Shown here: piece after piece, positions 1 to 54,681 of the stretch | Position numbering within the stretch: the first letter of the stretch is position 1 | Layout of the letters: each line of letters starts with the position of its first letter | Source of the DNA: Candidatus Aminicenantales bacterium | GTDB taxonomy: Bacteria; Acidobacteriota; Aminicenantia; Aminicenantales; Saccharicenantaceae | Direction: 5' to 3' | Assembly (NCBI GenBank): GCA_049512315.1 | Contig: JBEKXF010000024.1 | Location: 1 to 54,681, forward strand | DNA: 54,681 nt | Translations under genes and position numbers: made by a program | Notes under the pieces: generated by a model | What the model was told of the DNA's origin: nothing | The model's database searches: none | The model's input: the letters and a program-made list of their open reading frames with translations, nothing else

Positions 1-66
1 AACGTGATCAGTTCCTCTCGCACGGGGCCGGCCCTCCTCCTGTCCGGAGGAGTACCTTAGCCCAAA

Positions 67-119
67 AAAGCGGAAATATTCACGTTGCCCAAAGCGGAAA
101 TTATCACGTTGCCGCAACA
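67..119. mobile_element. IS terminal region with two tandem transposase-binding-like repeats, ending ...CAACA (IS481/ISNCY/IS21-like end)
   Basis: AAAGCGGAAATATTCACGTTGCC (67-89) and AAAGCGGAAATTATCACGTTGCC (91-113), then GCAACA. Confidence 0.5.
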
Positions 120-179
120 CGTGGCATGCCTGATTGGAGGAGAGAGAATTGTAATCGATAAGGAGGTCGACCAACGAGA

Positions 180-752
180 TCAGGGCCGTCGAGGGTGCTT
201 GAGCGACTCGATCCGCTTCAGGTCTAGCTCACCCTTGGCGCCCCAGCCGCGGACTCCGTCCGGGATGTCGGGGCGGAACCGTTCGTAAAGCGAAAAGGCG
301 ACCGCGGCGAGCTCGTCCGGCTTGAAGGATTCCGCTAGGGCTTTCAAGGCTTTTTCTACGGTCGGGAGCGTCGGGCCGAATTTTTGTTCGAGATAGCGTT
401 CGACGCCCTCAGCTCTGATAGGTTTATCCTTGACTACGGCTCGGACGCCCTCGCCCGTCGTTTTGGCAGGAACGGCGCGTCCGAGAAGCTCGACCCGGAA
501 TTCTTCCCCGAGTCCGGCCCCCCTGAGCGGGAGGCCTTCAGGGTGTTCTGCCGGCTTGAAGATGCCTAGGCTCCGGCCTTTCGACTGGGCGTTAAGCCCG
601 GCCAGGGCTTTGCCGAGCGACAGCGCGGCTCGATGATCGAACCCCAGGCGTTCCGCGACGATGGCGGCCCAGAGCATCAACACTGGGGCCCGATTCACGA
701 GGACCATATAACGGCTCGAGAGCGTCCTCGGCTGTGCGTATGGTTTCATCAT
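180..752 (-). CDS. conserved hypothetical protein (NRAPVLxLWAAxVAERLG type)
   Basis: Long ORF with protein-like composition; start could be ATG 752, 749 or 707. Confidence 0.7.
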   Translation of the reverse strand: MMKPYAQPRTLSSRYMVLVNRAPVLMLWAAIVAERLGFDHRAALSLGKALAGLNAQSKGRSLGIFKPAEHPEGLPLRGAGLGEEFRVELLGRAVPAKTTGEGVRAVVKDKPIRAEGVERYLEQKFGPTLPTVEKALKALAESFKPDELAAVAFSLYERFRPDIPDGVRGWGAKGELDLKRIESLKHPRRP

Positions 753-767
753 CTTCGCGGCTTCAAC

Positions 768-814
768 TGACCTGTCCCCGCCCAATGTACTACCCCTGAA
801 GTGAATTTTCTAAG
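768..814 (-). repeat. IS3-like terminus, type A (TGACCTGCCCC-N-TGTACCACCCCTGAAGTGAGATTTTCAAG family)
   Basis: Aligns by eye with 1282-1330, 11140-11184, 11381-11427, 34898-34944 and the reverse complement of 8762-8808. Confidence 0.75.
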
Positions 815-823
815 CATCTAGAA

Positions 824-922
824 ACGCCGAGCGCGTCGCTGCCATGCACCCCATTACCCTTGACAAGCGTCTCATCCATCCCAGGCCGGAGCGGAAAGAG
901 GACAAGGCTGGCCGGAACCGCC
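824..922 (+). repeat. orphan gene-3'-end repeat, copy 1 (AERVAAMHPITLDKRLIHPRPERKED)
   Basis: Homologous to 1336-1432 and 3171-3265. Confidence 0.8.
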
Positions 923-927
923 GGGCC

Positions 928-957
928 AAAGCCCCGCTAGAAGGCAGGGCTTTTTTT
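928..957 (+). terminator. rho-independent terminator
   Basis: AAAGCCCCGC-loop-GCAGGGCTTTTTTT. Confidence 0.65.
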
Positions 958-1022
958 ATATTGCCAGTAAGATTTGCAGGGGTAGGTCAGCTCACAGAGC
1001 TTCCAACCTCCTCTTTTCCTCC

Positions 1023-1238
1023 TCACCTTGCTTCCCGGTACGACGTAACGTTGCGTCCGCAGGTCGCGCACCGACCCTCGAATAACCGTCGATCGCCGAG
1101 GTTGACGGTCTCGTAGACCGTAACCTTGGACGAGCAGTGCGGACAGTCGATCTCCTGTACCGGGAGGTTTGCCTTCGCTCGCTCCATCTCCTGTTGGATG
1201 TCGGTGAGCCGATCCAGCACGTTTTCCTTTTCGGTCAT
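1023..1238 (-). CDS. small zinc-ribbon protein (CPHC...CATC)
   Basis: ATG at 1238 preceded by GGGAGG; two CxxC motifs. Confidence 0.6.
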   Translation of the reverse strand: MTEKENVLDRLTDIQQEMERAKANLPVQEIDCPHCSSKVTVYETVNLGDRRLFEGRCATCGRNVTSYREAR

Positions 1239-1281
1239 CTCTTCCTCCCAATGCCTTATTATTGCTTTTGCGATCCTATAT

Positions 1282-1330
1282 TGACCTGCCCTCATGCTAA
1301 CTGTACCACCCCTGAAATGAGATTTTCAAG
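1282..1330 (-). repeat. IS3-like terminus, type A
   Basis: TGACCTGCCCTCATGCTAACTGTACCACCCCTGAAATGAGATTTTCAAG. Confidence 0.75.
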
Positions 1331-1335
1331 CAAGT

Positions 1336-1432
1336 ACGCCGAGCGAGTCGCTGGGAAGCACCCCGTGACGCTCGACCGCCGCTTCATCCACCCCAGGCCC
1401 GAGCAGAAGGAGGAGTGAGCCGGCCGGTCCCG
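1336..1432 (+). repeat. orphan gene-3'-end repeat, copy 2 (AERVAGKHPVTLDRRFIHPRPEQKEE*)
   Basis: Homologous to 824-922 and 3171-3265. Confidence 0.8.
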
Positions 1433-1470
1433 CCCTCAGGAACAACGACCCCCTAGGCAAGGTCTGCCAG

Positions 1471-1514
1471 AAAACTCATATCATGTCTGGGCTAATATTA
1501 AGGGATGAGATCCA
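1471..1514 (+). repeat. IS3-like terminus, type B (AAACTCACATTATGTCTGGACCATTTTTCAGGGATGAGGTCCA family)
   Basis: Aligns with 8717-8759, 11430-11472, 28888-28930 and the reverse complements of 35003-35044 and 40277-40316. Confidence 0.65.
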
Positions 1515-1585
1515 TGCATTGCTTGGTTAGACAGCCTTTATCTTTCAAGACTGGGTAACCATTTGTCAATCGATTATCAAACCAT

Positions 1586-2017
1586 TCAGCTTCTTTTCCA
1601 AATCAGGTGACCAGTCTGCTCGGTCCCCTCTACCAGCAGGGGTTGGGTACTTAGGATCAACCGATCACCATCAAATTTATACAAACGTTCCTGGTCTCTC
1701 CCAGTCCAATTTGGGAATAAACTTACTTCAATATGGTGGATAACTTTGTTGCCACGGATTTCATACTTGCCGCAATATGAAAAGTAGGTATCAAACGCCA
1801 ATGCTTTTTCCTCGACACTGCCTGCAAGGAGATCCTCAGTATGGAAGTGCGGGCGTCCACTTCTCATGAATGCAACGGACACGTACCCATCCAGACTATA
1901 AATAATGTACCCATTAACGTTTTGTCCGAATGGATAATTGATCTGACCATTCGCGCTTCTGAGTTCAAAGGATATCAGCCTCCAAGAGCCGATGAAAGTG
2001 TTTTCCGTCATTCTCAT
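1586..2017 (-). CDS. lipocalin-like domain protein
   Basis: FIGSWRLISFE...GYIIYSLDGYVSV...YFSYCGKY...SLFPNWTGRDQER pattern. Confidence 0.8.
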   Translation of the reverse strand: MRMTENTFIGSWRLISFELRSANGQINYPFGQNVNGYIIYSLDGYVSVAFMRSGRPHFHTEDLLAGSVEEKALAFDTYFSYCGKYEIRGNKVIHHIEVSLFPNWTGRDQERLYKFDGDRLILSTQPLLVEGTEQTGHLIWKRS

Positions 2018-2048
2018 TTCTCCTGTATATCGTTCTATGATCTAAGAG

Positions 2049-2957
2049 TTACTCTCCGCCCTTTAACCAGGATGGATTTTGGTAAGAAGGATTGGGATAA
2101 GTGTAGAAACCTTTGCCTGTCTTGACGCCCAGTTCACCTTTTTCAATCTTATCTAACAGGATTCGGGGAGGGGCATCGGATTCATCACCTGACTCATGAT
2201 AATATACCATTTCAATATCGCGTACTACATCGAGCCCCACCATATCCATCATGCCAAATGGGCCAGCCGGCTGGCTATTGGCGATCATCCAGGCACGGTC
2301 CACATCTTCATGAGAAGCCACGCCCTCGTCAACAAGATGCAGACATTCTTTCTTGATCGCTCGCCATACTCGGTTGAAGATAAAGCCAGTACTCTCTTTA
2401 CGCACAAGCAGCGGAGTCAAACCAATCGTATGTGCAAAACGAACTGCAATTTCAATCGTCTCGTTTGACGTGGCCGTACCCCGCATCAGCTCTAACAATG
2501 TCCGTTGCCAAACCGGGGGGTAGAAATGCATATTGAGGACTTTGTCAGTTCGGTGGGTTGCGCTCTCAATGGCTGAGATGCGAAGAGATGAACTGTTCGT
2601 CGCCAAAATGGTACGACTAGGACAAACTTCATCTAACTGAGCAAAAACTGCCCGTTTGACTGCTAGATGTTCGGGCACGGACTCGATCGCTAATCCAGCG
2701 TTAGACACTCCTGTCTGCAACTCCGTGGTGAAGTGGATACGGCCGAGAATAACCTCCTTTTCACCCAGAGTGATTTTCCCCTTTTCGAGCCATTTGTCTA
2801 GTTCTTGAGAATGGCGCTGTGCTGCTCGTTGTAAGCTTTCCTCAAGACTGTCAACAAACCAGACAATATAGCCATGAGTTGCACACTGAAGCCCAATCTG
2901 CGTTCCCATAAATCCAGCGCCGATAATACAGATTGTGTCAGAGGATTCTGTTTTCAT
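2049..2957 (-). CDS. 3-hydroxyacyl-CoA dehydrogenase family protein
   Basis: GAGFMG Rossmann motif, ATNSSS, MHF, GFIFNR, GELGVKTGKGFY. Confidence 0.92.
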   Translation of the reverse strand: MKTESSDTICIIGAGFMGTQIGLQCATHGYIVWFVDSLEESLQRAAQRHSQELDKWLEKGKITLGEKEVILGRIHFTTELQTGVSNAGLAIESVPEHLAVKRAVFAQLDEVCPSRTILATNSSSLRISAIESATHRTDKVLNMHFYPPVWQRTLLELMRGTATSNETIEIAVRFAHTIGLTPLLVRKESTGFIFNRVWRAIKKECLHLVDEGVASHEDVDRAWMIANSQPAGPFGMMDMVGLDVVRDIEMVYYHESGDESDAPPRILLDKIEKGELGVKTGKGFYTYPNPSYQNPSWLKGGE

Positions 2958-3170
2958 AATCGTTACACTCCTTCTAATCAAAACAGAAGATTGATCCTGT
3001 TACACTCAAATTGATGGGGATTTCCTTTTTTGTACGGCGTGAAATCGCTACTCGCCGGCCGGAATCAACCCTTCCCATCACGCAAAGAAGATAGCCCGGC
3101 CGTGGGTAGGAGTCAAGAACTCAAGATTCAGCTGGCCGGGGCCTTCGGCGCGCGAATTGTCGGGCGGAAC

Positions 3171-3265
3171 GGCCGAGAAGGGCGCCAAACACCCCGTGAC
3201 GCTGGACAAGCGTTTCATCCACCCCAGGCCGAAACAGCAGGAGGATTAGCCGGCCGGGCCCGCTG
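3171..3265 (+). repeat. orphan gene-3'-end repeat, copy 3 (AEKGAKHPVTLDKRFIHPRPKQQED*), followed by a hairpin at ~3273-3297
   Basis: Homologous to copies 1 and 2. Confidence 0.8.
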
Positions 3266-3432
3266 GACCCCAAGCCCCGCTCGTCAGGCGGGGGCTCGCT
3301 TGTTGATTCCGAGAAGACAATAGCGTCACCGTCCACAACCGAGCCAGACGCAGGGGTTGTTATCATCCGTTCAATTTTGTAAATGAACCGGGGCGAATAA
3401 TCGTATAATCCCATATAAGAGGAACCAGCCTG

Positions 3433-4062
3433 ATGGAAGACGTTGAAGCCGTCGTCCGCTGCCTCAAAGGAGAAAAGGACGCATTCGAGTTCCTGGTCAG
3501 GAAATACCAGGCTCCCCTCCTTGCCCTAGGTGCCAACATCCTTGGGAACCTTGAGGAGGCCAGGGATGTCACTCAAGATATTTTTTTTCTGGCCTTCCTG
3601 AAACTGGGAGATTTCGACCGCAGCCGGAGCTTCAAGAACCGGAGCTTCAAGAATTGGTTGTATGCCATTGCCGTCCATAAATGCATCGACCGGAGGCGAA
3701 GGCTGCGCAATTTCTTACGCAAGGTCATTGGGCCTGACGGAACCGCGGGCGCCTGGGTGGGAGCCACGGCTCTCAGGCAGGGGGTAGACCGGGAGCATCC
3801 GCCGGAGGCAGAGAGTTCGCGGGAAGCGGACCCGGACGGCGGCCCGGCCGGGACAGGCCTTTTTGGATGGAGGATGGACGGCCTGTTGAAGCGTTTGAGC
3901 CTGAAGGAGAGGACGGCCCTCGTCCTGTCGGTCGTCGACGGGTACAGCGCCGCGGAAACGGGACGGATAATGAACTGTTCGGAGAATACGGTCCGCGTCC
4001 ATCTCTTCAGGGCCAGAGCGAAACTAAGGGAGTACGTGAAGGAGAACGGAGATGCGCTGTGA
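3433..4062 (+). CDS. ECF RNA polymerase sigma factor
   Basis: AFEFLVRKYQ...ARDVTQDIF...NWLYAIAVHKCID region 2; TVRVHLFRARAKL region 4. Confidence 0.9.
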   Translation: MEDVEAVVRCLKGEKDAFEFLVRKYQAPLLALGANILGNLEEARDVTQDIFFLAFLKLGDFDRSRSFKNRSFKNWLYAIAVHKCIDRRRRLRNFLRKVIGPDGTAGAWVGATALRQGVDREHPPEAESSREADPDGGPAGTGLFGWRMDGLLKRLSLKERTALVLSVVDGYSAAETGRIMNCSENTVRVHLFRARAKLREYVKENGDAL

Positions 4063-4588
4063 ACGATATAGAGACCTGTACCGCCGGCTTCCCTGGCTCA
4101 GGACGATCCTGATAAGGAAGCATTTCATCCGCTGCGAGGAGTGCCGCCGGGAATGGGAGGCGGGAATCGATGACGGCCCGTTCTTCCGAGCCGACGATCT
4201 CGGAGGCGAGGACCTGTGGCCGGCCCTGCGGGAAAGGCTTTTTTCTCTCGGACAGCCGGCGGCCGGCCGGCCAGCCGGAACGCACAGAACGCGAGCGCGT
4301 CTCCGGGCCAGAAGGATAGGCCCGGCGTTCGCCCCGGTCCTCATATTGGTTCTCGCGGTCCTGGTCACAGTCTCGTATTTCGGGCTCAGGTCGTTGAGAA
4401 CCGTATTGAACTCGGAACGGCAAGCCGGTCTCCGGCCTGTGGCGCCCGAAGTCCTTGCGACGGCCTCAAGCCCCAGGCCGGCCATCTTTCAGGCTTTCAT
4501 CGAGGGGAAAAGAGCCAGGGTCTTGATCTATGTCGAACCGAAGAACCCGCATATCTCGCTCTTCTGGCTCGAACCTTCAAAGGAATGA
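4052..4588 (+). CDS. putative zinc-binding, membrane-anchored anti-sigma factor
   Basis: HFIRCEEC (HxxxCxxC) plus a TM segment; overlaps the sigma stop codon. Confidence 0.65.
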   Translation: MRCERYRDLYRRLPWLRTILIRKHFIRCEECRREWEAGIDDGPFFRADDLGGEDLWPALRERLFSLGQPAAGRPAGTHRTRARLRARRIGPAFAPVLILVLAVLVTVSYFGLRSLRTVLNSERQAGLRPVAPEVLATASSPRPAIFQAFIEGKRARVLIYVEPKNPHISLFWLEPSKE

Positions 4589-4655
4589 TGTGATGAGCAG
4601 GAAATCCAGCCGGAAACGGACGGTGATAAAGGACGACAATGGAAGGAGACAATAA

Positions 4656-5672
4656 ATGAAAAAGAAAGCCATCCTCGTCTTCATTTTGGGCATATTGCTC
4701 TTCGGCAGCGGCCTCTTCGGAATCGAAAAACAAGTATATTTCGATCTTCGATTATATAAAGCCGTCCCGGCCGACGGGGCCACGGTTTTCATCCGCTGGA
4801 AGACCGCTAAAGTCGATGCCGAGGGTCCGAATGCCAGCTATTTCTATACGGCCAACGTCAAGGGATCGGACCAACGGGCCGAAGAAGCCGAGATAAAGAA
4901 GGTCTTCAAAGTCAGGGAATTGGCAGCCGTCGCTCAAAGCCAACACCGCATCGGATTCAACCCGGACATGATACGGGATAAAAAATCGAATGATTACTTC
5001 ATCGGCTGGTGGGAAGGCTATTACGGCATAGAGGGGCCGCTCCTCGAGGTCACCCTCTCGGACGGGAAAAGGTACGACATGCGGATAATCCCACTTGATG
5101 TCGATAACGCGCCTTACAGATTCAAGCTCCAGATCCACGAGCCGCCGTTCAGGACGACCGAGAAGGGCTCTCAAAGCTCTCCCGGGGGCGTGGGGGCCTC
5201 AGTCCCGCAGGTCTTCTACGTGGATGTCGAATTCTCCCTGACCATAGGCGACACGACAATCATAGGCTTCGCCGACTCCAAGGACACTCCATATTTCCTG
5301 TCCATTTATCTCGACGGGGTCGGCGGCAAATTGGACCTAGGGGGAAACCATCCGGCCGGAATTGTCGAAATTCTGCCCGGTGAAGCCAAGGCCAAGCAGC
5401 CGGAGATGGTCAGGATCCTCGCCCCAGAGTATCCAGAGAGCTGCCGGTTGAAGGGCATAGAAGGCTCGGTCGGCCTGGAAGTCTCCGTGGACGCCGCGGG
5501 CCGGCCGACGGACATCAAGGTCGTCAAGAGCGCTCACCCAGACCTAGACAAGGCAGCGGTCGCCGCGGTCAAGCAATGGCTGTTCAAGCCCTTGCTGGTC
5601 GAGGGCAAGCCCAAAGCCGCGGTCTACGCTATGGCCATCGATTTCAAAATGAAGGATACGGAACGGAAGTGA
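4656..5672 (+). CDS. signal-peptide protein with TonB C-terminal domain
   Basis: Signal peptide; PEYPESCRLKGIEGSVGLEVSVD...LDKAAVAAVKQWLFKP. Confidence 0.85.
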   Translation: MKKKAILVFILGILLFGSGLFGIEKQVYFDLRLYKAVPADGATVFIRWKTAKVDAEGPNASYFYTANVKGSDQRAEEAEIKKVFKVRELAAVAQSQHRIGFNPDMIRDKKSNDYFIGWWEGYYGIEGPLLEVTLSDGKRYDMRIIPLDVDNAPYRFKLQIHEPPFRTTEKGSQSSPGGVGASVPQVFYVDVEFSLTIGDTTIIGFADSKDTPYFLSIYLDGVGGKLDLGGNHPAGIVEILPGEAKAKQPEMVRILAPEYPESCRLKGIEGSVGLEVSVDAAGRPTDIKVVKSAHPDLDKAAVAAVKQWLFKPLLVEGKPKAAVYAMAIDFKMKDTERK

Positions 5673-5759
5673 GCGGCGGGGCGCCCGGCCGCAGCTCTCA
5701 TCGGTGACAACGGGGAACGGTTCCCCGATGCGGTCCGATGTCTCGGAGAGGGCCTCGAG

Positions 5760-5901
5760 TGACCTGCCCGCTAAAATCGGTCCAGGTAAAACGAGAAAAA
5801 CCTTTGGGAAAGGAGTCCCGATGGCCAGGGTACGGTTCACTCCGGAACAGATCATTGGCAAGCTGCGTGAGGCCACCCTGGGAGTATCGGAGGGTTCATA
5901 G
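5760..5901 (+). mobile_element. IS3-family (IS407-like) left end with truncated orfA
   Basis: TGACCTGCCCGCTAAAATCGGTCC, RBS, then ATG 5821 MARVRFTPEQIIGKLREA. Confidence 0.8.
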
Positions 5902-6485
5902 GAGGCAGGGGGAGAGCCTGCAGAGCCGGCCTCCCCTACTGGTGCGGGACGCCGTGGGTGGCGGAGATATGTCTCACTGTTAAAAAAGATATGGGCCTAC
6001 TGTTCTTCAAAAACGATTCCGGCAGAAACGGGGACGCCCGAATTCTCCCCTGTTGGACCGCATCTGGCTTCCTTTTCTTGCATTTACAGATCTTGATGGT
6101 TTGATCACGTTTAGGCTAGACTGAGCTATTTTGAGCAAGAGTTTGTACAATCTCTGCTCAATTTTTTGAGGGTATCGAGCCAATTACGGTGGGGTGGTCT
6201 GCCCCGGTCGCTTAACCACATCCTTCGGCCCGACGGAGGGCCAGGCCTCTCCCCCCGGCTTGAGAGCGCCCGCCCTGCGTGATCCTGGGCGTCCGGGCGC
6301 AGCTCGTCTCGTTTCCTGCCATGATGCCCCGGCCTCCGGTGTTCTCCCCTGCACAGGCAGTCCATGGGGCGGGTCTCCGGCCGTAAACGTTCTGGTCAGG
6401 GAATTCTGCCGTTGCCTCACTGTCGGGATTGCAGTAATATAAGAGGGGTGGAAATTTATAATAATACCCGTGGAAATGAGAACGA

Positions 6486-7220
6486 ATGGCCGAGCAACGG
6501 CATCTAAGAAATGCTCCTATTACAGAAGCCCTAATTGATATCCGAATAAGGATAAAAGAGGGCTTCGATGTTAGCAGGCTTCTTTCTCTTCATCAACATG
6601 TTGCGGCACAATATCCAGAGAAAAACGAGCGCTTCAGGTGGGAGGGCAAATTCAACGTAGCGAAGGGTGAGCCACCTGCATCTGCAGGCACAACGGTAGA
6701 TGGCTATTTATTTATTGCGGCCGATAAGAAACAAATTTTTCAGTCGAGGCTAGATGGTTTTACGTTCAATAGATTAATGCCCTATGATAAATGGGAGACT
6801 TTCCGCCTAGAAGCACATAGGTTATGGCAGTTATATAGTGATCTGATCTCTCCTGAAATTATTAGAGTAGCTGTGCGTTATATAAACAAAATGAATATCC
6901 CGCTACCAATAGCCAAGTTTACCGACTATTTAGTGGCTGCTCCGATTGTGCCCGAAGGTTTGCCTCAAGGAGTTTCTAGCTTCTTAACCCGAGTCGTTAT
7001 GCCTAGTCCCGAAACGGGTGTAATAACGATCATTACGCAGGCGTTTGAACAGGTCGTAGAGCCGCAGGTTCTTCCAATTATTTTAGATATCGACGTTTTC
7101 AAGGAGCGGGAGCTATTCAGTGAGAAAGAAGCATGGGACACTCTTGATCTCCTGCGGGAAATAAAAAATAAGGCGTTCTTTTCTAGCATAACTGATAAGG
7201 CTGAGGAGCTATTCAGATGA
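6486..7220 (+). CDS. TIGR04255-family protein
   Basis: HLRNAPITEALIDIR...FTFNRLMPYDKWETF...RVAVRYIN...ILDIDVF...KNKAFFSSIT. Confidence 0.8.
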   Translation: MAEQRHLRNAPITEALIDIRIRIKEGFDVSRLLSLHQHVAAQYPEKNERFRWEGKFNVAKGEPPASAGTTVDGYLFIAADKKQIFQSRLDGFTFNRLMPYDKWETFRLEAHRLWQLYSDLISPEIIRVAVRYINKMNIPLPIAKFTDYLVAAPIVPEGLPQGVSSFLTRVVMPSPETGVITIITQAFEQVVEPQVLPIILDIDVFKERELFSEKEAWDTLDLLREIKNKAFFSSITDKAEELFR

Positions 7221-7732
7221 GCGAAGCTGTATCCTGGATGCCATCAATTTATGCAAGTTATTTGACCGCTCCGAGCGGCGAGGGATTCGACGAGGCTTCA
7301 TCTGCCGAGTTGTATAAGAGAGTGCAAGAAGGGATTTCGCAGTTCCTTGGATCTGAGACCTATACATTTGGAATCGCGTTGGACCTAGTACTTAAAGAAC
7401 TAGATGCCATCTATGAGGAATGTTCAACCGAAGATTGGGATGGCCATGGCGCCTCGCCAATCACCCCCGAAGCTTATTCAGAAGCTGTGTCTTTGATAAT
7501 TTCATTGCCGAGATCGGTGACGATTCCAGAAATAGTGCCTGAGCCGACAGGAGGAATTGGATTTGAATGGTTCGCGGGCAGGAACCAAATATTAGTGATG
7601 ACCGTCCAAGGGAAGAATAAATTAAATTATGCGGGAATATTCGGAGGAAATAAAGTGTGTGGTTCCGAATACTTTGATGGCCCCATGCCTGGGAAGGCAT
7701 TTCAGCAGATAACGCGATTCTTTTCGAGATAG
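7217..7732 (+). CDS. hypothetical protein (WDGHGASPI motif)
   Basis: ATGA overlap with upstream gene; WDGxGAxPI...PEPTGGIGFEW. Confidence 0.75.
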   Translation: MSEAVSWMPSIYASYLTAPSGEGFDEASSAELYKRVQEGISQFLGSETYTFGIALDLVLKELDAIYEECSTEDWDGHGASPITPEAYSEAVSLIISLPRSVTIPEIVPEPTGGIGFEWFAGRNQILVMTVQGKNKLNYAGIFGGNKVCGSEYFDGPMPGKAFQQITRFFSR

Positions 7733-7740
7733 CAGTTTTA

Positions 7741-8136
7741 ATGCCCGTACCGCTCTTGGAAATGCTTGCAAGGTTCATATTTTCTAGGCGACACCTTAGC
7801 CGGTCCGCACGACGAGTTTTGCACGGTGCTTTTATGCCCCCGCGCGATCGGCGCCTTTCTGTTTTTAGGATATCGGGATTAACCGACAGGGAGATATGGC
7901 GCTTGGGCAATTTCGCAGGTGAGCTTCGCACAAAATCTCCTCTAGGACGCGCTAATATCAGGGCGTCATCGGTAGTGGATCAAGGCCTTGGTATCGAGGC
8001 AGATGATGAGCTGGCTAAGCATGCCGAAATCATCGGTTGGCCCGACGATGAAATGAGGATATTAGAGAAGGCCACGGAGCTTGCCGCAGCATCTGTGCTC
8101 ATTATAAATGTGTCCGAAGTGACCCCGAGGGGATGA
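7741..8136 (+). CDS. hypothetical protein, possible ADP-ribosyltransferase-like toxin
   Basis: LARF...AFMP...LSVFR...KHAEIIGWP; third gene of the operon. Confidence 0.5.
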   Translation: MPVPLLEMLARFIFSRRHLSRSARRVLHGAFMPPRDRRLSVFRISGLTDREIWRLGNFAGELRTKSPLGRANIRASSVVDQGLGIEADDELAKHAEIIGWPDDEMRILEKATELAAASVLIINVSEVTPRG

Positions 8137-8158
8137 ATCTCGTGCTCGTAATGTATGC

Positions 8159-8220
8159 TGTCAAGATTTCTATCGTGTTGGGGGCTTAAAGGCCCTTAAA
8201 ACTGCTGAAATTCACTTAAA
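8159..8220 (+). repeat. arm-type att repeat (TGTCAAGATT...CGTGTTG...GCTnAAAGG)
   Basis: Similar to 28606-28665 and 45299-45360. Confidence 0.6.
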
Positions 8221-8276
8221 GCCGGCCCGGGTCCCGAAGCTCGCATTTCGCGGGGGCTCTCGGGGAAAAAACGAGA

Positions 8277-8332
8277 GGTGCCTGAGAGAATTCGAACCTC
8301 CGACCTTTGGATCCGGAGTCCAACGCTCTACC
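8277..8332 (-). pseudogene. tRNA-Arg(CCG) 3' fragment (att-like core)
   Basis: Reverse complement TAGAGCG TTGGA CTCCGGA TCCAA AGGTC GGAGG TTCGAAT TCTCT CAGGCAC; lacks the 5' acceptor strand. Confidence 0.8.
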
Positions 8333-8516
8333 CTCCTGGATATATGGGGAAAACCCAATTTCCAGGAGGAAATGTCTTGTTTTCCTTTACGCACCTTTAG
8401 TCAGAATTAAGCGCGTTTAAGCATTTTTTGTGACATTTTTGTGACAAATGAGCCCAAAATCGGCTCAACAGGGGCTGCGAATATTCCAGCAACCTCTTCA
8501 GAATCAGTGAGTTAAA

Positions 8517-8564
8517 TGAAGTGCCCCTGGCCTGACTCGAACAGGCGACACATGGATTAGGAAT
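8517..8564 (-). repeat. att site: exact 48-bp duplicate of the tRNA-Arg(CCT) 3' half
   Basis: Identical to 45422-45469. Confidence 0.95.
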
Positions 8565-8650
8565 GCACAACGCCGATTTTCTGGAAAGCCTCTAATTATT
8601 TATTTATGAATATTTTACATGGTCTATCAGGGGGACCGTTACCGTAGGGG

Positions 8651-8759
8651 TGTCAACTTTATGTCGTGTTGGATCCGGGATTCCTTGCGTTATTCGTTGG
8701 AAACTAAAAAGCCAATAAACTCACTTTTTGGCTGGATCATTTTTCAGGGCTGAGGTCCA
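8651..8759 (+). repeat. ~110-bp unit: arm-type repeat TGTCAAC..TGTCGTGTTG plus type-B IS3-like terminus
   Basis: Homologous to 28822-28930 and the reverse complement of 40277-40380. Confidence 0.75.
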
Positions 8760-8761
8760 TG

Positions 8762-8808
8762 CTTGAAAATCTCACTTCAGAGGTGGTACATTTAGCGGGG
8801 GCGGGTCA
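8762..8808 (+). promoter_or_regulatory. IS3-like terminus type A carrying an outward-facing promoter (TTGAAA-18-TACATT, extended TG)
   Basis: CTTGAAAATCTCACTTCAGAGGTGGTACATTTAGCGGGGGCGGGTCA upstream of ORF 8898. Confidence 0.55.
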
Positions 8809-8897
8809 AGCTCAATAGCATATGACTGACAATAAAGAAACGGCATGGCCTTTTCTGTTGATCTAGCTACATAAATATCCGTAAGAAGGAGAGCGTT

Positions 8898-11156
8898 ATG
8901 GAACATTTGCAGACTGTTCAAAAGGTATTCTCAGACAAACTGCTCGAAGTTCCGAATTATCAACGTGGCTATGCATGGGAAGAACCTCAATGGATCGATA
9001 TGATCGAAGACCTAGAAGTATTGGCGGAAAGTCAAACTCATTATACTGGCACTGTGGTTTTGAACAAATCAGACGAAAACGTCATGAATGATGAAGGGCA
9101 TATACTGGAAAAGTATAACATAGTCGACGGACAGCAAAGACTCGTTACGATATCTATTCTGCTCCATTGTATATCCGAGAATCTCAAGCACTATGCCAAT
9201 ACTCTTAAATTGGGTGAAGGAATACGAAAAAGCTATCTAGTGTTTAAAGATAAATTCAGCCAGGAAAAGCTCAGGCTTACACTCAATGAAGACTGCAACA
9301 CATTTTTTATGAGAAATATCATTTCTACCATTCCCGCAGTTGAAGGACCTGTAATTAAAGCTCACGAAAATCTGGACGGGGCTCTCACCTTTTACAAGAA
9401 GTATCTCAAAAAGAAAAAGGATGTCTCGCCTGATCACTATGAAAACTGGCTTGTCGAGCTTTACAGAAAGATAATCGAATCTCTGGAATTCACAGTTTAT
9501 GAGGTAAAGCAATCAGCAGAGGTAGGGGTAATTTTTGAAACTATGAATAACCGCGGCAAATCCCTTTCCGATCTGGATAGGGTCAAGAATTATCTACTTT
9601 ATCTAGCGAGCAAATTACCTGAAATCGCGCGCCAGGAATTGGGCGATAAAATCAACAACGAAGTGGGAAAACTATATAGGAAGCTCATGGACATAGGCGG
9701 TTCTTCATCTGCAACCGAAGACCAACTTCTGAGAATGGCCTGGCTTATGGCATATAACCCGGCTTCAAAATATTGGCAAGGATATACGACAATAAAACAA
9801 CACATCAACCTCAGGAAATATCCTTCCACAACAAGAGATGTAGAGCTGATCAAGGATTTGAATACTTACATCGATATCCTATGCGACTGCAGCTCCGCCT
9901 ATAGAGATATTTTGGTTCCCCGTGCAGAGGATTCTTTCAAGAATCTAGGAGCTATTCCGGAGGCGCGTGAAAAATTAGTGCGCAAAGCGGAAAAGATTTT
10001 GCGAGTTGGAAATACAGCCTCTTTTATGCCAATTATTATGGCCGCCAGAATCAAATATCCAAATGAATATGAGTTACTCAGTCAGCTCCTAGATATTTGT
10101 GAGAAGTACGCGTTCAGAATTTTCAGACTTCAAAACTTCAGATCCAATACCGGGCAATCGAGCCTTTTCATATTGGGATTCAAACTCTTCAAAAAAGAAA
10201 TAGATTTGAAAAAGGCGATTCAAGCAATGAACTCTCTTTTACTCAACTATTCTTCGGATAAAACTTATAGAGAAGAATTCGAGTTGGGAAGGAAAAACTG
10301 GTATCAGTTCTACGGCCTGAAGTATTTTCTTTATGAATACGAAGAATCGATTTCGCACGGGAAGGGAGTTATCTATCCTTGGGATCGACTGGCAAGAAAG
10401 GACAAACAAGAGACCGTGGAACACATTCTGCCACAGGTGCCCTCTCGGGAATATTGGCAATCGAGATGGAATCAAGATCAGATCAACAAATACCTACATG
10501 ATATTGGAAATCTCGTATTGACCCTCGATAATAGTATCTATCAAAACAAATCCTTTTACGATAAGAAAGGAACCCCGGGAGTAAAGGATTGCTACATGAA
10601 TTCGATTTTATTTCAAGAGCGAGAAATTGGCGCTTTTTCAGAATGGACTGAAAAAGAATTGTTGGAAAGAAGAGAGAAAATAGTTAGGTGGGCCATAGAT
10701 CGCTGGTATATATATCCGGCTTTAGGAGGTGATCTTTATCTCGATAACGAGAACGACGAAGAAACAGATGACGATCAAAATGATCCAGATGACAATCCCA
10801 TAAGCGCTCCGACCTCGATTGAATCCAAAGAATGGCCTCAAGACCTTCTTTCAACATATCTCGATAGACTCTGGGAACGAAAAAAACGGACTTATAATTT
10901 TCTCAGAGTCCTTGCTTCCGACGAAAGTGCTTTAGAATTCAATGAGGCCATTCGGAGAATTAACGACATCAGCGAAATTAAGATAAAAGGCAGGAGTATG
11001 GCTGGGATATCTTCAGGTCTTACCAAGCAGGCCAAGAAAAGAGGGTTCGACAGGCTTGTGATCGAGTTCAAAGAAGATGTGTGGAAATACAAACTGAACG
11101 AAAAGTATAGGGACATCATCAAAAAACATGTTGAAAGTCGAACTACCCCCGGTTAA
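8898..11156 (+). CDS. DUF262/DUF1524 GmrSD-like type IV restriction protein with C-terminal extension
   Basis: VPNYQRGYAW, IVDGQQRL, FETMNNRG, TVEHILPQ, IGNLVL. Confidence 0.9.
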   Translation: MEHLQTVQKVFSDKLLEVPNYQRGYAWEEPQWIDMIEDLEVLAESQTHYTGTVVLNKSDENVMNDEGHILEKYNIVDGQQRLVTISILLHCISENLKHYANTLKLGEGIRKSYLVFKDKFSQEKLRLTLNEDCNTFFMRNIISTIPAVEGPVIKAHENLDGALTFYKKYLKKKKDVSPDHYENWLVELYRKIIESLEFTVYEVKQSAEVGVIFETMNNRGKSLSDLDRVKNYLLYLASKLPEIARQELGDKINNEVGKLYRKLMDIGGSSSATEDQLLRMAWLMAYNPASKYWQGYTTIKQHINLRKYPSTTRDVELIKDLNTYIDILCDCSSAYRDILVPRAEDSFKNLGAIPEAREKLVRKAEKILRVGNTASFMPIIMAARIKYPNEYELLSQLLDICEKYAFRIFRLQNFRSNTGQSSLFILGFKLFKKEIDLKKAIQAMNSLLLNYSSDKTYREEFELGRKNWYQFYGLKYFLYEYEESISHGKGVIYPWDRLARKDKQETVEHILPQVPSREYWQSRWNQDQINKYLHDIGNLVLTLDNSIYQNKSFYDKKGTPGVKDCYMNSILFQEREIGAFSEWTEKELLERREKIVRWAIDRWYIYPALGGDLYLDNENDEETDDDQNDPDDNPISAPTSIESKEWPQDLLSTYLDRLWERKKRTYNFLRVLASDESALEFNEAIRRINDISEIKIKGRSMAGISSGLTKQAKKRGFDRLVIEFKEDVWKYKLNEKYRDIIKKHVESRTTPG

Positions 11157-11184
11157 TGTTCCACCTCTAAAGTAGTATTTTCAA
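11140..11184 (-). repeat. degenerate IS3-like terminus type A overlapping the GmrSD stop codon
   Basis: GAACTACCCCCGGTTAATGTTCCACCTCTAAAGTAGTATTTTCAA. Confidence 0.6.
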
Positions 11185-11380
11185 TCCGTCCCCCCCCCTA
11201 AATCGGCCCTTCCCTTCAGGAAGGCCTGCAGCGGACCTAACCCCAAAACCGCCCTATACTGGACTGAAAGTCCAGACGCCGGTGTTCGTCGTCAGGCGGT
11301 TTCGGACTCGCGTGCTGATTTCTTAAGCTACGGATTCCGTTTCTCATGATAATTTAGCTGACGTCATGCACCCGCGGACC

Positions 11381-11472
11381 TGACCTGCCCGCAGTCACTG
11401 TACCACCTCTAAAATGAGATTTTCAAGGAAAACTCACATTATGTCTGGACCATTTTTCAGGGATACGGTCCC
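11381..11472. repeat. back-to-back type A and type B IS3-like termini (MITE-like, ~92 bp)
   Basis: TGACCTGCCC...TTTTCAAG immediately followed by GAAAACTCACATTATGTCTGGACC...CGGTCCC. Confidence 0.7.
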
Positions 11473-11616
11473 ATATTAGTAATAAACGAAAGTGTTATGA
11501 AAGCTACTCAATTTGTCAGCTTTGAGTTATGCATATATCGCTAATGCACTTCCGAGAAAAAGGCAGTAAAATAAAGTTAAACTAGATTAAAAATAAGTGA
11601 TAACAAGGGGAATCTA

Positions 11617-13812
11617 ATGGGAAATAATCCGAAGAGGGCAGAATATATTAAAAAGATTAGACAAGCTCATGACTACGCTCTTCAAGAAAAGGAAATAATA
11701 AGGAGAAGGATTGAAGCCTCTATATCCGATATTGATGCGATTGAATTACTCGCTCATATTGCGTTCATCTCTCAATGCGTTCCGAAGAATGACCAGACCA
11801 TCAATCAGAGTTTACGGGAATACCCTTCTCTGCATTATTTGGCTGGATTGTGCTTGAAAAAGCGTGTCGTTGGCACAAGACCTCCTGAGAATAAGGAGGT
11901 CGAAGCCATCACCGAAGACGTCAACCAATATTTCGCTAATTTCATGCAGGATATAACCCTGCAGAGCTTTAGAAAAGAACAGGTTTCAGATGAGGACGGA
12001 TTAGTCCTTCAAGCTAGAATCCAAAAAATGCTACATCAGACTAGCGCGATGTTGTATCCATTCCAGCTTGAAACCTTAATTAATGGATTATTCTCTCAAT
12101 TTGATGATTATTTCTTGAGTAAGGCGGGCTTCAGAGCGTCCAAGGCCCTAGAATTCGGCACGAAAATAATCAAGCGATATGAAAGGATGGCTAACAAAAG
12201 ATATGAAGAGGTCGGATCAGCAAGAAAGAGGGCCGCGGAAGAATTAAAAGATCCTGTCAAAGGTCTGGCTATCAGAGCAACTATGGACGATTCATTATCA
12301 GATGAGGACCTGTTATCTTCATATACTGCCTTCTTATTGTTCACAAACATCAAAGAAATATTTCTATTCAAACCAGATGTACTATGTAGGGAAGAAGACA
12401 TTTCGGATTTATCAGAATTCGCGAATTATGTGAAGGCCCTATGTTGCGAATTCGGTTCAAATCAAGATTTTAATAATCCGCTTGATATCAACGTCATATC
12501 TGTCAAGCCCTTTATTAAGGGCGATGGCGACACCTATTTTGTTCCCATATCCCAGGACTTGATTCATAATCTTCCGCTTGTCCTGGAATCCTTGCTGGAA
12601 CAAGATAAGTTAGCGCAATCAGGGATCTGGCAGAGATATCAATCAAGCCGAGCCAATCATATCGAGGGCCGAATCTGCGAATTCCTTTCGAGGATATTTC
12701 CAATTGAAAACATATTTAGGAATGCCAAATATGTATATCAAGGGAAAGAATGCGAAGCTGATGCTATTGTCCTTTATGACAACAAAATATTCTTATTCGA
12801 AGCAAAAGCCGGTTCATTCGGAGAAAAGGCACAACGGGGAGGAATCGAAAGCCTAAAAAAGGACCTAAAGAAGCTGATCGAGGAGGCATATCAGCAAGGA
12901 AGGCGAACGGCTGCTTATATAAAATCGAACAAAATCTCCACTTTTTCCGATTCTCAGGGCAAAAAGATTTTAGAGTTAAGCCAGAATAATCAAACCATAT
13001 TTATCATAGGAATCACTCTGGACCCTCTCATGAGCCTCGCTATCGGCTTGAAGAATCTTAGATCTCTGGGGCTTTTTATTGAAAACGAGTATCCGTGGTC
13101 CGTTCAAATCAATGAATTGGACTTGGTAACTCGCCACCTTCCATCTCCAACTATTTTTATACACTACATAGAACGTCGCCTCCGGGCTATAGACGAAAAT
13201 GTTTTTCATGCCTACGACGAACTCTCGTTTCTTGGCTGGTACCTCAGGAAAGGGAACTTTTCTATTCCCTATGACAGGGACGGCAAACAACCTAACCTTT
13301 TGGAGATCGCGTCCGATTGGACAAGGACCTTCGATGAACATTATCTCTTTGGCAAAGAAAAACCAGAACTAGACATCGAAAACGAATTACTTAAAATCAT
13401 ACGCATCTTGGAATATCTAAATCCGGTAGGCTATTCGGACCTCGCAAGCGCACTCTTAGATTTCGACCATCAAGCAAGAAAATTGATCCTTGAAAAGATT
13501 AACGAGCTTATCGCTTTATCGAAAAGAGACCTGAATCCTCATGATTTTTCCGTAATCTATAAAGACGATTTGGATACCGGCTTAACTTTCATGGCACAAG
13601 CGGGAAGGGATGTATTACGAGAACACTTGGGTTCCTATTGCACCATGAAAAAATACCAGACCAAGACGAAAATATGGCTAGGATTGGGGAGAGATGTCCA
13701 AGACGACAGATGGTTCGTAAACGAATTCGTATATTTAAAATATCCCTGGAAGCACGAAGATAAAATGGACGAACTACTACGAGCTTTTCCCATGAAAGAC
13801 AAAGGGACGTAG
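11617..13812 (+). CDS. large protein with NERD/PD-(D/E)XK nuclease-like domain
   Basis: 731 aa; EADAIVLYDNKIFLFEAKAG...AYQQ; FIHYIERR...DELSFLGWYL. Confidence 0.65.
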   Translation: MGNNPKRAEYIKKIRQAHDYALQEKEIIRRRIEASISDIDAIELLAHIAFISQCVPKNDQTINQSLREYPSLHYLAGLCLKKRVVGTRPPENKEVEAITEDVNQYFANFMQDITLQSFRKEQVSDEDGLVLQARIQKMLHQTSAMLYPFQLETLINGLFSQFDDYFLSKAGFRASKALEFGTKIIKRYERMANKRYEEVGSARKRAAEELKDPVKGLAIRATMDDSLSDEDLLSSYTAFLLFTNIKEIFLFKPDVLCREEDISDLSEFANYVKALCCEFGSNQDFNNPLDINVISVKPFIKGDGDTYFVPISQDLIHNLPLVLESLLEQDKLAQSGIWQRYQSSRANHIEGRICEFLSRIFPIENIFRNAKYVYQGKECEADAIVLYDNKIFLFEAKAGSFGEKAQRGGIESLKKDLKKLIEEAYQQGRRTAAYIKSNKISTFSDSQGKKILELSQNNQTIFIIGITLDPLMSLAIGLKNLRSLGLFIENEYPWSVQINELDLVTRHLPSPTIFIHYIERRLRAIDENVFHAYDELSFLGWYLRKGNFSIPYDRDGKQPNLLEIASDWTRTFDEHYLFGKEKPELDIENELLKIIRILEYLNPVGYSDLASALLDFDHQARKLILEKINELIALSKRDLNPHDFSVIYKDDLDTGLTFMAQAGRDVLREHLGSYCTMKKYQTKTKIWLGLGRDVQDDRWFVNEFVYLKYPWKHEDKMDELLRAFPMKDKGT

Positions 13813-13933
13813 TTCTATTTCGCACATTCTAATCTGACCTCCGATCAAATTGAATATCGGAGACTTGACGCCACAGCAAGTCGCTGATAAATATAAGAGC
13901 AGCTTAAGAAGCAAAAAAGTCCATTTTTGGCGG

Positions 13934-14009
13934 GACCAGTTTTCGGGTGAGGCTCCTTCCTCCAGGTTTCTCTCATTATACGTGGACTGATTTTAGGGGG
14001 GGCAGGTCA
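13934..14009 (-). mobile_element. IS3-like left end remnant without transposase
   Basis: Reverse complement TGACCTGCCCCCCCTAAAATCAGTCCACGTATAATGAGAGAAACCTGGAGGAAGGAG matches 5760-5820. Confidence 0.65.
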
Positions 14010-14064
14010 ATGGATTCTGTCATCTTTCTACCTCCCTAACTGAAATAGTGAAGAATCAGGTGAA

Positions 14065-14664
14065 TCACCACAGCGGCAATATCGTCCCATAGAAAACCAA
14101 CAATATGCCGAAAACCTGGGAATTCGCGCTTCCAACGACTGTGGCCACAAGACGTGACTCTATCTCTGCTATCGACTTGGCCTTTTCCGAAAGTTCAGAT
14201 TTCAGTTCTGCCTTCACAGATTCTATTCTCTTTCGCAACCTCTCTTCAGTTTTGCTTACCTCTTGGAAACATTCTGCAATTCTCCTTTCCAACTCCTCAA
14301 TTCTCTCTTCGACTGACCTGCCCTTCTGTACTGCCCGGATAGTGGGAGTTCCAACAGCCGCGGAGGAGGCAATAGACTGCACCTGGAGGGTCACAGTTCT
14401 TTTTATAAGAGGAAAGGACCTAATCCACCGAACGACTCTCTGAAGTAGAGTACCTTGTTTGAACACGCCCATGTTTTTGTTGAGTGAAAACAGCACAAAG
14501 GCCCCGCCCACAATTTGCAGGCCCACGCCGGCTATTTTGTGGATTACAGCTTTGTCATAATGGAGAAAATGATACAGCCACACGTTCATAATGAGGAGAC
14601 CCAAGATTGCCCACACGAACCACGCTTGGAGTAACCATTGAAATACTCGGCCCACTTTTTTCAC
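14065..14664 (-). CDS. membrane protein with coiled coil
   Basis: Two N-terminal TMs, heptad-rich middle, C-terminal TM; GGAGGGG RBS. Confidence 0.7.
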   Translation of the reverse strand: MKKVGRVFQWLLQAWFVWAILGLLIMNVWLYHFLHYDKAVIHKIAGVGLQIVGGAFVLFSLNKNMGVFKQGTLLQRVVRWIRSFPLIKRTVTLQVQSIASSAAVGTPTIRAVQKGRSVEERIEELERRIAECFQEVSKTEERLRKRIESVKAELKSELSEKAKSIAEIESRLVATVVGSANSQVFGILLVFYGTILPLW

Positions 14665-14824
14665 TTAATCTTCTCCCCTCCGTTGTCTGACTCCCAGATG
14701 CTAGACTCACATCTGGGGTCCTGTCAAGCGATTGGAGCCGCTATTCCCCCAATTCTTCTTCTTGTCTGTTCCAGGATTCCGAAGCCCCTTGACGACCCGT
14801 GTTATAATTAGTTGGACAAAGAAC

Positions 14825-15277
14825 GTGGCGAACAGAAGAACTCATCGGACGTTCGGAGTAATTGCCGGGGCCGCCCTGGCCTTTGCCCTCTCAAAAGGGC
14901 AGCCACTTTTGCATCGAATATTTGAAATCATAGGGGGGGCAATTGCGGGTCTCATTTCCGCACTCTTACCAGACATGTTCGAGCCGGCCGATTCCCCGAA
15001 CCACCGGAGTCTCTTTCACGGATTGCTGCCCAATACGCTCCTCATTATTTATTGCGCCCGCAGGCTGCGCCCGAGTCAGTTTTCTCTGCGTTCCCGCGCC
15101 GACAACCATGCGGACCTGGCAAGGCGGGCGCAAACGACGGGACTAAAACTGTGGCATCGGTCACTCGAGTTCTTCTGCAGGTTTTTTGCGGGAGCGGTTG
15201 CCGGGGCGCTGGCCGGCTATGGGTCACATCTAGCACTCGACGCAATTACCCCTCGAAGCCTGCCGCCCATTGCCTAA
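14825..15277 (+). CDS. YdjM-like inner-membrane metal-dependent hydrolase
   Basis: RTH, LLPD, HRSLFHG, GYGSHLALD motifs; GTG start inferred. Confidence 0.75.
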   Translation: MANRRTHRTFGVIAGAALAFALSKGQPLLHRIFEIIGGAIAGLISALLPDMFEPADSPNHRSLFHGLLPNTLLIIYCARRLRPSQFSLRSRADNHADLARRAQTTGLKLWHRSLEFFCRFFAGAVAGALAGYGSHLALDAITPRSLPPIA

Positions 15278-15417
15278 TCCCATCCCCCCCATCCCCTGAT
15301 CTAGGACGCATTTTTAGGGGTTACCCCTACCTTGGGTGACACAGGGGCGCCTGAGTTTTTAATCCTGGATGAACCGGAGTCCGGCTCCTGCGCCAGAAAC
15401 AGGGTGTTTTAGCGGTC

Positions 15418-16452
15418 TCAGCGTTTCGTCTTGTCTGCGTCCTCATCTCGCGAAGCGCTTTTATCCAGTTTCAATGCGCGGAAAACGTCCGAATACGCCT
15501 TGAGGAAGTCGTTTGCGGCCAACCCCTGGGTCAGAGACTCGATGGTCTTACGCATCTGAGCTTGAACGGTCGTTATCTGGTCGATGAAGTCGGGCCTGGG
15601 GAACCACCACGGCGATCCTGAGTTCAACTTGGCGGCGATCTTGCCAAAGAGACCATCGAGGGAAGGGAGAAGAGGAACGGCCTCTTCGTAGAAACGCATG
15701 CGCTTGAGCAGCGTGAAGAGGTCGAGCACCGGTTCGCCGAGCGCGGCGACCAGTCCCTCCTTTGGGAAAGCCGGATCCGGTATGGAGTCCCAGCCTGTTG
15801 CTTCATCGAGGCTCAGTCTCCCGTAGTAGCAAACAAGCGCGAGGACGAGGTCCCAGAGCAGGTCGTTAGCCAATGCTGACGTACGGCCGGCCGTGAACCG
15901 GTCCAGCGCCTCCTGCACGCTCTTCGTCTGCCAGTCGATGCTGAAGGAACACCGGCCATCGGGCGGCGTCTCGAGGCCGTGTTCGCCATACCATGAATAG
16001 AAACATTGGAACCACGTTCCAACCCTCTTCGCATGGAACTCCGCCCAGAAGCAAAATTCCGAGTAGTGGGCCTTTTCCTGTTCCTCCCTGCCTCTTAAAT
16101 TCAGGTTCCCATTCTCCTTGAAGAACCGGGAATAGTCATAGAGGTGCACTAGTTCGTGGGCCAGCGTGTGGACGTACTGCAAGTCCGCGAACTGCTGCTC
16201 TGAAATCAGAATCGTGAAAGAGGGATTTTCCGATGCAGAGGGGACAAGGACGCCGTTGAGGTCCTTGAGGCGGCGCAGGCCGTCCTGGGCCTTGTCACCG
16301 CCAGGGGACAGGAGGTTATAGTCCTTCTCGACGTCTGCCGTCACCTTGATGGTACACGGGAGATCTTCGGTGCCGGGGGAGAGCATCGAGAAGATCTTGA
16401 GCAGGAGCTCGATCTCTTTTCGGAATGGCTTGCAGCTGCCGTCGAGGACCAT
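15418..16452 (-). CDS. hypothetical protein with HExxH zinc-metallopeptidase motif
   Basis: TLAHELVHLYD...WAEFHA. Confidence 0.6.
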   Translation of the reverse strand: MVLDGSCKPFRKEIELLLKIFSMLSPGTEDLPCTIKVTADVEKDYNLLSPGGDKAQDGLRRLKDLNGVLVPSASENPSFTILISEQQFADLQYVHTLAHELVHLYDYSRFFKENGNLNLRGREEQEKAHYSEFCFWAEFHAKRVGTWFQCFYSWYGEHGLETPPDGRCSFSIDWQTKSVQEALDRFTAGRTSALANDLLWDLVLALVCYYGRLSLDEATGWDSIPDPAFPKEGLVAALGEPVLDLFTLLKRMRFYEEAVPLLPSLDGLFGKIAAKLNSGSPWWFPRPDFIDQITTVQAQMRKTIESLTQGLAANDFLKAYSDVFRALKLDKSASRDEDADKTKR

Positions 16453-16617
16453 CTGTCGCGCGTCTTCCCGGGATGATAGCGCATCCCTCGCGGAAAGGGA
16501 AGGACCTTTCGGGGCGGGCGAGCTGGAGCCCGCGATTCGGCTTTCTGCCGTTCGTCGGGTTGACAGCGGATCGCGCAGGGGGATAGCATTCCCTAAGGTG
16601 CAAGCGCGAGGAACCCG

Positions 16618-17499
16618 ATGAATGATCGCTATGTGTGGGGCGAGTATGTCGTCGCTTCGATAGACGTTCTCGGCCAGGGATGCCAGTTCGACAGGATCAA
16701 TGACCTCGTCATCGACGACATACCGAAGGAGACCCTCGACGACGTGGCCAACAAGACCATCAGGCCCGTCGAGTTCGTCAGGGACAAGCTCGAGGAACTG
16801 TTCCTGTGGTCTCAGAAGCAGGTTGAGCCAAAGATGGCCATTGCGGAAGAGGACAGGGCCGAGTACGACCAGTCCAGGGCCACCACACCGATCAGGTTCC
16901 AGTTCTACTCCGACAGTGTTCTGGCCTACGTGGCGTTGAGGTCCACGGGGTACCAGTTGAACGACCTGTGGGCCGTCCGCGACATGTTCATTTCAGTCGG
17001 AGGGACGCTGCTAATGACGCTTGCGATAATAGACGCTTCGTTCCGCGCCGCCATAGAACTGGGCATAGGGATCAACCTCGCGGACGGAGACCTCTACGGC
17101 CCGATCCGAGCGGGGGCGTATGAACTAGAGAAGAAGGCCGACTTTCCCCGCATAATCATAGGCCCCCGGCTTTTCGAATACTTGAAGTCGTTCTCGGAAG
17201 GGCGGCCGCGAATCCCGTGCAGAACAGAGAGGGAGCTGCGTGGCAGCAAGGACGCAGCCGCCTCGTGCGCAAGGATGATTGCGAAGGACACCGTCGATGG
17301 TCTGCTCATCTTGGACTACCTGGGAAGCGATTTTAGAGAAAGAACTAATGGCGATAGTCAAGACGAAATATGCCGCGAAGCCTGGGAATACGTGAAGAGG
17401 GAATTTGGAAAACAGAGCGCTTCTGGGCACAACAAGGTTGCCGAGAAGTTCAGGAAACTCCGCGGCTACTTTAAATCGAGCCTAACTCGCCCAATATAG
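16618..17499 (+). CDS. class III nucleotide-cyclase-like protein
   Basis: VASIDVLG, FYSDS, FRAAIELG, LYGP..AYELEK.A.FPRII, LDYL. Confidence 0.6.
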   Translation: MNDRYVWGEYVVASIDVLGQGCQFDRINDLVIDDIPKETLDDVANKTIRPVEFVRDKLEELFLWSQKQVEPKMAIAEEDRAEYDQSRATTPIRFQFYSDSVLAYVALRSTGYQLNDLWAVRDMFISVGGTLLMTLAIIDASFRAAIELGIGINLADGDLYGPIRAGAYELEKKADFPRIIIGPRLFEYLKSFSEGRPRIPCRTERELRGSKDAAASCARMIAKDTVDGLLILDYLGSDFRERTNGDSQDEICREAWEYVKREFGKQSASGHNKVAEKFRKLRGYFKSSLTRPI

Positions 17500-17569
17500 G
17501 TTGACCTTCTCTGGCCCCTCCCGCGCCTCCTAGGGCATTTTCTGCGCCTACTCCAGCACGAGGGACAGG

Positions 17570-17634
17570 GGTGCCTGAGAGGATTCGAACCTCCAGCCGT
17601 TGGATCCGGAATTAGCTGACCTATCCAATGAGCT
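17570..17634 (-). pseudogene. degenerate tRNA-Arg(CCG)-derived sequence (att-like core)
   Basis: Reverse complement AGCTCATTGGATAG...TTCCGGATCCAACGGCTGGAGGTTCGAATCCTCTCAGGCACC; anticodon stem unpaired. Confidence 0.7.
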
Positions 17635-18125
17635 GGATAATACCAGTCACAAATTGGCCACAACCCTCCCCTGCTGAGCTCACTCCTCCCCCACTTATCG
17701 TTGATTATAAAGATGATTAGCGAGCAGAGATAGTCTCAGAGTGCTGGACGGGGAATCCAAAACATATCTGCCCCCTGGACTAGGAAAGCGCCTCCAGGAT
17801 TTTTGGTCTTATGGACTATCCCTGCAGTCGGAAAACTCAATTTTTGGCCAGATCAGTATCGGGGTGAGCCCCCGAGTGAGGGAGGGAGTGAAGTGGGCGC
17901 GGGTCGGCCGGGGTTGTGAACTTTTGGTGAATTTCACGGTCTTTATTAGGTGGATAAGGTAAATTCTGGCCAAAGCCTATTATCAAGCTACAAGGCTGGT
18001 ATGAGGCGGGAGGACCCCGGTATCGTCTCTGGGCCCCAGGACGGAGAAAGACGCTCGTTAGCGGATATTCGCCTCATAGGAAGAGACGGATGAATTAGGT
18101 TTATTTCTCATTTTAAGGGGGGAAA

Positions 18126-19106
18126 ATGTCAGATATGTTCTTGGCATGGTGGAACCTGGAGAACCTCTTCGATGTGGAGGGCTCCGCGAACAGGCCGGCG
18201 TGGCTGCAAGAGACGCTGAAGAATGAGGTAAAAGGCTGGACACAGGCGATTCTAGACAAGAAGATCAGCCAGCTTTCGTCGATTATCCGCGGCTTAAACA
18301 ACAACAAGGGGCCGGACATCCTCGGTGTTTGCGAGGTCGAAAACAAGCCTGTGGTCGACCTGCTCGCCCAAGGCCTGCAACCGCTCGGCAGAAATTACGC
18401 TGTCGAGCATCACGACACGTCCGACCAGCGTGGGATCGACGTCGCTTTTATCTACGATGTGGATCTGTTCAAGGCCGAGGCACAATTCTTCTACATCGTA
18501 TCAAAGAGGACCGGGACCCGAGATCTTTTCCAAGTGAATTTTAGAGATAAGGCCACAAACAAACTCTTGGTACTCATCGGAAACCACTGGCCTTCTAGAT
18601 CCGGAGGAGAGCTGGATAGCGAGCCCTTCAGGATTCAGGCCGGAGAGACCCTGGGCTACTGGGTGGAGAGGATCCCGGATAAGTCTGGAGAGCCGAACGT
18701 CGGGATCGTCTTGATGGGCGACTTTAACGATGAACCGTTCAACCGGTCCGTTATGAACCATGCTCTCGGCTCGAATTCTGAAACGATAATTTTGAAGGCG
18801 AAGAATCCATATTCTCTTAATCTCATGTGGCCCTTTCTTTCAAAGGGCCTCGGAACTTTTTATTACGATTCAACGCCGAATGTCTTGGATCAGTTCATGG
18901 TCTCGAAGTCGATTCTGAAAGTGGAAGAAGAATGCGGCTTCATGGTCAAGAAGAATCCGGACGGGAGCTATAAAGTTGCCATCGAAATGAATCCGGCGAT
19001 GATGAAGAACGGAAAGCCCGTCCCATTTGGAAGGCCCAACAAGAATTTGAATCAGGCAGGGCACAGCGACCATTTCCCGATCTCGATGGAGCTGGTTGAG
19101 ATTTGA
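18126..19106 (+). CDS. endonuclease/exonuclease/phosphatase family protein
   Basis: WNLENLFD, DILGVCEVEN, RGIDVA, NHWPSR, MGDFND, SDHFP. Confidence 0.9.
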   Translation: MSDMFLAWWNLENLFDVEGSANRPAWLQETLKNEVKGWTQAILDKKISQLSSIIRGLNNNKGPDILGVCEVENKPVVDLLAQGLQPLGRNYAVEHHDTSDQRGIDVAFIYDVDLFKAEAQFFYIVSKRTGTRDLFQVNFRDKATNKLLVLIGNHWPSRSGGELDSEPFRIQAGETLGYWVERIPDKSGEPNVGIVLMGDFNDEPFNRSVMNHALGSNSETIILKAKNPYSLNLMWPFLSKGLGTFYYDSTPNVLDQFMVSKSILKVEEECGFMVKKNPDGSYKVAIEMNPAMMKNGKPVPFGRPNKNLNQAGHSDHFPISMELVEI

Positions 19107-19145
19107 AAACGGCGCCTGGAAATAGCCAAAAGGAGGAGGAAGGCC

Positions 19146-19466
19146 GTGAGTATTTTTGATATTTTGGGGAAAGAATGCGCAATTGAGGAAATTACTAGGT
19201 TCATTCAAAGCAGAGACCGTGATCCGGTATGGAATCAATGGTACGTTGGCATTACTGACAACCCGAGTTGAAGGCTCTTCGAGGAACATAACGCCTCAAG
19301 AAATGATAGTATCGTTGTTACCGTTGAATCTGAGGCAGTCGCCCGGAGCGTTGAAAAGTTCTTTATTGAACTCAATGGAACGGAAGGGAATCCAGGAGGA
19401 GGGGAGAACCCTCGTTTTGTTTACGCGTTCAAAATGATGCCGCAGACGCGCCCTTCTCCAGGATGA
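19146..19466 (+). pseudogene. small GIY-YIG-like protein interrupted by in-frame TGA (19269-19271)
   Basis: AGGAGG RBS, GTG start; WYVGITDNPS*RLFEEHN...ARSVEKFF...GNPGGG...FVYAFK; not in the ORF track. Confidence 0.65.
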
Positions 19467-19522
19467 GGTTTGAGCCGGGCCAGACCTGGATTTGCGGGAG
19501 AATCTAGGGAAGCAGTCTGACT

Positions 19523-19951
19523 GTGAATTTGTTAAGGACAATTGCCTTTAAGTGGGACCCTGTCGGGGAGATAAAAAAAGCGATCATAATGTGGTCTCCA
19601 GGAGAGCTGAAGCAAGAGAAGGATTACGAGATATCGCTTTATAATTTCCTTCATGAATATTTCGCTGACATTCAGATTGCAAAACAGTATGGAGTGGGGA
19701 TGTCACACGCAGATCTTAACGTCGGGGACAAAGTACTAATCGAAATCAAAAAGGATCTCCAGGAAAAAACTAAGTTTGACCGGTTGATCGGACAATTGGA
19801 GGATTATCTTAAATGGAAAGGAGAGACGATCATTCTTCTCGTCGGAGAAACGGAGCCCAATTTAAGGAAAAAGCTTCTTCGTCATGCAGAAGAGCGGAGC
19901 TCCTATCATAGCCCCGGCTTCCACTTGATAAATAAGCAGGCTGAGGTTTAA
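19523..19951 (+). CDS. PD-(D/E)XK nuclease-like protein
   Basis: E...HADLNVGDKVLIEIKK...RLIGQLEDY. Confidence 0.6.
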   Translation: MNLLRTIAFKWDPVGEIKKAIIMWSPGELKQEKDYEISLYNFLHEYFADIQIAKQYGVGMSHADLNVGDKVLIEIKKDLQEKTKFDRLIGQLEDYLKWKGETIILLVGETEPNLRKKLLRHAEERSSYHSPGFHLINKQAEV

Positions 19952-20141
19952 GTTCTCTCATGCAGGATGGACATATGGGCGATGTTGGTTCCGTCGTTGA
20001 TAACCTCTATCGCCAGTTTATGCTGGCGACCTCTTTTTCGTCTTCGGCTCAGCAGAAAAGGAAGAGGATAAGAAACTACTCCAGAGTTATTTTTCCGACG
20101 ACCTAAGAATTGTAATCCCGGGGCCTCAGGATTTCAGAAGG

Positions 20142-20474
20142 GTGCGTGAACGAGCGATCGTTATAAAAGAAGCATGCGGAAATTCATCTGCGGCTTTCGC
20201 CTACATGGCGATATTGTTATTCATTCGCCAACTGATGAACTGGCTTTTCCACCACCATCGTCTTTGGGACGACTGGACCATACTCATCAATGGTTGTTTT
20301 TTCATCATCGTTTTGTTATCAGCCCGCGTACTTTGGAGAGCTCATCACTATCACTCGAAAAGGGAAAAACTTTTTAGGGAAGAACATATAAAAGCACATA
20401 AACCTGAAGAAGAAAATACCATGATCCTAGGAGAGGACACTTTGGGCAACGATCCATTCGCGCAAAAACGTTAG
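20142..20474 (+). CDS. small two-TM membrane protein (start uncertain)
   Basis: Two hydrophobic segments; frame stays open upstream. Confidence 0.4.
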   Translation: MRERAIVIKEACGNSSAAFAYMAILLFIRQLMNWLFHHHRLWDDWTILINGCFFIIVLLSARVLWRAHHYHSKREKLFREEHIKAHKPEEENTMILGEDTLGNDPFAQKR

Positions 20475-20495
20475 CCTTAGGCTTAAGGAGAGTAC

Positions 20496-20978
20496 ATGAA
20501 CTCACAACTCACTGGTGCTGCAGGGGTCTTTTATGTAGCCTCAGAATTGAGCATGCGCGGCCTCGTTGTGCTTCCGAGTATTAGGAATGTTAAGGGCGCC
20601 GATATCCTCGTCGCTGATCCGGACGGAAAATGTTTCGCATTCCTGCAGGTAAAAACGAGTCAATATAAGGTTACTTTCTGGCCCATAGGAGAGAGCGCCC
20701 TTAAATGGAAAGGACGGGATTGTTATTACGTCTTCGTTCGCAGAGTTCATGGTCGGTTCGAGGCCTTCCTCGAGAAAGCCTCCGTCGTTGCGAAAGAAGT
20801 TGCAGCTGCTGATCGTATGGCGACTGAACGTGGAAATAAGAAATGGGCTCTTGCCTGGCCCATATCCGGAAGAGACGCGACACCGGGCTCTGAGGAACGA
20901 ACCCGCCGCCAGTGGGAAGAGTTCACCTTAGCGCCCGAACACACGTACGGCAAGGATCCGTGCCCGCCGAAGGAGTAA
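20496..20978 (+). CDS. PD-(D/E)XK endonuclease-like protein
   Basis: GAAGVFYVASELSMRG...GADIL...LQVKT; AAGGAG RBS. Confidence 0.7.
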   Translation: MNSQLTGAAGVFYVASELSMRGLVVLPSIRNVKGADILVADPDGKCFAFLQVKTSQYKVTFWPIGESALKWKGRDCYYVFVRRVHGRFEAFLEKASVVAKEVAAADRMATERGNKKWALAWPISGRDATPGSEERTRRQWEEFTLAPEHTYGKDPCPPKE

Positions 20979-21017
20979 CCATTCATAGGTCTCTTTTCGA
21001 GCCGGAAAGGATAAGGG

Positions 21018-21270
21018 ATGCCTAAGACAATACATGAGTTTAGAGATCCAATTCATGTATTTATTAAGGTCTCTATTGACGAGCGGAAGATAATTGATTC
21101 AAGGCCTTTTCAACGGCTAAGGAACATTAGCCAGCTCGCATTAACCAGCTTGTTATATCCGGGCGCAACCCATAAGCGATTTGAGCACTCCTTGGGCGTC
21201 AAGGAATTGGCTTCAAGGATTTTTGACGTCATTTTTTCTGACCAAAATAGGGAGAATTTGCCTATATCAA
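21018..21270 (+). pseudogene. truncated HD-domain (dNTPase/SAMHD1-like) gene, N-terminus only
   Basis: FRDPIH...FQRLRNISQL...YPGATHKRFEHSLGV; ends before the HD motif. Confidence 0.8.
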
Positions 21271-21282
21271 GAGGGGGGGCAA

Positions 21283-21480
21283 ATGAAGAACCAGGAAAGA
21301 CTCAATTCTTGGAAAGAAATATCAAAATACGCAAATCGAGAAATTAGGACTTGTTATCGATGGGCAAAAAAACTCAACTTTCCGGTTCGGCGAATAGATG
21401 AGAAATCCGCGCGGTCCCGAGTTTTTGCATATAAGGACGAGATCGACAAATGGTTTTCCAAAAGGAAAAGATATCAGTAA
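21283..21480 (+). CDS. small HTH DNA-binding protein (LNSWKEI...RTCYRW..LNFPVRR)
   Basis: ATG after GAGGGGG; recognisable HTH pattern. Confidence 0.7.
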   Translation: MKNQERLNSWKEISKYANREIRTCYRWAKKLNFPVRRIDEKSARSRVFAYKDEIDKWFSKRKRYQ

Positions 21481-21536
21481 GGGTAAACATGGTAGCTGCT
21501 AATTAGAGGCTTAATATTAGCACACTTTGCAGGTTG

Positions 21537-21816
21537 CCCCGTGGCTTGCCACGGGGAGGAATGCATGCTTTGGCAAGGAGGTAATAAGGGGGACCGGGAC
21601 GTCCCCTTTATCCGCATAGGTCCTTGCTCGACAATGTGATATAAATGAGGCGTGGGACTGAAAATAACAAGTCATTTGGTCTGCGACACTTCCTGTCATG
21701 TGGTTTGGTATCCGAAATATCGGAAGAAGATTTTCGAGCGGGCGGAAGTCCAAGAACGAGCGATACGGACGGTTCAGGAGATCTGCGAGGCGTACGACAT
21801 CGAGATTTTCGGATAG
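21537..21816 (+). mobile_element. tnpA: IS200/IS605 remnant: terminal hairpin and truncated tnpA (21652-21816)
   Basis: Hairpin CCCCGTGG-CTTG-CCACGGGG; frame VGLKITSHLVCDTSCHVVWYPKYRKKIFE...EICEAYDIEI*. Confidence 0.75.
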
Positions 21817-22208
21817 ATATTTTCGGGCCTTCTCCCTAGATTGCCAAGAGTTCTAAAACAATATTCTTCATATTGAGGAGAATTTGCTCTGTCTTTGAAA
21901 CAATCAGCGAGGAGGTAACACCCCAGATTTTCCCGTCAGTGCTTACTGTCAATCTATCTCTGCCAGCCGAGCAATAAAAAATTGCCCTTTGGTCATCTTC
22001 TCTAAAGTTGGATTTCTCTGGTATTTTTATAATAATCTAAAGGAAAATTATTGACTTAATCTGAAATTATCAGACATTCCGTTCAGAAATATTGACTATT
22101 AGCACATCGAGACTTATATAAAGATCAAACAGCATATTGTAGGGTAGTTTGTTTCGTTATTTCTAAGAATCTTGGTGTTCGGCATGATTTATTATAAGGA
22201 GGTGACCA

Positions 22209-22526
22209 ATGAGTCGCGAGTTTGGCAAAAACAACATCCTTTTACGGTGGCCGGACTGGATGAAACCGCCTTGGTGGCGCGTAGCCTACCTGATTCCTCC
22301 TTTCCTGAGGAAGGACCTTTCCGAGCTCGTTCAAGTTCCGGTCGGCGAAAAATTTCAAAATGTCATCGAAGAACACACAAGGGCGTTCATTGAAAAGGGA
22401 GTCGAACCGCCCAAGGAAATCGCCGGCGTGATTTACAACATCGCCGACGATCTTCAGCATGGCCGTGAAGCTATCCTCAGGACGGGGGACTACATCGCTA
22501 TCCAAACCTTTATCAAACGCACGTGA
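22209..22526 (+). CDS. hypothetical 105-aa protein upstream of radical SAM gene
   Basis: Strong RBS AAGGAGGT; Trp/Pro-rich N-terminus. Confidence 0.75.
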   Translation: MSREFGKNNILLRWPDWMKPPWWRVAYLIPPFLRKDLSELVQVPVGEKFQNVIEEHTRAFIEKGVEPPKEIAGVIYNIADDLQHGREAILRTGDYIAIQTFIKRT

Positions 22527-22602
22527 GGTCCCTCATTAACAATGCCGACTGAGAGGAAGGCCACGAGGTCTCCGCCGCACAATTCAATAGGAGTACGGGC
22601 TT

Positions 22603-23682
22603 TTGGATCAATTTGACGGCTTTCCCGTCGTCATCGGCTGGGAACTGACACTAACTTGTGATCTTCATTGCCGCCACTGTGCATCCTCCGCTCGTCTTGC
22701 TAGACCGAACGAGCTGACTTCTCGCGAGGCCCTCGAGGTTTGCTATCAACTGCCCGATCTGCTCGTGCAGGAGGTTGATTTCACAGGGGGAGAACCCCTG
22801 TTGACGTATCATTGGGAGTCGATCGCGAGTCGTTTGACACATTACGGCATAGACGTTCAGATTTTAACAAACGGGTCCTCTATGAACCCCTCGATTGCCA
22901 GGCGAATTAGGGATTCTGGGATTGTTGCGGTGGGGATCAGCCTGGATGGACTGGCGCCCAGTCATGACCGTCTTCGCGCTTGTCCGGGGCTATTCCGTCG
23001 TGTCCTTCAAGCCGTCGAATGCGTTCTGAAGGAAGGACTCCATCTGACCGTCATCACAACGGTCCATTCAGGAAATCTTGGCGAGCTGCCGAGTCTCTTT
23101 GACTTGTTGCCGAAAATAGGGATCCGCAATTGGCAAATTCAGCCGATATTTCCCCTCGGACGAAGCAGGCATGGGCCGGACCTACTTCTGAGCGAGGCCA
23201 ATTACATTAAATTGGGAGATTTCATCCTGAAGCATCAGCCCAGAGCAAAACAAGCTGGATGGGATCTGGGCCCGGCCGATCCATGCGGGTACTTCACAGA
23301 ACTAGATACGAGAAATACGGCTTGGCGGGGATGCCCGGCAGGGCTCGCAACTTGTGGCATAACGAGCGACGGTCGAATAAAGGGATGTCTCTCTATGCCC
23401 GACCAATACATAGAGGGAGACCTTAGGCGGAAGAGCTTCTGGGATATCTGGTTCGACCCAGAGGCCTTCTCCTACCGGCGACGTTTCGCTCCGGACCAAC
23501 TCGGACCTTCGTGCAGACTGTGTGAAAAAGCCCAAATCTGTCAAGGCGGATGTTCGGCGATGTCCATCGGGAGCACAGGAAGTTTTCATAATGACCCTTA
23601 TTGTTTTTATGGAATAAGCAAAAGGAATCAATCTAGTCTTTCCGGGAATAGGCGGGCGTTATTGAATGTCAGTAGCTCATAA
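22603..23682 (+). CDS. radical SAM/SPASM domain protein
   Basis: CDLHCRHC, GGEP, ISLDG; SPASM CPAG..C.I.SDG.IKGC...CRLC....ICQGGC...DPYC. Confidence 0.92.
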   Translation: MDQFDGFPVVIGWELTLTCDLHCRHCASSARLARPNELTSREALEVCYQLPDLLVQEVDFTGGEPLLTYHWESIASRLTHYGIDVQILTNGSSMNPSIARRIRDSGIVAVGISLDGLAPSHDRLRACPGLFRRVLQAVECVLKEGLHLTVITTVHSGNLGELPSLFDLLPKIGIRNWQIQPIFPLGRSRHGPDLLLSEANYIKLGDFILKHQPRAKQAGWDLGPADPCGYFTELDTRNTAWRGCPAGLATCGITSDGRIKGCLSMPDQYIEGDLRRKSFWDIWFDPEAFSYRRRFAPDQLGPSCRLCEKAQICQGGCSAMSIGSTGSFHNDPYCFYGISKRNQSSLSGNRRALLNVSSS

Positions 23683-23838
23683 AATTGCATTCGGCTACAA
23701 ATTCTCTATTTGGGTTTTAATAGGAAAATCTTCCGTTTTTTCCTCGATTAAAGCCATAAGATATAAAAACTCTCGAGGATCGAATTGCATAAATCATATT
23801 GAAAGATATGCATTTTTGGGCGAGATGCAGGTAATGTA

Positions 23839-24126
23839 ATGGCAACTCTGCATGAAGTCAAATGTATCAACAAGAGTGATAGGAATAATCCCCATGAGCG
23901 GATTCTCTCAATAGGTGGGCTTAATAATGATGGCACAAGGTGGAAGCTGGGACAACAAGACGCCATAAAAGGAACCGAAGAAGGGAAGTGGTCATTTTAC
24001 GTAACCAAGAACGGAGAGACAGTCAAGGTTATTGTCGCTACAAGCAAATATGGGCATAAGTATCTAAAGACCGAAGCTGACGGAGAGCAACCGAATAATC
24101 TACTTAGTCTTCCGGAATGTCCTTAA
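23839..24126 (+). CDS. DUF3892-like protein
   Basis: CINKSDR.NPHERI...KYLKTEADG...NNLLSLPEC. Confidence 0.8.
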   Translation: MATLHEVKCINKSDRNNPHERILSIGGLNNDGTRWKLGQQDAIKGTEEGKWSFYVTKNGETVKVIVATSKYGHKYLKTEADGEQPNNLLSLPECP

Positions 24127-24188
24127 CAAAGGCTTTAAATAATTTTGAATGCTGTTTAGGTTAATAAGCTAAAGAGGGCGGTTCGGTT

Positions 24189-24395
24189 ATGACAAATGAA
24201 AGAAAATATTATTGCTGGGGCGATGACCATGAGGATCTTACGAAAAAGGTTGAAGATGCTAAGCCGCCGGATACAACGGTTATTACTTTTAGGACTATTT
24301 CTTCTGATTCTGTAAAAGCTAAAACGCCTCACAAATGGCGTGTTGAAGTAAAATGTTGTAAAGGACACGAGAATATCTTCGAGGGGGAAGATTAG
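24189..24395 (+). CDS. small hypothetical protein (YCW...VKCCKGHEN)
   Basis: Operon position, RBS-like GAGG. Confidence 0.6.
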   Translation: MTNERKYYCWGDDHEDLTKKVEDAKPPDTTVITFRTISSDSVKAKTPHKWRVEVKCCKGHENIFEGED

Positions 24396-24428
24396 ACTCA
24401 CTATGTCTTAAGAGGAGCCAAATCTCAC

Positions 24429-25172
24429 ATGGACGAAAAGACCCAAATTGGGAGGCCGCCAGACGAAGAGGACAAATATTGGCTAGAGCAAGCCAATACG
24501 ATTACACCTGAGAAGTCTATCGAACGCATAGATGCCCACGGCAAATATCTGTTCAGCACTGTCTCAATCGTCGGGACTCTTCTAACAGGCTTCGGATTAT
24601 TCAGCCCTTCGGGGTCCGCTGTCTTGCGCACTCCATGGCTTGTTGTTCCTGTTTTGTTCGCGTGCTTGAGCCTAGCCTTGGCCATGATGGGCATTACGCC
24701 TAGATTGGATAAGGTTAGCCGCAGGGACATTATCTCAATCCGTAATCATTATAATAATCTTATTCGCAAGAGAGGTCGTTTTGTCTTCTGGGGGGGAGTG
24801 TTTTTCTCTCTCAGCCTTCTTTCGGTTGCCATTATCTTGCCAACTTCCTTAAATACATCTGATTTTAATCCAACGATATCTGTCCGCTTTATGGGTGGCG
24901 GAGAAAAGGCAGTTCTTACCACGAAGGTTGAATTCCAAAGGCTGCCACGATCCGGGATGATTGAAACCAACATTTTCGGCTATAGCGATTTAAAGGAAGG
25001 CATTAAACCGACGATTCTCTTCAGGGATATTTCGCAAGCGAATCGATCTGGCAACACAACTGTGGCGGCCGAACAAGATCAAATACAAAGTTATAAAAGA
25101 TTTGTGATCAACTGCAGGGTAAAATCGGCCGCTAAACTTCTTTATGAAAAAACGGTAGAAATTAGTCATTAA
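24429..25172 (+). CDS. three-TM membrane protein with C-terminal soluble domain
   Basis: GAGGAG RBS; three hydrophobic segments. Confidence 0.75.
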   Translation: MDEKTQIGRPPDEEDKYWLEQANTITPEKSIERIDAHGKYLFSTVSIVGTLLTGFGLFSPSGSAVLRTPWLVVPVLFACLSLALAMMGITPRLDKVSRRDIISIRNHYNNLIRKRGRFVFWGGVFFSLSLLSVAIILPTSLNTSDFNPTISVRFMGGGEKAVLTTKVEFQRLPRSGMIETNIFGYSDLKEGIKPTILFRDISQANRSGNTTVAAEQDQIQSYKRFVINCRVKSAAKLLYEKTVEISH

Positions 25173-25203
25173 GGCTATTCGTCGTCAACCAGGGGGGAGA
25201 AAA

Positions 25204-25524
25204 ATGCCAAACGTAAAGATTAAGTACGAGCTAAGGGTGCCCAACGGGTTATCGGTTGAAGAACTTGTTTTTGAGCATACACAAGTTGATTTAGCAAAAG
25301 ATAAAGACCCCGCGGATCCAAATCTGTTTAAGAGTTTGGAGGCCTACTCTGCTTATCCCTCAGATGATCAGCTCAGAATTAAGCTCTTAGCCAATGGGCA
25401 AGAGGGATTTGCCTGGACATTAAAAGTCTGGGCCAACGATAAATCAATAACTGACACACCTATCGAAATATCATGTAATTCTATGGGAAAGGCAGATTAC
25501 GATGATAAAATTAGATGGAAATAG
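25204..25524 (+). CDS. hypothetical beta-rich protein
   Basis: GGGGGAG RBS; in operon. Confidence 0.65.
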   Translation: MPNVKIKYELRVPNGLSVEELVFEHTQVDLAKDKDPADPNLFKSLEAYSAYPSDDQLRIKLLANGQEGFAWTLKVWANDKSITDTPIEISCNSMGKADYDDKIRWK

Positions 25525-26863
25525 ATACTTTCTGCGCTTTTGGCTGGTTGTTTCTCTAGCCTTTACACTCTTCACACCCCCGATGATCAGCGCTCAAGTT
25601 CTTGTTCAAGATTCCAAGGGAAGCAGCTCTATCTTGTATCATGGGTGTACGATTGGACTTAATTTATCAGAGGCGGCATTTGAATTCGATTATAATAATT
25701 TTTCCAACAGATACGTTCGCGATTTTAGAGGACACCTTGTTTGGGGGTTTCAACTCAGCGCCCAGAACAAGGATGGAGTGGCCAATCTTCTTGATACGGG
25801 GAAATGGACGCCCGAAGCAAAAGGGGTCATAACCCTTGGATATTCTCTCTCCAATTTGAACGCCAAATCGTATGCGGAATTGTCCCGGAGTATTGACTTA
25901 TTAAATCGAGAGATCACTGGCCTAGATAATGGGATGGATGGGAAAACAAAAGCTATGCTTGATGGCTATCTCAAGTCTATAAAGGACAAAAAAGACAGCG
26001 ATAAGCTGATAGCCGAATTGAAATCAATTGTAGGGGAGAAAGACTTTAGAGATCTGGCGGCATCCATACAAAACCTAGCGTCTAAGTTTCCTGAATTTGG
26101 GCGTGGTCTTCTTTCATTTGCCGATGAGATATCCATTAACATAGGGCAAGATTTACAATCTAAAAATGAAAAGCTCATGAAACTCAAGGGTCTTGAAATC
26201 GAACAACGGAACTATAGAGCGACACATAGATATATTATGGCTGTCTTCTATGCGAATATCGGATTGTCTGCGAACTCATTCAAGTACTATAACGAAAACA
26301 GCACGGGAGATTTCAAGAGTAGGTTTGAGGACAAGAATTTCATAGGACCCCTTATCAATATTGGTGCTAATCTACAGTGGGGTGGACGATACATATTTGG
26401 CATCAGCGGCGGACTTAAACGCATAAACAATCTTGAATCTCTCTCTAAAAAGGAATTTACGTTACAAAGTGTGGAAATTCTTGGTTCACAAGTATTGATC
26501 GATGAAAAGAAAATCACGGCTTTTGCTGGCACATATGGCACATTAAACCAATACAACCTAAGTGCCGATATTCTTAGGTTTCATAAACTCGGGATTCAGC
26601 AGGTGATCGTTTCTCATCTTTACCTCAGACACAATATAACCGCTAACACTAATTTGGTTCCCACACAGACTAATGCAGGGCTGGGTGTTTATTACTTTAA
26701 GAACAATGGCGCCTTCCTGGGCGGCTTATATGTAGAAGCTCCTGATATCGCCAACAATATTGAAAAGCATAAGGCTGAGCCCAAGCTTAAGCCGCTTTAT
26801 AATAGAATAAAATTTGGGATTATAGCTAAGATCACGTTTGGCTCACTCTCCTCAATAAATTAA
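25502..26863 (+). CDS. exported protein, possible beta-barrel with inserted helical domain
   Basis: Signal peptide; alternating beta-strand pattern; helical insert. Confidence 0.65.
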   Translation: MIKLDGNRYFLRFWLVVSLAFTLFTPPMISAQVLVQDSKGSSSILYHGCTIGLNLSEAAFEFDYNNFSNRYVRDFRGHLVWGFQLSAQNKDGVANLLDTGKWTPEAKGVITLGYSLSNLNAKSYAELSRSIDLLNREITGLDNGMDGKTKAMLDGYLKSIKDKKDSDKLIAELKSIVGEKDFRDLAASIQNLASKFPEFGRGLLSFADEISINIGQDLQSKNEKLMKLKGLEIEQRNYRATHRYIMAVFYANIGLSANSFKYYNENSTGDFKSRFEDKNFIGPLINIGANLQWGGRYIFGISGGLKRINNLESLSKKEFTLQSVEILGSQVLIDEKKITAFAGTYGTLNQYNLSADILRFHKLGIQQVIVSHLYLRHNITANTNLVPTQTNAGLGVYYFKNNGAFLGGLYVEAPDIANNIEKHKAEPKLKPLYNRIKFGIIAKITFGSLSSIN

Positions 26864-26959
26864 GTATATTCGAATCGAACAGGCTGCTGGCTAGACCGTG
26901 AGGCGTGACCGTAATGGTGGGGAAACAGGTCGTTACCGGTTTTTCTTATCTCGAGCCGG

Positions 26960-27145
26960 GCGTTACCCCCAGGGGACCGAGCCGATGAGGTATTCCCGAG
27001 GATAAGGGTTGCGGTATTCGTAGATGGTTCCTTTTGGCATTCCTGCCCAATCCATGGGACTGTGTCAAAAAAAACACTGAATGGTGGAAAGCAAAGCTCC
27101 GGTCAATTGTCTTACGTAACAAGAAAATTTCCGCTCGGCTCATCC
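26960..27145 (+). pseudogene. vsr: very-short-patch repair endonuclease fragment
   Basis: DEVFPRIRVAVFVDGSFWHSCPIHG, frameshift at the A8 tract, then NTEWWKAKL. Confidence 0.75.
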
Positions 27146-27262
27146 CATTTCAGCCGGCCCACCAGAAAACGAATTGCCTGTCTTTCCAACGGAATAAATT
27201 AGTTTGATCAGGTTGGAGGACACAAGAGAGATGTGCATGGACAATCAAGAAAGGAGGTAGAT

Positions 27263-27898
27263 ATGTTTTTCAAGATTGTGGGTCGATTTATACTCTGCTT
27301 ATTTTATCTTCTGCTGGCGTATTGTTTTGCTTATGCTTCGGTAGTATTATTTACAGCCCCCGCGGTCCCTTGCGATGATTTCATGGCGAAAATTTGCTCG
27401 GGTCTCACCTTAGGCAGAATTTCTGCCTGCGATTGTGCGGCTATCATGTCCGCATACTCTAAAGCTTGGGCAATTTTGTTTGGTCTATTAGCTGCGGCAG
27501 CGGTTCTGGCTTGTATTCACAATAGAAAACCTAAGAAACCATCACCCAGCACACAGAGGATTGTGAAAAGAACAGGAACCCAACCTGAATCATGGTGGCA
27601 TAAGTACAATGGCAAGGAATACAATCCTCTTAATGACGATTACATAATCGCTGGTATAAGCAGTGTCCAATTAGGTAGTCAATTAGGTGATGTAATAGAG
27701 CCTGTCTCGCCTAGGGCGAGAATCGAAACAAATCGCGGGGAGGATCTTGACTGTATCATCTTTCGTGATGGCCATGTAATAAAATTTACAGGCTTCTTAG
27801 GCTTCGAGCAATCACTCTCTCCTGCGGAAGCAGCAAATAAGTTCGGTCAGTACTACTCTAACGCAATGAACTGGTTCAATGGCAACCCATCTCCTTAA
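27263..27898 (+). CDS. membrane protein, two TMs with a Cys-rich loop
   Basis: AGGAGG RBS before ATG 27263. Confidence 0.7.
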   Translation: MFFKIVGRFILCLFYLLLAYCFAYASVVLFTAPAVPCDDFMAKICSGLTLGRISACDCAAIMSAYSKAWAILFGLLAAAAVLACIHNRKPKKPSPSTQRIVKRTGTQPESWWHKYNGKEYNPLNDDYIIAGISSVQLGSQLGDVIEPVSPRARIETNRGEDLDCIIFRDGHVIKFTGFLGFEQSLSPAEAANKFGQYYSNAMNWFNGNPSP

Positions 27899-27991
27899 AA
27901 AGTCCTGACAATGGAATCACCTCTATGATGGCGGCATGAAAGATACGTTAAACTGAATGCAAATAGTCTTTCTTTGGCAAGGGTCCATCTC

Positions 27992-28035
27992 TGGACCTGC
28001 CCCCTGATTAGGTCCATTTTTAGGGATGAGGTCCC
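27992..28035. repeat. 44-bp minimal element of fused IS3-like inverted ends
   Basis: TGGACCTGCCCCCTGATTAGGTCCATTTTTAGGGATGAGGTCCC; similar to 34948-34992. Confidence 0.65.
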
Positions 28036-28442
28036 GGCGTTCAGGGGATGGGGATTATCACAAAACTAAGGCAAGCTGATTGTGACCAAATTGTGACCAA
28101 ACTAGGCATAAATCCGTATGTTTTGGCATACTTCCACATACCCAGAAATCATTCCTAAATTGCTGACAGGACTGACTATTACTTTGTTTTGTGGAGGTTA
28201 AGAGAAACTGGTCTTTCGCTTCCGGAGTCCAACGCTCAATGCTACCGAACTACAGGCATGCAATGGCCATTGTGTTTCAGGGCACTAGAATAAAGAAATG
28301 GCGCGCAGAAGTTTTGTGACCGTTTTGTGACAGATTAGATTGAAAAACGCTGAAAATTAGGCTTTGGGACTGAAAGACGGAAGGCTCGTAGACGGTATCA
28401 TCGGGCCATCATATCTCTCTGATTTTCCAGAGAGATAAGGCA

Positions 28443-28509
28443 TGCCGGTGGAGGGAATCGAACCCACACCCGAGTTGCCCCGGACGGGATTTTGAGTCCA
28501 GTGTGTCTG
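28443..28509 (-). pseudogene. tRNA-Leu(CAA) 3' fragment (att-like core)
   Basis: Reverse complement CAGACACACTGGACTCAAAATCCCG TCCGGGGCAACTCGGG TGTGGGTTCGATTCCCTCCACCGGCA; long variable arm, no 5' strand. Confidence 0.8.
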
Positions 28510-28605
28510 TTCATACTGTACGAACCTCTCCCTGCTATAAGTGAGAAACCCGCCGGCATGTTTGAGTCTATCCTATCGAGGCCATCGTCCGCCTGAAATA
28601 AGGGT

Positions 28606-28665
28606 TGTCAAGATTTACGACGTGTTGAACGCTAAAAAGGGCTTATTCGGACTAATTCGGACTTA
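28606..28665 (+). repeat. arm-type att repeat
   Basis: TGTCAAGATTTACGACGTGTTGAACGCTAAAAAGGGCTTATTCGGACTAATTCGGACTTA, closely matching 45299-45360. Confidence 0.75.
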
Positions 28666-28709
28666 GTGCCTTCCCCCTGGTCCCCGCCTGTTTCTCGGGG
28701 AACTGTCGT

Positions 28710-28755
28710 CTGATTCGTAATCAGTAGGTCGGAGGTTCAATTCCTCTCGCTGGCT
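28710..28755 (+). pseudogene. tRNA-Thr(CGT) 3' half (att-like core)
   Basis: CTGA TTCGTAA TCAG TAGGTC GGAGG TTCAATT CCTCT CGCTGGCT. Confidence 0.8.
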
Positions 28756-28821
28756 CTCGCGTTTTTCCCCTGTTGGCTCGTCATAAATGCGCCTGGACCG
28801 GTCTGCGGATTTTTGAAGGGG

Positions 28822-28974
28822 TGTCAGCTTTTTGTCGTGTTGTATCCGGGAATTCCTGAGATTTTCGTTGGAGGTTCATGGGCTAAGAAACTCACATTAT
28901 GATTGGACCATTTTTATGGGATGAGGTCCAGAATTTACTCTTTATGCCGGGACCGATTTAAGGCGGGCAGGTCA
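28822..28974 (+). repeat. arm repeat, type-B terminus and IS3 left-end terminus
   Basis: Homologous to 8651-8759; GGGACCGATTTAAGGCGGGCAGGTCA at 28949-28974. Confidence 0.7.
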
Positions 28975-29218
28975 GGGTCAGTCAGTAAACCATCTTATAA
29001 CCTTCCTGTGCCATTCCCCCGGAGGCTCAACACTCAAGGCGCTGGGCTGCACGGCGATAGGGGCCTAAAAAGACCGAACTCCGGCTGCGGAGGTGGTGAG
29101 CGAGGTGTCTGGCCTTCCCTAATCGCAGTCGGCCGGGCCGCCGGGACATGATATGGGTCCGGCTTTCTCAGGTTGCAATCCACCGTCCCTTAGGAATAAA
29201 ATAAAAGTTGTAAGCGTC

Positions 29219-29758
29219 ATGCAGAACATGATGGCGGCAGAGGAGAGGATCGAAAAGCTCGTCGGGGACCTGTCCTCTTATCTCGTCTCGAAACTCAACT
29301 CCTTGGGATATCAAAGGCACGGGATAGAAAGGGACGATCTCCTCCAGGAAATCCACATCAGGATCTGGAAAGCTTATAAAGACGATAGCCATAACATCCG
29401 GTATTTCAACGCGTACCTCAAGAAAATCGTCCACTCGGTGTTTATCAACGAGATCAACAAGATTAACAAGGAGAACAAGGCCCTCGCGATGGGAGGGGAG
29501 AGCTTGAACCCGACCAACTGCACCAACGACCACGGCTCGGCCGCGGACCTTTCCTTAAAGGACACCCTGTTGGAGTCGCTCGGCCACCTCAACGAATTGA
29601 AACAGCGGGTGATCAAACTTCGTCTGGAGGGTTTCACTTTCAGCGAAATCGCTCAGCTTAATCAATGGTCCCTGCGAAAAACCCACGGCATTTTCTACAG
29701 CGGCCTCAAAGACTTGAAGCATAAATTGGGGGATAAGGGAATCCACTATGAAGACTAA
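29219..29758 (+). CDS. ECF sigma factor
   Basis: DDLLQEIHIRIWK...FNAYLKKIV; RLEGFTFSEIA. Confidence 0.85.
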   Translation: MQNMMAAEERIEKLVGDLSSYLVSKLNSLGYQRHGIERDDLLQEIHIRIWKAYKDDSHNIRYFNAYLKKIVHSVFINEINKINKENKALAMGGESLNPTNCTNDHGSAADLSLKDTLLESLGHLNELKQRVIKLRLEGFTFSEIAQLNQWSLRKTHGIFYSGLKDLKHKLGDKGIHYED

Positions 29759-30449
29759 TTTGGCCGAAGTCTCCCGGATTTACCGGGATTATCTGCGGGG
29801 TGCCAAGCCGGACGTCGGCAGGGCTTGCCCGACCATGGAGCGCTTGGCCCAATGCGTCCTGGCCGACGTGCCCGGAAAAGAGCGGGCCGAAATCGCCGGG
29901 CACGCCGCGAATTGCGCCGCCTGCGCGACGGCGTTGAAGGACCTCTTAGATATTTCGGCGGAAGCAGACAGGGTCGCCGCCGAGATCAAACGTTCCGCCG
30001 GGCGTGAGCAAGTCAGCGAATCCGGAGGAGCGAAGGCGTTTTGGGGGCGGCTAACCGGGAGGCCGACCGTCGCTGTTATGGCGGGGATATTCGTCCTCGC
30101 GGTCATCACCTTTTCTGTTTTCCGGCTCCTGGACCGGTCCGGCACGAGGGGCGGGCCGGAGGTGCGGGTTCTTCTGGTTTCTCCGGTCGCCGGCTCGTTC
30201 TCAAGAGATGGCCTCGAATTCCGATGGCAAAGCCTGGCCGGCGCGGACCATTATACGGTGGAGCTGTTCGACAAATCTCTCAAACTTGTCTGGCGAAGCG
30301 GCCCGGTCTCGGGAAACGAGCTTCGCCCCGCGGACGCAGTCGGTAAGGGCTTGAGCGTGGACGAGGCGTATTACTGGATGGTGACGGCCGTCAAGGGCGA
30401 TCATTTGGAGATAAAATCCAGACTCGCGGAGTTTTCGGTTAAAAAGTGA
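29748..30449 (+). CDS. zinc-finger anti-sigma factor with TM and extracytoplasmic domain
   Basis: CP...HAANCAAC; TM; FRWQ...YTVELFD...YYWMV. Confidence 0.75.
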   Translation: MKTNLAEVSRIYRDYLRGAKPDVGRACPTMERLAQCVLADVPGKERAEIAGHAANCAACATALKDLLDISAEADRVAAEIKRSAGREQVSESGGAKAFWGRLTGRPTVAVMAGIFVLAVITFSVFRLLDRSGTRGGPEVRVLLVSPVAGSFSRDGLEFRWQSLAGADHYTVELFDKSLKLVWRSGPVSGNELRPADAVGKGLSVDEAYYWMVTAVKGDHLEIKSRLAEFSVKK

Positions 30450-30453
30450 CTTT

Positions 30454-33366
30454 TCAAAATTCCCCGGTCAGCGTATAAGAAGCCCAGTAATAGGGGTGGC
30501 TGTATTTCGTTTTCGTCATTTTACGCTTGGCGGCTTGAAGGGCCGCAGCCTTGCCCGCCCCGCGGAAATAAGCGTCATAGAAATAGTCCATGAATGTCGC
30601 GCCGGCCTTGTCGTGGACGGGCCATAAGGTCGAGATGACGGACCTAGCTCCCATGTAGAAGAAAATTCTGGGCAATCCCAGGATCCCCTCGTTCCGGACG
30701 ATCTTACCGCGCCCGGTCTGGCAAGCGGACAGGACGACGAGGTCGGCATTGGTCCGCATGTCGTACATTTCCGACACCTGGAGGAAGCCGTCCTCCGCGT
30801 CGCCCGGGCCGGCGGAAAAGACGAGCGAGGAGCGGAGCGGATTGCGATCGTCCGAGAAAGCGTGACAGGCCAAATGGATCAGACGATAGGCCTCGAGATC
30901 CAGGCGCTTGAAGGCCCCCTCCGTCGCCCTGTCACCGGAATAGAGGTCGGCTTTTCCCGGCGGGACTCTCTTGGCCAATTCCGTCATTTCCCTCTGGGCA
31001 TGCGGAATCGGGGCCATGACAAAACCGTTTCTTTTATAGAGCTCATCCAGCACGGAGGCGGCCGAGTAAGCGCCTTGGGCCATTGAGCGTCGGCTCGGTT
31101 GGGCGTACTCCGGAACTCCGAAAGCCAGGACCTCCTTCGCGTAGGGGACTTTCGGCTTATGCGCCAAGTGAAAGAGGGCCGAGGCCGAGGGCGCGTAGGA
31201 GATGATGTACCGGTCGTTGAGATACCTGTCGGCAGAAGCGGGGCCGGTCCCCTGGATAACCAGAGTTTCGAAAGGCAGGCGGAAGAGGATGCCGTCGGGG
31301 ACGATGATCAGGTGATTGACCGAGGCGGGGATGAAGTTTTCGGCGGGCAGGAAGAGGTCCGCGTAGAGGCGTCGGGCGGCGGGGAGGCCCTTCGAGGCCG
31401 GGATCGAGGGGTCTTCCAAAAAACTGAGATAGGCGGCGAGAGAATCCTGAATGGCTTGGGCCGGGGGGAGCGGGACGAGATGGAAGGAGTTTTTCGTGAC
31501 GCAGATCAGGTAAGATCGTTCGTCGCCGAGAAGATATTCGACCAAGGCCGTCCGGTCCGTCAACAGAAAATTCTGGAGGGGATTGAGGGAAACAGGGAGC
31601 GTGAGGGCGGCCGTCGCGTCGTCCTGGAGTTGCCTATCGAACACGGCGGCGTCCAGCATATCGTCAATGTGCTTGATTCTCGACTGCAGCCCCTCATTGC
31701 CGGCCTGGCTTCCGGCGCCACGCGAAAGCTCTTTGAGGAGGGTCAGCCGTTCGCGGTTCAGCTTGTCGGCGATGAGACTCCCGGCGTCATCGGGCGGGCG
31801 GGCGCCCTTGCGCCGGGAGCGCTTTCCCAAATATTCCATGAAGGACCTGGCCCGGTAGCTTTCCGAGACGCGGTAGAGCTCGCGCTCGAAGGTCCCGGGA
31901 GGGCCTTTCACGGACAGCTTGTAATAGAGTTCGATGAGGGCCTGGAAGGGCTCGCGGCCCCGGCTGATGAATTCGGCACGATTAGTGTCATTAGCTACGT
32001 GGGAGCCCGCACCTGCGATGACCCCGAGGGCTTCGTTATAGAAGGCGATCGCCTGCCCAAAATCGGTCCGCTGCTCCGCGCAGCGTCCGAGGCCGTAGGC
32101 CGCCCTGATCAGCTGAAGAACATCGTTGCTTTGTTGGGCCGCGGCCTGCGTTTCGCAGTAATATCTCTCTGCCTCCGCGACCTCGCCTTTCTTGGAGGCA
32201 ATAGCGGCCAAGTTCAACAGGATCATCTCGGACAAGGCCGATGTTTTGTCTGTCTTGACCTTATCCAGAACGGGGAGGAGCAGGGCTTTCGCTTCATCGA
32301 GACGGCCCTGGTCCACGTAGACGCCGGCGATGCCGTTCAGGGCGTGGAGGCTAAAATCCGTCCCACGTGCGGTCTTTTCCAGTTTCAGATAGGATGAGAA
32401 ACATTCTAGCGCCCGCAAGCAGTATTCCTGATCTTGGAAGTTTCTCGCGAGGGCTTGAAAGGATTGGCCCAGATTTATCAATAACGAGGACTGGAAGGGG
32501 CCCGGATTCTCGGGATCGATACGCTTTATGGCATCAGACATGTAATCAAAAGCCTTATCAAAGTCCGCGAGAGCGATGTAAATGCTAGCGACGTTATTGA
32601 GGCAAACAATTGTGTCTTTGCTTAAAGGTAGCTCTCGAGCATAAAACAAGGATTTAAGATAGTAACTAAGGGCATGAGAATAATCGCTTTTCATCGAGTA
32701 ATAGACGCCTATGTTGAGGGCGGCCCGGCAGGCCTCAATCCTGTGGTTGAGGGATTGGGCCAGATTCAGGGCTTGGATATTCAAATCGAGATATCTTTTT
32801 AGGATATTGAGGGATCCCAGATAATTAAAGCTCCAGGATCTCAGAATTTTTTGTTCGTAAGCCTCGTTCCCAAGCGCCCTAGATTTGAGCATGGCTTCTT
32901 CAAAATGCGGGTTTGAACCGGATAAATCCCCCGAAGCCCTCAATTTCATAGCGCTAGCATAGCGTTCTTGGATCGCTAGTTCGGCTTCGATCGATGACTT
33001 TTCTTCACGAAGACCCAAGGAGGAGGCGAGTTCAAGAGCCCTTCGACAGCTCTTTATCGCCTCTGTATTACGGTCGGCGTAACAATAAAGAACAGCGAGG
33101 TAGCGATGAATTTCTAACTGGTCCCGATCCCCGGTCCCGGCCAGGCCAAGCCGTTTGTTGAAATGGGCGATGGCCAGCTCGTATTCCCCTTTCTCCAGCA
33201 GGTCCCTGCCGACGGCAGCCCAGGGTTTTTCGTCTGATGAGTTCGGAGGAGATATCGCGCCGGACTCGAGAGGCGAGAGCATGGCTCCTAGGAGGGTGAA
33301 GAGAACAATCAGATAGCGTCGCGGACCTCGAGAAAATAAGGACAAGATATCTCTCCGCCTGGCCAT
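30454..33366 (-). CDS. TPR-CHAT (caspase-like) domain protein with N-terminal signal/TM
   Basis: TPR repeats; IVPDGILFRLPFETL, IHLACHA, LVVLSACQTG, TLWPV, HPYYWASY. Confidence 0.92.
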   Translation of the reverse strand: MARRRDILSLFSRGPRRYLIVLFTLLGAMLSPLESGAISPPNSSDEKPWAAVGRDLLEKGEYELAIAHFNKRLGLAGTGDRDQLEIHRYLAVLYCYADRNTEAIKSCRRALELASSLGLREEKSSIEAELAIQERYASAMKLRASGDLSGSNPHFEEAMLKSRALGNEAYEQKILRSWSFNYLGSLNILKRYLDLNIQALNLAQSLNHRIEACRAALNIGVYYSMKSDYSHALSYYLKSLFYARELPLSKDTIVCLNNVASIYIALADFDKAFDYMSDAIKRIDPENPGPFQSSLLINLGQSFQALARNFQDQEYCLRALECFSSYLKLEKTARGTDFSLHALNGIAGVYVDQGRLDEAKALLLPVLDKVKTDKTSALSEMILLNLAAIASKKGEVAEAERYYCETQAAAQQSNDVLQLIRAAYGLGRCAEQRTDFGQAIAFYNEALGVIAGAGSHVANDTNRAEFISRGREPFQALIELYYKLSVKGPPGTFERELYRVSESYRARSFMEYLGKRSRRKGARPPDDAGSLIADKLNRERLTLLKELSRGAGSQAGNEGLQSRIKHIDDMLDAAVFDRQLQDDATAALTLPVSLNPLQNFLLTDRTALVEYLLGDERSYLICVTKNSFHLVPLPPAQAIQDSLAAYLSFLEDPSIPASKGLPAARRLYADLFLPAENFIPASVNHLIIVPDGILFRLPFETLVIQGTGPASADRYLNDRYIISYAPSASALFHLAHKPKVPYAKEVLAFGVPEYAQPSRRSMAQGAYSAASVLDELYKRNGFVMAPIPHAQREMTELAKRVPPGKADLYSGDRATEGAFKRLDLEAYRLIHLACHAFSDDRNPLRSSLVFSAGPGDAEDGFLQVSEMYDMRTNADLVVLSACQTGRGKIVRNEGILGLPRIFFYMGARSVISTLWPVHDKAGATFMDYFYDAYFRGAGKAAALQAAKRKMTKTKYSHPYYWASYTLTGEF

Positions 33367-33527
33367 CAGAGGATGGACTTTAGGTTACCAGATTCCTCCT
33401 GACATTACAAAAAGCAGGTAATCTGCTCAGCATTTGAGGAATTATATGAGGGAGAAATTGAAAAAAAAGGCGCTGGCCAAGGAAATTCGACTAAAAACTC
33501 GTGTCTTTATAGTTGAAGGAGATAAGA

Positions 33528-33878
33528 ATGAAGAACTTAATTGTCAAGAGAGTCGTCCTTGTCGCCCTCACCTGCGTCTTTTCCATAGGCCTGGTGATCG
33601 CGGTCTTGAACGCCGGCTCTTCCACTCTGAAGAAGGACTCTTACATCGAGGTGGGCGGCGGCAAGATCGTCTACGTTCCAAGGACGGCCCAATACGTCAA
33701 ATTCAACGGCCAGATCCGGAAAGTCGTAAGGTTTGACTCAACCCTCAGCGTAGTCGGAAACGATTGTAAATGTCCTAAGTGTTGCGGTGGATACTGTTAT
33801 GTTATCGTGTATACCGACAGCGTTCCTGGCACTAATCCGATCTCACCTTTGTTTATTTTATGGGCATCTTGCACCTAA
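33528..33878 (+). CDS. small exported Cys-rich protein
   Basis: AAGGAG RBS; signal/TM; DCKCPKCCGGYC. Confidence 0.7.
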   Translation: MKNLIVKRVVLVALTCVFSIGLVIAVLNAGSSTLKKDSYIEVGGGKIVYVPRTAQYVKFNGQIRKVVRFDSTLSVVGNDCKCPKCCGGYCYVIVYTDSVPGTNPISPLFILWASCT

Positions 33879-34306
33879 GCAAAACTCCTTAGCGTAAGGC
33901 AAACAAAAAAAGAACCTTCTTAACAACCTTTTATTTTCTTATTAAGAAAGTCGCTTTGCGAGTCTCTGTTTTCCAGGGCCGCTAGGCCCGCCTGGCCAAT
34001 GTGCCTTCTCCCATAAAATTAGCAAGGATCGTCGTCAACTGAGATGGCCTGGGACACGGCGTTTCCAGCCTGAGGGCCCAGATCTTTTGATTTAGGCATT
34101 ATTGTCCCGGGCTGACAACCCGATTCCGGCGGGGCCGTCTTGAGGCCTGAAGCAGTGGCGCGCCCGGCCAAAATTGGTTCAAAAAATAAATACGATTATT
34201 TTTAGATCTTCGGTACTTTTCCGAAAAAATCAGGTCCTTGTAGCTAGAGGTAAATTTTTTTATCCCTAATTTAGCTGACCCAACGATTATAACGCGAGGG
34301 GCAACT

Positions 34307-34507
34307 ATGCAAATGAACAAGGAGGTGGCCAAGATCTCGAAAAAGAATTTCGAGTCTCTCTGCCCTTTCTGCAAATCACGGGCCATCTATCAAATTGGGG
34401 CGCATAGAGCAAACCCTCAGGGCTCTATTTGGTATTCCGATTATCCCGAGGCCGAAATCGGCGAGTGGAAATGTGCTGTATGCTTTGGGTCCTTTATCCT
34501 GTTCTGA
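34307..34507 (+). CDS. small putative zinc-binding protein
   Basis: CPFC...CAVC. Confidence 0.45.
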   Translation: MQMNKEVAKISKKNFESLCPFCKSRAIYQIGAHRANPQGSIWYSDYPEAEIGEWKCAVCFGSFILF

Positions 34508-34589
34508 GCGCGCGCTATAGGATTTCTCTGTCATATGGTAAAAACTGACCGAAGCAAAGAAGATAATTGAGGATGGGAGGATTGTTCCC

Positions 34590-34868
34590 ATGACAAAACG
34601 TCCAACGAAAACGCAGAAACTGGACGAAGCTTTCTCTCACAGTATGATGACAATGGAGGAAAAGCAGGAGCTTAACGAGCGCATGGATCAAGGACTGGTA
34701 AAGTTTGGGCTTTTCATAATAACAGGTCACCTTCAGAAGTTCGTAGAAAACCGTTCGCTCCAAGTGGTGTTGAAGGAAAATGACCTAGTGGTCTCCTGGG
34801 ACGACGAGGGGAAGAAGGTGGTCGTGGTGACCAGCCCGCGACGACCAGCAAAATCTAAGAAGGGATGA
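34590..34868 (+). CDS. hypothetical protein
   Basis: GGGAGG RBS; 92 aa. Confidence 0.55.
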   Translation: MTKRPTKTQKLDEAFSHSMMTMEEKQELNERMDQGLVKFGLFIITGHLQKFVENRSLQVVLKENDLVVSWDDEGKKVVVVTSPRRPAKSKKG

Positions 34869-34897
34869 GAAAGCCGCCCTAGAACGGCCAGCAGAGA

Positions 34898-35044
34898 TGA
34901 CCTGCCCCCCGTCACCGTACCACCCCTGAAGTGAGATTTTCAACTTTTGGACTTGCCCCCTGGTTTGGTCCATTTTTTAGGGATAAGCTCCATTATTGGA
35001 GAGACCTCATCCCTGAAAAATGGCCCAGACATAATGTGAGCTTT
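34898..35044. repeat. cluster of IS3-like termini: type A (34898-34944), minimal fused element (34948-34992), type B (35003-35044)
   Basis: Direct alignment to the other copies. Confidence 0.75.
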
Positions 35045-35116
35045 CTGGAGGTCTGACGCCAAGATTGTCCGCGCACCGGATCCTTGGTCCAGTGCGCGAA
35101 TTCCTTCAGGCGCAGC

Positions 35117-36202
35117 TTAATGGCTTAGTTTTGAGGGAGTTATAGGGATAGGCTCAAGGCAGGCGTCTGAAGGCCTGTCAACTATTTGTCGTGTTGAATC
35201 CAAAATCTCCCCCAGCCGATTGACCGCCAGTCGCATATTCTCAGGCGTGGGATGAGCGTATCTCATCGTCATCTGGATCGAAGAATGACCTAGGATCTTC
35301 GAAACTGTGACTAGGTCAACCCCTGCCTCAACCATCTTTGTTGCGGCCGTATGCCGAAGGTCATGAAGTCGGACGCCACTGATCTCGGCAGCTTTCAGAG
35401 CCGCCGCAAATAAGCGCGTGACCCCCTTGATGTGCGTTTCGGTCTTAGGATTAAAGAAAACGTAGTCAGATCGCCGCTGAAGGCCCTTCAGCGCTTCGAA
35501 CACAGCTGTGTTCATCGGCAGTTTGCGGGATTTGCCGCTTTTCGAATCCCCGATGAGGATGAAGCCTCGAACAAAATCGACGTCCTGCCACCTAAGGCTC
35601 AAAATCTCAGATTTCCTCATCCCTGTGTTCAGGGCAATGATTAGGATCGGCCGGAGCTCAGGACCCGCGCACTCGATGAGACGACTGGCCTCAGCTGGGT
35701 TCAAGATCCGCTCCCGGGTGTTATTTTCTTTGAGCTTTTTAACTTTTGCGGCAGGATTGATCCCGAGCCTACCCCAATCGACTGCCTTATTGAAGAGCGT
35801 TTTAAGACACGCGAGCTCGCGATTGCACGACGCCGGCGAGACTTCAGCCTTTCTGTTGGCCTTGTAACGCTCGATCTTCTCAGCACCGATGGCGCGCAGC
35901 ATATCGCCTTTGAAGAAAGCCTTCAGGTTATTCAATGAGAATTCATCTCGTGTCCAGGACCGTTTGTTCGGCTTTGAATAGAGCTCGAGAAAATCGTCCG
36001 CGAACTTCTCAAAGGACACGTCTTGCACATCGGGCTTCTTGAATCCCCTGGCCACGTCCAGAAGCTCAGCCTTTATTTTGACCAGGGTATTCCGCGCTTG
36101 GTCCTTTGTATACCCGCCGAACTGGCGGACCCTTTTGCCCCTGAACGTGAAATCGAGATTCCACTTCCCGTCGGTGAGCTTAAGATTTCGTTCTTTTTTC
36201 AT
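35117..36202 (-). CDS. tyrosine recombinase / phage-type integrase
   Basis: LNTGMRKSE, SKSGK, HDLRHT, LGHSSIQMTMRYAH (R-K-H-R-H-Y intact). Confidence 0.95.
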   Translation of the reverse strand: MKKERNLKLTDGKWNLDFTFRGKRVRQFGGYTKDQARNTLVKIKAELLDVARGFKKPDVQDVSFEKFADDFLELYSKPNKRSWTRDEFSLNNLKAFFKGDMLRAIGAEKIERYKANRKAEVSPASCNRELACLKTLFNKAVDWGRLGINPAAKVKKLKENNTRERILNPAEASRLIECAGPELRPILIIALNTGMRKSEILSLRWQDVDFVRGFILIGDSKSGKSRKLPMNTAVFEALKGLQRRSDYVFFNPKTETHIKGVTRLFAAALKAAEISGVRLHDLRHTAATKMVEAGVDLVTVSKILGHSSIQMTMRYAHPTPENMRLAVNRLGEILDSTRQIVDRPSDACLEPIPITPSKLSH

Positions 36203-36378
36203 TTGCCCCGCCCTACGAGCGGCTTAACGAATCGCTGAAACTCGGACCGCCGGACCCGCCAGAGACGGCCGCCAGGCTTGAGGGCCCGGAGCTTGCCCGC
36301 CCGAATCCAGCGGACGACCGTCTGCCTCGAGACTTTGACAAGGGAGGAGATGTCTTTAACCGTCAGGAAATCGCTCAT
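36199..36378 (-). CDS. excisionase-like HTH protein
   Basis: FLTVKDIS..VKVSRQTVVRWIRAGKLRA; coupled to the integrase. Confidence 0.85.
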   Translation of the reverse strand: MSDFLTVKDISSLVKVSRQTVVRWIRAGKLRALKPGGRLWRVRRSEFQRFVKPLVGRGK

Positions 36379-36400
36379 TTTCTCCTCTACATAAGCAATG

Positions 36401-36453
36401 TCATATCGTATCATATCTAATCAAATCGTATCATTTTTAAAAAGGCTTGTCAA
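36401..36453 (-). promoter_or_regulatory. sigma70-like promoter (TTGACA-17-TACGAT) overlapped by 10-bp tandem repeats
   Basis: TCATATCGTA TCATATCTAA TCAAATCGTA TCAT; TGTCAA at 36448-36453. Confidence 0.7.
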
Positions 36454-36496
36454 GCCCCTTTTTTTGGCGCAGGAATCCGTGCTATCCTTCCTCGAG

Positions 36497-36679
36497 ATGA
36501 AACGGGAATACCTGAATAAAAAGGACCTTCAAGCCTACTTGCGAATTGGCCCCGCAACGGTGAATCGGCTGATGAAAGATGGGCTGCCGTTTATCAAGCC
36601 GAGGGGGAAAGTTCTATTCCGCCGGGACCTTGTAGACACCTGGCTCGAGGCCCGTATTGTCCGGGCGAAGAAGTCTTAG
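36497..36679 (+). CDS. excisionase-like HTH protein (divergent)
   Basis: YLNKKDLQAYLRIGPATVNRLMKDGLPF..RGKVLFRR. Confidence 0.8.
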   Translation: MKREYLNKKDLQAYLRIGPATVNRLMKDGLPFIKPRGKVLFRRDLVDTWLEARIVRAKKS

Positions 36680-36715
36680 ATCCCGCCATTTAAACCTCGC
36701 ATCCAGGGATGACCT

Positions 36716-36760
36716 CTGGACTATGTATCCAAAGGTCGAAGGTTCTAATCCTCTCAGGCA
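36716..36760 (+). pseudogene. degenerate tRNA-Arg(CCG)-like 3' fragment beside the integrase module
   Basis: CTGGACTATGTATCCAAAGGTCGAAGGTTCTAATCCTCTCAGGCA, compared with 8277-8332. Confidence 0.6.
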
Positions 36761-36822
36761 GGGCACGTTTGACTTCCCGCCTCCACGGCGTTATCCTTAG
36801 GCCGACATAGAAAAGGGGGCCA

Positions 36823-39198
36823 GTGGTGGCCATCAAATGCCCAACCTGCCATTCCGACAATCCTGATACCCTGAAATTCTGCGGGGAGTGCGGAACCCAG
36901 CTCCCTCCTCCCCAGGACCGTCCTCCGGTCATGACAGAAACGCTCCAAACACCCATCCGAGAGCTCACTACGGGCTCCACCTTCGCAGGCCGTTACCAGG
37001 TCATCGAGGAGCTGGGCAAAGGGGGGATGGGGAACATATATAAGGTCATTGATAAAGAAATAAACGCCAAAATAGCTTTGAAGCTAATTAGACCGGATAT
37101 TGCCGCTGATGAAAGCACTATCGCCCGGTTCCGGAGAGAACTCAAAGTTGCCCGAGATATTTCCCACAAGAATATCTGCCGGATGTACGATCTTGGCAAG
37201 GAAGCAGGCGCCTATTATATAACGATGGAATATGTGCCCGGCGAGGATCTAAAGAGCATGATCCGTATGTCGGGGCAACTGAGCGCGGGATTCGTCATCA
37301 ATATAGGAAAGCAGATTTGCGAAGGGCTGGCGGAAGCTCACAGGTTGGGCGTTGTCCACCGCGATTTGAAGCCCGGCAACATCATCATTGACAAGGAAGG
37401 CAATGTTCGAATCATGGATTTCGGCATCGCTCGCTCACTCAAGGCCAAAGCGATCACGGGTGAAGGGATGATCATCGGGACACCTGAGTATATGTCACCG
37501 GAGCAGGTCGAAGGAAAAGAGGCCGACCAACGCTCCGACATTTATTCTCTGGGAGTGATCCTGTATGAAATGGCCACGGGCCGCATTCCTTTTGAGGGAG
37601 ATACTCCTCTAAGCATAGCCGTAAAGCAAAAGACAGAAACTCCGCCAAGTCCGAAGCGGATCAACAACCAAATACCTGAAGATCTGAGCCGGATCATATT
37701 GAAATGCATGGAAAAGGATAGAGGGAAAAGGTATCAAAGTGTCCAGCAACTTCTAATTGAGCTTAATAGGGCTAAAATAGAAAAGCGCGGGCTGGATAAG
37801 GTCGGCGAGGCCGGGACTGCGCCGTCCATCGCCGTCTTGCCCTTCGCTGATCTGAGCCCGGAGAAAGATCAGGACTATTTTTGTGATGGAATAGCCGAAG
37901 AGATCATCAATTCTTTAACAAAAATCGAAAAGTTGAAAGTGGCTTCAGGGTCTTCGGCTTTTCAATTCAAAGGAAAAGGACACGACATTCATGAGATCGG
38001 AGAAAAATTAAAAGTTCAGACCGTGCTCGAAGGGAGCGTACGGAAAGCGGGAAGCAGGCTTCGGATATCGGCTCAGCTGGTTAATGTCGCGGATGGTTAC
38101 CATATTTGGTCCGAGAAATACGACTGTGAAATGAAGGACATTTTTGTCATCCAGGATGAAATAGCTCTGACAATTGCCGACAAACTGAAAGTCAGGCTCT
38201 TGAGCGAAGAAAGAGAGGGACTCGTTAAGAGGCACACGGAAAATATTGAAGCTTATAATCTCTATTTAAAAGGCCGCTATTTCTGGAGCAAGCGGACCCA
38301 AAAGAGCTTTAGAAGAGCGATTGAATTCTTTGAACAGGCCATTGGCGAAGACCCAAGTTTTGGACTCGCCTATTCTGGCTTGGCTGATACGTACAATTTG
38401 CTTGGGTTTTATAGTGTCCTTCCCGGCAAAGAGGCTTTTCCCAAGGCCAAGCAAGCTGCGCTGAAGGCACTTGAGATAGACTCTTCAATCGCTGAAGCAT
38501 ATTCGTCCCTGGCTTTCGCCCAGCTATACTATGATTGGGACTGGGAGGGTGCTCATAAGAATTTCAAGAGTGCTATTGAGTATGGCCCAGGATATGCGAC
38601 AGCTCACCATTGGTATGCCGAATATTTGGTCTTGGTAGGCCAAATGGAGGAAGCCATTGGGGAGGGAAAACAAGCTTTGGAGTTTGATCCCTTCTCGCTG
38701 GTCATAAATACACTGTTGGGATGGCCGTTTCATTATTCAGGTCGATATGATCAGGCGATAGAACGATATCAAAGGACGCTGGAGCTGGACCCGAACTTTA
38801 TGACTCCACATTTCTTCCTGGGGTTGACCTTCGTGGAAAAAGCCATGTATAAGGAAGCCCTAGCGGAATTTAATAAAGCCAAAGTTCTTTTTGGAGATAG
38901 CGCTCTCATGGATGCGGCTATCGGCCATGCCTACGCCAGGTGGGGAAAGACAGATGAAGTCAAGAAAATTCTCGCTGAGCTCGAACAGATATCAAAACAA
39001 AGGCATGTCCCGTTCTATTATTTAGCCGCCATCTATGCGGATATCGGCGATCGAGATCAGGCCTTTCGTTGGCTGGAAAAATGTCTCGAAGAAAGGGATA
39101 TGTGGTTGGCGTTTCTCAGGGTGGACCCCATATGGAGCGACCTGCGACCAGATCCTCGGTTCAGTGAGCTATTAAATAAAATGGGATTGATCAATTGA
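36823..39198 (+). CDS. Ser/Thr protein kinase with zinc ribbon, TolB-like domain and TPRs
   Basis: CPTC..CGEC; LGKGGMG, HRDLKPGN, DFG, GTPEYMSPE; SIAVLPF; TPRs. Confidence 0.95.
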   Translation: MVAIKCPTCHSDNPDTLKFCGECGTQLPPPQDRPPVMTETLQTPIRELTTGSTFAGRYQVIEELGKGGMGNIYKVIDKEINAKIALKLIRPDIAADESTIARFRRELKVARDISHKNICRMYDLGKEAGAYYITMEYVPGEDLKSMIRMSGQLSAGFVINIGKQICEGLAEAHRLGVVHRDLKPGNIIIDKEGNVRIMDFGIARSLKAKAITGEGMIIGTPEYMSPEQVEGKEADQRSDIYSLGVILYEMATGRIPFEGDTPLSIAVKQKTETPPSPKRINNQIPEDLSRIILKCMEKDRGKRYQSVQQLLIELNRAKIEKRGLDKVGEAGTAPSIAVLPFADLSPEKDQDYFCDGIAEEIINSLTKIEKLKVASGSSAFQFKGKGHDIHEIGEKLKVQTVLEGSVRKAGSRLRISAQLVNVADGYHIWSEKYDCEMKDIFVIQDEIALTIADKLKVRLLSEEREGLVKRHTENIEAYNLYLKGRYFWSKRTQKSFRRAIEFFEQAIGEDPSFGLAYSGLADTYNLLGFYSVLPGKEAFPKAKQAALKALEIDSSIAEAYSSLAFAQLYYDWDWEGAHKNFKSAIEYGPGYATAHHWYAEYLVLVGQMEEAIGEGKQALEFDPFSLVINTLLGWPFHYSGRYDQAIERYQRTLELDPNFMTPHFFLGLTFVEKAMYKEALAEFNKAKVLFGDSALMDAAIGHAYARWGKTDEVKKILAELEQISKQRHVPFYYLAAIYADIGDRDQAFRWLEKCLEERDMWLAFLRVDPIWSDLRPDPRFSELLNKMGLIN

Positions 39199-39241
39199 TC
39201 TCAATGCTTCAGGTTCTGGATAGGTTTTCTGGTTTGAGATC

Positions 39242-40213
39242 ATGAAAAGTCGGGGGGAAAATATTTTGGGCTCCGTCCTTGAGGCTATTGGCAGCACTCC
39301 TGTCGTCAGTCTTTCACGCATCACCAAGAACGAGGCGGGAACGATCTTGGCCAAGCTGGAATATCTCAATCCCGGGTTTTCCAAGAAGGACCGGCCTGCT
39401 CTCCAAATTATCGAGGACGCTGAGGCAGAAGGCTTGCTCAAGTCTGGTCAACCTATCGTGGAATTGACGAGCGGCAACATGGGCATCGGATTAGCCATCG
39501 CCTGCTCCATCAAGGGCTACAAGTTTATTGCGGTCATGTCCAAGGGAAATTCCCCCGAGAGGGCTCGTATGATGGCGGCCCTTGGCGCAGAAGTCGTATT
39601 GGTCGACCAACAGCCTGGTTCCCTGCCGGGACAGGTTTCCGGGGGGGACTTGCAACTCGTTGAGCTAGAGACTCAGCGCATTACCAGAGAGAAAAAGGCT
39701 TTCCGGGCGGATCAGTTCAAATTATGGGGAAATTTTCGCTCACACTACTTGCATACGGGACCTGAATTTCTCGAACAATCCAATCATAAGATTGATGCTT
39801 TTTGTGACTTTGTGGGGTCTGGAGGATCTTTTGCCGGCTGCGCTCGTTCGTTTAAAGAGGATAATCCTTCAATTCGGTGCTACGTGGTTGAGCCGGAAGG
39901 GGCGGCCGCTTTGGCGGGCGAACAGGTAACCTACCCTCAGCATCGGATTCAAGGCGGCGGATATTCGATGCTATCGCTGACATTCCTTAAGCCCGAGCAT
40001 ATCGACGGCTATCTCAAAGTTACAGACGAGGAAGCGACGGCCGCGGCGAGGAAATTGGCCAGGGAAGAAGGCATCTTTGCCGGCTTTTCTTCCGGGGCCA
40101 ACCTTGCTGCAGCCATAAAGCTTCTGCGCGGGCCGTGTAAGGGAAAGACCATCGCGATCCTTATCAATGATTCGGGGTTAAAGTATCTAAGCACTGATTT
40201 ATGGCCTTTATAA
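39242..40213 (+). CDS. cysteine synthase family PLP-dependent enzyme
   Basis: KLEYLNPGFSKKDR, TSGNMG, GSGGS, GFSSGAN, DSGLKYLS. Confidence 0.9.
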   Translation: MKSRGENILGSVLEAIGSTPVVSLSRITKNEAGTILAKLEYLNPGFSKKDRPALQIIEDAEAEGLLKSGQPIVELTSGNMGIGLAIACSIKGYKFIAVMSKGNSPERARMMAALGAEVVLVDQQPGSLPGQVSGGDLQLVELETQRITREKKAFRADQFKLWGNFRSHYLHTGPEFLEQSNHKIDAFCDFVGSGGSFAGCARSFKEDNPSIRCYVVEPEGAAALAGEQVTYPQHRIQGGGYSMLSLTFLKPEHIDGYLKVTDEEATAAARKLAREEGIFAGFSSGANLAAAIKLLRGPCKGKTIAILINDSGLKYLSTDLWPL

Positions 40214-40276
40214 TTCATCAGAACCGACTCACCCACCCCTGTTATTCACAGTTTTTGGGTGAGGCTCAGAGGCGGC

Positions 40277-40380
40277 CCCCATCTCATGAGAATGTTCTAG
40301 ACATAATGCGAGTCTTTTAGTTTTTTAGCTTCCAACGAAAAGCGCAAGGAATCTCGGGCCAAGACGACAAGAAATCGACA
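40277..40380 (-). repeat. inverted copy of the arm repeat plus type-B terminus unit
   Basis: Reverse complement TGTCGATTTCTTGTCGTCTTGGCCCGAGATTCCTTGCGCTTTTCGTTGGAAGCTAAAAAACTAAAAGACTCGCATTATGTCTAG. Confidence 0.7.
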
Positions 40381-40681
40381 CCGCCACAGAATCTATCATC
40401 AAGCTCAATCCTCTAACACCTTTAAAACTAAGCCTTTAAAAGTAGCCCTATGAGACCCGCCTTCTGGACTTCATGTCCAGTGGTCAGGACGTCCTTTTGG
40501 ACTGATGGGGGTAGGGTCGAGGGTGGATATCTCGGGCGGCCGGTGCCTATTGGACTATGCGCTCTGGCACGCCAGATCGATCTGTATCCTATCCCCGGGT
40601 CGTGCTGTTTTAATGTAGAGGGGGCGGATTACAGACTGTTCACCGGCCCCCGAGTCGAGGGCCATGAAGGAACGTTTGCGG

Positions 40682-41239
40682 TCATTCATGCCAGGTTTCC
40701 CGAATAGACCGGAGTTCTTCCAGGGCCCGCCCGTAGAGCGGGTAGGCCCGAATTAGAAGCCGGTTCGCCTTTCTCGGGTGTCCGTGTTTCCGTAGCTCTT
40801 TGGCCCGGTCCTCTAAAGTCCCCGCCCGCCGTAGGAGCTCATACGGGCTTCTATGCCTTTGGCTTACTTCGTAGGCTAGCCTATGACAATGACGGCAGGC
40901 GTAATATCCGCCGCTCAGGTAGAGGGCCATAACTCGCCGGCAACAATGCCGACACCGGAAATAAAGCCTACGCCCGCCGTAATAGCAGGGAAAGGCCTCT
41001 ATCCTGTGCTCATAATCTACGGGCTTTTTGTCCAGTAGGTAGTCAAACTTTATGACCCCGCCCCATTCGTCCAAGCGGACCTCGAGGTTAAGGCTCCCGG
41101 TTTCTCGCCCGCCGCTTGAAAACGTAAGCCGCCCTTGCTTATAGCCCAAGTGTAGATAGCCCCAGGTTTTTAAATCGTGTATGGTAAGCCGGGACGTTTC
41201 TTCTACCATATCCCGGCCCCGCCCTGGATAGCGTCCCAT
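40682..41239 (-). CDS. mobile-element-associated zinc-finger protein
   Basis: PCYYGGRRLYFRCRHC...YACRHCHRLAY. Confidence 0.7.
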   Translation of the reverse strand: MGRYPGRGRDMVEETSRLTIHDLKTWGYLHLGYKQGRLTFSSGGRETGSLNLEVRLDEWGGVIKFDYLLDKKPVDYEHRIEAFPCYYGGRRLYFRCRHCCRRVMALYLSGGYYACRHCHRLAYEVSQRHRSPYELLRRAGTLEDRAKELRKHGHPRKANRLLIRAYPLYGRALEELRSIRETWHE

Positions 41240-41985
41240 TTTTAGCGGCTCACTCTCTTAGGGTTCCCGTAATACATAGGTGTTATGCCAGAATAAATGC
41301 CGGCGTTTCTCGGCTATACTTGCGAGCTAAGCCCGGACCTTAGAACGGGTAGCCCGTCCCCGTAGTCGATATCCGGGCCTCGATCGTGTGTTTCACATCA
41401 TGCATCCTGACAATGGTCATTTAAATCCCCGTTATTGAAGTAATCCGGGGTCCGGGTGGCGTGTCCCCCTGACCAGTACGCGACTCGCGCTTGGCCTCTG
41501 CCTCATTTTTTTGTTCATGTCTTCAGCCTTATGATCATGTCCCGAAATCCGGGCGCCCGGCCGGCCGCGAGCTCCTTTACGATCTCGCCCAGGGCCCAAG
41601 CCAGAAGCCGGTGCCGGCGCGAGCAAAAGCGCTGAGGCTTGCCGCTTTTTCGTGCTTGGAACCGCTCTAAACAGACGGGGCAAACGTTAACGTTCATCTG
41701 CGGGCCGATCGTTTCCCGGACTTCTCGGGTAGAGGGCCTTATCCCCGTGGTCAGGGCCGAATGGCTCCTTTTTGCGCGTCCTGCGCGGCCGTAGCGGCCT
41801 TCCCTCAAGTCCTGCGGCGCCCTCACAGGTTCATCCCTTTTCCAGCCGGCAACACGTTCATATTGCCTTCAGCCCCGCCTCCAGGTTCCTGCAGGCCCGG
41901 GGACGACCAAAAAGTTGACGGGCGGGCCGACCTTCGGAGAGGATCGACGGACAGGCGATGCAAAGGACCGGCAAATCTGGCTTTT

Positions 41986-42549
41986 TCATTTCCTGCCGTC
42001 TTTCGCCAGTAGCCGCGCCTCGTACTCAGCCGCCTCGCACCTATGCTTCTCAATCTCCTTGTCAAGCGCCGCTTCTTCGTTCGCGCCTAGTTTCCGGCGG
42101 ATTTCCGGCGATGACGCGGCGGACCTCTCTGTATCATCTAGGGTTTGATTTTCTCTTCCCATTAACTGGGAATCTTGCGGAGATGATAGAGATGGCTCCG
42201 GTACGCCTTTCTGCATAAGCTCCCGTTTTCTTCTGGGGTCGATCTGATAGTCCTTCCACGAGTTGACATAAAGAATTCCATTTTCCAAGCGCGTAAGTTT
42301 GCCGAAAGCGACACATCTTTCGATCGTGCGCGAAATAACGTCTGCGGGAACCCGCAGCATCCCGGCGAGATATTCAACAGGGTATGGCGTTGTCGGGTTC
42401 GCGCGGATGAATCCGTCGTCGGCGGCGGCAAGGCACAGAAAGTCAATGAAGACGCCTCGTTCTGCAGGGTCGAGTTCCCAGCGGGTCGAACCCATGAGCC
42501 ATTTATTGCGCCACAGCGGCAACCAATCGTAGATTTTTCCGCGTCTCAT
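41986..42549 (-). CDS. phage replication-organizer-like protein (N-terminal domain)
   Basis: WLPLW...ERGVFIDFLCLAA...YLAGML...VNSWKDYQ. Confidence 0.65.
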   Translation of the reverse strand: MRRGKIYDWLPLWRNKWLMGSTRWELDPAERGVFIDFLCLAAADDGFIRANPTTPYPVEYLAGMLRVPADVISRTIERCVAFGKLTRLENGILYVNSWKDYQIDPRRKRELMQKGVPEPSLSSPQDSQLMGRENQTLDDTERSAASSPEIRRKLGANEEAALDKEIEKHRCEAAEYEARLLAKDGRK

Positions 42550-42737
42550 GGCCTGTTCGCCTGGTTCTGCTGTTCAAGCCGCCGCTCAAGCTCGCGTAAA
42601 TCGACCCGGACAGCCCGCCCGATATGAACGGCCCCGATCTCGCCGCGAGCGATCATCTTTCTGACGCTCATCGGATGAAGCGAAAGCATTGCTGCTGTGT
42701 CGCCGACTGTGATCCAACGCCGGGTGGGGACGTTCAC
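42546..42737 (-). CDS. excisionase/AlpA-like HTH protein
   Basis: WITVGDTAAMLSLHPMSVRKMIARGEIGAVHIGRAVRV. Confidence 0.8.
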   Translation of the reverse strand: MNVPTRRWITVGDTAAMLSLHPMSVRKMIARGEIGAVHIGRAVRVDLRELERRLEQQNQANRP

Positions 42738-42994
42738 GATTCGTCTCCGGTTCGGTCGCCGAATAGGACTTCCAGGGGGAAGCCGAAGGCGCCGGCGATC
42801 TTCGCCCTGGTCCTCTTCCGTAGCACGTCCGTCCCCGACTCGGCTTTGAATACGGACGAAAGGGAAACCTCGGCGGCGAGGGCTAGCGTACGTTGGCTTA
42901 ACCCTCTACTTTTACGGATGACCCGCAGGATGCATGGGCCTTGACCCCTCCCTGATTTTCTGTCATCCTTAGCCGGGAGTTTGTCGGACCCCAT
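42734..42994 (-). CDS. XRE-family HTH regulator
   Basis: LRVIRKSRGLSQRTLA...VFKAESG...KIAGAF; AGGAGG RBS. Confidence 0.8.
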   Translation of the reverse strand: MGSDKLPAKDDRKSGRGQGPCILRVIRKSRGLSQRTLALAAEVSLSSVFKAESGTDVLRKRTRAKIAGAFGFPLEVLFGDRTGDES

Positions 42995-43061
42995 CTGACT
43001 TACCTCCTGGCCCCATCATGGGTTCGTTTGCCGTGTCAGCGGCTTCGAACCCGGGGCCTTT

Positions 43062-43748
43062 TTATTTTCTCGTAGCGAATGGGCTCAGTTTGCCTGTCAT
43101 CAATTCGATAGAGCTAACGATCCCCATGAGGTCGATAATTAACGTGCTCCCAAAATTAACCGCTGCACGATCCCTCGCTGGCCCGTGGTCCAGCCCTAGC
43201 GAATCAACCGCGCTCGATAGGGTTTTGACCCAGGCTTCCGGCTTTTTGTGTTCTCCGGGGGTAAGAGAAATGTGTATCCCAGCGGCTGTTCCGACGGGGG
43301 TCATGTCTATATAGGGCCCTCTATTGATGAGAAGAACGCAGCCCTCACGGAGATATTTGTCCCGGTGAGCAGCTATGTTTGCCAAGATTGAGGCTTCCTT
43401 AAAGGGCTTATAGAGAAGGTGATCTCCAGCGAGCTCCATTGCGATGGGCTGTCCCAAGATCTCCTTGATCGCTGCCAAGTTAACTCCGAATAATAACAGT
43501 TCTTTAATTACCGCCATCTCTAACAGGTTCTCGGGCGAGTATAGGTTTTTGCCATGTGCCTTGCCCCTAATGGCGGGTTCAAACAATCCCCAGGTTCGAG
43601 ACCAAAGGTAAGCTTCTTCGGGCTTTATTCCAAGGATGCTTTTGACGTCCCCGGATTTGAAGAGCTTTCTATCGTCTATTGCCACTGTTAATAGAAAATA
43701 GCATCTTAAACTGGCTTTGTCAACCTTTTTTTCAAATAGCCCCACCAT
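43062..43748 (-). CDS. MerR-like HTH regulator (true start probably near 43685)
   Basis: FKSGDVKSILGI...YLW...LYSPENLLEMAVIKELL.FGV.L..IK. Confidence 0.6.
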   Translation of the reverse strand: MVGLFEKKVDKASLRCYFLLTVAIDDRKLFKSGDVKSILGIKPEEAYLWSRTWGLFEPAIRGKAHGKNLYSPENLLEMAVIKELLLFGVNLAAIKEILGQPIAMELAGDHLLYKPFKEASILANIAAHRDKYLREGCVLLINRGPYIDMTPVGTAAGIHISLTPGEHKKPEAWVKTLSSAVDSLGLDHGPARDRAAVNFGSTLIIDLMGIVSSIELMTGKLSPFATRK

Positions 43749-44000
43749 CCGGCCAGGGTCCGCCCGAGATCGTCGTCCTGACGCGATCCTGGGCGGCCGG
43801 CTTCACCTCGTCACGATTGTCGACATCAAGGCCTTTAGTCCACGGTACGCTTCTGCATAGCGAGTCCAGGGGGCGAACCCTCAGGCCATTGGCTTTATGT
43901 CCGGACAGGGGGTAATTCTCCTATTGCATCCCCAGCAGGTCAGCAGTAGAATCAGGTCAGCAACGGGCAGCTGAATAAGCTTTGAGGTATAATACGGACG

Positions 44001-44444
44001 ATGAGAGCTCAAGAAATATTTACGATCGGATATGAGGGTCGTGAAATAGACGATTTTATTTCGCATCTAAAGTCCCTAAAAATTACGCGCCTTATTGATG
44101 TAAGAGAGCTTCCGTTATCCAGGAAAAGAGGTTTTTCGAAGTCCCAACTAAAGAGAAGAATGGAATCAGAAAATATTGAATATGTCCATATCAGGTCACT
44201 TGGAAGTCCTTCAAAGATCCGTCATCGACTCAGGGAAGACCATAATTACGATCAATTTTTCTCCGCTTTCCATAATCATTTAGCTGTAAACACAGAGGCG
44301 ATTGCTAGAGCTCATGGATACATCCGAGATGGAACAAATTGTTTAATGTGTTATGAACGTTCTTCGGATAGGTGCCATCGCTCAGCCGTCGCTCAGAAGA
44401 TAAAAGAATATGATGGGAATGGATTGAAAATAGTTCACATTTGA
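44001..44444 (+). CDS. DUF488 family protein
   Basis: IFTIGYEG, LIDVRELPLSRKRGFSK, CLMCYE...CHRS. Confidence 0.9.
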   Translation: MRAQEIFTIGYEGREIDDFISHLKSLKITRLIDVRELPLSRKRGFSKSQLKRRMESENIEYVHIRSLGSPSKIRHRLREDHNYDQFFSAFHNHLAVNTEAIARAHGYIRDGTNCLMCYERSSDRCHRSAVAQKIKEYDGNGLKIVHI

Positions 44445-45229
44445 AGGCCCAAGACTTCATAGCGAAGAAAGTCCTAATTACAGTAAAAGCCTATCCATAC
44501 CCAAGTATCAGCTATGGAGAGACGGTTTGCTGTGCGGGCGTGGACCTCGAAGATTTTAAATGGATCCGTCTCTATCCGATACCTTTCAGAGATCTGGAAG
44601 ATGATAAGAAATTTCGTAAATATAGCATTATCGAAGCCGATTGTGCCAAGTCACCCGGTGATTTAAGACCTGAGAGCTATCGTATAAGATCAGCTTCTAT
44701 CAGAATCCTAGATCACATTGATACCCGAAAGGGATGGGACAAAAGAAAGTCTATTGTGCTGAATCTTCCCGTTAAATCGATGTGTCAAGTAATCGAAGAC
44801 GAAAAAAATGCTAAAGCTTCATTGGGTTTGATAAAGCCTGTTAATATCGCTTTTCATTGTGAAAAGAAGCCGAAATCTGACGCCGGGAAGAGAATGAAAG
44901 CATATGCCCAAAAAAGCCTTTTTGGAAGATTAAAACAACCAATAGAAGAAATCCCATACCAATTTTATTATCACTTCAGATGCGCTTCAGAATTAGCTTG
45001 CCCTTCCCACGATCTATCAATAACCGATTGGGAAATATGTCAATCATTTCGTCGATGGAAATATCGGTATCGTGACGAGCAGGAATTATTGAGAAAGATC
45101 GAAGATAAATGGATGGACATGGTCGATGATACTAAGAAGGATTCATATTTCTATGTTGGAAACCTACATAGGCTTCAAAACATATTCACGGTTCTTGGCA
45201 CATTCTATCCGCCATTAATGAACCCATAG
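44441..45229 (+). CDS. conserved hypothetical partner of DUF488 (possible OB-fold)
   Basis: TTGA overlap; ITVKAYP..S..YGETVCCAG...WIRLYPIPFR...DWE...FYVGN. Confidence 0.75.
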   Translation: MKAQDFIAKKVLITVKAYPYPSISYGETVCCAGVDLEDFKWIRLYPIPFRDLEDDKKFRKYSIIEADCAKSPGDLRPESYRIRSASIRILDHIDTRKGWDKRKSIVLNLPVKSMCQVIEDEKNAKASLGLIKPVNIAFHCEKKPKSDAGKRMKAYAQKSLFGRLKQPIEEIPYQFYYHFRCASELACPSHDLSITDWEICQSFRRWKYRYRDEQELLRKIEDKWMDMVDDTKKDSYFYVGNLHRLQNIFTVLGTFYPPLMNP

Positions 45230-45298
45230 ATTTGGCATCACTTCCCGCCACCGAGAAGCCCCCCCGGATTAAACAAACGGGCGGAGATCAGAACTGAC

Positions 45299-45360
45299 TG
45301 TCAAGATTCGTGACGTGTTGGAGGCTAAAAAGGGCTTAAATCGGCTTAAACGGACTTAAA
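45299..45360 (+). repeat. arm-type att repeat next to the tRNA
   Basis: TGTCAAGATTCGTGACGTGTTGGAGGCTAAAAAGGGCTTAAATCGGCTTAAACGGACTTA. Confidence 0.75.
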
Positions 45361-45426
45361 TCCGATATCCCGTCGATGATCAGGTAAGTTATTGATCTTC
45401 AAGGCTTATATGGGGAGAATTTGAAG

Positions 45427-45501
45427 TGCCCCTGGCCTGACTCGAACAGGCGACACATGGATTAGGAATCCATTGCTCTATCCATACTGAGCTACAGGGG
45501 C
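45427..45501 (-). tRNA. tRNA-Arg(CCT)
   Basis: Full cloverleaf GCCCCTG TA GCTC..GAGC A ATGGA TTCCTAA TCCAT GTGTC GCCTG TTCGAGT CAGGC CAGGGGC A; CCA not encoded. Confidence 0.97.
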
Positions 45502-46305
45502 ACTCAGAGGAAGTGGCATTACTATAGCCGAAAGCGCCCCGGTGATCGACGCCCCGCACCGGCCGCACTTCTCCCCTTCCCGGCCGTAGGCCTTGTGGGA
45601 AAACTGGAAGCTCCCGGGCTTGCCCTCGGCGTCGACATAATCGCTCAGGCTTGAGCCTTTTGCGTCAATGGCCAGGGTCAGGATCTTGCGCATGGATTCC
45701 CAAAGGCGGGCAACGGCCTTCGCCGGCAGCGCCGCGGCCGGCGTTTCAGGATGGATCCGGGAATCGAAGAGGATCTCGTCCGCGTAGATATTGCCGATCC
45801 CCGCGATGATCCCCTGGTTGAGAAGAAGACTCTTGATCCGTCCCTTCCTCCCGCGAAGAATGCGCCTGAAATCCTCGAGCGCGATGTCCAGAGGCTCGGG
45901 TCCGAGAGACGACAGCTCCGTGCACGATTCCTCCGGGTTCCCGGGAAGGCACAGGAGAAAGCCGAACTTGCGGACGTCCCGGAAGCGGAGCTCGGGCCCC
46001 TTGTCCCGGAACCTGATGATGAGCCGCGTATGCTTGTCCGGCGCCTCCCGGCCGTCGGCGAGAAGGAGCTGGCCGGTCATTTTCAGGTGGAAGACGAGGG
46101 TCCATCCGCCCTCGCACGCGATGAGAGCCATCTTCCCGCGACGCCGCGCCCCAAGGACGCGGCGTCCGGCGAGCGCGGCGAGCCCGCCGCGTGGGGCCCG
46201 GCGCAGCAGCGGCCTGAAAAGGAGCTCGGCCCGGTCGATCACCCGGCCGCGGATGCCCGGTCCAAGGCTCTGGACGATCGTCTCGACTTCGGGCAGCTCG
46301 GGCAT
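45478..46305 (-). CDS. mutM: formamidopyrimidine-DNA glycosylase, zinc finger truncated
   Basis: MPELPEVE, RRGK, HLKMTG, DVRKFG, GIGNIYADE; only the first CxxC is present. Confidence 0.9.
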   Translation of the reverse strand: MPELPEVETIVQSLGPGIRGRVIDRAELLFRPLLRRAPRGGLAALAGRRVLGARRRGKMALIACEGGWTLVFHLKMTGQLLLADGREAPDKHTRLIIRFRDKGPELRFRDVRKFGFLLCLPGNPEESCTELSSLGPEPLDIALEDFRRILRGRKGRIKSLLLNQGIIAGIGNIYADEILFDSRIHPETPAAALPAKAVARLWESMRKILTLAIDAKGSSLSDYVDAEGKPGSFQFSHKAYGREGEKCGRCGASITGALSAIVMPLPLSAPVAQYG

Positions 46306-46347
46306 GGGGCCATTCTACTTGATTTGCGACCGGGTTTCGACTAAGAT

Positions 46348-46725
46348 GTGACTCCGATGAAATTCAAAGCCGTCGTCTTCATGGTTCTCGGCTGGCTCGT
46401 GCCCGGCCTAGGCCATGCGGTCCAGAAAAAATACGTCCGGGCGCTGCTGTTCTTCGGCTCCATCCTGGCCATGACAGCCATGGGCCTGTCCATGGGCGGC
46501 CGGGTCTATCCCTTCCAGACCGACAATCCGCTGACCATCCTGGCCTTCTTCTCCGACTTGGGCAACGGCCTGTTCTATGGCCTGGCCAGGCTCTTCGCCT
46601 GGGGGCCGGGGGAGCTCGAGCGGGCGACCTTCGAGTTCGGCACGGCCTATATCGCCGGGGCCGGCCTCCTCAACTTCCTCGTCGCCCTGGACGCCTACGA
46701 CATCGGGGTGGGGAAAAGGCCATGA
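46348..46725 (+). CDS. membrane protein (GWLVPGLGH motif, DUF6677-like)
   Basis: WLVPGLGH...AGLLNFLVALDAYD. Confidence 0.75.
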   Translation: MTPMKFKAVVFMVLGWLVPGLGHAVQKKYVRALLFFGSILAMTAMGLSMGGRVYPFQTDNPLTILAFFSDLGNGLFYGLARLFAWGPGELERATFEFGTAYIAGAGLLNFLVALDAYDIGVGKRP

Positions 46726-46904
46726 TCCTCGAAAGCCACCTCCTCTCCATGGTCATCTACTCTTTCTTCGTGTCCCTCGTCATGGCGCTCATCCGCCGCA
46801 CGGAAAAAAAGGACCGCGTCCGCTACGGCGTCGTCCTCTTCCTGGTGATGGTCGCCGGCGCCCTGGCCTTCGGTTGGTTCATGTTCCTGTTCATCAAAAA
46901 ATAA
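46722..46904 (+). CDS. small two-TM membrane protein
   Basis: ATGA overlap; GC3-rich codons. Confidence 0.7.
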   Translation: MILESHLLSMVIYSFFVSLVMALIRRTEKKDRVRYGVVLFLVMVAGALAFGWFMFLFIKK

Positions 46905-46947
46905 GCGCCCGGACGCGGGCCCGGCGGGCGCGCAAGACCCGAAGGTC

Positions 46948-47613
46948 ATGATCGAACTCTTTCACGTCTGGAAGCAGTATCAGAAGCCCTACTGGGCCCT
47001 GTCCGACGTCACCCTCCAGATCCGGGCCGGCGATTTCTATTTCGTGACCGGGCCGAGCGGGTCGGGCAAGACGACCCTCCTCAAGATCATCTTCCGGGAG
47101 CTCCTCCCGACCGAGGGCCAGATCCTCATCGACGGGGTCAACGCCCTGAAGATCCCCGACTCCAAGATCTGGAAGCTCCGGCGGCAGATGGGGATCGTCT
47201 TCCAGGACTTCCGGCTCATGTTCCACCGGCCGGTCTTCGAGAACGTGGCCGTCCCCCTCCAGGTCATCGGGGTCAACCGGAAGGAGATCCGGCGGCGGGT
47301 CTTTGCCACCCTGCAGAAGGTCAACCTCCACCAGAAGATGTGGGAGTTCCCCGGGCGGCTCTCCTACGGCGAGCAGCAGCGGGTGGCCATCGCCCGGGCC
47401 ATCGTCAACAACCCGGAGATCATCCTGGCCGACGAGCCGACGGGGAACCTCGACCCCGAGCTGGCCTTCGAGATCGTGACCCTGTTCAAGGAGATCAACC
47501 GGCAGGGGACAACGGTCATCATCGGCAGCCACGACCGCGAGCTCATTCGCCATTTCGGCGACAACATCCTCTTCCTCCAGAAGGGCAAGATCGTGGGAAA
47601 GGAAGGACGCTGA
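46948..47613 (+). CDS. ftsE: cell division ATP-binding protein FtsE
   Basis: GPSGSGKTT, VFQDFRL, LSYGEQQRVAIARA, ADEPTGNLDP; followed by ftsX. Confidence 0.9.
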   Translation: MIELFHVWKQYQKPYWALSDVTLQIRAGDFYFVTGPSGSGKTTLLKIIFRELLPTEGQILIDGVNALKIPDSKIWKLRRQMGIVFQDFRLMFHRPVFENVAVPLQVIGVNRKEIRRRVFATLQKVNLHQKMWEFPGRLSYGEQQRVAIARAIVNNPEIILADEPTGNLDPELAFEIVTLFKEINRQGTTVIIGSHDRELIRHFGDNILFLQKGKIVGKEGR

Positions 47614-48509
47614 TTTTCGAAAAGGTCAAATTCTTCCTGAGGGTCACCGGGAATAACCTCTGGCAGTATCGGGCCAGGAACGTTTTTTCCGTGACCATCA
47701 TCTGCCTGTCCTTCCTGATCGCCGGCATCTTCCTGGCCCTCTCCAACAATCTCCGCGACACGGCCCGAGACCTGGCGAACAACATGACGATCTCCTTCTT
47801 CCTCGACCGGGGTACGTCGCCGCAGGCGACCGCCGCCCTGCTCCGGGACATCGGCCAGCCGGCGTTCATCGAGAACGCCCGTTTCGTGCGGCCCGAGGAG
47901 GCCATGGAAAAATTCCAGGCGAGCTTTCCTGAGCTCAAGGACATCCTGGCCAGCCTCAAGGCCAACCCCTTCCCGCCGAGCATCGAGGCCCGGGTCCGGA
48001 GCAAGACGTCCTCGGCCGGGGAACTCGTCCGATTCGTCCAGACGATGAAGGGCCGGCCCGGCGTCACCGACGTCCAGTTCAACCAGGAGTGGGTCGAAAA
48101 GATGCAGGGCTTCAGCCGGCTGGCCGGGGCCGTCGGGGTTTTCCTGGGCGGGATCCTCATCCTGGCCTCGTTTTTCATCATCTCGAACGTCATCAAGCTG
48201 AACGTCATGGCCCGGCGGAACGAGATCGAGATCCTGAGACTGGTCGGGGCGACGAACCTTTTCATCCGCATCCCCTTCTGGCTCGAGGGGATTGTCCTCG
48301 GGCTGCTGGGGAGCCTGCTTTCGCTTGGGCTCCTGTTTGTCGTCATCAAGATCTTCCCGCTCTATCTCGGGACGTCCCTCGGCGCCCTCCAGCAGCTCCT
48401 GAGCTTCCGCTACCCGGACTGGCCGCAGGCGCTGGGCCTTCTGGCCGCCGGGGCGGCCACCGGGTTTACGGGCAGCGCCACCTCCGTCTCGAAGTTCCTC
48501 AAGATCTGA
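47610..48509 (+). CDS. ftsX: cell division permease FtsX (probable CTG start)
   Basis: NPFPPSIE, FIISNVIKL..ARRNEIEILRLVGAT..FIRIPF.LEG. Confidence 0.9.
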   Translation: MIFEKVKFFLRVTGNNLWQYRARNVFSVTIICLSFLIAGIFLALSNNLRDTARDLANNMTISFFLDRGTSPQATAALLRDIGQPAFIENARFVRPEEAMEKFQASFPELKDILASLKANPFPPSIEARVRSKTSSAGELVRFVQTMKGRPGVTDVQFNQEWVEKMQGFSRLAGAVGVFLGGILILASFFIISNVIKLNVMARRNEIEILRLVGATNLFIRIPFWLEGIVLGLLGSLLSLGLLFVVIKIFPLYLGTSLGALQQLLSFRYPDWPQALGLLAAGAATGFTGSATSVSKFLKI

Positions 48510-48570
48510 GGATTTGACCCCCACATGGGTTAGTTGACAGGATGAGACGATTGTCTTAAAATCCGGGTCC

Positions 48571-49455
48571 ATGGCGACCCTGGGTCAGGAGCTCAAGAAG
48601 GAACGGGAATCCCGCAATATCTCCCTCGACGAGATGGCGTCCTCCACCAAGATCGTCGGCCGCTACCTGGCGGCCCTGGAGGAAGACCGGCTCGACACCA
48701 TGCCGGGCGGATTCTTCATCAAAGGCATCATCCGCGCGTATGCCAAGTACCTTGGGCTCGACGAAAATAGGATCCTGCAAAAATACGAGGAAGCCGGGGT
48801 CCTCGAGGAGCCGGCCAGGAGCCGGACTTCGGAAGAAAGGCTCGGGTCCGCTATCCTGGGGAAAAATAAGATCATCGTCTGGGCCGTCGTCGGGACCGGT
48901 CTCGTCCTTCTCCTCGTCGCCCTGCTGTTCCTGTGGAGATCGCGGCGGCCCCACGCGGCCGTCCCGCCGCCCAAAGTCTCGACGTCCCTCCTCCAAACCC
49001 ATAGGCCGTCGTCCCCGCCGGTTCAAAAGAATGAAGCCTCGCCGGACCAGAAGCCGGCGGCCGTGCCCGTGACCGAGCCCGCCGCGAAACCCGGTCAGAC
49101 AGTCTCCCAAACCGTCTCCCAGCCGGCCGCTCAGGCCGCCTCCCAGCCCGTCCAGATGGAATGGAAAGGCCTGACCATGGACATTTCTTTCCAGGAGGAG
49201 ACCTGGATCCAGATCTACGCCGACGGGGCCTTCAGGGTCGGGGGCCTGTTCCCGGCCGGCCAGAAGGTCCGGGTCCAGGCGGAGAAGGAGCTCCTCATCT
49301 ACGTGGGCAACGCGGGCGGAATGACCTTCCTCCTCAACGGCAATCCCGGAAAGACGCTGGGGCGCTCGGGCGAGGTGCTCAACAATATCCGGATCAACCT
49401 CGACAACTACAAGGAATTCCTCCAGACCAGAGAACCGCCGGGCCCGTCCCACTGA
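48571..49455 (+). CDS. rodZ: RodZ-like HTH-TM-DUF4115 protein
   Basis: LGQELKKERE...YLAALEE...GFFIKGIIRAYAKYLGLD; TM; VGNAGG. Confidence 0.8.
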   Translation: MATLGQELKKERESRNISLDEMASSTKIVGRYLAALEEDRLDTMPGGFFIKGIIRAYAKYLGLDENRILQKYEEAGVLEEPARSRTSEERLGSAILGKNKIIVWAVVGTGLVLLLVALLFLWRSRRPHAAVPPPKVSTSLLQTHRPSSPPVQKNEASPDQKPAAVPVTEPAAKPGQTVSQTVSQPAAQAASQPVQMEWKGLTMDISFQEETWIQIYADGAFRVGGLFPAGQKVRVQAEKELLIYVGNAGGMTFLLNGNPGKTLGRSGEVLNNIRINLDNYKEFLQTREPPGPSH

Positions 49456-49487
49456 GTCCCATGGCGACGGCCCGGACCGCGTGACCC

Positions 49488-50219
49488 ATGCCAACGGACC
49501 AGTCGGAAGCCATCGTCCTCCGGACGACCAACGTCGGCGACCAGGACAAGATCGTCGTCCTCTTCGGCCGCGACAAGGGCCTCTTCCGCGGCGTCGCCAA
49601 GGGCGCGCGGAAGTTCGGCAACCGGTTCGGCAGCAGCCTGGAGCCCCTGACCGTCGTCCGGGTCTTTTATTATGAGAAGGAGCGTCGCGACCTGGTCACG
49701 ATCTCGAACTGCGACCTCCTCGAATCGTTCTTCGAGGTCCAGGCGGACCCGAAGACGGCCTTTCTCCTGACCTACTTCGCCGAGCTCGTTGAGGAGTTCG
49801 CCCCGGCCCGAGCCAAGGAGGAGGTCCTTTATCGCCTCCTCCTGTCCGTCCTGCGCGCCCTCACGACGGGCGGCGACAGGCCGTTCCTGGCCGCCTATTT
49901 CGAGGCCTGGCTCCTCCACGTCAACGGCTATCTTCCGGACCTGGGCACGTGCCGGAAGTGCCGCAAGCCGCTCAACCCGGGCTGGCTCGGGGCGAAAAGG
50001 GACGGGGCCTACTGCTCGGACTGCGCGCCCTTGAAAAAGGAGGAAGTCCCGGCCGAGACCCAGGCTTTTCTCCACTGGGTCCGCAAGAATCCCCCCTCTG
50101 AATCCGGCGGCCACGGTTTCCCCCCCGCCGAGATCGGCCGGATCCGCAAGACCCTCCAGGCCATGATCGTTTATCACCTGGAGCGCGAGCCCCGGACCCT
50201 GCAGTTCATCAAAGATTAA
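49488..50219 (+). CDS. recO: DNA repair protein RecO
   Basis: EAIVLR...DKIVVLF...GVAKGARK..RFGSSLEP; CRKC...CSDC. Confidence 0.92.
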   Translation: MPTDQSEAIVLRTTNVGDQDKIVVLFGRDKGLFRGVAKGARKFGNRFGSSLEPLTVVRVFYYEKERRDLVTISNCDLLESFFEVQADPKTAFLLTYFAELVEEFAPARAKEEVLYRLLLSVLRALTTGGDRPFLAAYFEAWLLHVNGYLPDLGTCRKCRKPLNPGWLGAKRDGAYCSDCAPLKKEEVPAETQAFLHWVRKNPPSESGGHGFPPAEIGRIRKTLQAMIVYHLEREPRTLQFIKD

Positions 50220-50233
50220 AGGCCCGTTGAAGC

Positions 50234-50277
50234 AAAAAAACCCGCCCCGGCTCCGGCCGAGGCGGGCTTTACTTTTT
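50234..50277. terminator. bidirectional rho-independent terminator
   Basis: A7-CCCGCC-loop-GGCGGG-CTTTACTTTTT between convergent genes. Confidence 0.7.
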
Positions 50278-50311
50278 CCTCGCGTTCTTAAAAACGGTCC
50301 GCTTTCCTGCC

Positions 50312-50908
50312 TCAGAAGAACAGAGATAGCCCTAGGAAGAGGCCGTTCAGGGTGACCTTCTCTACGTACGTGCCCTCGCTTGTGACCTTGATCCTCTCAT
50401 GGCGGTAGCGGTATTCCAGACGAAGAGCCGCGATATTGCCGAACAGGTACTTGAGGCCTACACCAAGGTTGGGAAAGGTCGCCTTGGCGCCCACATCATA
50501 TTTCTCAACATAGCCCGCATACGGGACACCGTTCCCGAATCCGAACCCCGCCAGGATAAAGGGAAGCAACCGGGGAGATTTATTCAGCTTGAAATTGTAC
50601 AGCAGGTTTCCGGACAGAAGCCAGCCTGTTTGATTATACGTGTACCCCCCCGAATAACTCTCATGTTGCGCCGTTAACATCAATTCCGGCTCGAACTCCA
50701 GCCCCTTCCAGATAAAGTAGCCCAAGCGAACGGGGACATTGAAAAAACTGACCTTATACCAATCAGTTCCCGTACCAAATTTAATGGACTCAAAGGAAAA
50801 GGCCGTGCTGAATTCGAACTTCTTCCCCTCGACGACGGAGCCGGCCGCCGACGTGGCTGCGCTCAAGAGAAGCAAGACTCCCAGAAAAACACAAACTTTT
50901 TTCATCAT
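50312..50908 (-). CDS. outer-membrane beta-barrel protein
   Basis: Signal peptide, amphipathic strands, C-terminal Phe. Confidence 0.85.
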   Translation of the reverse strand: MMKKVCVFLGVLLLLSAATSAAGSVVEGKKFEFSTAFSFESIKFGTGTDWYKVSFFNVPVRLGYFIWKGLEFEPELMLTAQHESYSGGYTYNQTGWLLSGNLLYNFKLNKSPRLLPFILAGFGFGNGVPYAGYVEKYDVGAKATFPNLGVGLKYLFGNIAALRLEYRYRHERIKVTSEGTYVEKVTLNGLFLGLSLFF

Positions 50909-51110
50909 CTTTCTCCTTTCCTAGATAGATAGCAAACTCCACCGCACCAAATTCCGTTGCCCGTTTGATAACGCTCGATTCCCACCCCCTTTCGAGAAGC
51001 TGTTCCCCCGCTTCTCCCTTTTGTCATCTTTAAGTTAGCCCCCTCAGAAGGCGTTTGTCAAGGGTTTATCACCCTTCGTGCGTCTTGATTTTGAAAGGAG
51101 GACGGCCCGC

Positions 51111-52499
51111 TTATTTCTTGATAGTCGAGATGAACGCCTCGACCTCGGGGATGCCGCCCTGGAAGATGAGGTAGCCGTTCGACGGCTCGCGTTCCGTGAT
51201 CTCGCCGGCGATCGGCGTCAGCATGATCTTCCGGACCTCTTCGACGTCTTTCGTCCGGCCCAGGGCCCAGGCGAGCTTGACGTAGGCGACCTCGGGGAGC
51301 ATGTTCGCCGCCGGGATGACGCCGAGGTCCATCATGTCGCGGCCCGTATCATATACATACATTTGTACATACCCCCAGAGCGTCTGGACCGTCATGTAGA
51401 CGGCGATCCCCTTGTCCCGGCACTTCTTGAGCGAAGGGTAGAGCGGCTTGTTGACGTGGCCCAGGCCCGTCCCGGCGATGACGATCCCCCGGTAGCCGTT
51501 GTCGATGAGGGAATCGATGATGTCGGGCTTCATGTTGGGATAATAGTAGACGATCGAGACCTTCTCCTCGAAGGACGTGTCGATCCTGACCTCGCGGTCC
51601 TTCCGGCGCCTCTTATAATCCTGGCGGAGGGGCGTGATTTTCTCCCGGCTGACCATGGCGATGGGGATGTCGCCGATCGTCCGGAACGTGGACCGGTAGC
51701 TCGAGTGCATTTTCCGGACCCGCGTCCCCCGGTGGAGGAGGCCGTACGTGTCCGACGTCGGGCCGAACATGCAGACCATGACCTCGGCGATGTCGCTCTC
51801 GGCGGCCGTCTTGACGCTGTGCATGAGGTTGAGGGCGGCGTCGGACGAGGGCCGGTCGGAGGAGCGCTGCGACCCGACCATGACGATGGGCACGGGCGGG
51901 TTCTGGACCATGAAGGACAGGATGGCCGCCGTGTGGTGCATGGTGTCGGTGCCGTGGCCGATGACGATGCCCTGGACGCCCTTTTCGATCTCCCGGCCGA
52001 TGGCCTTGGCCGTGGCGATATACTGCTCGGGCCCCATGTTCTCGCTGAAGACGCCGAAGAGCTTCTCGGTCTCGAGGTTGCAGATATCGGCGAGCTCCGG
52101 GACCGAGCCGTAGAGCTCGCCCGGGGTGAAGGCCGGGATGACGGCGCCGGTCCGGTAGTCGAGGCGGCTGGCGATCGTCCCGCCCGTGCCGAGGAGCTTG
52201 ACCGTGGGCCGGCCCGGGTCGTAGGGGAATTCCTTCTCCGGGATCTTGTAGTGGGCTTCCTTGCGGCCCATGATCGTGATGGCCTCGATCGACCGGGCCA
52301 GGAGGCCGATGTTGTAGCCGGAGCGGAGCTTGAGGACGACGTGGAGGGGATCAGCGGTCTCCGAGCGCGGCAGGATGATCCCGGTGTAGGTACCGTGGGC
52401 CGTCTTGATCTCGACGTCGCTCCAGACCAGGGCGCCGAAATTCTTGAGGGTGGCGAGGGCCTCCCCCCGGTAGCCTTTGTACGAGTCGTCGCCGTTCAC
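51111..52499 (-). CDS. gatD: Glu-tRNA(Gln) amidotransferase subunit D
   Basis: N-terminal LKLRSGYNIG domain; GTGGTIASRLDYRTGAV, HGTDT, GSQRSSDRPSSDA, RKMHSS.R, GTGLGH. Confidence 0.93.
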   Translation of the reverse strand: MNGDDSYKGYRGEALATLKNFGALVWSDVEIKTAHGTYTGIILPRSETADPLHVVLKLRSGYNIGLLARSIEAITIMGRKEAHYKIPEKEFPYDPGRPTVKLLGTGGTIASRLDYRTGAVIPAFTPGELYGSVPELADICNLETEKLFGVFSENMGPEQYIATAKAIGREIEKGVQGIVIGHGTDTMHHTAAILSFMVQNPPVPIVMVGSQRSSDRPSSDAALNLMHSVKTAAESDIAEVMVCMFGPTSDTYGLLHRGTRVRKMHSSYRSTFRTIGDIPIAMVSREKITPLRQDYKRRRKDREVRIDTSFEEKVSIVYYYPNMKPDIIDSLIDNGYRGIVIAGTGLGHVNKPLYPSLKKCRDKGIAVYMTVQTLWGYVQMYVYDTGRDMMDLGVIPAANMLPEVAYVKLAWALGRTKDVEEVRKIMLTPIAGEITEREPSNGYLIFQGGIPEVEAFISTIKK

Positions 52500-54412
52500 T
52501 ATCGTTTCTCCTCGAGAATGCCGCGGACCTTCGCCGCCACGGTGGCGCCCTCGACGAGGCCGCGGACCCGGCCCATGACCAGGCCCATCAGGACGTGGCC
52601 CTTTTTCGCGGGGTTGTGGATCTTCATCGAGCCCAGCCGATCGAGCTCGCGTCCGACGAGGGCCTCAATGTCCGCCGCGGTCGGAACGGGAAGCGGGTCG
52701 CCGTCGGCGAAGCCGCCGGACATGGCCATGAGGATCCCCTCCCGGGAGATCGCCCCGTCCTTATATAACTTAAATATTTTCTTTAACTTATCCTCCGTCA
52801 TGGCCGACGTGTCGAACCCCTTTTTCCGGAGCCGCTTGGGGAACTGGACGAGGGCGACCGAGGCCAGGGTGGGATCGATCTTCTGGTCGTTGACGAGACT
52901 CTCGAACAGCCCGGCCAGCCGGGACACGGCCAGCGGCCGGATGACGTCGTCCGGAACGCCGAGAGCGGCATATGTGGCTTCCCGGGCCCAGATCGGGCGC
53001 GGCAGGGAAACCCTGATTTTCTCCAGCCGCTCCTCGGTCACGGTCTTCGGCGGCAGGTCCGTGTCCGGGTACATCCGGTCCGGCCCGGGGAGGATGCGCT
53101 CGAAGCCGTTGGTCCCGTCGTGGAAGGCCTGGCGCGTCTCGGAGGGGATGCCGACGGTTGCCTCCTTGGCCCGGATGGCGATCTCCTGGGCGCCCGTCTT
53201 GGCGTCGTCCTTGGTCCCCCAAACGATGACGAGCGTGTCGTCGCCGCTCGCCTTGAGGGCTTTCCGGACCGCCTGCCATTCGGCGCTCGCCAGCGTCTCG
53301 GACGCGCTGTCCGAGTGGACGATATTGGGCAGGGTCGTCAAACAGGCGACGACCCGGACGCGGTCGGAGATCTCCCGCGAGAAATGGGTGTTGGCCTGGG
53401 TCTGCCAGCTGAGCAGCCCCCGGTAGCCGCGCAGGACGACGCCGTTCGCGACGGCGCCCGCGTCGAGGGCGTTGCGGACGGGTTGGTAGCTCGTCCGCTG
53501 GAGGAGCTTGGTGAGGTCCTCGATATTGGCCTTGAAGGTCTCGGCCGTGAGGCCGCGGCGATGGAGCTCGTCGCGGAGCCTGAGGAGGTTCCACTGGCGC
53601 ATGGCCTCGCTGTAGGTCAGGAGCGGGATCCGCGGGATGCGGGGCACGCCCTTGATCTCGACGCGCGTCCCGCCGCGGACGCTGACGTTGACGTCCTCGC
53701 GGGCGGCCCCGATCCCGGTCCGGACCCGGCCCGTGCTCCGGACGAGGCGGCGGCAGATCTGGGCCACCTCGGCGACCTCCTGGGGCGTCCGCATGTCCGG
53801 TCCGGTCACGGTCTCGATGAGCGGCATGCCCAGGCGGTCGGTGAGATAGACGCGGCGGTGGCCGACGTCGCTCACCTCCCGGCAGGCGTCCTCCTCGAGG
53901 CCGAGCTGGACGATTTGGATCCGCCGGTCCTTGTAGGGGATCCAGCCGTTGACGCCCACGATCGTCGTCCGCTGGAAGCCGGTCGGGATACTCCCGTCGA
54001 GGTACTGCTTGCGGGCGATGTGGAGCTCGTCGACCAGGTTGAGGTTGTAGAGCATGGCGATGCCCAGGGCGATGTCCAGGGCCGTCTCGTCGATCATGAA
54101 CGGCGGCGTGTCGTCCATCTCGTAGGTGCAGACGGTCTCGCGGTTGATCCGGTAGATGATCTCCTTTTTGGTCTTGAACTCCATCAGGGCGGTGCCGTCG
54201 TACTCGCCGAGCTCGGACAGGGTCGGCCGCATGTGGCGGAGGATCTCGGCGTCGTATTTTTCGCTGTACCGGCCGGCCGGGCAGCGGCAGAAGAGCTTCT
54301 TTTCGGTCAGGAGCTGCTGGTGGATCTCGAGGCCCGAGCGGAAGCCGACCTCCTCGTAATCGGCTTCGGTCATCTCCGGGAACGGCTTGAACTGGAAGTC
54401 GTAATCGCTCAT
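52499..54412 (-). CDS. gatE: Glu-tRNA(Gln) amidotransferase subunit E
   Basis: GLEIHQQL, KLFCRC, RPTLSELGE.D..A, DGSIPTGFQRT, LEED, DRLGMPLIE, HSD insert, LPG.DRMYP.TD. Confidence 0.93.
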   Translation of the reverse strand: MSDYDFQFKPFPEMTEADYEEVGFRSGLEIHQQLLTEKKLFCRCPAGRYSEKYDAEILRHMRPTLSELGEYDGTALMEFKTKKEIIYRINRETVCTYEMDDTPPFMIDETALDIALGIAMLYNLNLVDELHIARKQYLDGSIPTGFQRTTIVGVNGWIPYKDRRIQIVQLGLEEDACREVSDVGHRRVYLTDRLGMPLIETVTGPDMRTPQEVAEVAQICRRLVRSTGRVRTGIGAAREDVNVSVRGGTRVEIKGVPRIPRIPLLTYSEAMRQWNLLRLRDELHRRGLTAETFKANIEDLTKLLQRTSYQPVRNALDAGAVANGVVLRGYRGLLSWQTQANTHFSREISDRVRVVACLTTLPNIVHSDSASETLASAEWQAVRKALKASGDDTLVIVWGTKDDAKTGAQEIAIRAKEATVGIPSETRQAFHDGTNGFERILPGPDRMYPDTDLPPKTVTEERLEKIRVSLPRPIWAREATYAALGVPDDVIRPLAVSRLAGLFESLVNDQKIDPTLASVALVQFPKRLRKKGFDTSAMTEDKLKKIFKLYKDGAISREGILMAMSGGFADGDPLPVPTAADIEALVGRELDRLGSMKIHNPAKKGHVLMGLVMGRVRGLVEGATVAAKVRGILEEKR

Positions 54413-54560
54413 CTCTCGGGTCTTGCGTCCTTAACGATAAAGGACCGCATTATACCATAATTTTTTATTTTGGGGTCGGACCTCAGCAGCTCAGACATAA
54501 TAATAGGGTTGATTATTTTCAATCAGTTTGGCGATAGCCTTAAGTCTCGTTTTTGGGGGC

Positions 54561-54681
54561 TGCACATTCAACTTCGAAGTGCAACGACTCGGGTGAAGAC
54601 TTCGAGGGGTGTTTTATACTTCAAGCACTTCCTCGGTCGGTTGTTGATCCGGGATTCGACCGCCATGATCTCTTCCTCGGT
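54561..54681 (-). mobile_element. IS30-family element right end with transposase C-terminus (partial, runs off the window)
   Basis: Reverse complement ...ESRINNRPRKCLKYKTPLEVFTRVVALRS* (stop 54568-54570); terminus TGCACATTCAACTTCGAAGTGCAAC. Confidence 0.85.

Follow-up and report, generated by a model that had tools for sequence, protein, structure and literature searches.

The locus considered here, in a window of 54,681 nucleotides (the whole stretch of DNA analysed) from the genome of a peat bacterium, Ca. Aminicenantales, raises the question of why pieces of four different tRNAs, most of them close to short repeats, should be scattered between accessory genes. The preliminary description proposed a shuffling platform, in which integrase-less cargo modules are mobilised in trans much as in an integron. 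The locus is a tRNA-Arg(CCT) genomic island (Table 1), and we conclude that it is a pile of inserted mobile DNA and no orderly integron-like cassette system.

Table 1. Positions of att-related features, genes, and cargo in the window
Feature	Position	Strand	Remark
M9 arm, Arg-CCG core 8278-8330, cargo-less spacer fused through T repeat at 8428	8159..8516	.	
Arg-CCG fragment, nt 21-73	8278-8330	-	98% (BLAST)
attR of 36.9-kb island: Arg-CCT core followed by M8 arm (8651) and IS3 ends	8517..8808	.	
Arg-CCT fragment, nt 33-76	8521-8564	-	100% (BLAST)
Cargo: GmrSD-type nuclease between IS3 ends	8898..11156	+	
attR of 10.6-kb element: arm B (T repeat at 17646) + 3' half Arg-CCG	17571..17760	-	
Arg-CCG fragment, nt 34-73	17571-17610	-	92.5% (BLAST)
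attL of 10.6-kb element: 5' half Arg-CCG + arm A (T repeat at 28080)	28066..28261	-	88% to G006:C8
Arg-CCG fragment, nt 2-39, a 5' half	28221-28258	-	84% (BLAST)
Leu-CAA junction: core 28443-28509, both arms, T repeat at 28314	28310..28585	-	
Leu-CAA fragment, nt 20-86	28443-28509	-	95.5% (BLAST)
Thr-CGT junction: M9 arm, core 28710-28756, M8 arm, IS3 end	28606..28929	+	
Thr-CGT fragment, nt 28-74	28710-28756	+	100% (BLAST)
Cargo: ECF sigma, CHAT-TPR protein, neighbours	29117..34877	.	
Stack of IS3-family terminal repeats (D3, D2-like, inverted D2)	34898..35048	.	
Symmetric non-tRNA core adjoining integrase: 10-bp inverted repeats around 7 bp	35071..35097	.	
Tyrosine integrase, 361 aa	35117..36202	-	3' end contains M8 arm (35176)
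Excisionase-like HTH_17 protein, divergent from integrase	36497..36679	+	
Decayed Arg-CCG core, then Ser/Thr kinase-TPR + PALP genes	36717..40213	+	
Arg-CCG fragment, nt 29-72, decayed	36717-36760	+	89% (BLAST)
Coreless M8 arm fused to IS3 end, inverted	40274..40385	-	Paralogue C28:23042-23188
Satellite-like core: replisome-organiser-like protein, HTH_3 repressor, MerR-type HTH	41986..43748	-	
PDC-M19A/B (DUF488) candidate defence pair	44001..45229	+	
M9 arm-type repeat, inner arm of attL	45299..45320	+	
Full tRNA-Arg(CCT), attL of island	45426..45501	-	Sole complete tRNA in window

When the window was searched by BLAST with the genome's own tRNAs, all seven fragments listed earlier were recovered (7/7); they are non-random, and the Arg-CCG fragment near 28220, also real, is a 5' half, which had gone unremarked. 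Five of these cores lie on the minus strand and two on the plus strand, and they belong to several arm families and to four tRNAs with one short stem sequence in common; only one is an Arg-CCT fragment, the rest being foreign. The proposed arm-type repeats are likewise real and non-random in the window: M9 (TGTCAA-N9-CGTGTTG) has three exact matches, against 0.54 expected at two mismatches, and T (TTGTGAC-N4-TTGTGAC) has four against 0.14 expected, while M8, the N8 form of M9, occurs at 8651, 28822, and 35176. Over the whole genome, repeats lie within 200 bp of a tRNA or fragment in 11/11 cases for T, 5/8 for exact M9, and 5/8 for M8 (two more M8 copies are inside integrase genes), such zones making up 1.3% of the genome. 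In the window, a repeat is 36-124 bp away from 6/7 cores, the core at 36717 having no arm within 1.5 kb. The original list of repeats held up to that extent, but not for the copy at 35176, which is inside the integrase coding sequence, or for that at 40359 (reverse complement), a degenerate M8 end with no adjacent core that is 77% identical over 93 bp to 8649-8741. M8 is also present within the 3' end of five related integrase genes.

These observations support the view that the cores are remnants of lambda-type att sites. They are flanked by M9/M8 and T/T repeats, as would be expected of repeated arm sites on both sides of attP, and, judging from the sequences, the anticodon loop would provide a 7-bp overlap between inverted core sites, as in a lambda-type tRNA att system. 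The fragments retain the anticodon loop and stem, and shared homology starts at the loop; many Arg-CCG halves begin at nt 29-34, the DNA upstream being unshared. Rfam matches near the att sites were to tRNAs only.

The complete tRNA-Arg(CCT) and positions 8517-8567 form a 51-nt direct repeat (98%) that delimits an island of 36.9 kb. At its attR, IS3 ends stand where the integrase would be, and the same M8-IS3 end recurs in G002:C6 and on contigs C28 and C46; in relatives, the inner arm of attL comes after cores of tRNA-SeC, Arg-ACG, Arg-CCT, Arg-CCG, and Thr. The best explanation of the region, with a probability of roughly two-thirds, is an accretion island at tRNA-Arg(CCT) carrying mixed-core scars. 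On this reading, small satellite-like elements whose integrases are of lambda type were inserted in tandem and into one another, and the island was later eroded through deletions and IS3 ends.

One such element, at about 17605-28228, is 10.6 kb long and has matched attL and attR ends within a stray copy of tRNA-Arg(CCG); no integrase was found within it. Its predicted circle junction is 78.5% identical to G184 over 312 columns, and its predicted empty site is 85% identical to tRNA-Arg-CCG over 75 columns; by these two tests its ends are matched, and in having no integrase it agrees with a cis-mobilisable element (CIME). Integrase-less, att-bounded elements thus exist, as had been supposed, and because the ends of this one match inside a stray Arg-CCG copy, foreign-tRNA cores are indeed used as landing sites.

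The region at 35.1-45.4 kb combines integrase, excisionase, regulator, and replication gene in <15 kb, as in a PICI-like or tycheposon-like element. No terS was found among the window ORFs scanned; terS-like genes occur in the relatives G006 and G053. Its integrase, correctly described as the only one in the window, sits mid-island and clusters with tRNA-island integrases; its catalytic motifs appear intact by eye, and its N-terminal arm-binding match (PF12167, E=0.095, 13.2 bits) is below the Pfam cut-off of 22. The genome as a whole has 13 tyrosine-recombinase matches, eight of island type. The inverted repeats of the adjoining non-tRNA core, also found by script, have inner ends GGA..TCC, and the outer arm of this core is common to C66. 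Positions 42364-42667 share 70% identity with an intact element at SeC in G006, and intact relatives of 9-10 kb with the same M9...int(M8) layout lie at tRNA-SeC and Arg-ACG cores and carry terS-like genes. The element in the window has different cores at its two ends, so its att ends are unmatched, and the kinase-TPR/PALP block is inserted in it. That gene pair is present in G215 without cores, and kinase cassettes as att-bounded units were rejected, since a clear Arg-CCG half was upstream in only 4/34 scored matches. Four genomes have the PDC-M19A/B pair immediately within an att site, the sites being those at Asp-GTC, Leu-CAA, and Arg-CCT.

The choice of tRNA is not evenly distributed. In this genome, fragments were found for 9/13 tRNAs with a GA-N7-TC anticodon stem but for only 3/31 others (Fisher p=1.6e-4), the exceptions being four GA-N7-TC tRNAs without a fragment and three other tRNAs with one; among wobble-C tRNAs, Met and Trp left out, the counts were 6/6 with this stem and 1/7 without. 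Thirty-six integrases were examined, and 22 of the 26 with an adjacent tRNA match use GA-N7-TC stems; for relatives, the stem was assigned by reference to the corresponding tRNA in this genome. Arms and cores occur in mixed combinations: one upstream cluster comprises 11 Arg-CCT and 9 Arg-CCG cores, and on C27 a Thr-family arm is joined at the loop, which differs by one base, to an Arg-CCT half. (A supposed chimera in G009, with an Arg-CCT-like 5' stem before an Arg-CCG loop, was dropped as a feature of the arm-B family attP.) We suggest that the elements involved, small and satellite-like, have lambda-type integrases that are related to one another and recombine them at the 7-nt loop of the anticodon, the flanking stem acting as core-binding sites; because most targeted tRNAs have the GA-N7-TC stem, a distribution from which we infer binding, related integrases and arms could serve several tRNAs in either orientation. 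Every insertion would leave a tRNA half and arms as a scar and, because scars are dispensable, later elements could insert into or beside them, foreign-tRNA scars included. Integrase genes would then be lost, often up to an IS3 end, and most cargo would be captured or rearranged regardless of the cores.

All core pairs at most 400 bp apart (18/18) are of different tRNA types, whereas pairs 0.4-15 kb apart comprise 47 of the same type and 35 of different types; the contrast gives p=0.08 when only this genome is considered and p=2e-5 for the other loci, which lack independence, having been chosen because they contain cores, arms, integrases, or shared cargo. The pattern suggests that matched mini-units have disappeared and mismatched ones have been trapped: a unit whose two cores match may have been excised by a visiting or resident integrase and vanished, and units with two different cores would have stayed, yielding tight mixed-core clusters. 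The foreign scars may have arrived through occasional mismatched-loop recombination, arm-repeat fusion, or IS3- and homology-driven transfer. In the window, the arms of the Leu-CAA junction match attL of Leu elements in G023 and G004 and also the upstream arm in G020; positions 28710-28929 are 97% identical to attL of the real tRNA-Thr on C46; and the two halves of the spacer within 8159..8516 match two arm families, overlapping at the T repeat.

Fusion through that T repeat, and the fact that identity with the real Thr attL ends exactly at an IS3 end, could also be taken to mean that cores were mixed only by RecA- or IS3-mediated exchange at repeats (IS ends, kinase paralogues, and arm blocks), integrases having no cross-tRNA role. 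Homology is ample, with 35 D2 and 61 D3 IS3 ends and 36 kinase matches; D2 and D3, once candidates for att arms, were rejected as such, because ends like those at 34898..35048 border rve_3/HTH_Tnp_1 genes on C34, C47, and C36. However, such exchange leaves unexplained the GA-N7-TC bias, the C27 joint at the loop, and the Arg-CCG halves that start at nt 29-34 behind unshared DNA. As the only process it is quite unlikely; it probably contributes beside accretion with mixed-core scars.

An assembly or binning artefact, with contigs mis-joined at tRNA repeats or the islands of several strains pooled, might be suspected in a MAG of 77 contigs that is an outlier (by a pattern derived from this genome it has 25 Arg-CCG T-arm matches, and none of the 175 other genomes has more than 9) and in which 28.5-28.8 kb is spanned by no listed contig piece. 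We consider it highly improbable. Contamination is 1.3%; single contigs cover 27000-28472, 35047-36879, and 36864-45451 with no differences, although their run may be the source of the genome; the Leu-M9-Thr order recurs on C66, which is 81% identical over 28487-28758; and mixed clusters also occur in genomes of 3 to 6 contigs.

There remains the selected integron-like platform, namely integrase-less, att-bounded cassettes of several tRNA types that are routinely excised and reshuffled in trans. Integrons consist of IntI, attI, and attC, and the window does resemble one in that accessory and defence genes follow one another with relics of recombination sites between them. A 1,144-bp module with one 283-aa ORF is flanked on either side by Arg-CCT cores in both G009 and G000 and is 92% identical between these two genera, whereas the neighbouring chromosomal gene is 72% identical; Arg-CCG-type cores enclose a 677-bp piece in G024 and G000; the M8-IS3 end is found again on Arg-CCT cores, on Thr cores, and in G002; and the ends of segments shared by two genomes fall at cores in both at 19/270, against 0.75 expected. 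However, 10 of 18 listed core-ended cases are stretches of chromosome backbone that stop at a full tRNA, and only 1/135 shared segments is bounded by cores at both ends. Comparison of modules across relatives bore out the idea for the 1.1-kb module but not in general. Window cargo blocks traced to relatives were without end cores or unplaceable in 4/5 cases, an outcome that the preliminary description had itself set against its proposal; the 29117..34877 cargo, for example, is 84-88% identical in G003, G051, and G006 and is not core-bounded in the first two. Two modules that abut without a core in G009 are separated in G000 by a pair of cores enclosing an insert, and a claim of shuffling for a C28 module pair relative to G009 was dropped, the event not being core-to-core. 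As a weak test, since contigs drop rare forms, the assembled contigs of 4/7 listed runs were searched over 27000-46900 for circular junctions, and none was found; in such contigs depth is flat over 36.9-45.4 kb, and contig joints were rejected as signs of excision: their sides were short, in most cases below 40 letters, and the joints at att sites match further copies, for example C66.

The integron analogy fails because tRNA fragments are genome-wide (68 on 25 contigs) and not confined to a single locus, cores point both ways, segments are so seldom core-bounded, and three relatives keep arrays in which no island integrase was found. In G009, G018, and G024 (90-93% complete), which keep arrays, PF00589 matches number 3, 2, and 2, and none of island type was found. 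Several relatives thus show no resident integrase, and the window integrase does not look like a dedicated IntI beside the array; the sites are double-stranded, core-plus-arm, and neither co-oriented nor of one family, and the cargo is multi-gene with its own promoters and has its boundaries mostly off the sites. We regard a selected platform as unlikely. Also rather unlikely is a broader proposal in which one integrase clade reads the GA-N7-TC stem on about nine tRNAs, trapped mixed-core mini-units are adaptors opening every island to every specificity, and transient satellites help small att-bounded cassettes that lack an integrase to move from one tRNA locus or genus to another; if true, the cassettes would form a distributed, multi-address network in which no integrase is resident.

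Among known systems, the closest is tandem accretion of the ICESt1/ICESt3 type with CIMEs, decayed elements that keep attL and attR and have lost integration genes (PMC5704250). Decayed and newer elements are likewise stacked at one target, with chimeric junctions, and G009, with 11 co-oriented Arg-CCT fragments over 73 kb, has the repeated target junctions of such accretion; as that source describes it, however, each stack has one target gene, whereas cores of four tRNAs in both orientations are found here, and the ORFs scanned yielded no conjugation genes. The Dehalococcoides ssrA islands, as reported (PMC3146451), also have repeats (>12, direct) behind one RNA gene and units without an integration module, 15 islands of that kind being proposed as CIMEs; they differ in their serine integrase, T-loop crossover, single target, and co-oriented repeats, against tyrosine integrases, the anticodon loop, and several targets here. 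The tycheposon islands of Prochlorococcus (bioRxiv 10.1101/2020.12.28.424599) are aggregates behind tRNAs with scattered partial tRNAs, and their integrase-bearing elements are rare transient visitors, some PICI-like with terS. Their integrases are described as specific to each island's tRNA, unlike here; the parts of that work drawn on here describe neither mixed-type core clusters nor a shared stem rule, and IS3 ends are abundant here in contrast to those islands.

Work on Islander and att sites (PMC4383910, PMC8371274), in the parts drawn on here, places the crossover at the anticodon in 2083/3919 islands and describes displaced 3' and rare 5' fragments, a stem that is the core site with a loop that is the 7-bp overlap, related integrases that switch targets, and mismatched secondary sites that trap, all as seen or proposed for our locus. 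The Islander integrase, orientation, and configuration filters would reject most units here, and only four tandems of three or more were reported (PMC4383910). Islands of this kind, which carry defence, kinase, and metabolic cargo, are largely invisible to tools needing one integrase and one cognate fragment. In the literature searched, most subscription papers lying outside it, we found neither mixed-type core clusters, nor the GA-N7-TC rule, nor Aminicenantes tRNA islands. The stem rule and the mixed close pairs are a natural record of integrase target switching and mismatched-site trapping, and an integrase family that takes its address from a 7-bp loop, exchangeable while the GGA/TCC ends on either side stay fixed, could be useful as a retargetable recombinase. 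Overall, the locus is a variant of tandem accretion with CIMEs, a known route of island building in an unusually mixed form.

Comparison with the genome's own tRNAs bore out all seven tRNA fragments (cores) that the preliminary description had placed in the window, although the one at 28221, tRNA-derived as claimed, proved to be a 5' half. A single locus had been envisaged, but fragments occur genome-wide: the metagenome-assembled genome (G000; 3.55 Mb, 77 contigs, completeness 96.6%, contamination 1.3%, from sequencing runs of peat metagenomes) holds 68 on 25 contigs, leaving out two contig-end artefacts, with 31 assigned to Arg-CCG, a few of which probably derive from a related Arg tRNA, and 11 to Arg-CCT. 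The window makes up the entire contig C24 of G000, whose RecO is up to 95% identical to entries from Ca. Aminicenantales. The Arg-CCG T-arm pattern, itself derived from G000, matched 25 times there versus at most nine times in each of 175 other genomes. Both arm-type repeat families are more frequent in the window than chance, and most G000 copies are linked to att sites rather than scattered regardless of tRNA. The zone up to 200 bp from any tRNA or fragment, 1.3% of G000, contains 11/11 copies of T (TTGTGAC-N4-TTGTGAC), 5/8 exact copies of M9 (TGTCAA-N9-CGTGTTG), 5/8 of its N8 form, M8 (plus two inside integrase genes), and 10/12 of a third repeat, TGAGCAC-N-TGAGCAC. That cores adjoin repeats did not hold for 36717, which has no arm, and the repeat at 35176 sits within the integrase gene. 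IHF-like sites resembling the one in the table were seen by eye next to other cores.

Chromosomal backbone lies to the right of 45.5 kb; on the left side of tRNA-Arg(CCT), 45426-45501 (-), GC mostly drops to 0.40-0.60, from about 0.62. The island, 8517-45472, is delimited by a 51-nt repeat, with M8 inside its left end and M9 inside its right. Intact elements of 9-10 kb with this pair of arms at their ends occupy tRNA-SeC in genome G006 and Arg-ACG cores in G053, both with terS-like genes and with integrases 65% and 60% identical, respectively. At 8651, an IS3 terminal repeat stands in the integrase's place, directly after its arm, and this fused M8-IS3 end recurs on contigs C28 and C46 and in G002. 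The terminal repeats D2 and D3 are assigned as IS3 ends because IS3-type transposase genes adjoin copies elsewhere; the D1 repeat is probably a 3' remnant of a transposase. A kinase-PALP insert lies inside the satellite-like element, whose core on the integrase side (35071-35097) has a symmetric, non-tRNA sequence, so that its two ends do not match. The right half of the Thr junction shares 97% identity with the attL at the real tRNA-Thr.

Positions of features in the window and, where a contig (C) or another genome is named, elsewhere
Feature	Position	Remarks
D1, 99-nt repeat	824-922, 1336-1434, 3167-3265	after IS3-type D3 ends; also on many island contigs
Cargo-less spacer	8330-8517	between Arg-CCG and Arg-CCT cores; fused through T repeat
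Radical SAM/SPASM protein, DUF3892, low-GC ORFs without annotation	22603-26863	inside 10.6-kb element
Leu-CAA and Thr-CGT junctions	28.3-28.9 kb	both arms on each
Satellite layout	35.1-45.4 kb	integrase, excisionase-like gene, replication and repressor genes, PDC-M19 defence pair
Kinase promoter block	36760-36830	paralogues on C2, C6, C14, C26, C34, C43, C50, C55, C73
IHF-like site	45385-45397 (-)	close to the IHF consensus; between tRNA end and M9
Asparaginase with GatD_N and GatB/GatE-domain pair	51111-54412 (-)	gatD/gatE-like, in a bacterial chromosome; the gatD/gatE pair is generally held to be archaeal
Short tyrosine recombinases	C2:15798, C5:146814, C50:11672	about 200 aa, 88-93% alike, no N-terminal domain
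M8-clade integrase	C75:110-1237	stops 8 nt upstream of an ORF, presumably rtcB-like from its first residues; no tRNA close by
Reverse-type islands	C17:4086-49588; G006:C8 (L094)	5' half of tRNA-SeC or tRNA-Arg(CCG) duplicated; integrase upstream of tRNA
Arg-CCT halves with ~28-nt insertion	C27:3176, C28:1262/10721/12365/32988, C34:11276; G009 array (8 copies); G002:C6

One element, ~17605-28228 (10.6 kb), has matched ends and no integrase. Joined in silico, its ends form a junction that matches a G184 sequence at 78.5% identity across 312 columns spanning the join, and the predicted empty site shares 85% identity with tRNA-Arg(CCG) over 75 columns. The real tRNA-Arg(CCG) is on C11; thus, either a foreign core was the landing site or the whole block moved in. 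Mobilisation of such an element would be in trans.

The proposal that integrase-less cassettes are shuffled as in an integron was not borne out, as only one of 135 island-near segments common to genomes ran from core to core (1,144 bp, 92% identity, G009 versus C27). Segment ends fell at cores in both genomes in 19/270 cases (null 0.75), and among the 18 core-ended cases listed, ten were backbone terminating at a full tRNA. Cargo boundaries in relatives (three DNA searches across 246 genomes, two candidates scored per genome) coincided with cores in part: the PDC-M19 pair lies just inside att sites of three different tRNAs, whereas no cores border the CHAT/sigma block, the 731-aa ORF or the kinase-PALP pair in the relatives that have them. 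No circle junctions were seen in assembled contigs. G009 carries an array of 11 Arg-CCT fragments, all in one orientation, spanning 73 kb; the G018 and G024 arrays are of mixed type. Despite these arrays, no island integrase was found in the three genomes. G000 has 13 tyrosine-recombinase matches (eight island type, two XerC/D-like and three short), and the short ones are possible candidates for the role of resident recombinase; one G009 match is similar in length. About 16 of the 34 island kinase-TPR matches start with a common promoter block (GTTTGACTTCC...), which in four cases directly follows a clear half of Arg-CCG, in several a short remnant, and in one, from G009, a half of Arg-CCT; tRNA-island traffic may have driven the expansion of this family. 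The initial observation is confirmed, and its interpretation is partly supported.

The choice of tRNA is not random with respect to the anticodon stem, which in the established lambda model, as outlined in part of PMC8371274, supplies the core-binding sites, the loop being the 7-bp overlap; integrase binding here would follow that plan. In G000, fragments of at least 25 nt derive from 9/13 tRNAs with a GA-N7-TC stem versus 3/31 others (p=1.6e-4; two contig-end artefacts scored as none, the Arg-ACG case weak). With Met and Trp left out, C-wobble tRNAs have fragments for 6/6 of this stem type versus 1/7 others, so a preference for rare codons does not account for the split. An adjacent tRNA match was present for 26 of 36 distinct integrases of the order and was of the stem type for 22 of them; the 22 include Ala-GGC, of which G000 holds no fragment. 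Members of the M8 clade, to which the window integrase belongs, sit at SeC or Arg-ACG, close to Ser-TGA, or at sites outside tRNAs, with only moderate support for the clade's fork (93/97).

Arms are not tied to one type of core. Single-linkage clustering of upstream DNA placed 11 Arg-CCT with nine Arg-CCG cores, and eight Thr with one Arg-CCT. On C27, the sequence matches a Thr-family arm at 80% identity as far as the loop and continues from there as Arg-CCT; the two loops differ by one base, and we infer recombination across them. Many Arg-CCG halves begin at nt 29-34 and share no upstream DNA, consistent with secondary-site insertion. Some mixed units are common to different genera, such as one running from Thr to Arg-CCG at 75% over 151 bp. 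Adjacent cores <400 bp apart were of different types in 8/8 cases in G000 and 10/10 in loci from 25 other genomes, whereas those 0.4-15 kb apart were 13 same and 23 different in G000 and 34 same and 12 different elsewhere; G000 by itself gives no significant contrast (p=0.08), and sampling of the other loci was not blind. On the simplest reading, excision would remove matched mini-units and leave mismatched ones trapped. Many Arg-CCT halves carry a ~28-nt insertion of hairpin character between anticodon stem and variable loop, absent from all full tRNAs seen; a gene restored by such an attP would gain a long variable arm.

Background on tRNA fragments is found in parts of PMC4383910, PMC11476347 and bioRxiv 10.1101/2022.07.05.498093. 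Tandem accretion with CIMEs is known; mixed-type clustering and the stem rule were not found described in the literature searched, which did not cover classic work on sublocation and target switching. Integrons have a resident IntI beside the array, co-oriented sites of one family and cassette ends exactly at sites, three features that this island lacks. It works instead like tandem accretion with CIMEs, as far as the relevant portions of PMC5704250 and PMC3146451 describe it, and resembles tycheposon islands with transient visiting elements, as presented in part of bioRxiv 10.1101/2020.12.28.424599.

Follow-up and report, generated by a model that had tools for sequence, protein, structure and literature searches.

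Positions 51111 to 54412 of a 54,681-nucleotide stretch of DNA from a Candidatus Aminicenantales bacterium (the window) carry two genes that, judged by profile, alignment and fold comparisons, code for a true GatDE amidotransferase and not for GatB plus a plain asparaginase. The locus is a typical representative of a large bacterial GatDE clade rather than a private archaeal import. The same genome also codes for GlnRS, and GatDE is not needed in it for Gln-tRNA. The reading that we favor, to which we give about an even chance, is that of a functional GatDE that is accessory to GlnRS and whose most likely job would be the conversion of Glu-tRNA(Gln) to Gln-tRNA(Gln) as a second route.

The gatE and gatD genes and their products

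The gatE gene (52499 to 54412, reverse strand) codes for a 637-aa kinase/amidotransferase and tRNA-binding subunit, as assigned by NCBIfam GatE equivalogs over their cut-offs, alignment and fold, and gatD (51111 to 52499, reverse strand) codes for a 462-aa asparaginase-type glutaminase subunit with a GatD-specific N-terminal domain, as assigned by NCBIfam equivalogs and Pfam. By the ORF coordinates, the stop codon of gatE and the start codon of gatD (GTG) have base 52499 in common (junction at 52497 to 52501, reverse strand), and this one-base overlap suggests translational coupling. GatE scores 523.3 bits against NF003107 (cut-off, 456) and 459.2 against TIGR00134 (cut-off, 319.55), and GatB models reach at most 132 bits on it against cut-offs of at least 315. 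GatD scores 523.8 bits against NF003217 (cut-off, 310) and 523.5 against TIGR02153 (cut-off, 324); the type I asparaginase model yields 397, below the GatD score of 523.8. Its Pfam domains are GatD_N (PF18195, 48.2 bits), Asparaginase and Asparaginase_C. The full-length, coupled gene pair with a GatD N-terminal domain recognized in the preliminary description is thereby recovered.

The best sequence matches are to archaeal GatDE, with E values of 3e-100 and 8e-127 in the GatE and GatD alignments, respectively. The two-subunit composition, domain order and catalytic residues are like those of the Pyrococcus abyssi enzyme (1ZQ1) and the Methanothermobacter thermautotrophicus enzyme solved with tRNA-Gln (2D6F), but GatE identity is only about 34 to 37%, and the bacterial GatE sequences form a separate clade. 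GatE aligns over its full length with 1zq1_C and 2d6f_C, through a catalytic cradle (residues ~17 to 285 and 411 to 470), an AspRS-like insertion (residues ~286 to 410), and helical and tail domains (residues ~471 to 637). Alignment of GatD with 1zq1_A and 2d6f_A reveals conserved TGGT, HGTDT and RKMH stretches, which we take to hold the Thr nucleophile and the Thr-Lys-Asp triad. The roles of these GatD residues have been reviewed, as has the part played by His15, Glu157 and Glu184 of M. thermautotrophicus GatE as Mg2+ ligands (PMC2330236); opposite the latter, the present GatE aligns H31, E173 and E200. Hence, the active sites of both subunits are intact.

An AlphaFold model of GatE (overall pLDDT, 89.7) finds its best fold matches in 1zq1_C and 2d6f (Foldseek E value, 9.5e-50; TM score, 0.81), followed by GatB chains. 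Both the insertion and the tail are present and confidently folded in this model, the former as an α/β domain with a pLDDT of 93 to 97. This fits the insertion noted in the preliminary description, though Pfam GAD fails to match it even at an E value of ≤10 and GatB_Yqey matches the tail only in part, whereas a Heimdall GatE gives full matches to both. These tRNA-reading modules are the most diverged parts of this GatE: tail identity is 0.49 versus 0.94 for the cradle among Aminicenantes-like sequences and 0.61 versus 0.81 in a Heimdall set. Both reading frames are intact, and with dN/dS values of 0.25 to 0.40 for gatE and about 0.12 for gatD, both genes are under purifying selection.

In comparison to bacterial GatCAB, the reaction chemistry is alike, and GatE and GatB are paralogs; however, the glutaminase of GatCAB is the amidase GatA with GatC, as opposed to the asparaginase-like GatD, and GatB lacks the insertion domain of GatE.

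Genomic residency and the bacterial GatDE clade

The GC content of gatE and gatD (0.67 and 0.64; genome, 0.608) and their GC3 (0.93 for both, versus 0.94 for ftsE and 0.88 for recO) uphold the host-like composition described earlier. The neighbors, too, agree with that description: ftsE, ftsX, recO and a RodZ-like gene, the last scoring below the cut-off and matching in its N-terminal region only, are found, in addition to fpg, tRNA-Arg(CCU) and an outer-membrane β-barrel ORF just downstream of gatD. These surroundings are a bacterial diderm context. The idea that the locus might be an artefact or relic, whether through a chimeric contig, contamination of the bin or decay after a recent import, could draw on the wide range of GC along the window (0.41 to 0.68) and on an assembly in 77 contigs. 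We consider it scarcely credible, given that the gatED end matches its core neighbors in composition, that the frames are intact at dN/dS values of 0.12 to 0.40, that contamination of the 96.6%-complete genome is 1.3%, and that, of 151 genomes sampled from the class to which the window belongs, the Aminicenantia, 96 have GatE orthologs, those in the same genus being 88% (GatE) and 96% (GatD) identical. GatD is 68 to 96% identical to the GatD of other GatDE bacteria. Within the class, gatD comes immediately after gatE, on the same strand, in 12 of 12 loci, and this order recurs in most of 80 loci from other phyla; a chimeric contig, which the preliminary description had allowed for, finds no support. 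In one sediment metatranscriptome, 5% of sampled words were found; of its 142 short contigs, 107 are only 90 to 95% identical and thus derive from relatives, and DNA carry-over is possible, so we do not take them as expression of this locus.

At least 597 confirmed stretches of bacterial GatDE are found in species genomes, which are labelled as belonging to more than 10 phyla, and annotation pipelines already name members of the clade as such. In a GatE tree of 83 rows (77 GatE and 6 GatB; LG+G4, rooted on GatB), the GatE rows stand apart from the GatB rows at an SH-aLRT support of 100. The clustering with GatB or type I asparaginase envisaged as a counterindication in the preliminary description is not seen. 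Bacterial GatE forms a strongly supported clade separate from archaeal GatE, within which the phyla are interleaved, so the immediate source of this gatDE was probably another bacterium. The earlier proposal of an ancient interdomain transfer is not supported as an event specific to this lineage. Although the LG+G4 tree nested the bacterial clade in Asgard-related archaea, that placement was not upheld: holding 39 conventional archaeal GatE sequences together gave the better likelihood, and an AU test in IQ-TREE rejected neither the nested arrangement nor archaeal GatE monophyly (P = 0.647 for the latter versus 0.353). The bacterial clade as a whole may thus have come from archaea or may be sister to all archaeal GatE. 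The flanking genes of sister contigs labelled "Thermoplasmatota" are not diagnostic for a truly archaeal source.

Gln-tRNA formation in the host and across the class

In support of the unusual Gln-tRNA arrangement suspected in the preliminary description, which had proposed a genome check for gatCAB, glnS and the first base pair of tRNA-Gln, the genome codes for a full-length GlnRS (730.9 bits, well over the cut-off), whose glnS gene adjoins gltX, and neither GatA nor GatB was found over the cut-off at 96.6% completeness. The GluRS encoded beside glnS is a single copy of a distinct short form that keeps Arg at the position of Thermus thermophilus Arg358, a residue whose replacement by Gln is reported to make the latter enzyme non-discriminating (PMC2978374). 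All 21 of the short GluRS orthologs compared have this Arg, 4 of them from genomes without any amidotransferase, and the GluRS of amidotransferase-bearing genomes can be told from that of amidotransferase-free genomes at only 1 of 429 columns. We accordingly predict that the host GluRS is of the discriminating type; Glu-tRNA(Gln) should consequently be scarce, leaving no obvious supply for GatDE. Archaeal GatDE, in contrast, pairs with a non-discriminating GluRS in archaea that, according to a review, lack GlnRS (PMC9499178).

Both tRNA-Gln genes of the genome have U1-A72 and G73. Archaeal GatDE uses the A1-U72 pair of tRNA-Gln, and this first pair separates tRNA-Gln from tRNA-Asn (PMC2330236), but here A1-U72 is lacking, and U1-A72 and G73 are common to tRNA-Asn and tRNA-Gln. 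The D-loop, whose length is a feature by which GatDE and GatCAB reject tRNA-Glu (PMC2330236), measures 7 nt in tRNA-Gln versus 9 nt in tRNA-Glu. The tRNA-Gln(UUG) of G000 is 92 to 93% identical to those of G055 (GatCAB only) and of G087 and G141 (GlnRS only), always with U1-A72 and G73. The genome further codes for an AsnRS (483 bits) and two AsnB-family proteins over the TIGR01536 cut-off. A need for a tRNA route to glutamine through lack of glutamine synthetase was considered and dismissed, as two Gln-synt_C matches were found.

Across the class, GatE and GatB are almost mutually exclusive, occurring together in 3 of the 151 genomes. GlnRS accompanies GatE in 86 of 96 genomes, whereas GatCAB-only genomes mostly lack it (1 of 39 has it). 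It is also present in 12 of the 16 genomes with neither GatE nor GatB, which makes GatDE dispensable. AsnRS is over the cut-off in 142 of 151 genomes, whatever the amidotransferase state. In two metagenome-assembled genomes, G137 (89% complete) and G156, no amidotransferase besides GatDE was found and no GlnRS was detected. Each has two GluRS-like genes, and in G137 the Arg appears to be kept in both; its tRNA-Gln, of which the 3' half is visible, shows A72 and G73 like the others. These two genomes argue that bacterial GatDE can do the canonical job. Four further candidates for GatDE without GlnRS were rejected: in G075 and G078, GluRS was also not found, probably because the adjacent gltX-glnS region is unassembled; the same goes for G153 and G160. 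The occurrence of two GluRS-like genes in G137, G156 and the GatCAB-only G055, one copy of which has Gly at the Arg358 position, resembles the combination of GluRS1 and GluRS2 with an amidotransferase reported for Helicobacter pylori (PMC2777447, PMC2978374); the window's genome differs in its one short, Arg-bearing GluRS.

Among 33 GatDE genomes of other phyla, 10 have GatDE, GatB and GlnRS together (11 counting one partial GatB), a coexistence that fits poorly with simple redundancy. AsnRS was matched in all 33 (31 over the cut-off), so an archaeal-style division in which GatCAB is kept only where AsnRS is missing was rejected.

The role of GatDE beside GlnRS

In the reading favored here, GatE would bind the mischarged tRNA and phosphorylate its side-chain carboxylate, and the ammonia that GatD sets free from Gln or Asn would then serve GatE in amidating the activated residue. 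The predicted substrate is Glu-tRNA(Gln) on the bacterial-type tRNA-Gln with U1-A72. As GlnRS would make Gln-tRNA(Gln) directly in this genome, GatDE would be accessory, possibly providing a second, glutamine-independent or error-clearing route and not an essential one. The analysis shows what the enzyme is, that its active sites are intact, that both genes are under selection and how the enzyme is distributed among genomes; its substrate and physiological role we infer. Amidotransferases are kept despite direct synthetases elsewhere, too: in Thermus, Deinococcus and Bdellovibrio, the role of GatCAB is tRNA-dependent asparagine synthesis. These bacteria are described as retaining it beside GlnRS and AsnRS (PMC4206432); their enzyme, however, is GatCAB, whereas here it is GatDE with AsnB-family genes present.

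In one alternative, which we regard as unlikely, Asp-tRNA(Asn) has become the substrate of bacterial GatDE, which would make asparagine on the tRNA and so take over the Asp-amidotransferase function that disappeared along with GatCAB. The near-restriction of GatE in the class to genomes from which GatCAB is gone would fit such a shift, as would the divergence of the tRNA-reading insertion and tail and the identical U1-A72 and G73 of tRNA-Asn and tRNA-Gln, which archaeal GatDE distinguishes by the first pair (PMC2330236). Yet the AsnRS and two AsnB-family genes of this genome leave no need for a tRNA route to Asn, the prevalence of AsnRS extends through the class and the GatDE genomes of other phyla, and GatB is kept in 10 of the latter 33. 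Moreover, the insertion domain, for which modelling in a review indicates a clash with class II AspRS in a complex (PMC2330236), is retained and folded. It is similarly improbable that the enzyme has some other substrate or a regulatory or moonlighting role, acting on another aminoacyl-tRNA, a tRNA-like RNA or in amide transfer outside decoding. This possibility gains from the prediction that the genome supplies neither canonical substrate, from the coexistence of GatDE, GatCAB and GlnRS in other phyla, and from the tail drifting faster relative to the cradle in Aminicenantes-like sequences than in the Heimdall set, but it has to contend with the retention of all the canonical catalytic residues and domains. 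Nor does the gene neighborhood suggest a different pathway: across 15 diverse loci, gatE and gatD are the only genes in common, and just 1 of 57 loci has a tRNA close to gatE; neither a conserved neighbor nor a dedicated tRNA was found. Hardly compatible with the gene content is the classical archaeal arrangement, with GatDE as the essential, sole route to Gln-tRNA(Gln); the lack of GatA and GatB over the cut-off in a nearly complete genome is what one would expect of it, but the full-length GlnRS encoded beside gltX and the predicted discriminating GluRS make it very improbable.

The large bacterial clade contradicts the 2008 and 2022 reviews, which confine GatDE to archaea and base on this their scenarios for how Gln-tRNA formation evolved early on (PMC2330236, PMC9499178). 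Our searches of the open literature retrieved no publication on GatDE in Aminicenantes and none on GatDE among the papers listed for the carrier taxa, and none of the GatDE papers retrieved from 2010 onwards has bacterial GatDE as its subject by title or start of abstract. More tentatively, and with a probability that we place well below even, bacterial GatDE may be not a pathway transplanted from archaea but a separate lineage with a long history, perhaps the sister group of all archaeal GatE, that acts on bacterial U1-A72 tRNAs. In cells that have GlnRS and a discriminating GluRS, it would then serve for something other than the bulk supply of Gln-tRNA, be it the conversion of another mischarged tRNA, Asp-tRNA(Asn) for example, or an error-clearing or nitrogen-stress route. 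If true, this would overturn the textbook status of GatDE as an archaeal signature, and the amidotransferase complement of the last common ancestor would again be in question. The class is a natural experiment with three states, GatCAB only, GlnRS plus GatDE, and GlnRS alone, and with near-identical tRNA-Gln in the states compared, the role of GatDE beside GlnRS is directly testable.

The gatED pair and its genomic setting

Two back-to-back ORFs on the reverse strand of the window, an upstream gatE (52499-54412, 637 aa) and a downstream gatD (51111-52499, 462 aa), encode the subunits of GatDE, the Glu-tRNA(Gln) amidotransferase described as archaeal. The GatE product scores 523.3 and 459.2 bits on two NCBIfam GatE equivalogs (cut-offs 456 and 319.55) and no more than 132 bits against models of its paralog GatB, and the GatD product scores 523.8 and 523.5 bits on two GatD equivalogs (NCBIfam cut-offs 310 and 324), with Pfam matches to GatD_N and both asparaginase domains; the preliminary description of a coupled, full-length pair with the GatD N-terminal domain thus holds, and GatE is not a GatB. 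The nearest solved structures, aligned over near-full length, are the GatE/GatD chains of Pyrococcus abyssi (1ZQ1) and Methanothermobacter thermautotrophicus (2D6F). GatE H31, E173 and E200 stand opposite archaeal His15, Glu157 and Glu184, described in a review (PMC2330236) as Mg2+ ligands whose mutation gives an inactive enzyme, and alignment to the same chains reveals that GatD keeps the TGGT, HGTDT and RKMH stretches. An AlphaFold model of GatE built from 34 sequences (pLDDT 89.7, pTM 0.85) is confident also in the insertion domain and helical tail, and its fold matches are headed by 1zq1_C and 2d6f, followed by GatB chains. Measured against orthologs of three relatives, gatD has a dN/dS of about 0.12 and gatE one of 0.25-0.40, with dS probably underestimated because GC3 is so high (0.93 in both genes, next to 0.94 in ftsE and 0.88 in recO, in keeping with the host-like high-GC codon usage described earlier). 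Judged by its sequence, the GatDE of the window is a real, catalytically equipped enzyme under selection.

The gene neighborhood is bacterial and diderm. The pair is surrounded by fpg, tRNA-Arg(CCU), ftsE, ftsX, a gene for a RodZ-like protein and recO, the last four as previously described; an outer-membrane beta-barrel protein is encoded immediately downstream of gatD, and ECF sigma factors and a TonB C-terminal domain occur elsewhere in the window. The nearest GatE homologs carry the source names Candidatus Aminicenantales/Aminicenantes, and the genome (3.55 Mb in 77 contigs) is 96.6% complete with 1.3% contamination.

Other parts of the window differ in composition or content. A low-GC stretch (8898-13812, GC of ~0.41) with a GmrSD-type restriction endonuclease (8898-11156) and a 731-aa ORF without a Pfam match (11617-13812) is probably a defense island. 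Another (18126-27898, GC of 0.43-0.49) encodes an endonuclease/exonuclease/phosphatase-family protein (18126-19106) and a radical SAM/SPASM protein (22603-23682), and several of its ORFs match no Pfam family. The region from 35117 to 45501, with a tyrosine recombinase (35117-36202, reverse strand), a Ser/Thr kinase with TPR repeats (36823-39198), a cysteine synthase-like gene (39242-40213), a weak phage replisome-organizer N-terminal match (41986-42549) and a MerR-family ORF (43062-43748), is possibly an element integrated beside tRNA-Arg(CCU) (45426-45501).

A distinct bacterial-type GatE

A whole-library search retrieved 3153 relatives of this GatE, forming a tier at 45-57% identity, which includes a member named candidate division CSSED10-310, and, after a gap, sequences at ~31-41%, with one named Heimdallarchaeota at 41%. 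When two peptide patterns derived from the bacterial tier were run against a single genome for each species, at least 600 stretches matched, and 597 of 600 were confirmed. The best 80 of these at least 597 loci are labeled Phycisphaerae and other Planctomycetota, Ignavibacteriota, Chlorobiota, Bacteroidota, Rhodothermota, Neomarinimicrobiota, Cloacimonadota, Aegiribacteria, WOR-3, Calditrichota, Fibrobacterota, Myxococcota and Aminicenantes; some automated-bin labels (Hyphomicrobiales, Eubacteriales) look unreliable. Most of the 80 have gatE followed by gatD, with identities to the window of 68-87% for GatD and 48-70% for GatE across phyla. No neighbor other than the gatE/gatD partner is conserved in 15 diverse loci, and a tRNA lies near gatE in just 1 of 57. 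Our literature search, which covered sources outside subscription, found no paper on bacterial GatDE.

We built a GatE tree of 83 rows (LG+G4, short search, SH-aLRT only), comprising the GatE of the window, the CSSED10-310 representative, 35 diversity-chosen loci from the best 80 of other phyla, 14 named archaeal and 26 unnamed representatives, and six Aminicenantia GatB as the root; amino acid composition deviates in 23 rows. The bacteria-labeled rows form one group (support 87) within a 38-row clade (support 100, stem 0.34) that also holds three Thermoplasmatota-labeled sequences. Phyla are interleaved within this group, a sign of exchange between bacterial lineages: Aminicenantia turn up at two or more positions, and the GatE of the window shares a 14-row clade (support 99) with Chlorobiota, Ignavibacteriota, Bacteroidota, Rhodothermota and Myxococcota. 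The free tree joins the 38-row clade to Asgard (Heimdall) GatE as its sister (support 94). We set this deeper placement aside, as a tree holding 39 conventional archaeal GatE together reaches a likelihood of -72909.2, better than the -72922.1 of the fast free search, and neither tree is rejected by the AU test (0.647 constrained versus 0.353 free). The bacterial-type clade thus stands apart; it may be nested in archaea, as the inter-domain transfer proposed in the preliminary description would have it, or be sister to them.

Two of the other-phylum rows, L038 (genome G172) and L097 (G173), are Thermoplasmatota-labeled contigs with GatE nearest the bacterial clade. In both contigs gatD runs on the opposite strand, and L038 has glnA after gatE; the contig flanks gave no confirmation of archaeal nature. 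The G172 bin (1.4 Mb) encodes a GlnRS at 743 bits; reviews describe GlnRS as absent from archaea (PMC9499178).

Glutaminyl-tRNA formation in the host and its relatives

The host genome has no GatA or GatB over cut-off: its sole GatB-model match is GatE itself, and the top GatA-model match is a generic amidase (237 bits). GlnRS (730.9 bits) is encoded, and its gene immediately follows that of the single GluRS. AsnRS, a bacterial AspRS, two AsnB-family proteins exceeding the TIGR01536 cut-off and glutamine synthetase are also encoded.

Across 151 sampled genomes of the class Aminicenantia, GatE (best E ≤1e-35) occurs in 96 (72 over cut-off), GatB (over cut-off) in 42, both in three (G041, G111 and G136) and neither in 16. 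GlnRS (E ≤1e-100) occurs in 99: it accompanies GatE in 86 of 96 genomes, is found in a single GatB-only genome of 39 (G077) and is present in 12 of the 16 lacking both. Of the 10 genomes that have GatE and gave no GlnRS match, four were reexamined: G075 and G078 have no GluRS either, suggesting that the GluRS/GlnRS region is probably unassembled there, glnS is fragmented in G083, and G137 lacks GlnRS and carries two GluRS-like genes. The single-contig genomes G087 and G141 encode GlnRS and no amidotransferase, which indicates that GatDE is dispensable where GlnRS is present.

Among 33 GatDE genomes of other phyla, picked for phylum diversity and lacking quality figures, GlnRS exceeds the cut-off in 27 and GatB in 12, plus a partial GatB in G177. 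GatE, GatB and GlnRS occur together in 10 (11 with the partial GatB), GlnRS without GatB in 16, GatB without GlnRS in two and neither in four. One of these four is labeled archaeal, and two are uninformative because no GluRS is detectable; in another, G156, we found two GluRS-like genes and no GatA, GatB or GlnRS. One of the two with GatB and no GlnRS is a complete Phycisphaerales chromosome (G152, locus L037), encoding GatA, GatB, GatDE and AsnRS; a 173-aa ORF in it matches solely the C-terminal part of the GlnRS model.

The GluRS of the host is a short form (427 aa), with ~45 fewer connective-region residues than that of Thermotoga maritima. Short GluRS (at least 63% identity) is confined to GlnRS-bearing genomes of the order, where it adjoins glnS; the GatCAB-only genus of the host's family yielded no match at E ≤1e-80. 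The two genes have the look of a linked gltX-glnS unit that took the place of an ancestral GluRS and of GatCAB. In the host the two genes (loci L003 and L002) are adjacent on the same strand of contig C11 (84679-87616), outside the window.

Substrate supply, tRNA reading and the role of GatDE

Arg314 of the host GluRS aligns with Arg358 of the Thermus thermophilus enzyme, a residue whose change to Gln makes the latter non-discriminating (PMC2978374); T. maritima GluRS2, the enzyme of the glutamine transamidosome entry 3AL0, has Lys there. The Arg is kept in all 21 aligned short orthologs (four from amidotransferase-free and 17 from GatDE genomes), and just 1 of 429 columns separates the two groups. 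The host GluRS is therefore predicted to be discriminating, in which case the canonical GatDE substrate should be scarce. The GatCAB-only G055 has two GluRS genes (L119 and L122), with Arg and Gly at this position, resembling a GluRS1/GluRS2 pair; both copies in G137 (L120 and L123) appear to have Arg, in a less certain alignment.

Both host tRNA-Gln genes, whose first base pair was in question, have U1-A72 and G73, whereas archaeal GatDE is described as reading A1-U72 (PMC2330236). The host tRNA-Gln(UUG) is 92-93% identical to those of G055 and the GlnRS-only G087 and G141, all with U1-A72 and G73; the visible 3' half in G137 has A72 and G73, and a search with the host-type query recovered no tRNA-Gln from G156, G152, G172 or G173.

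The tRNA-reading modules have diverged. One Heimdall GatE matches both Pfam GAD (42 bits) and, over its whole length, the GatB_Yqey tail (88 bits); the GatE of the window lacks a GAD match at E ≤10 and gives a partial match to the tail (32 bits). Its identity to close Aminicenantes-like relatives and to other bacterial representatives falls from 0.94 and 0.65 in the N-terminal cradle through 0.73 and 0.36 in the insertion and 0.66 and 0.25 in the helical domain to 0.49-0.50 and 0.22 in the tail. A Heimdall control set of similar overall divergence has a narrower spread (cradle 0.81, tail 0.61), indicating a strongly conserved catalytic core and drifting tRNA-reading modules. The pattern is compatible with, and no proof of, an altered or relaxed specificity for tRNA.

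G137 and G156, the two "GatDE only" MAGs, are an argument that GatDE of bacteria is able to carry out the canonical reaction on U1-A72 tRNA-Gln. Against this weigh a host GluRS predicted to discriminate, the fact that GlnRS genomes can do without GatDE, and the occurrence of GatDE together with GatCAB elsewhere. We give an even chance to GatDE acting in the host as an accessory converter of Glu-tRNA(Gln). That the substrate is instead Asp-tRNA(Asn) seems to us unlikely; AsnRS exceeds the cut-off in 142 of the 151 class genomes, across all states, and matches in all 33 genomes of other phyla. Another substrate or role is also improbable in our estimate, and little is left for further alternatives. 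Whether or not GatDE is an accessory converter, it is not the essential route to Gln-tRNA in this bacterium.
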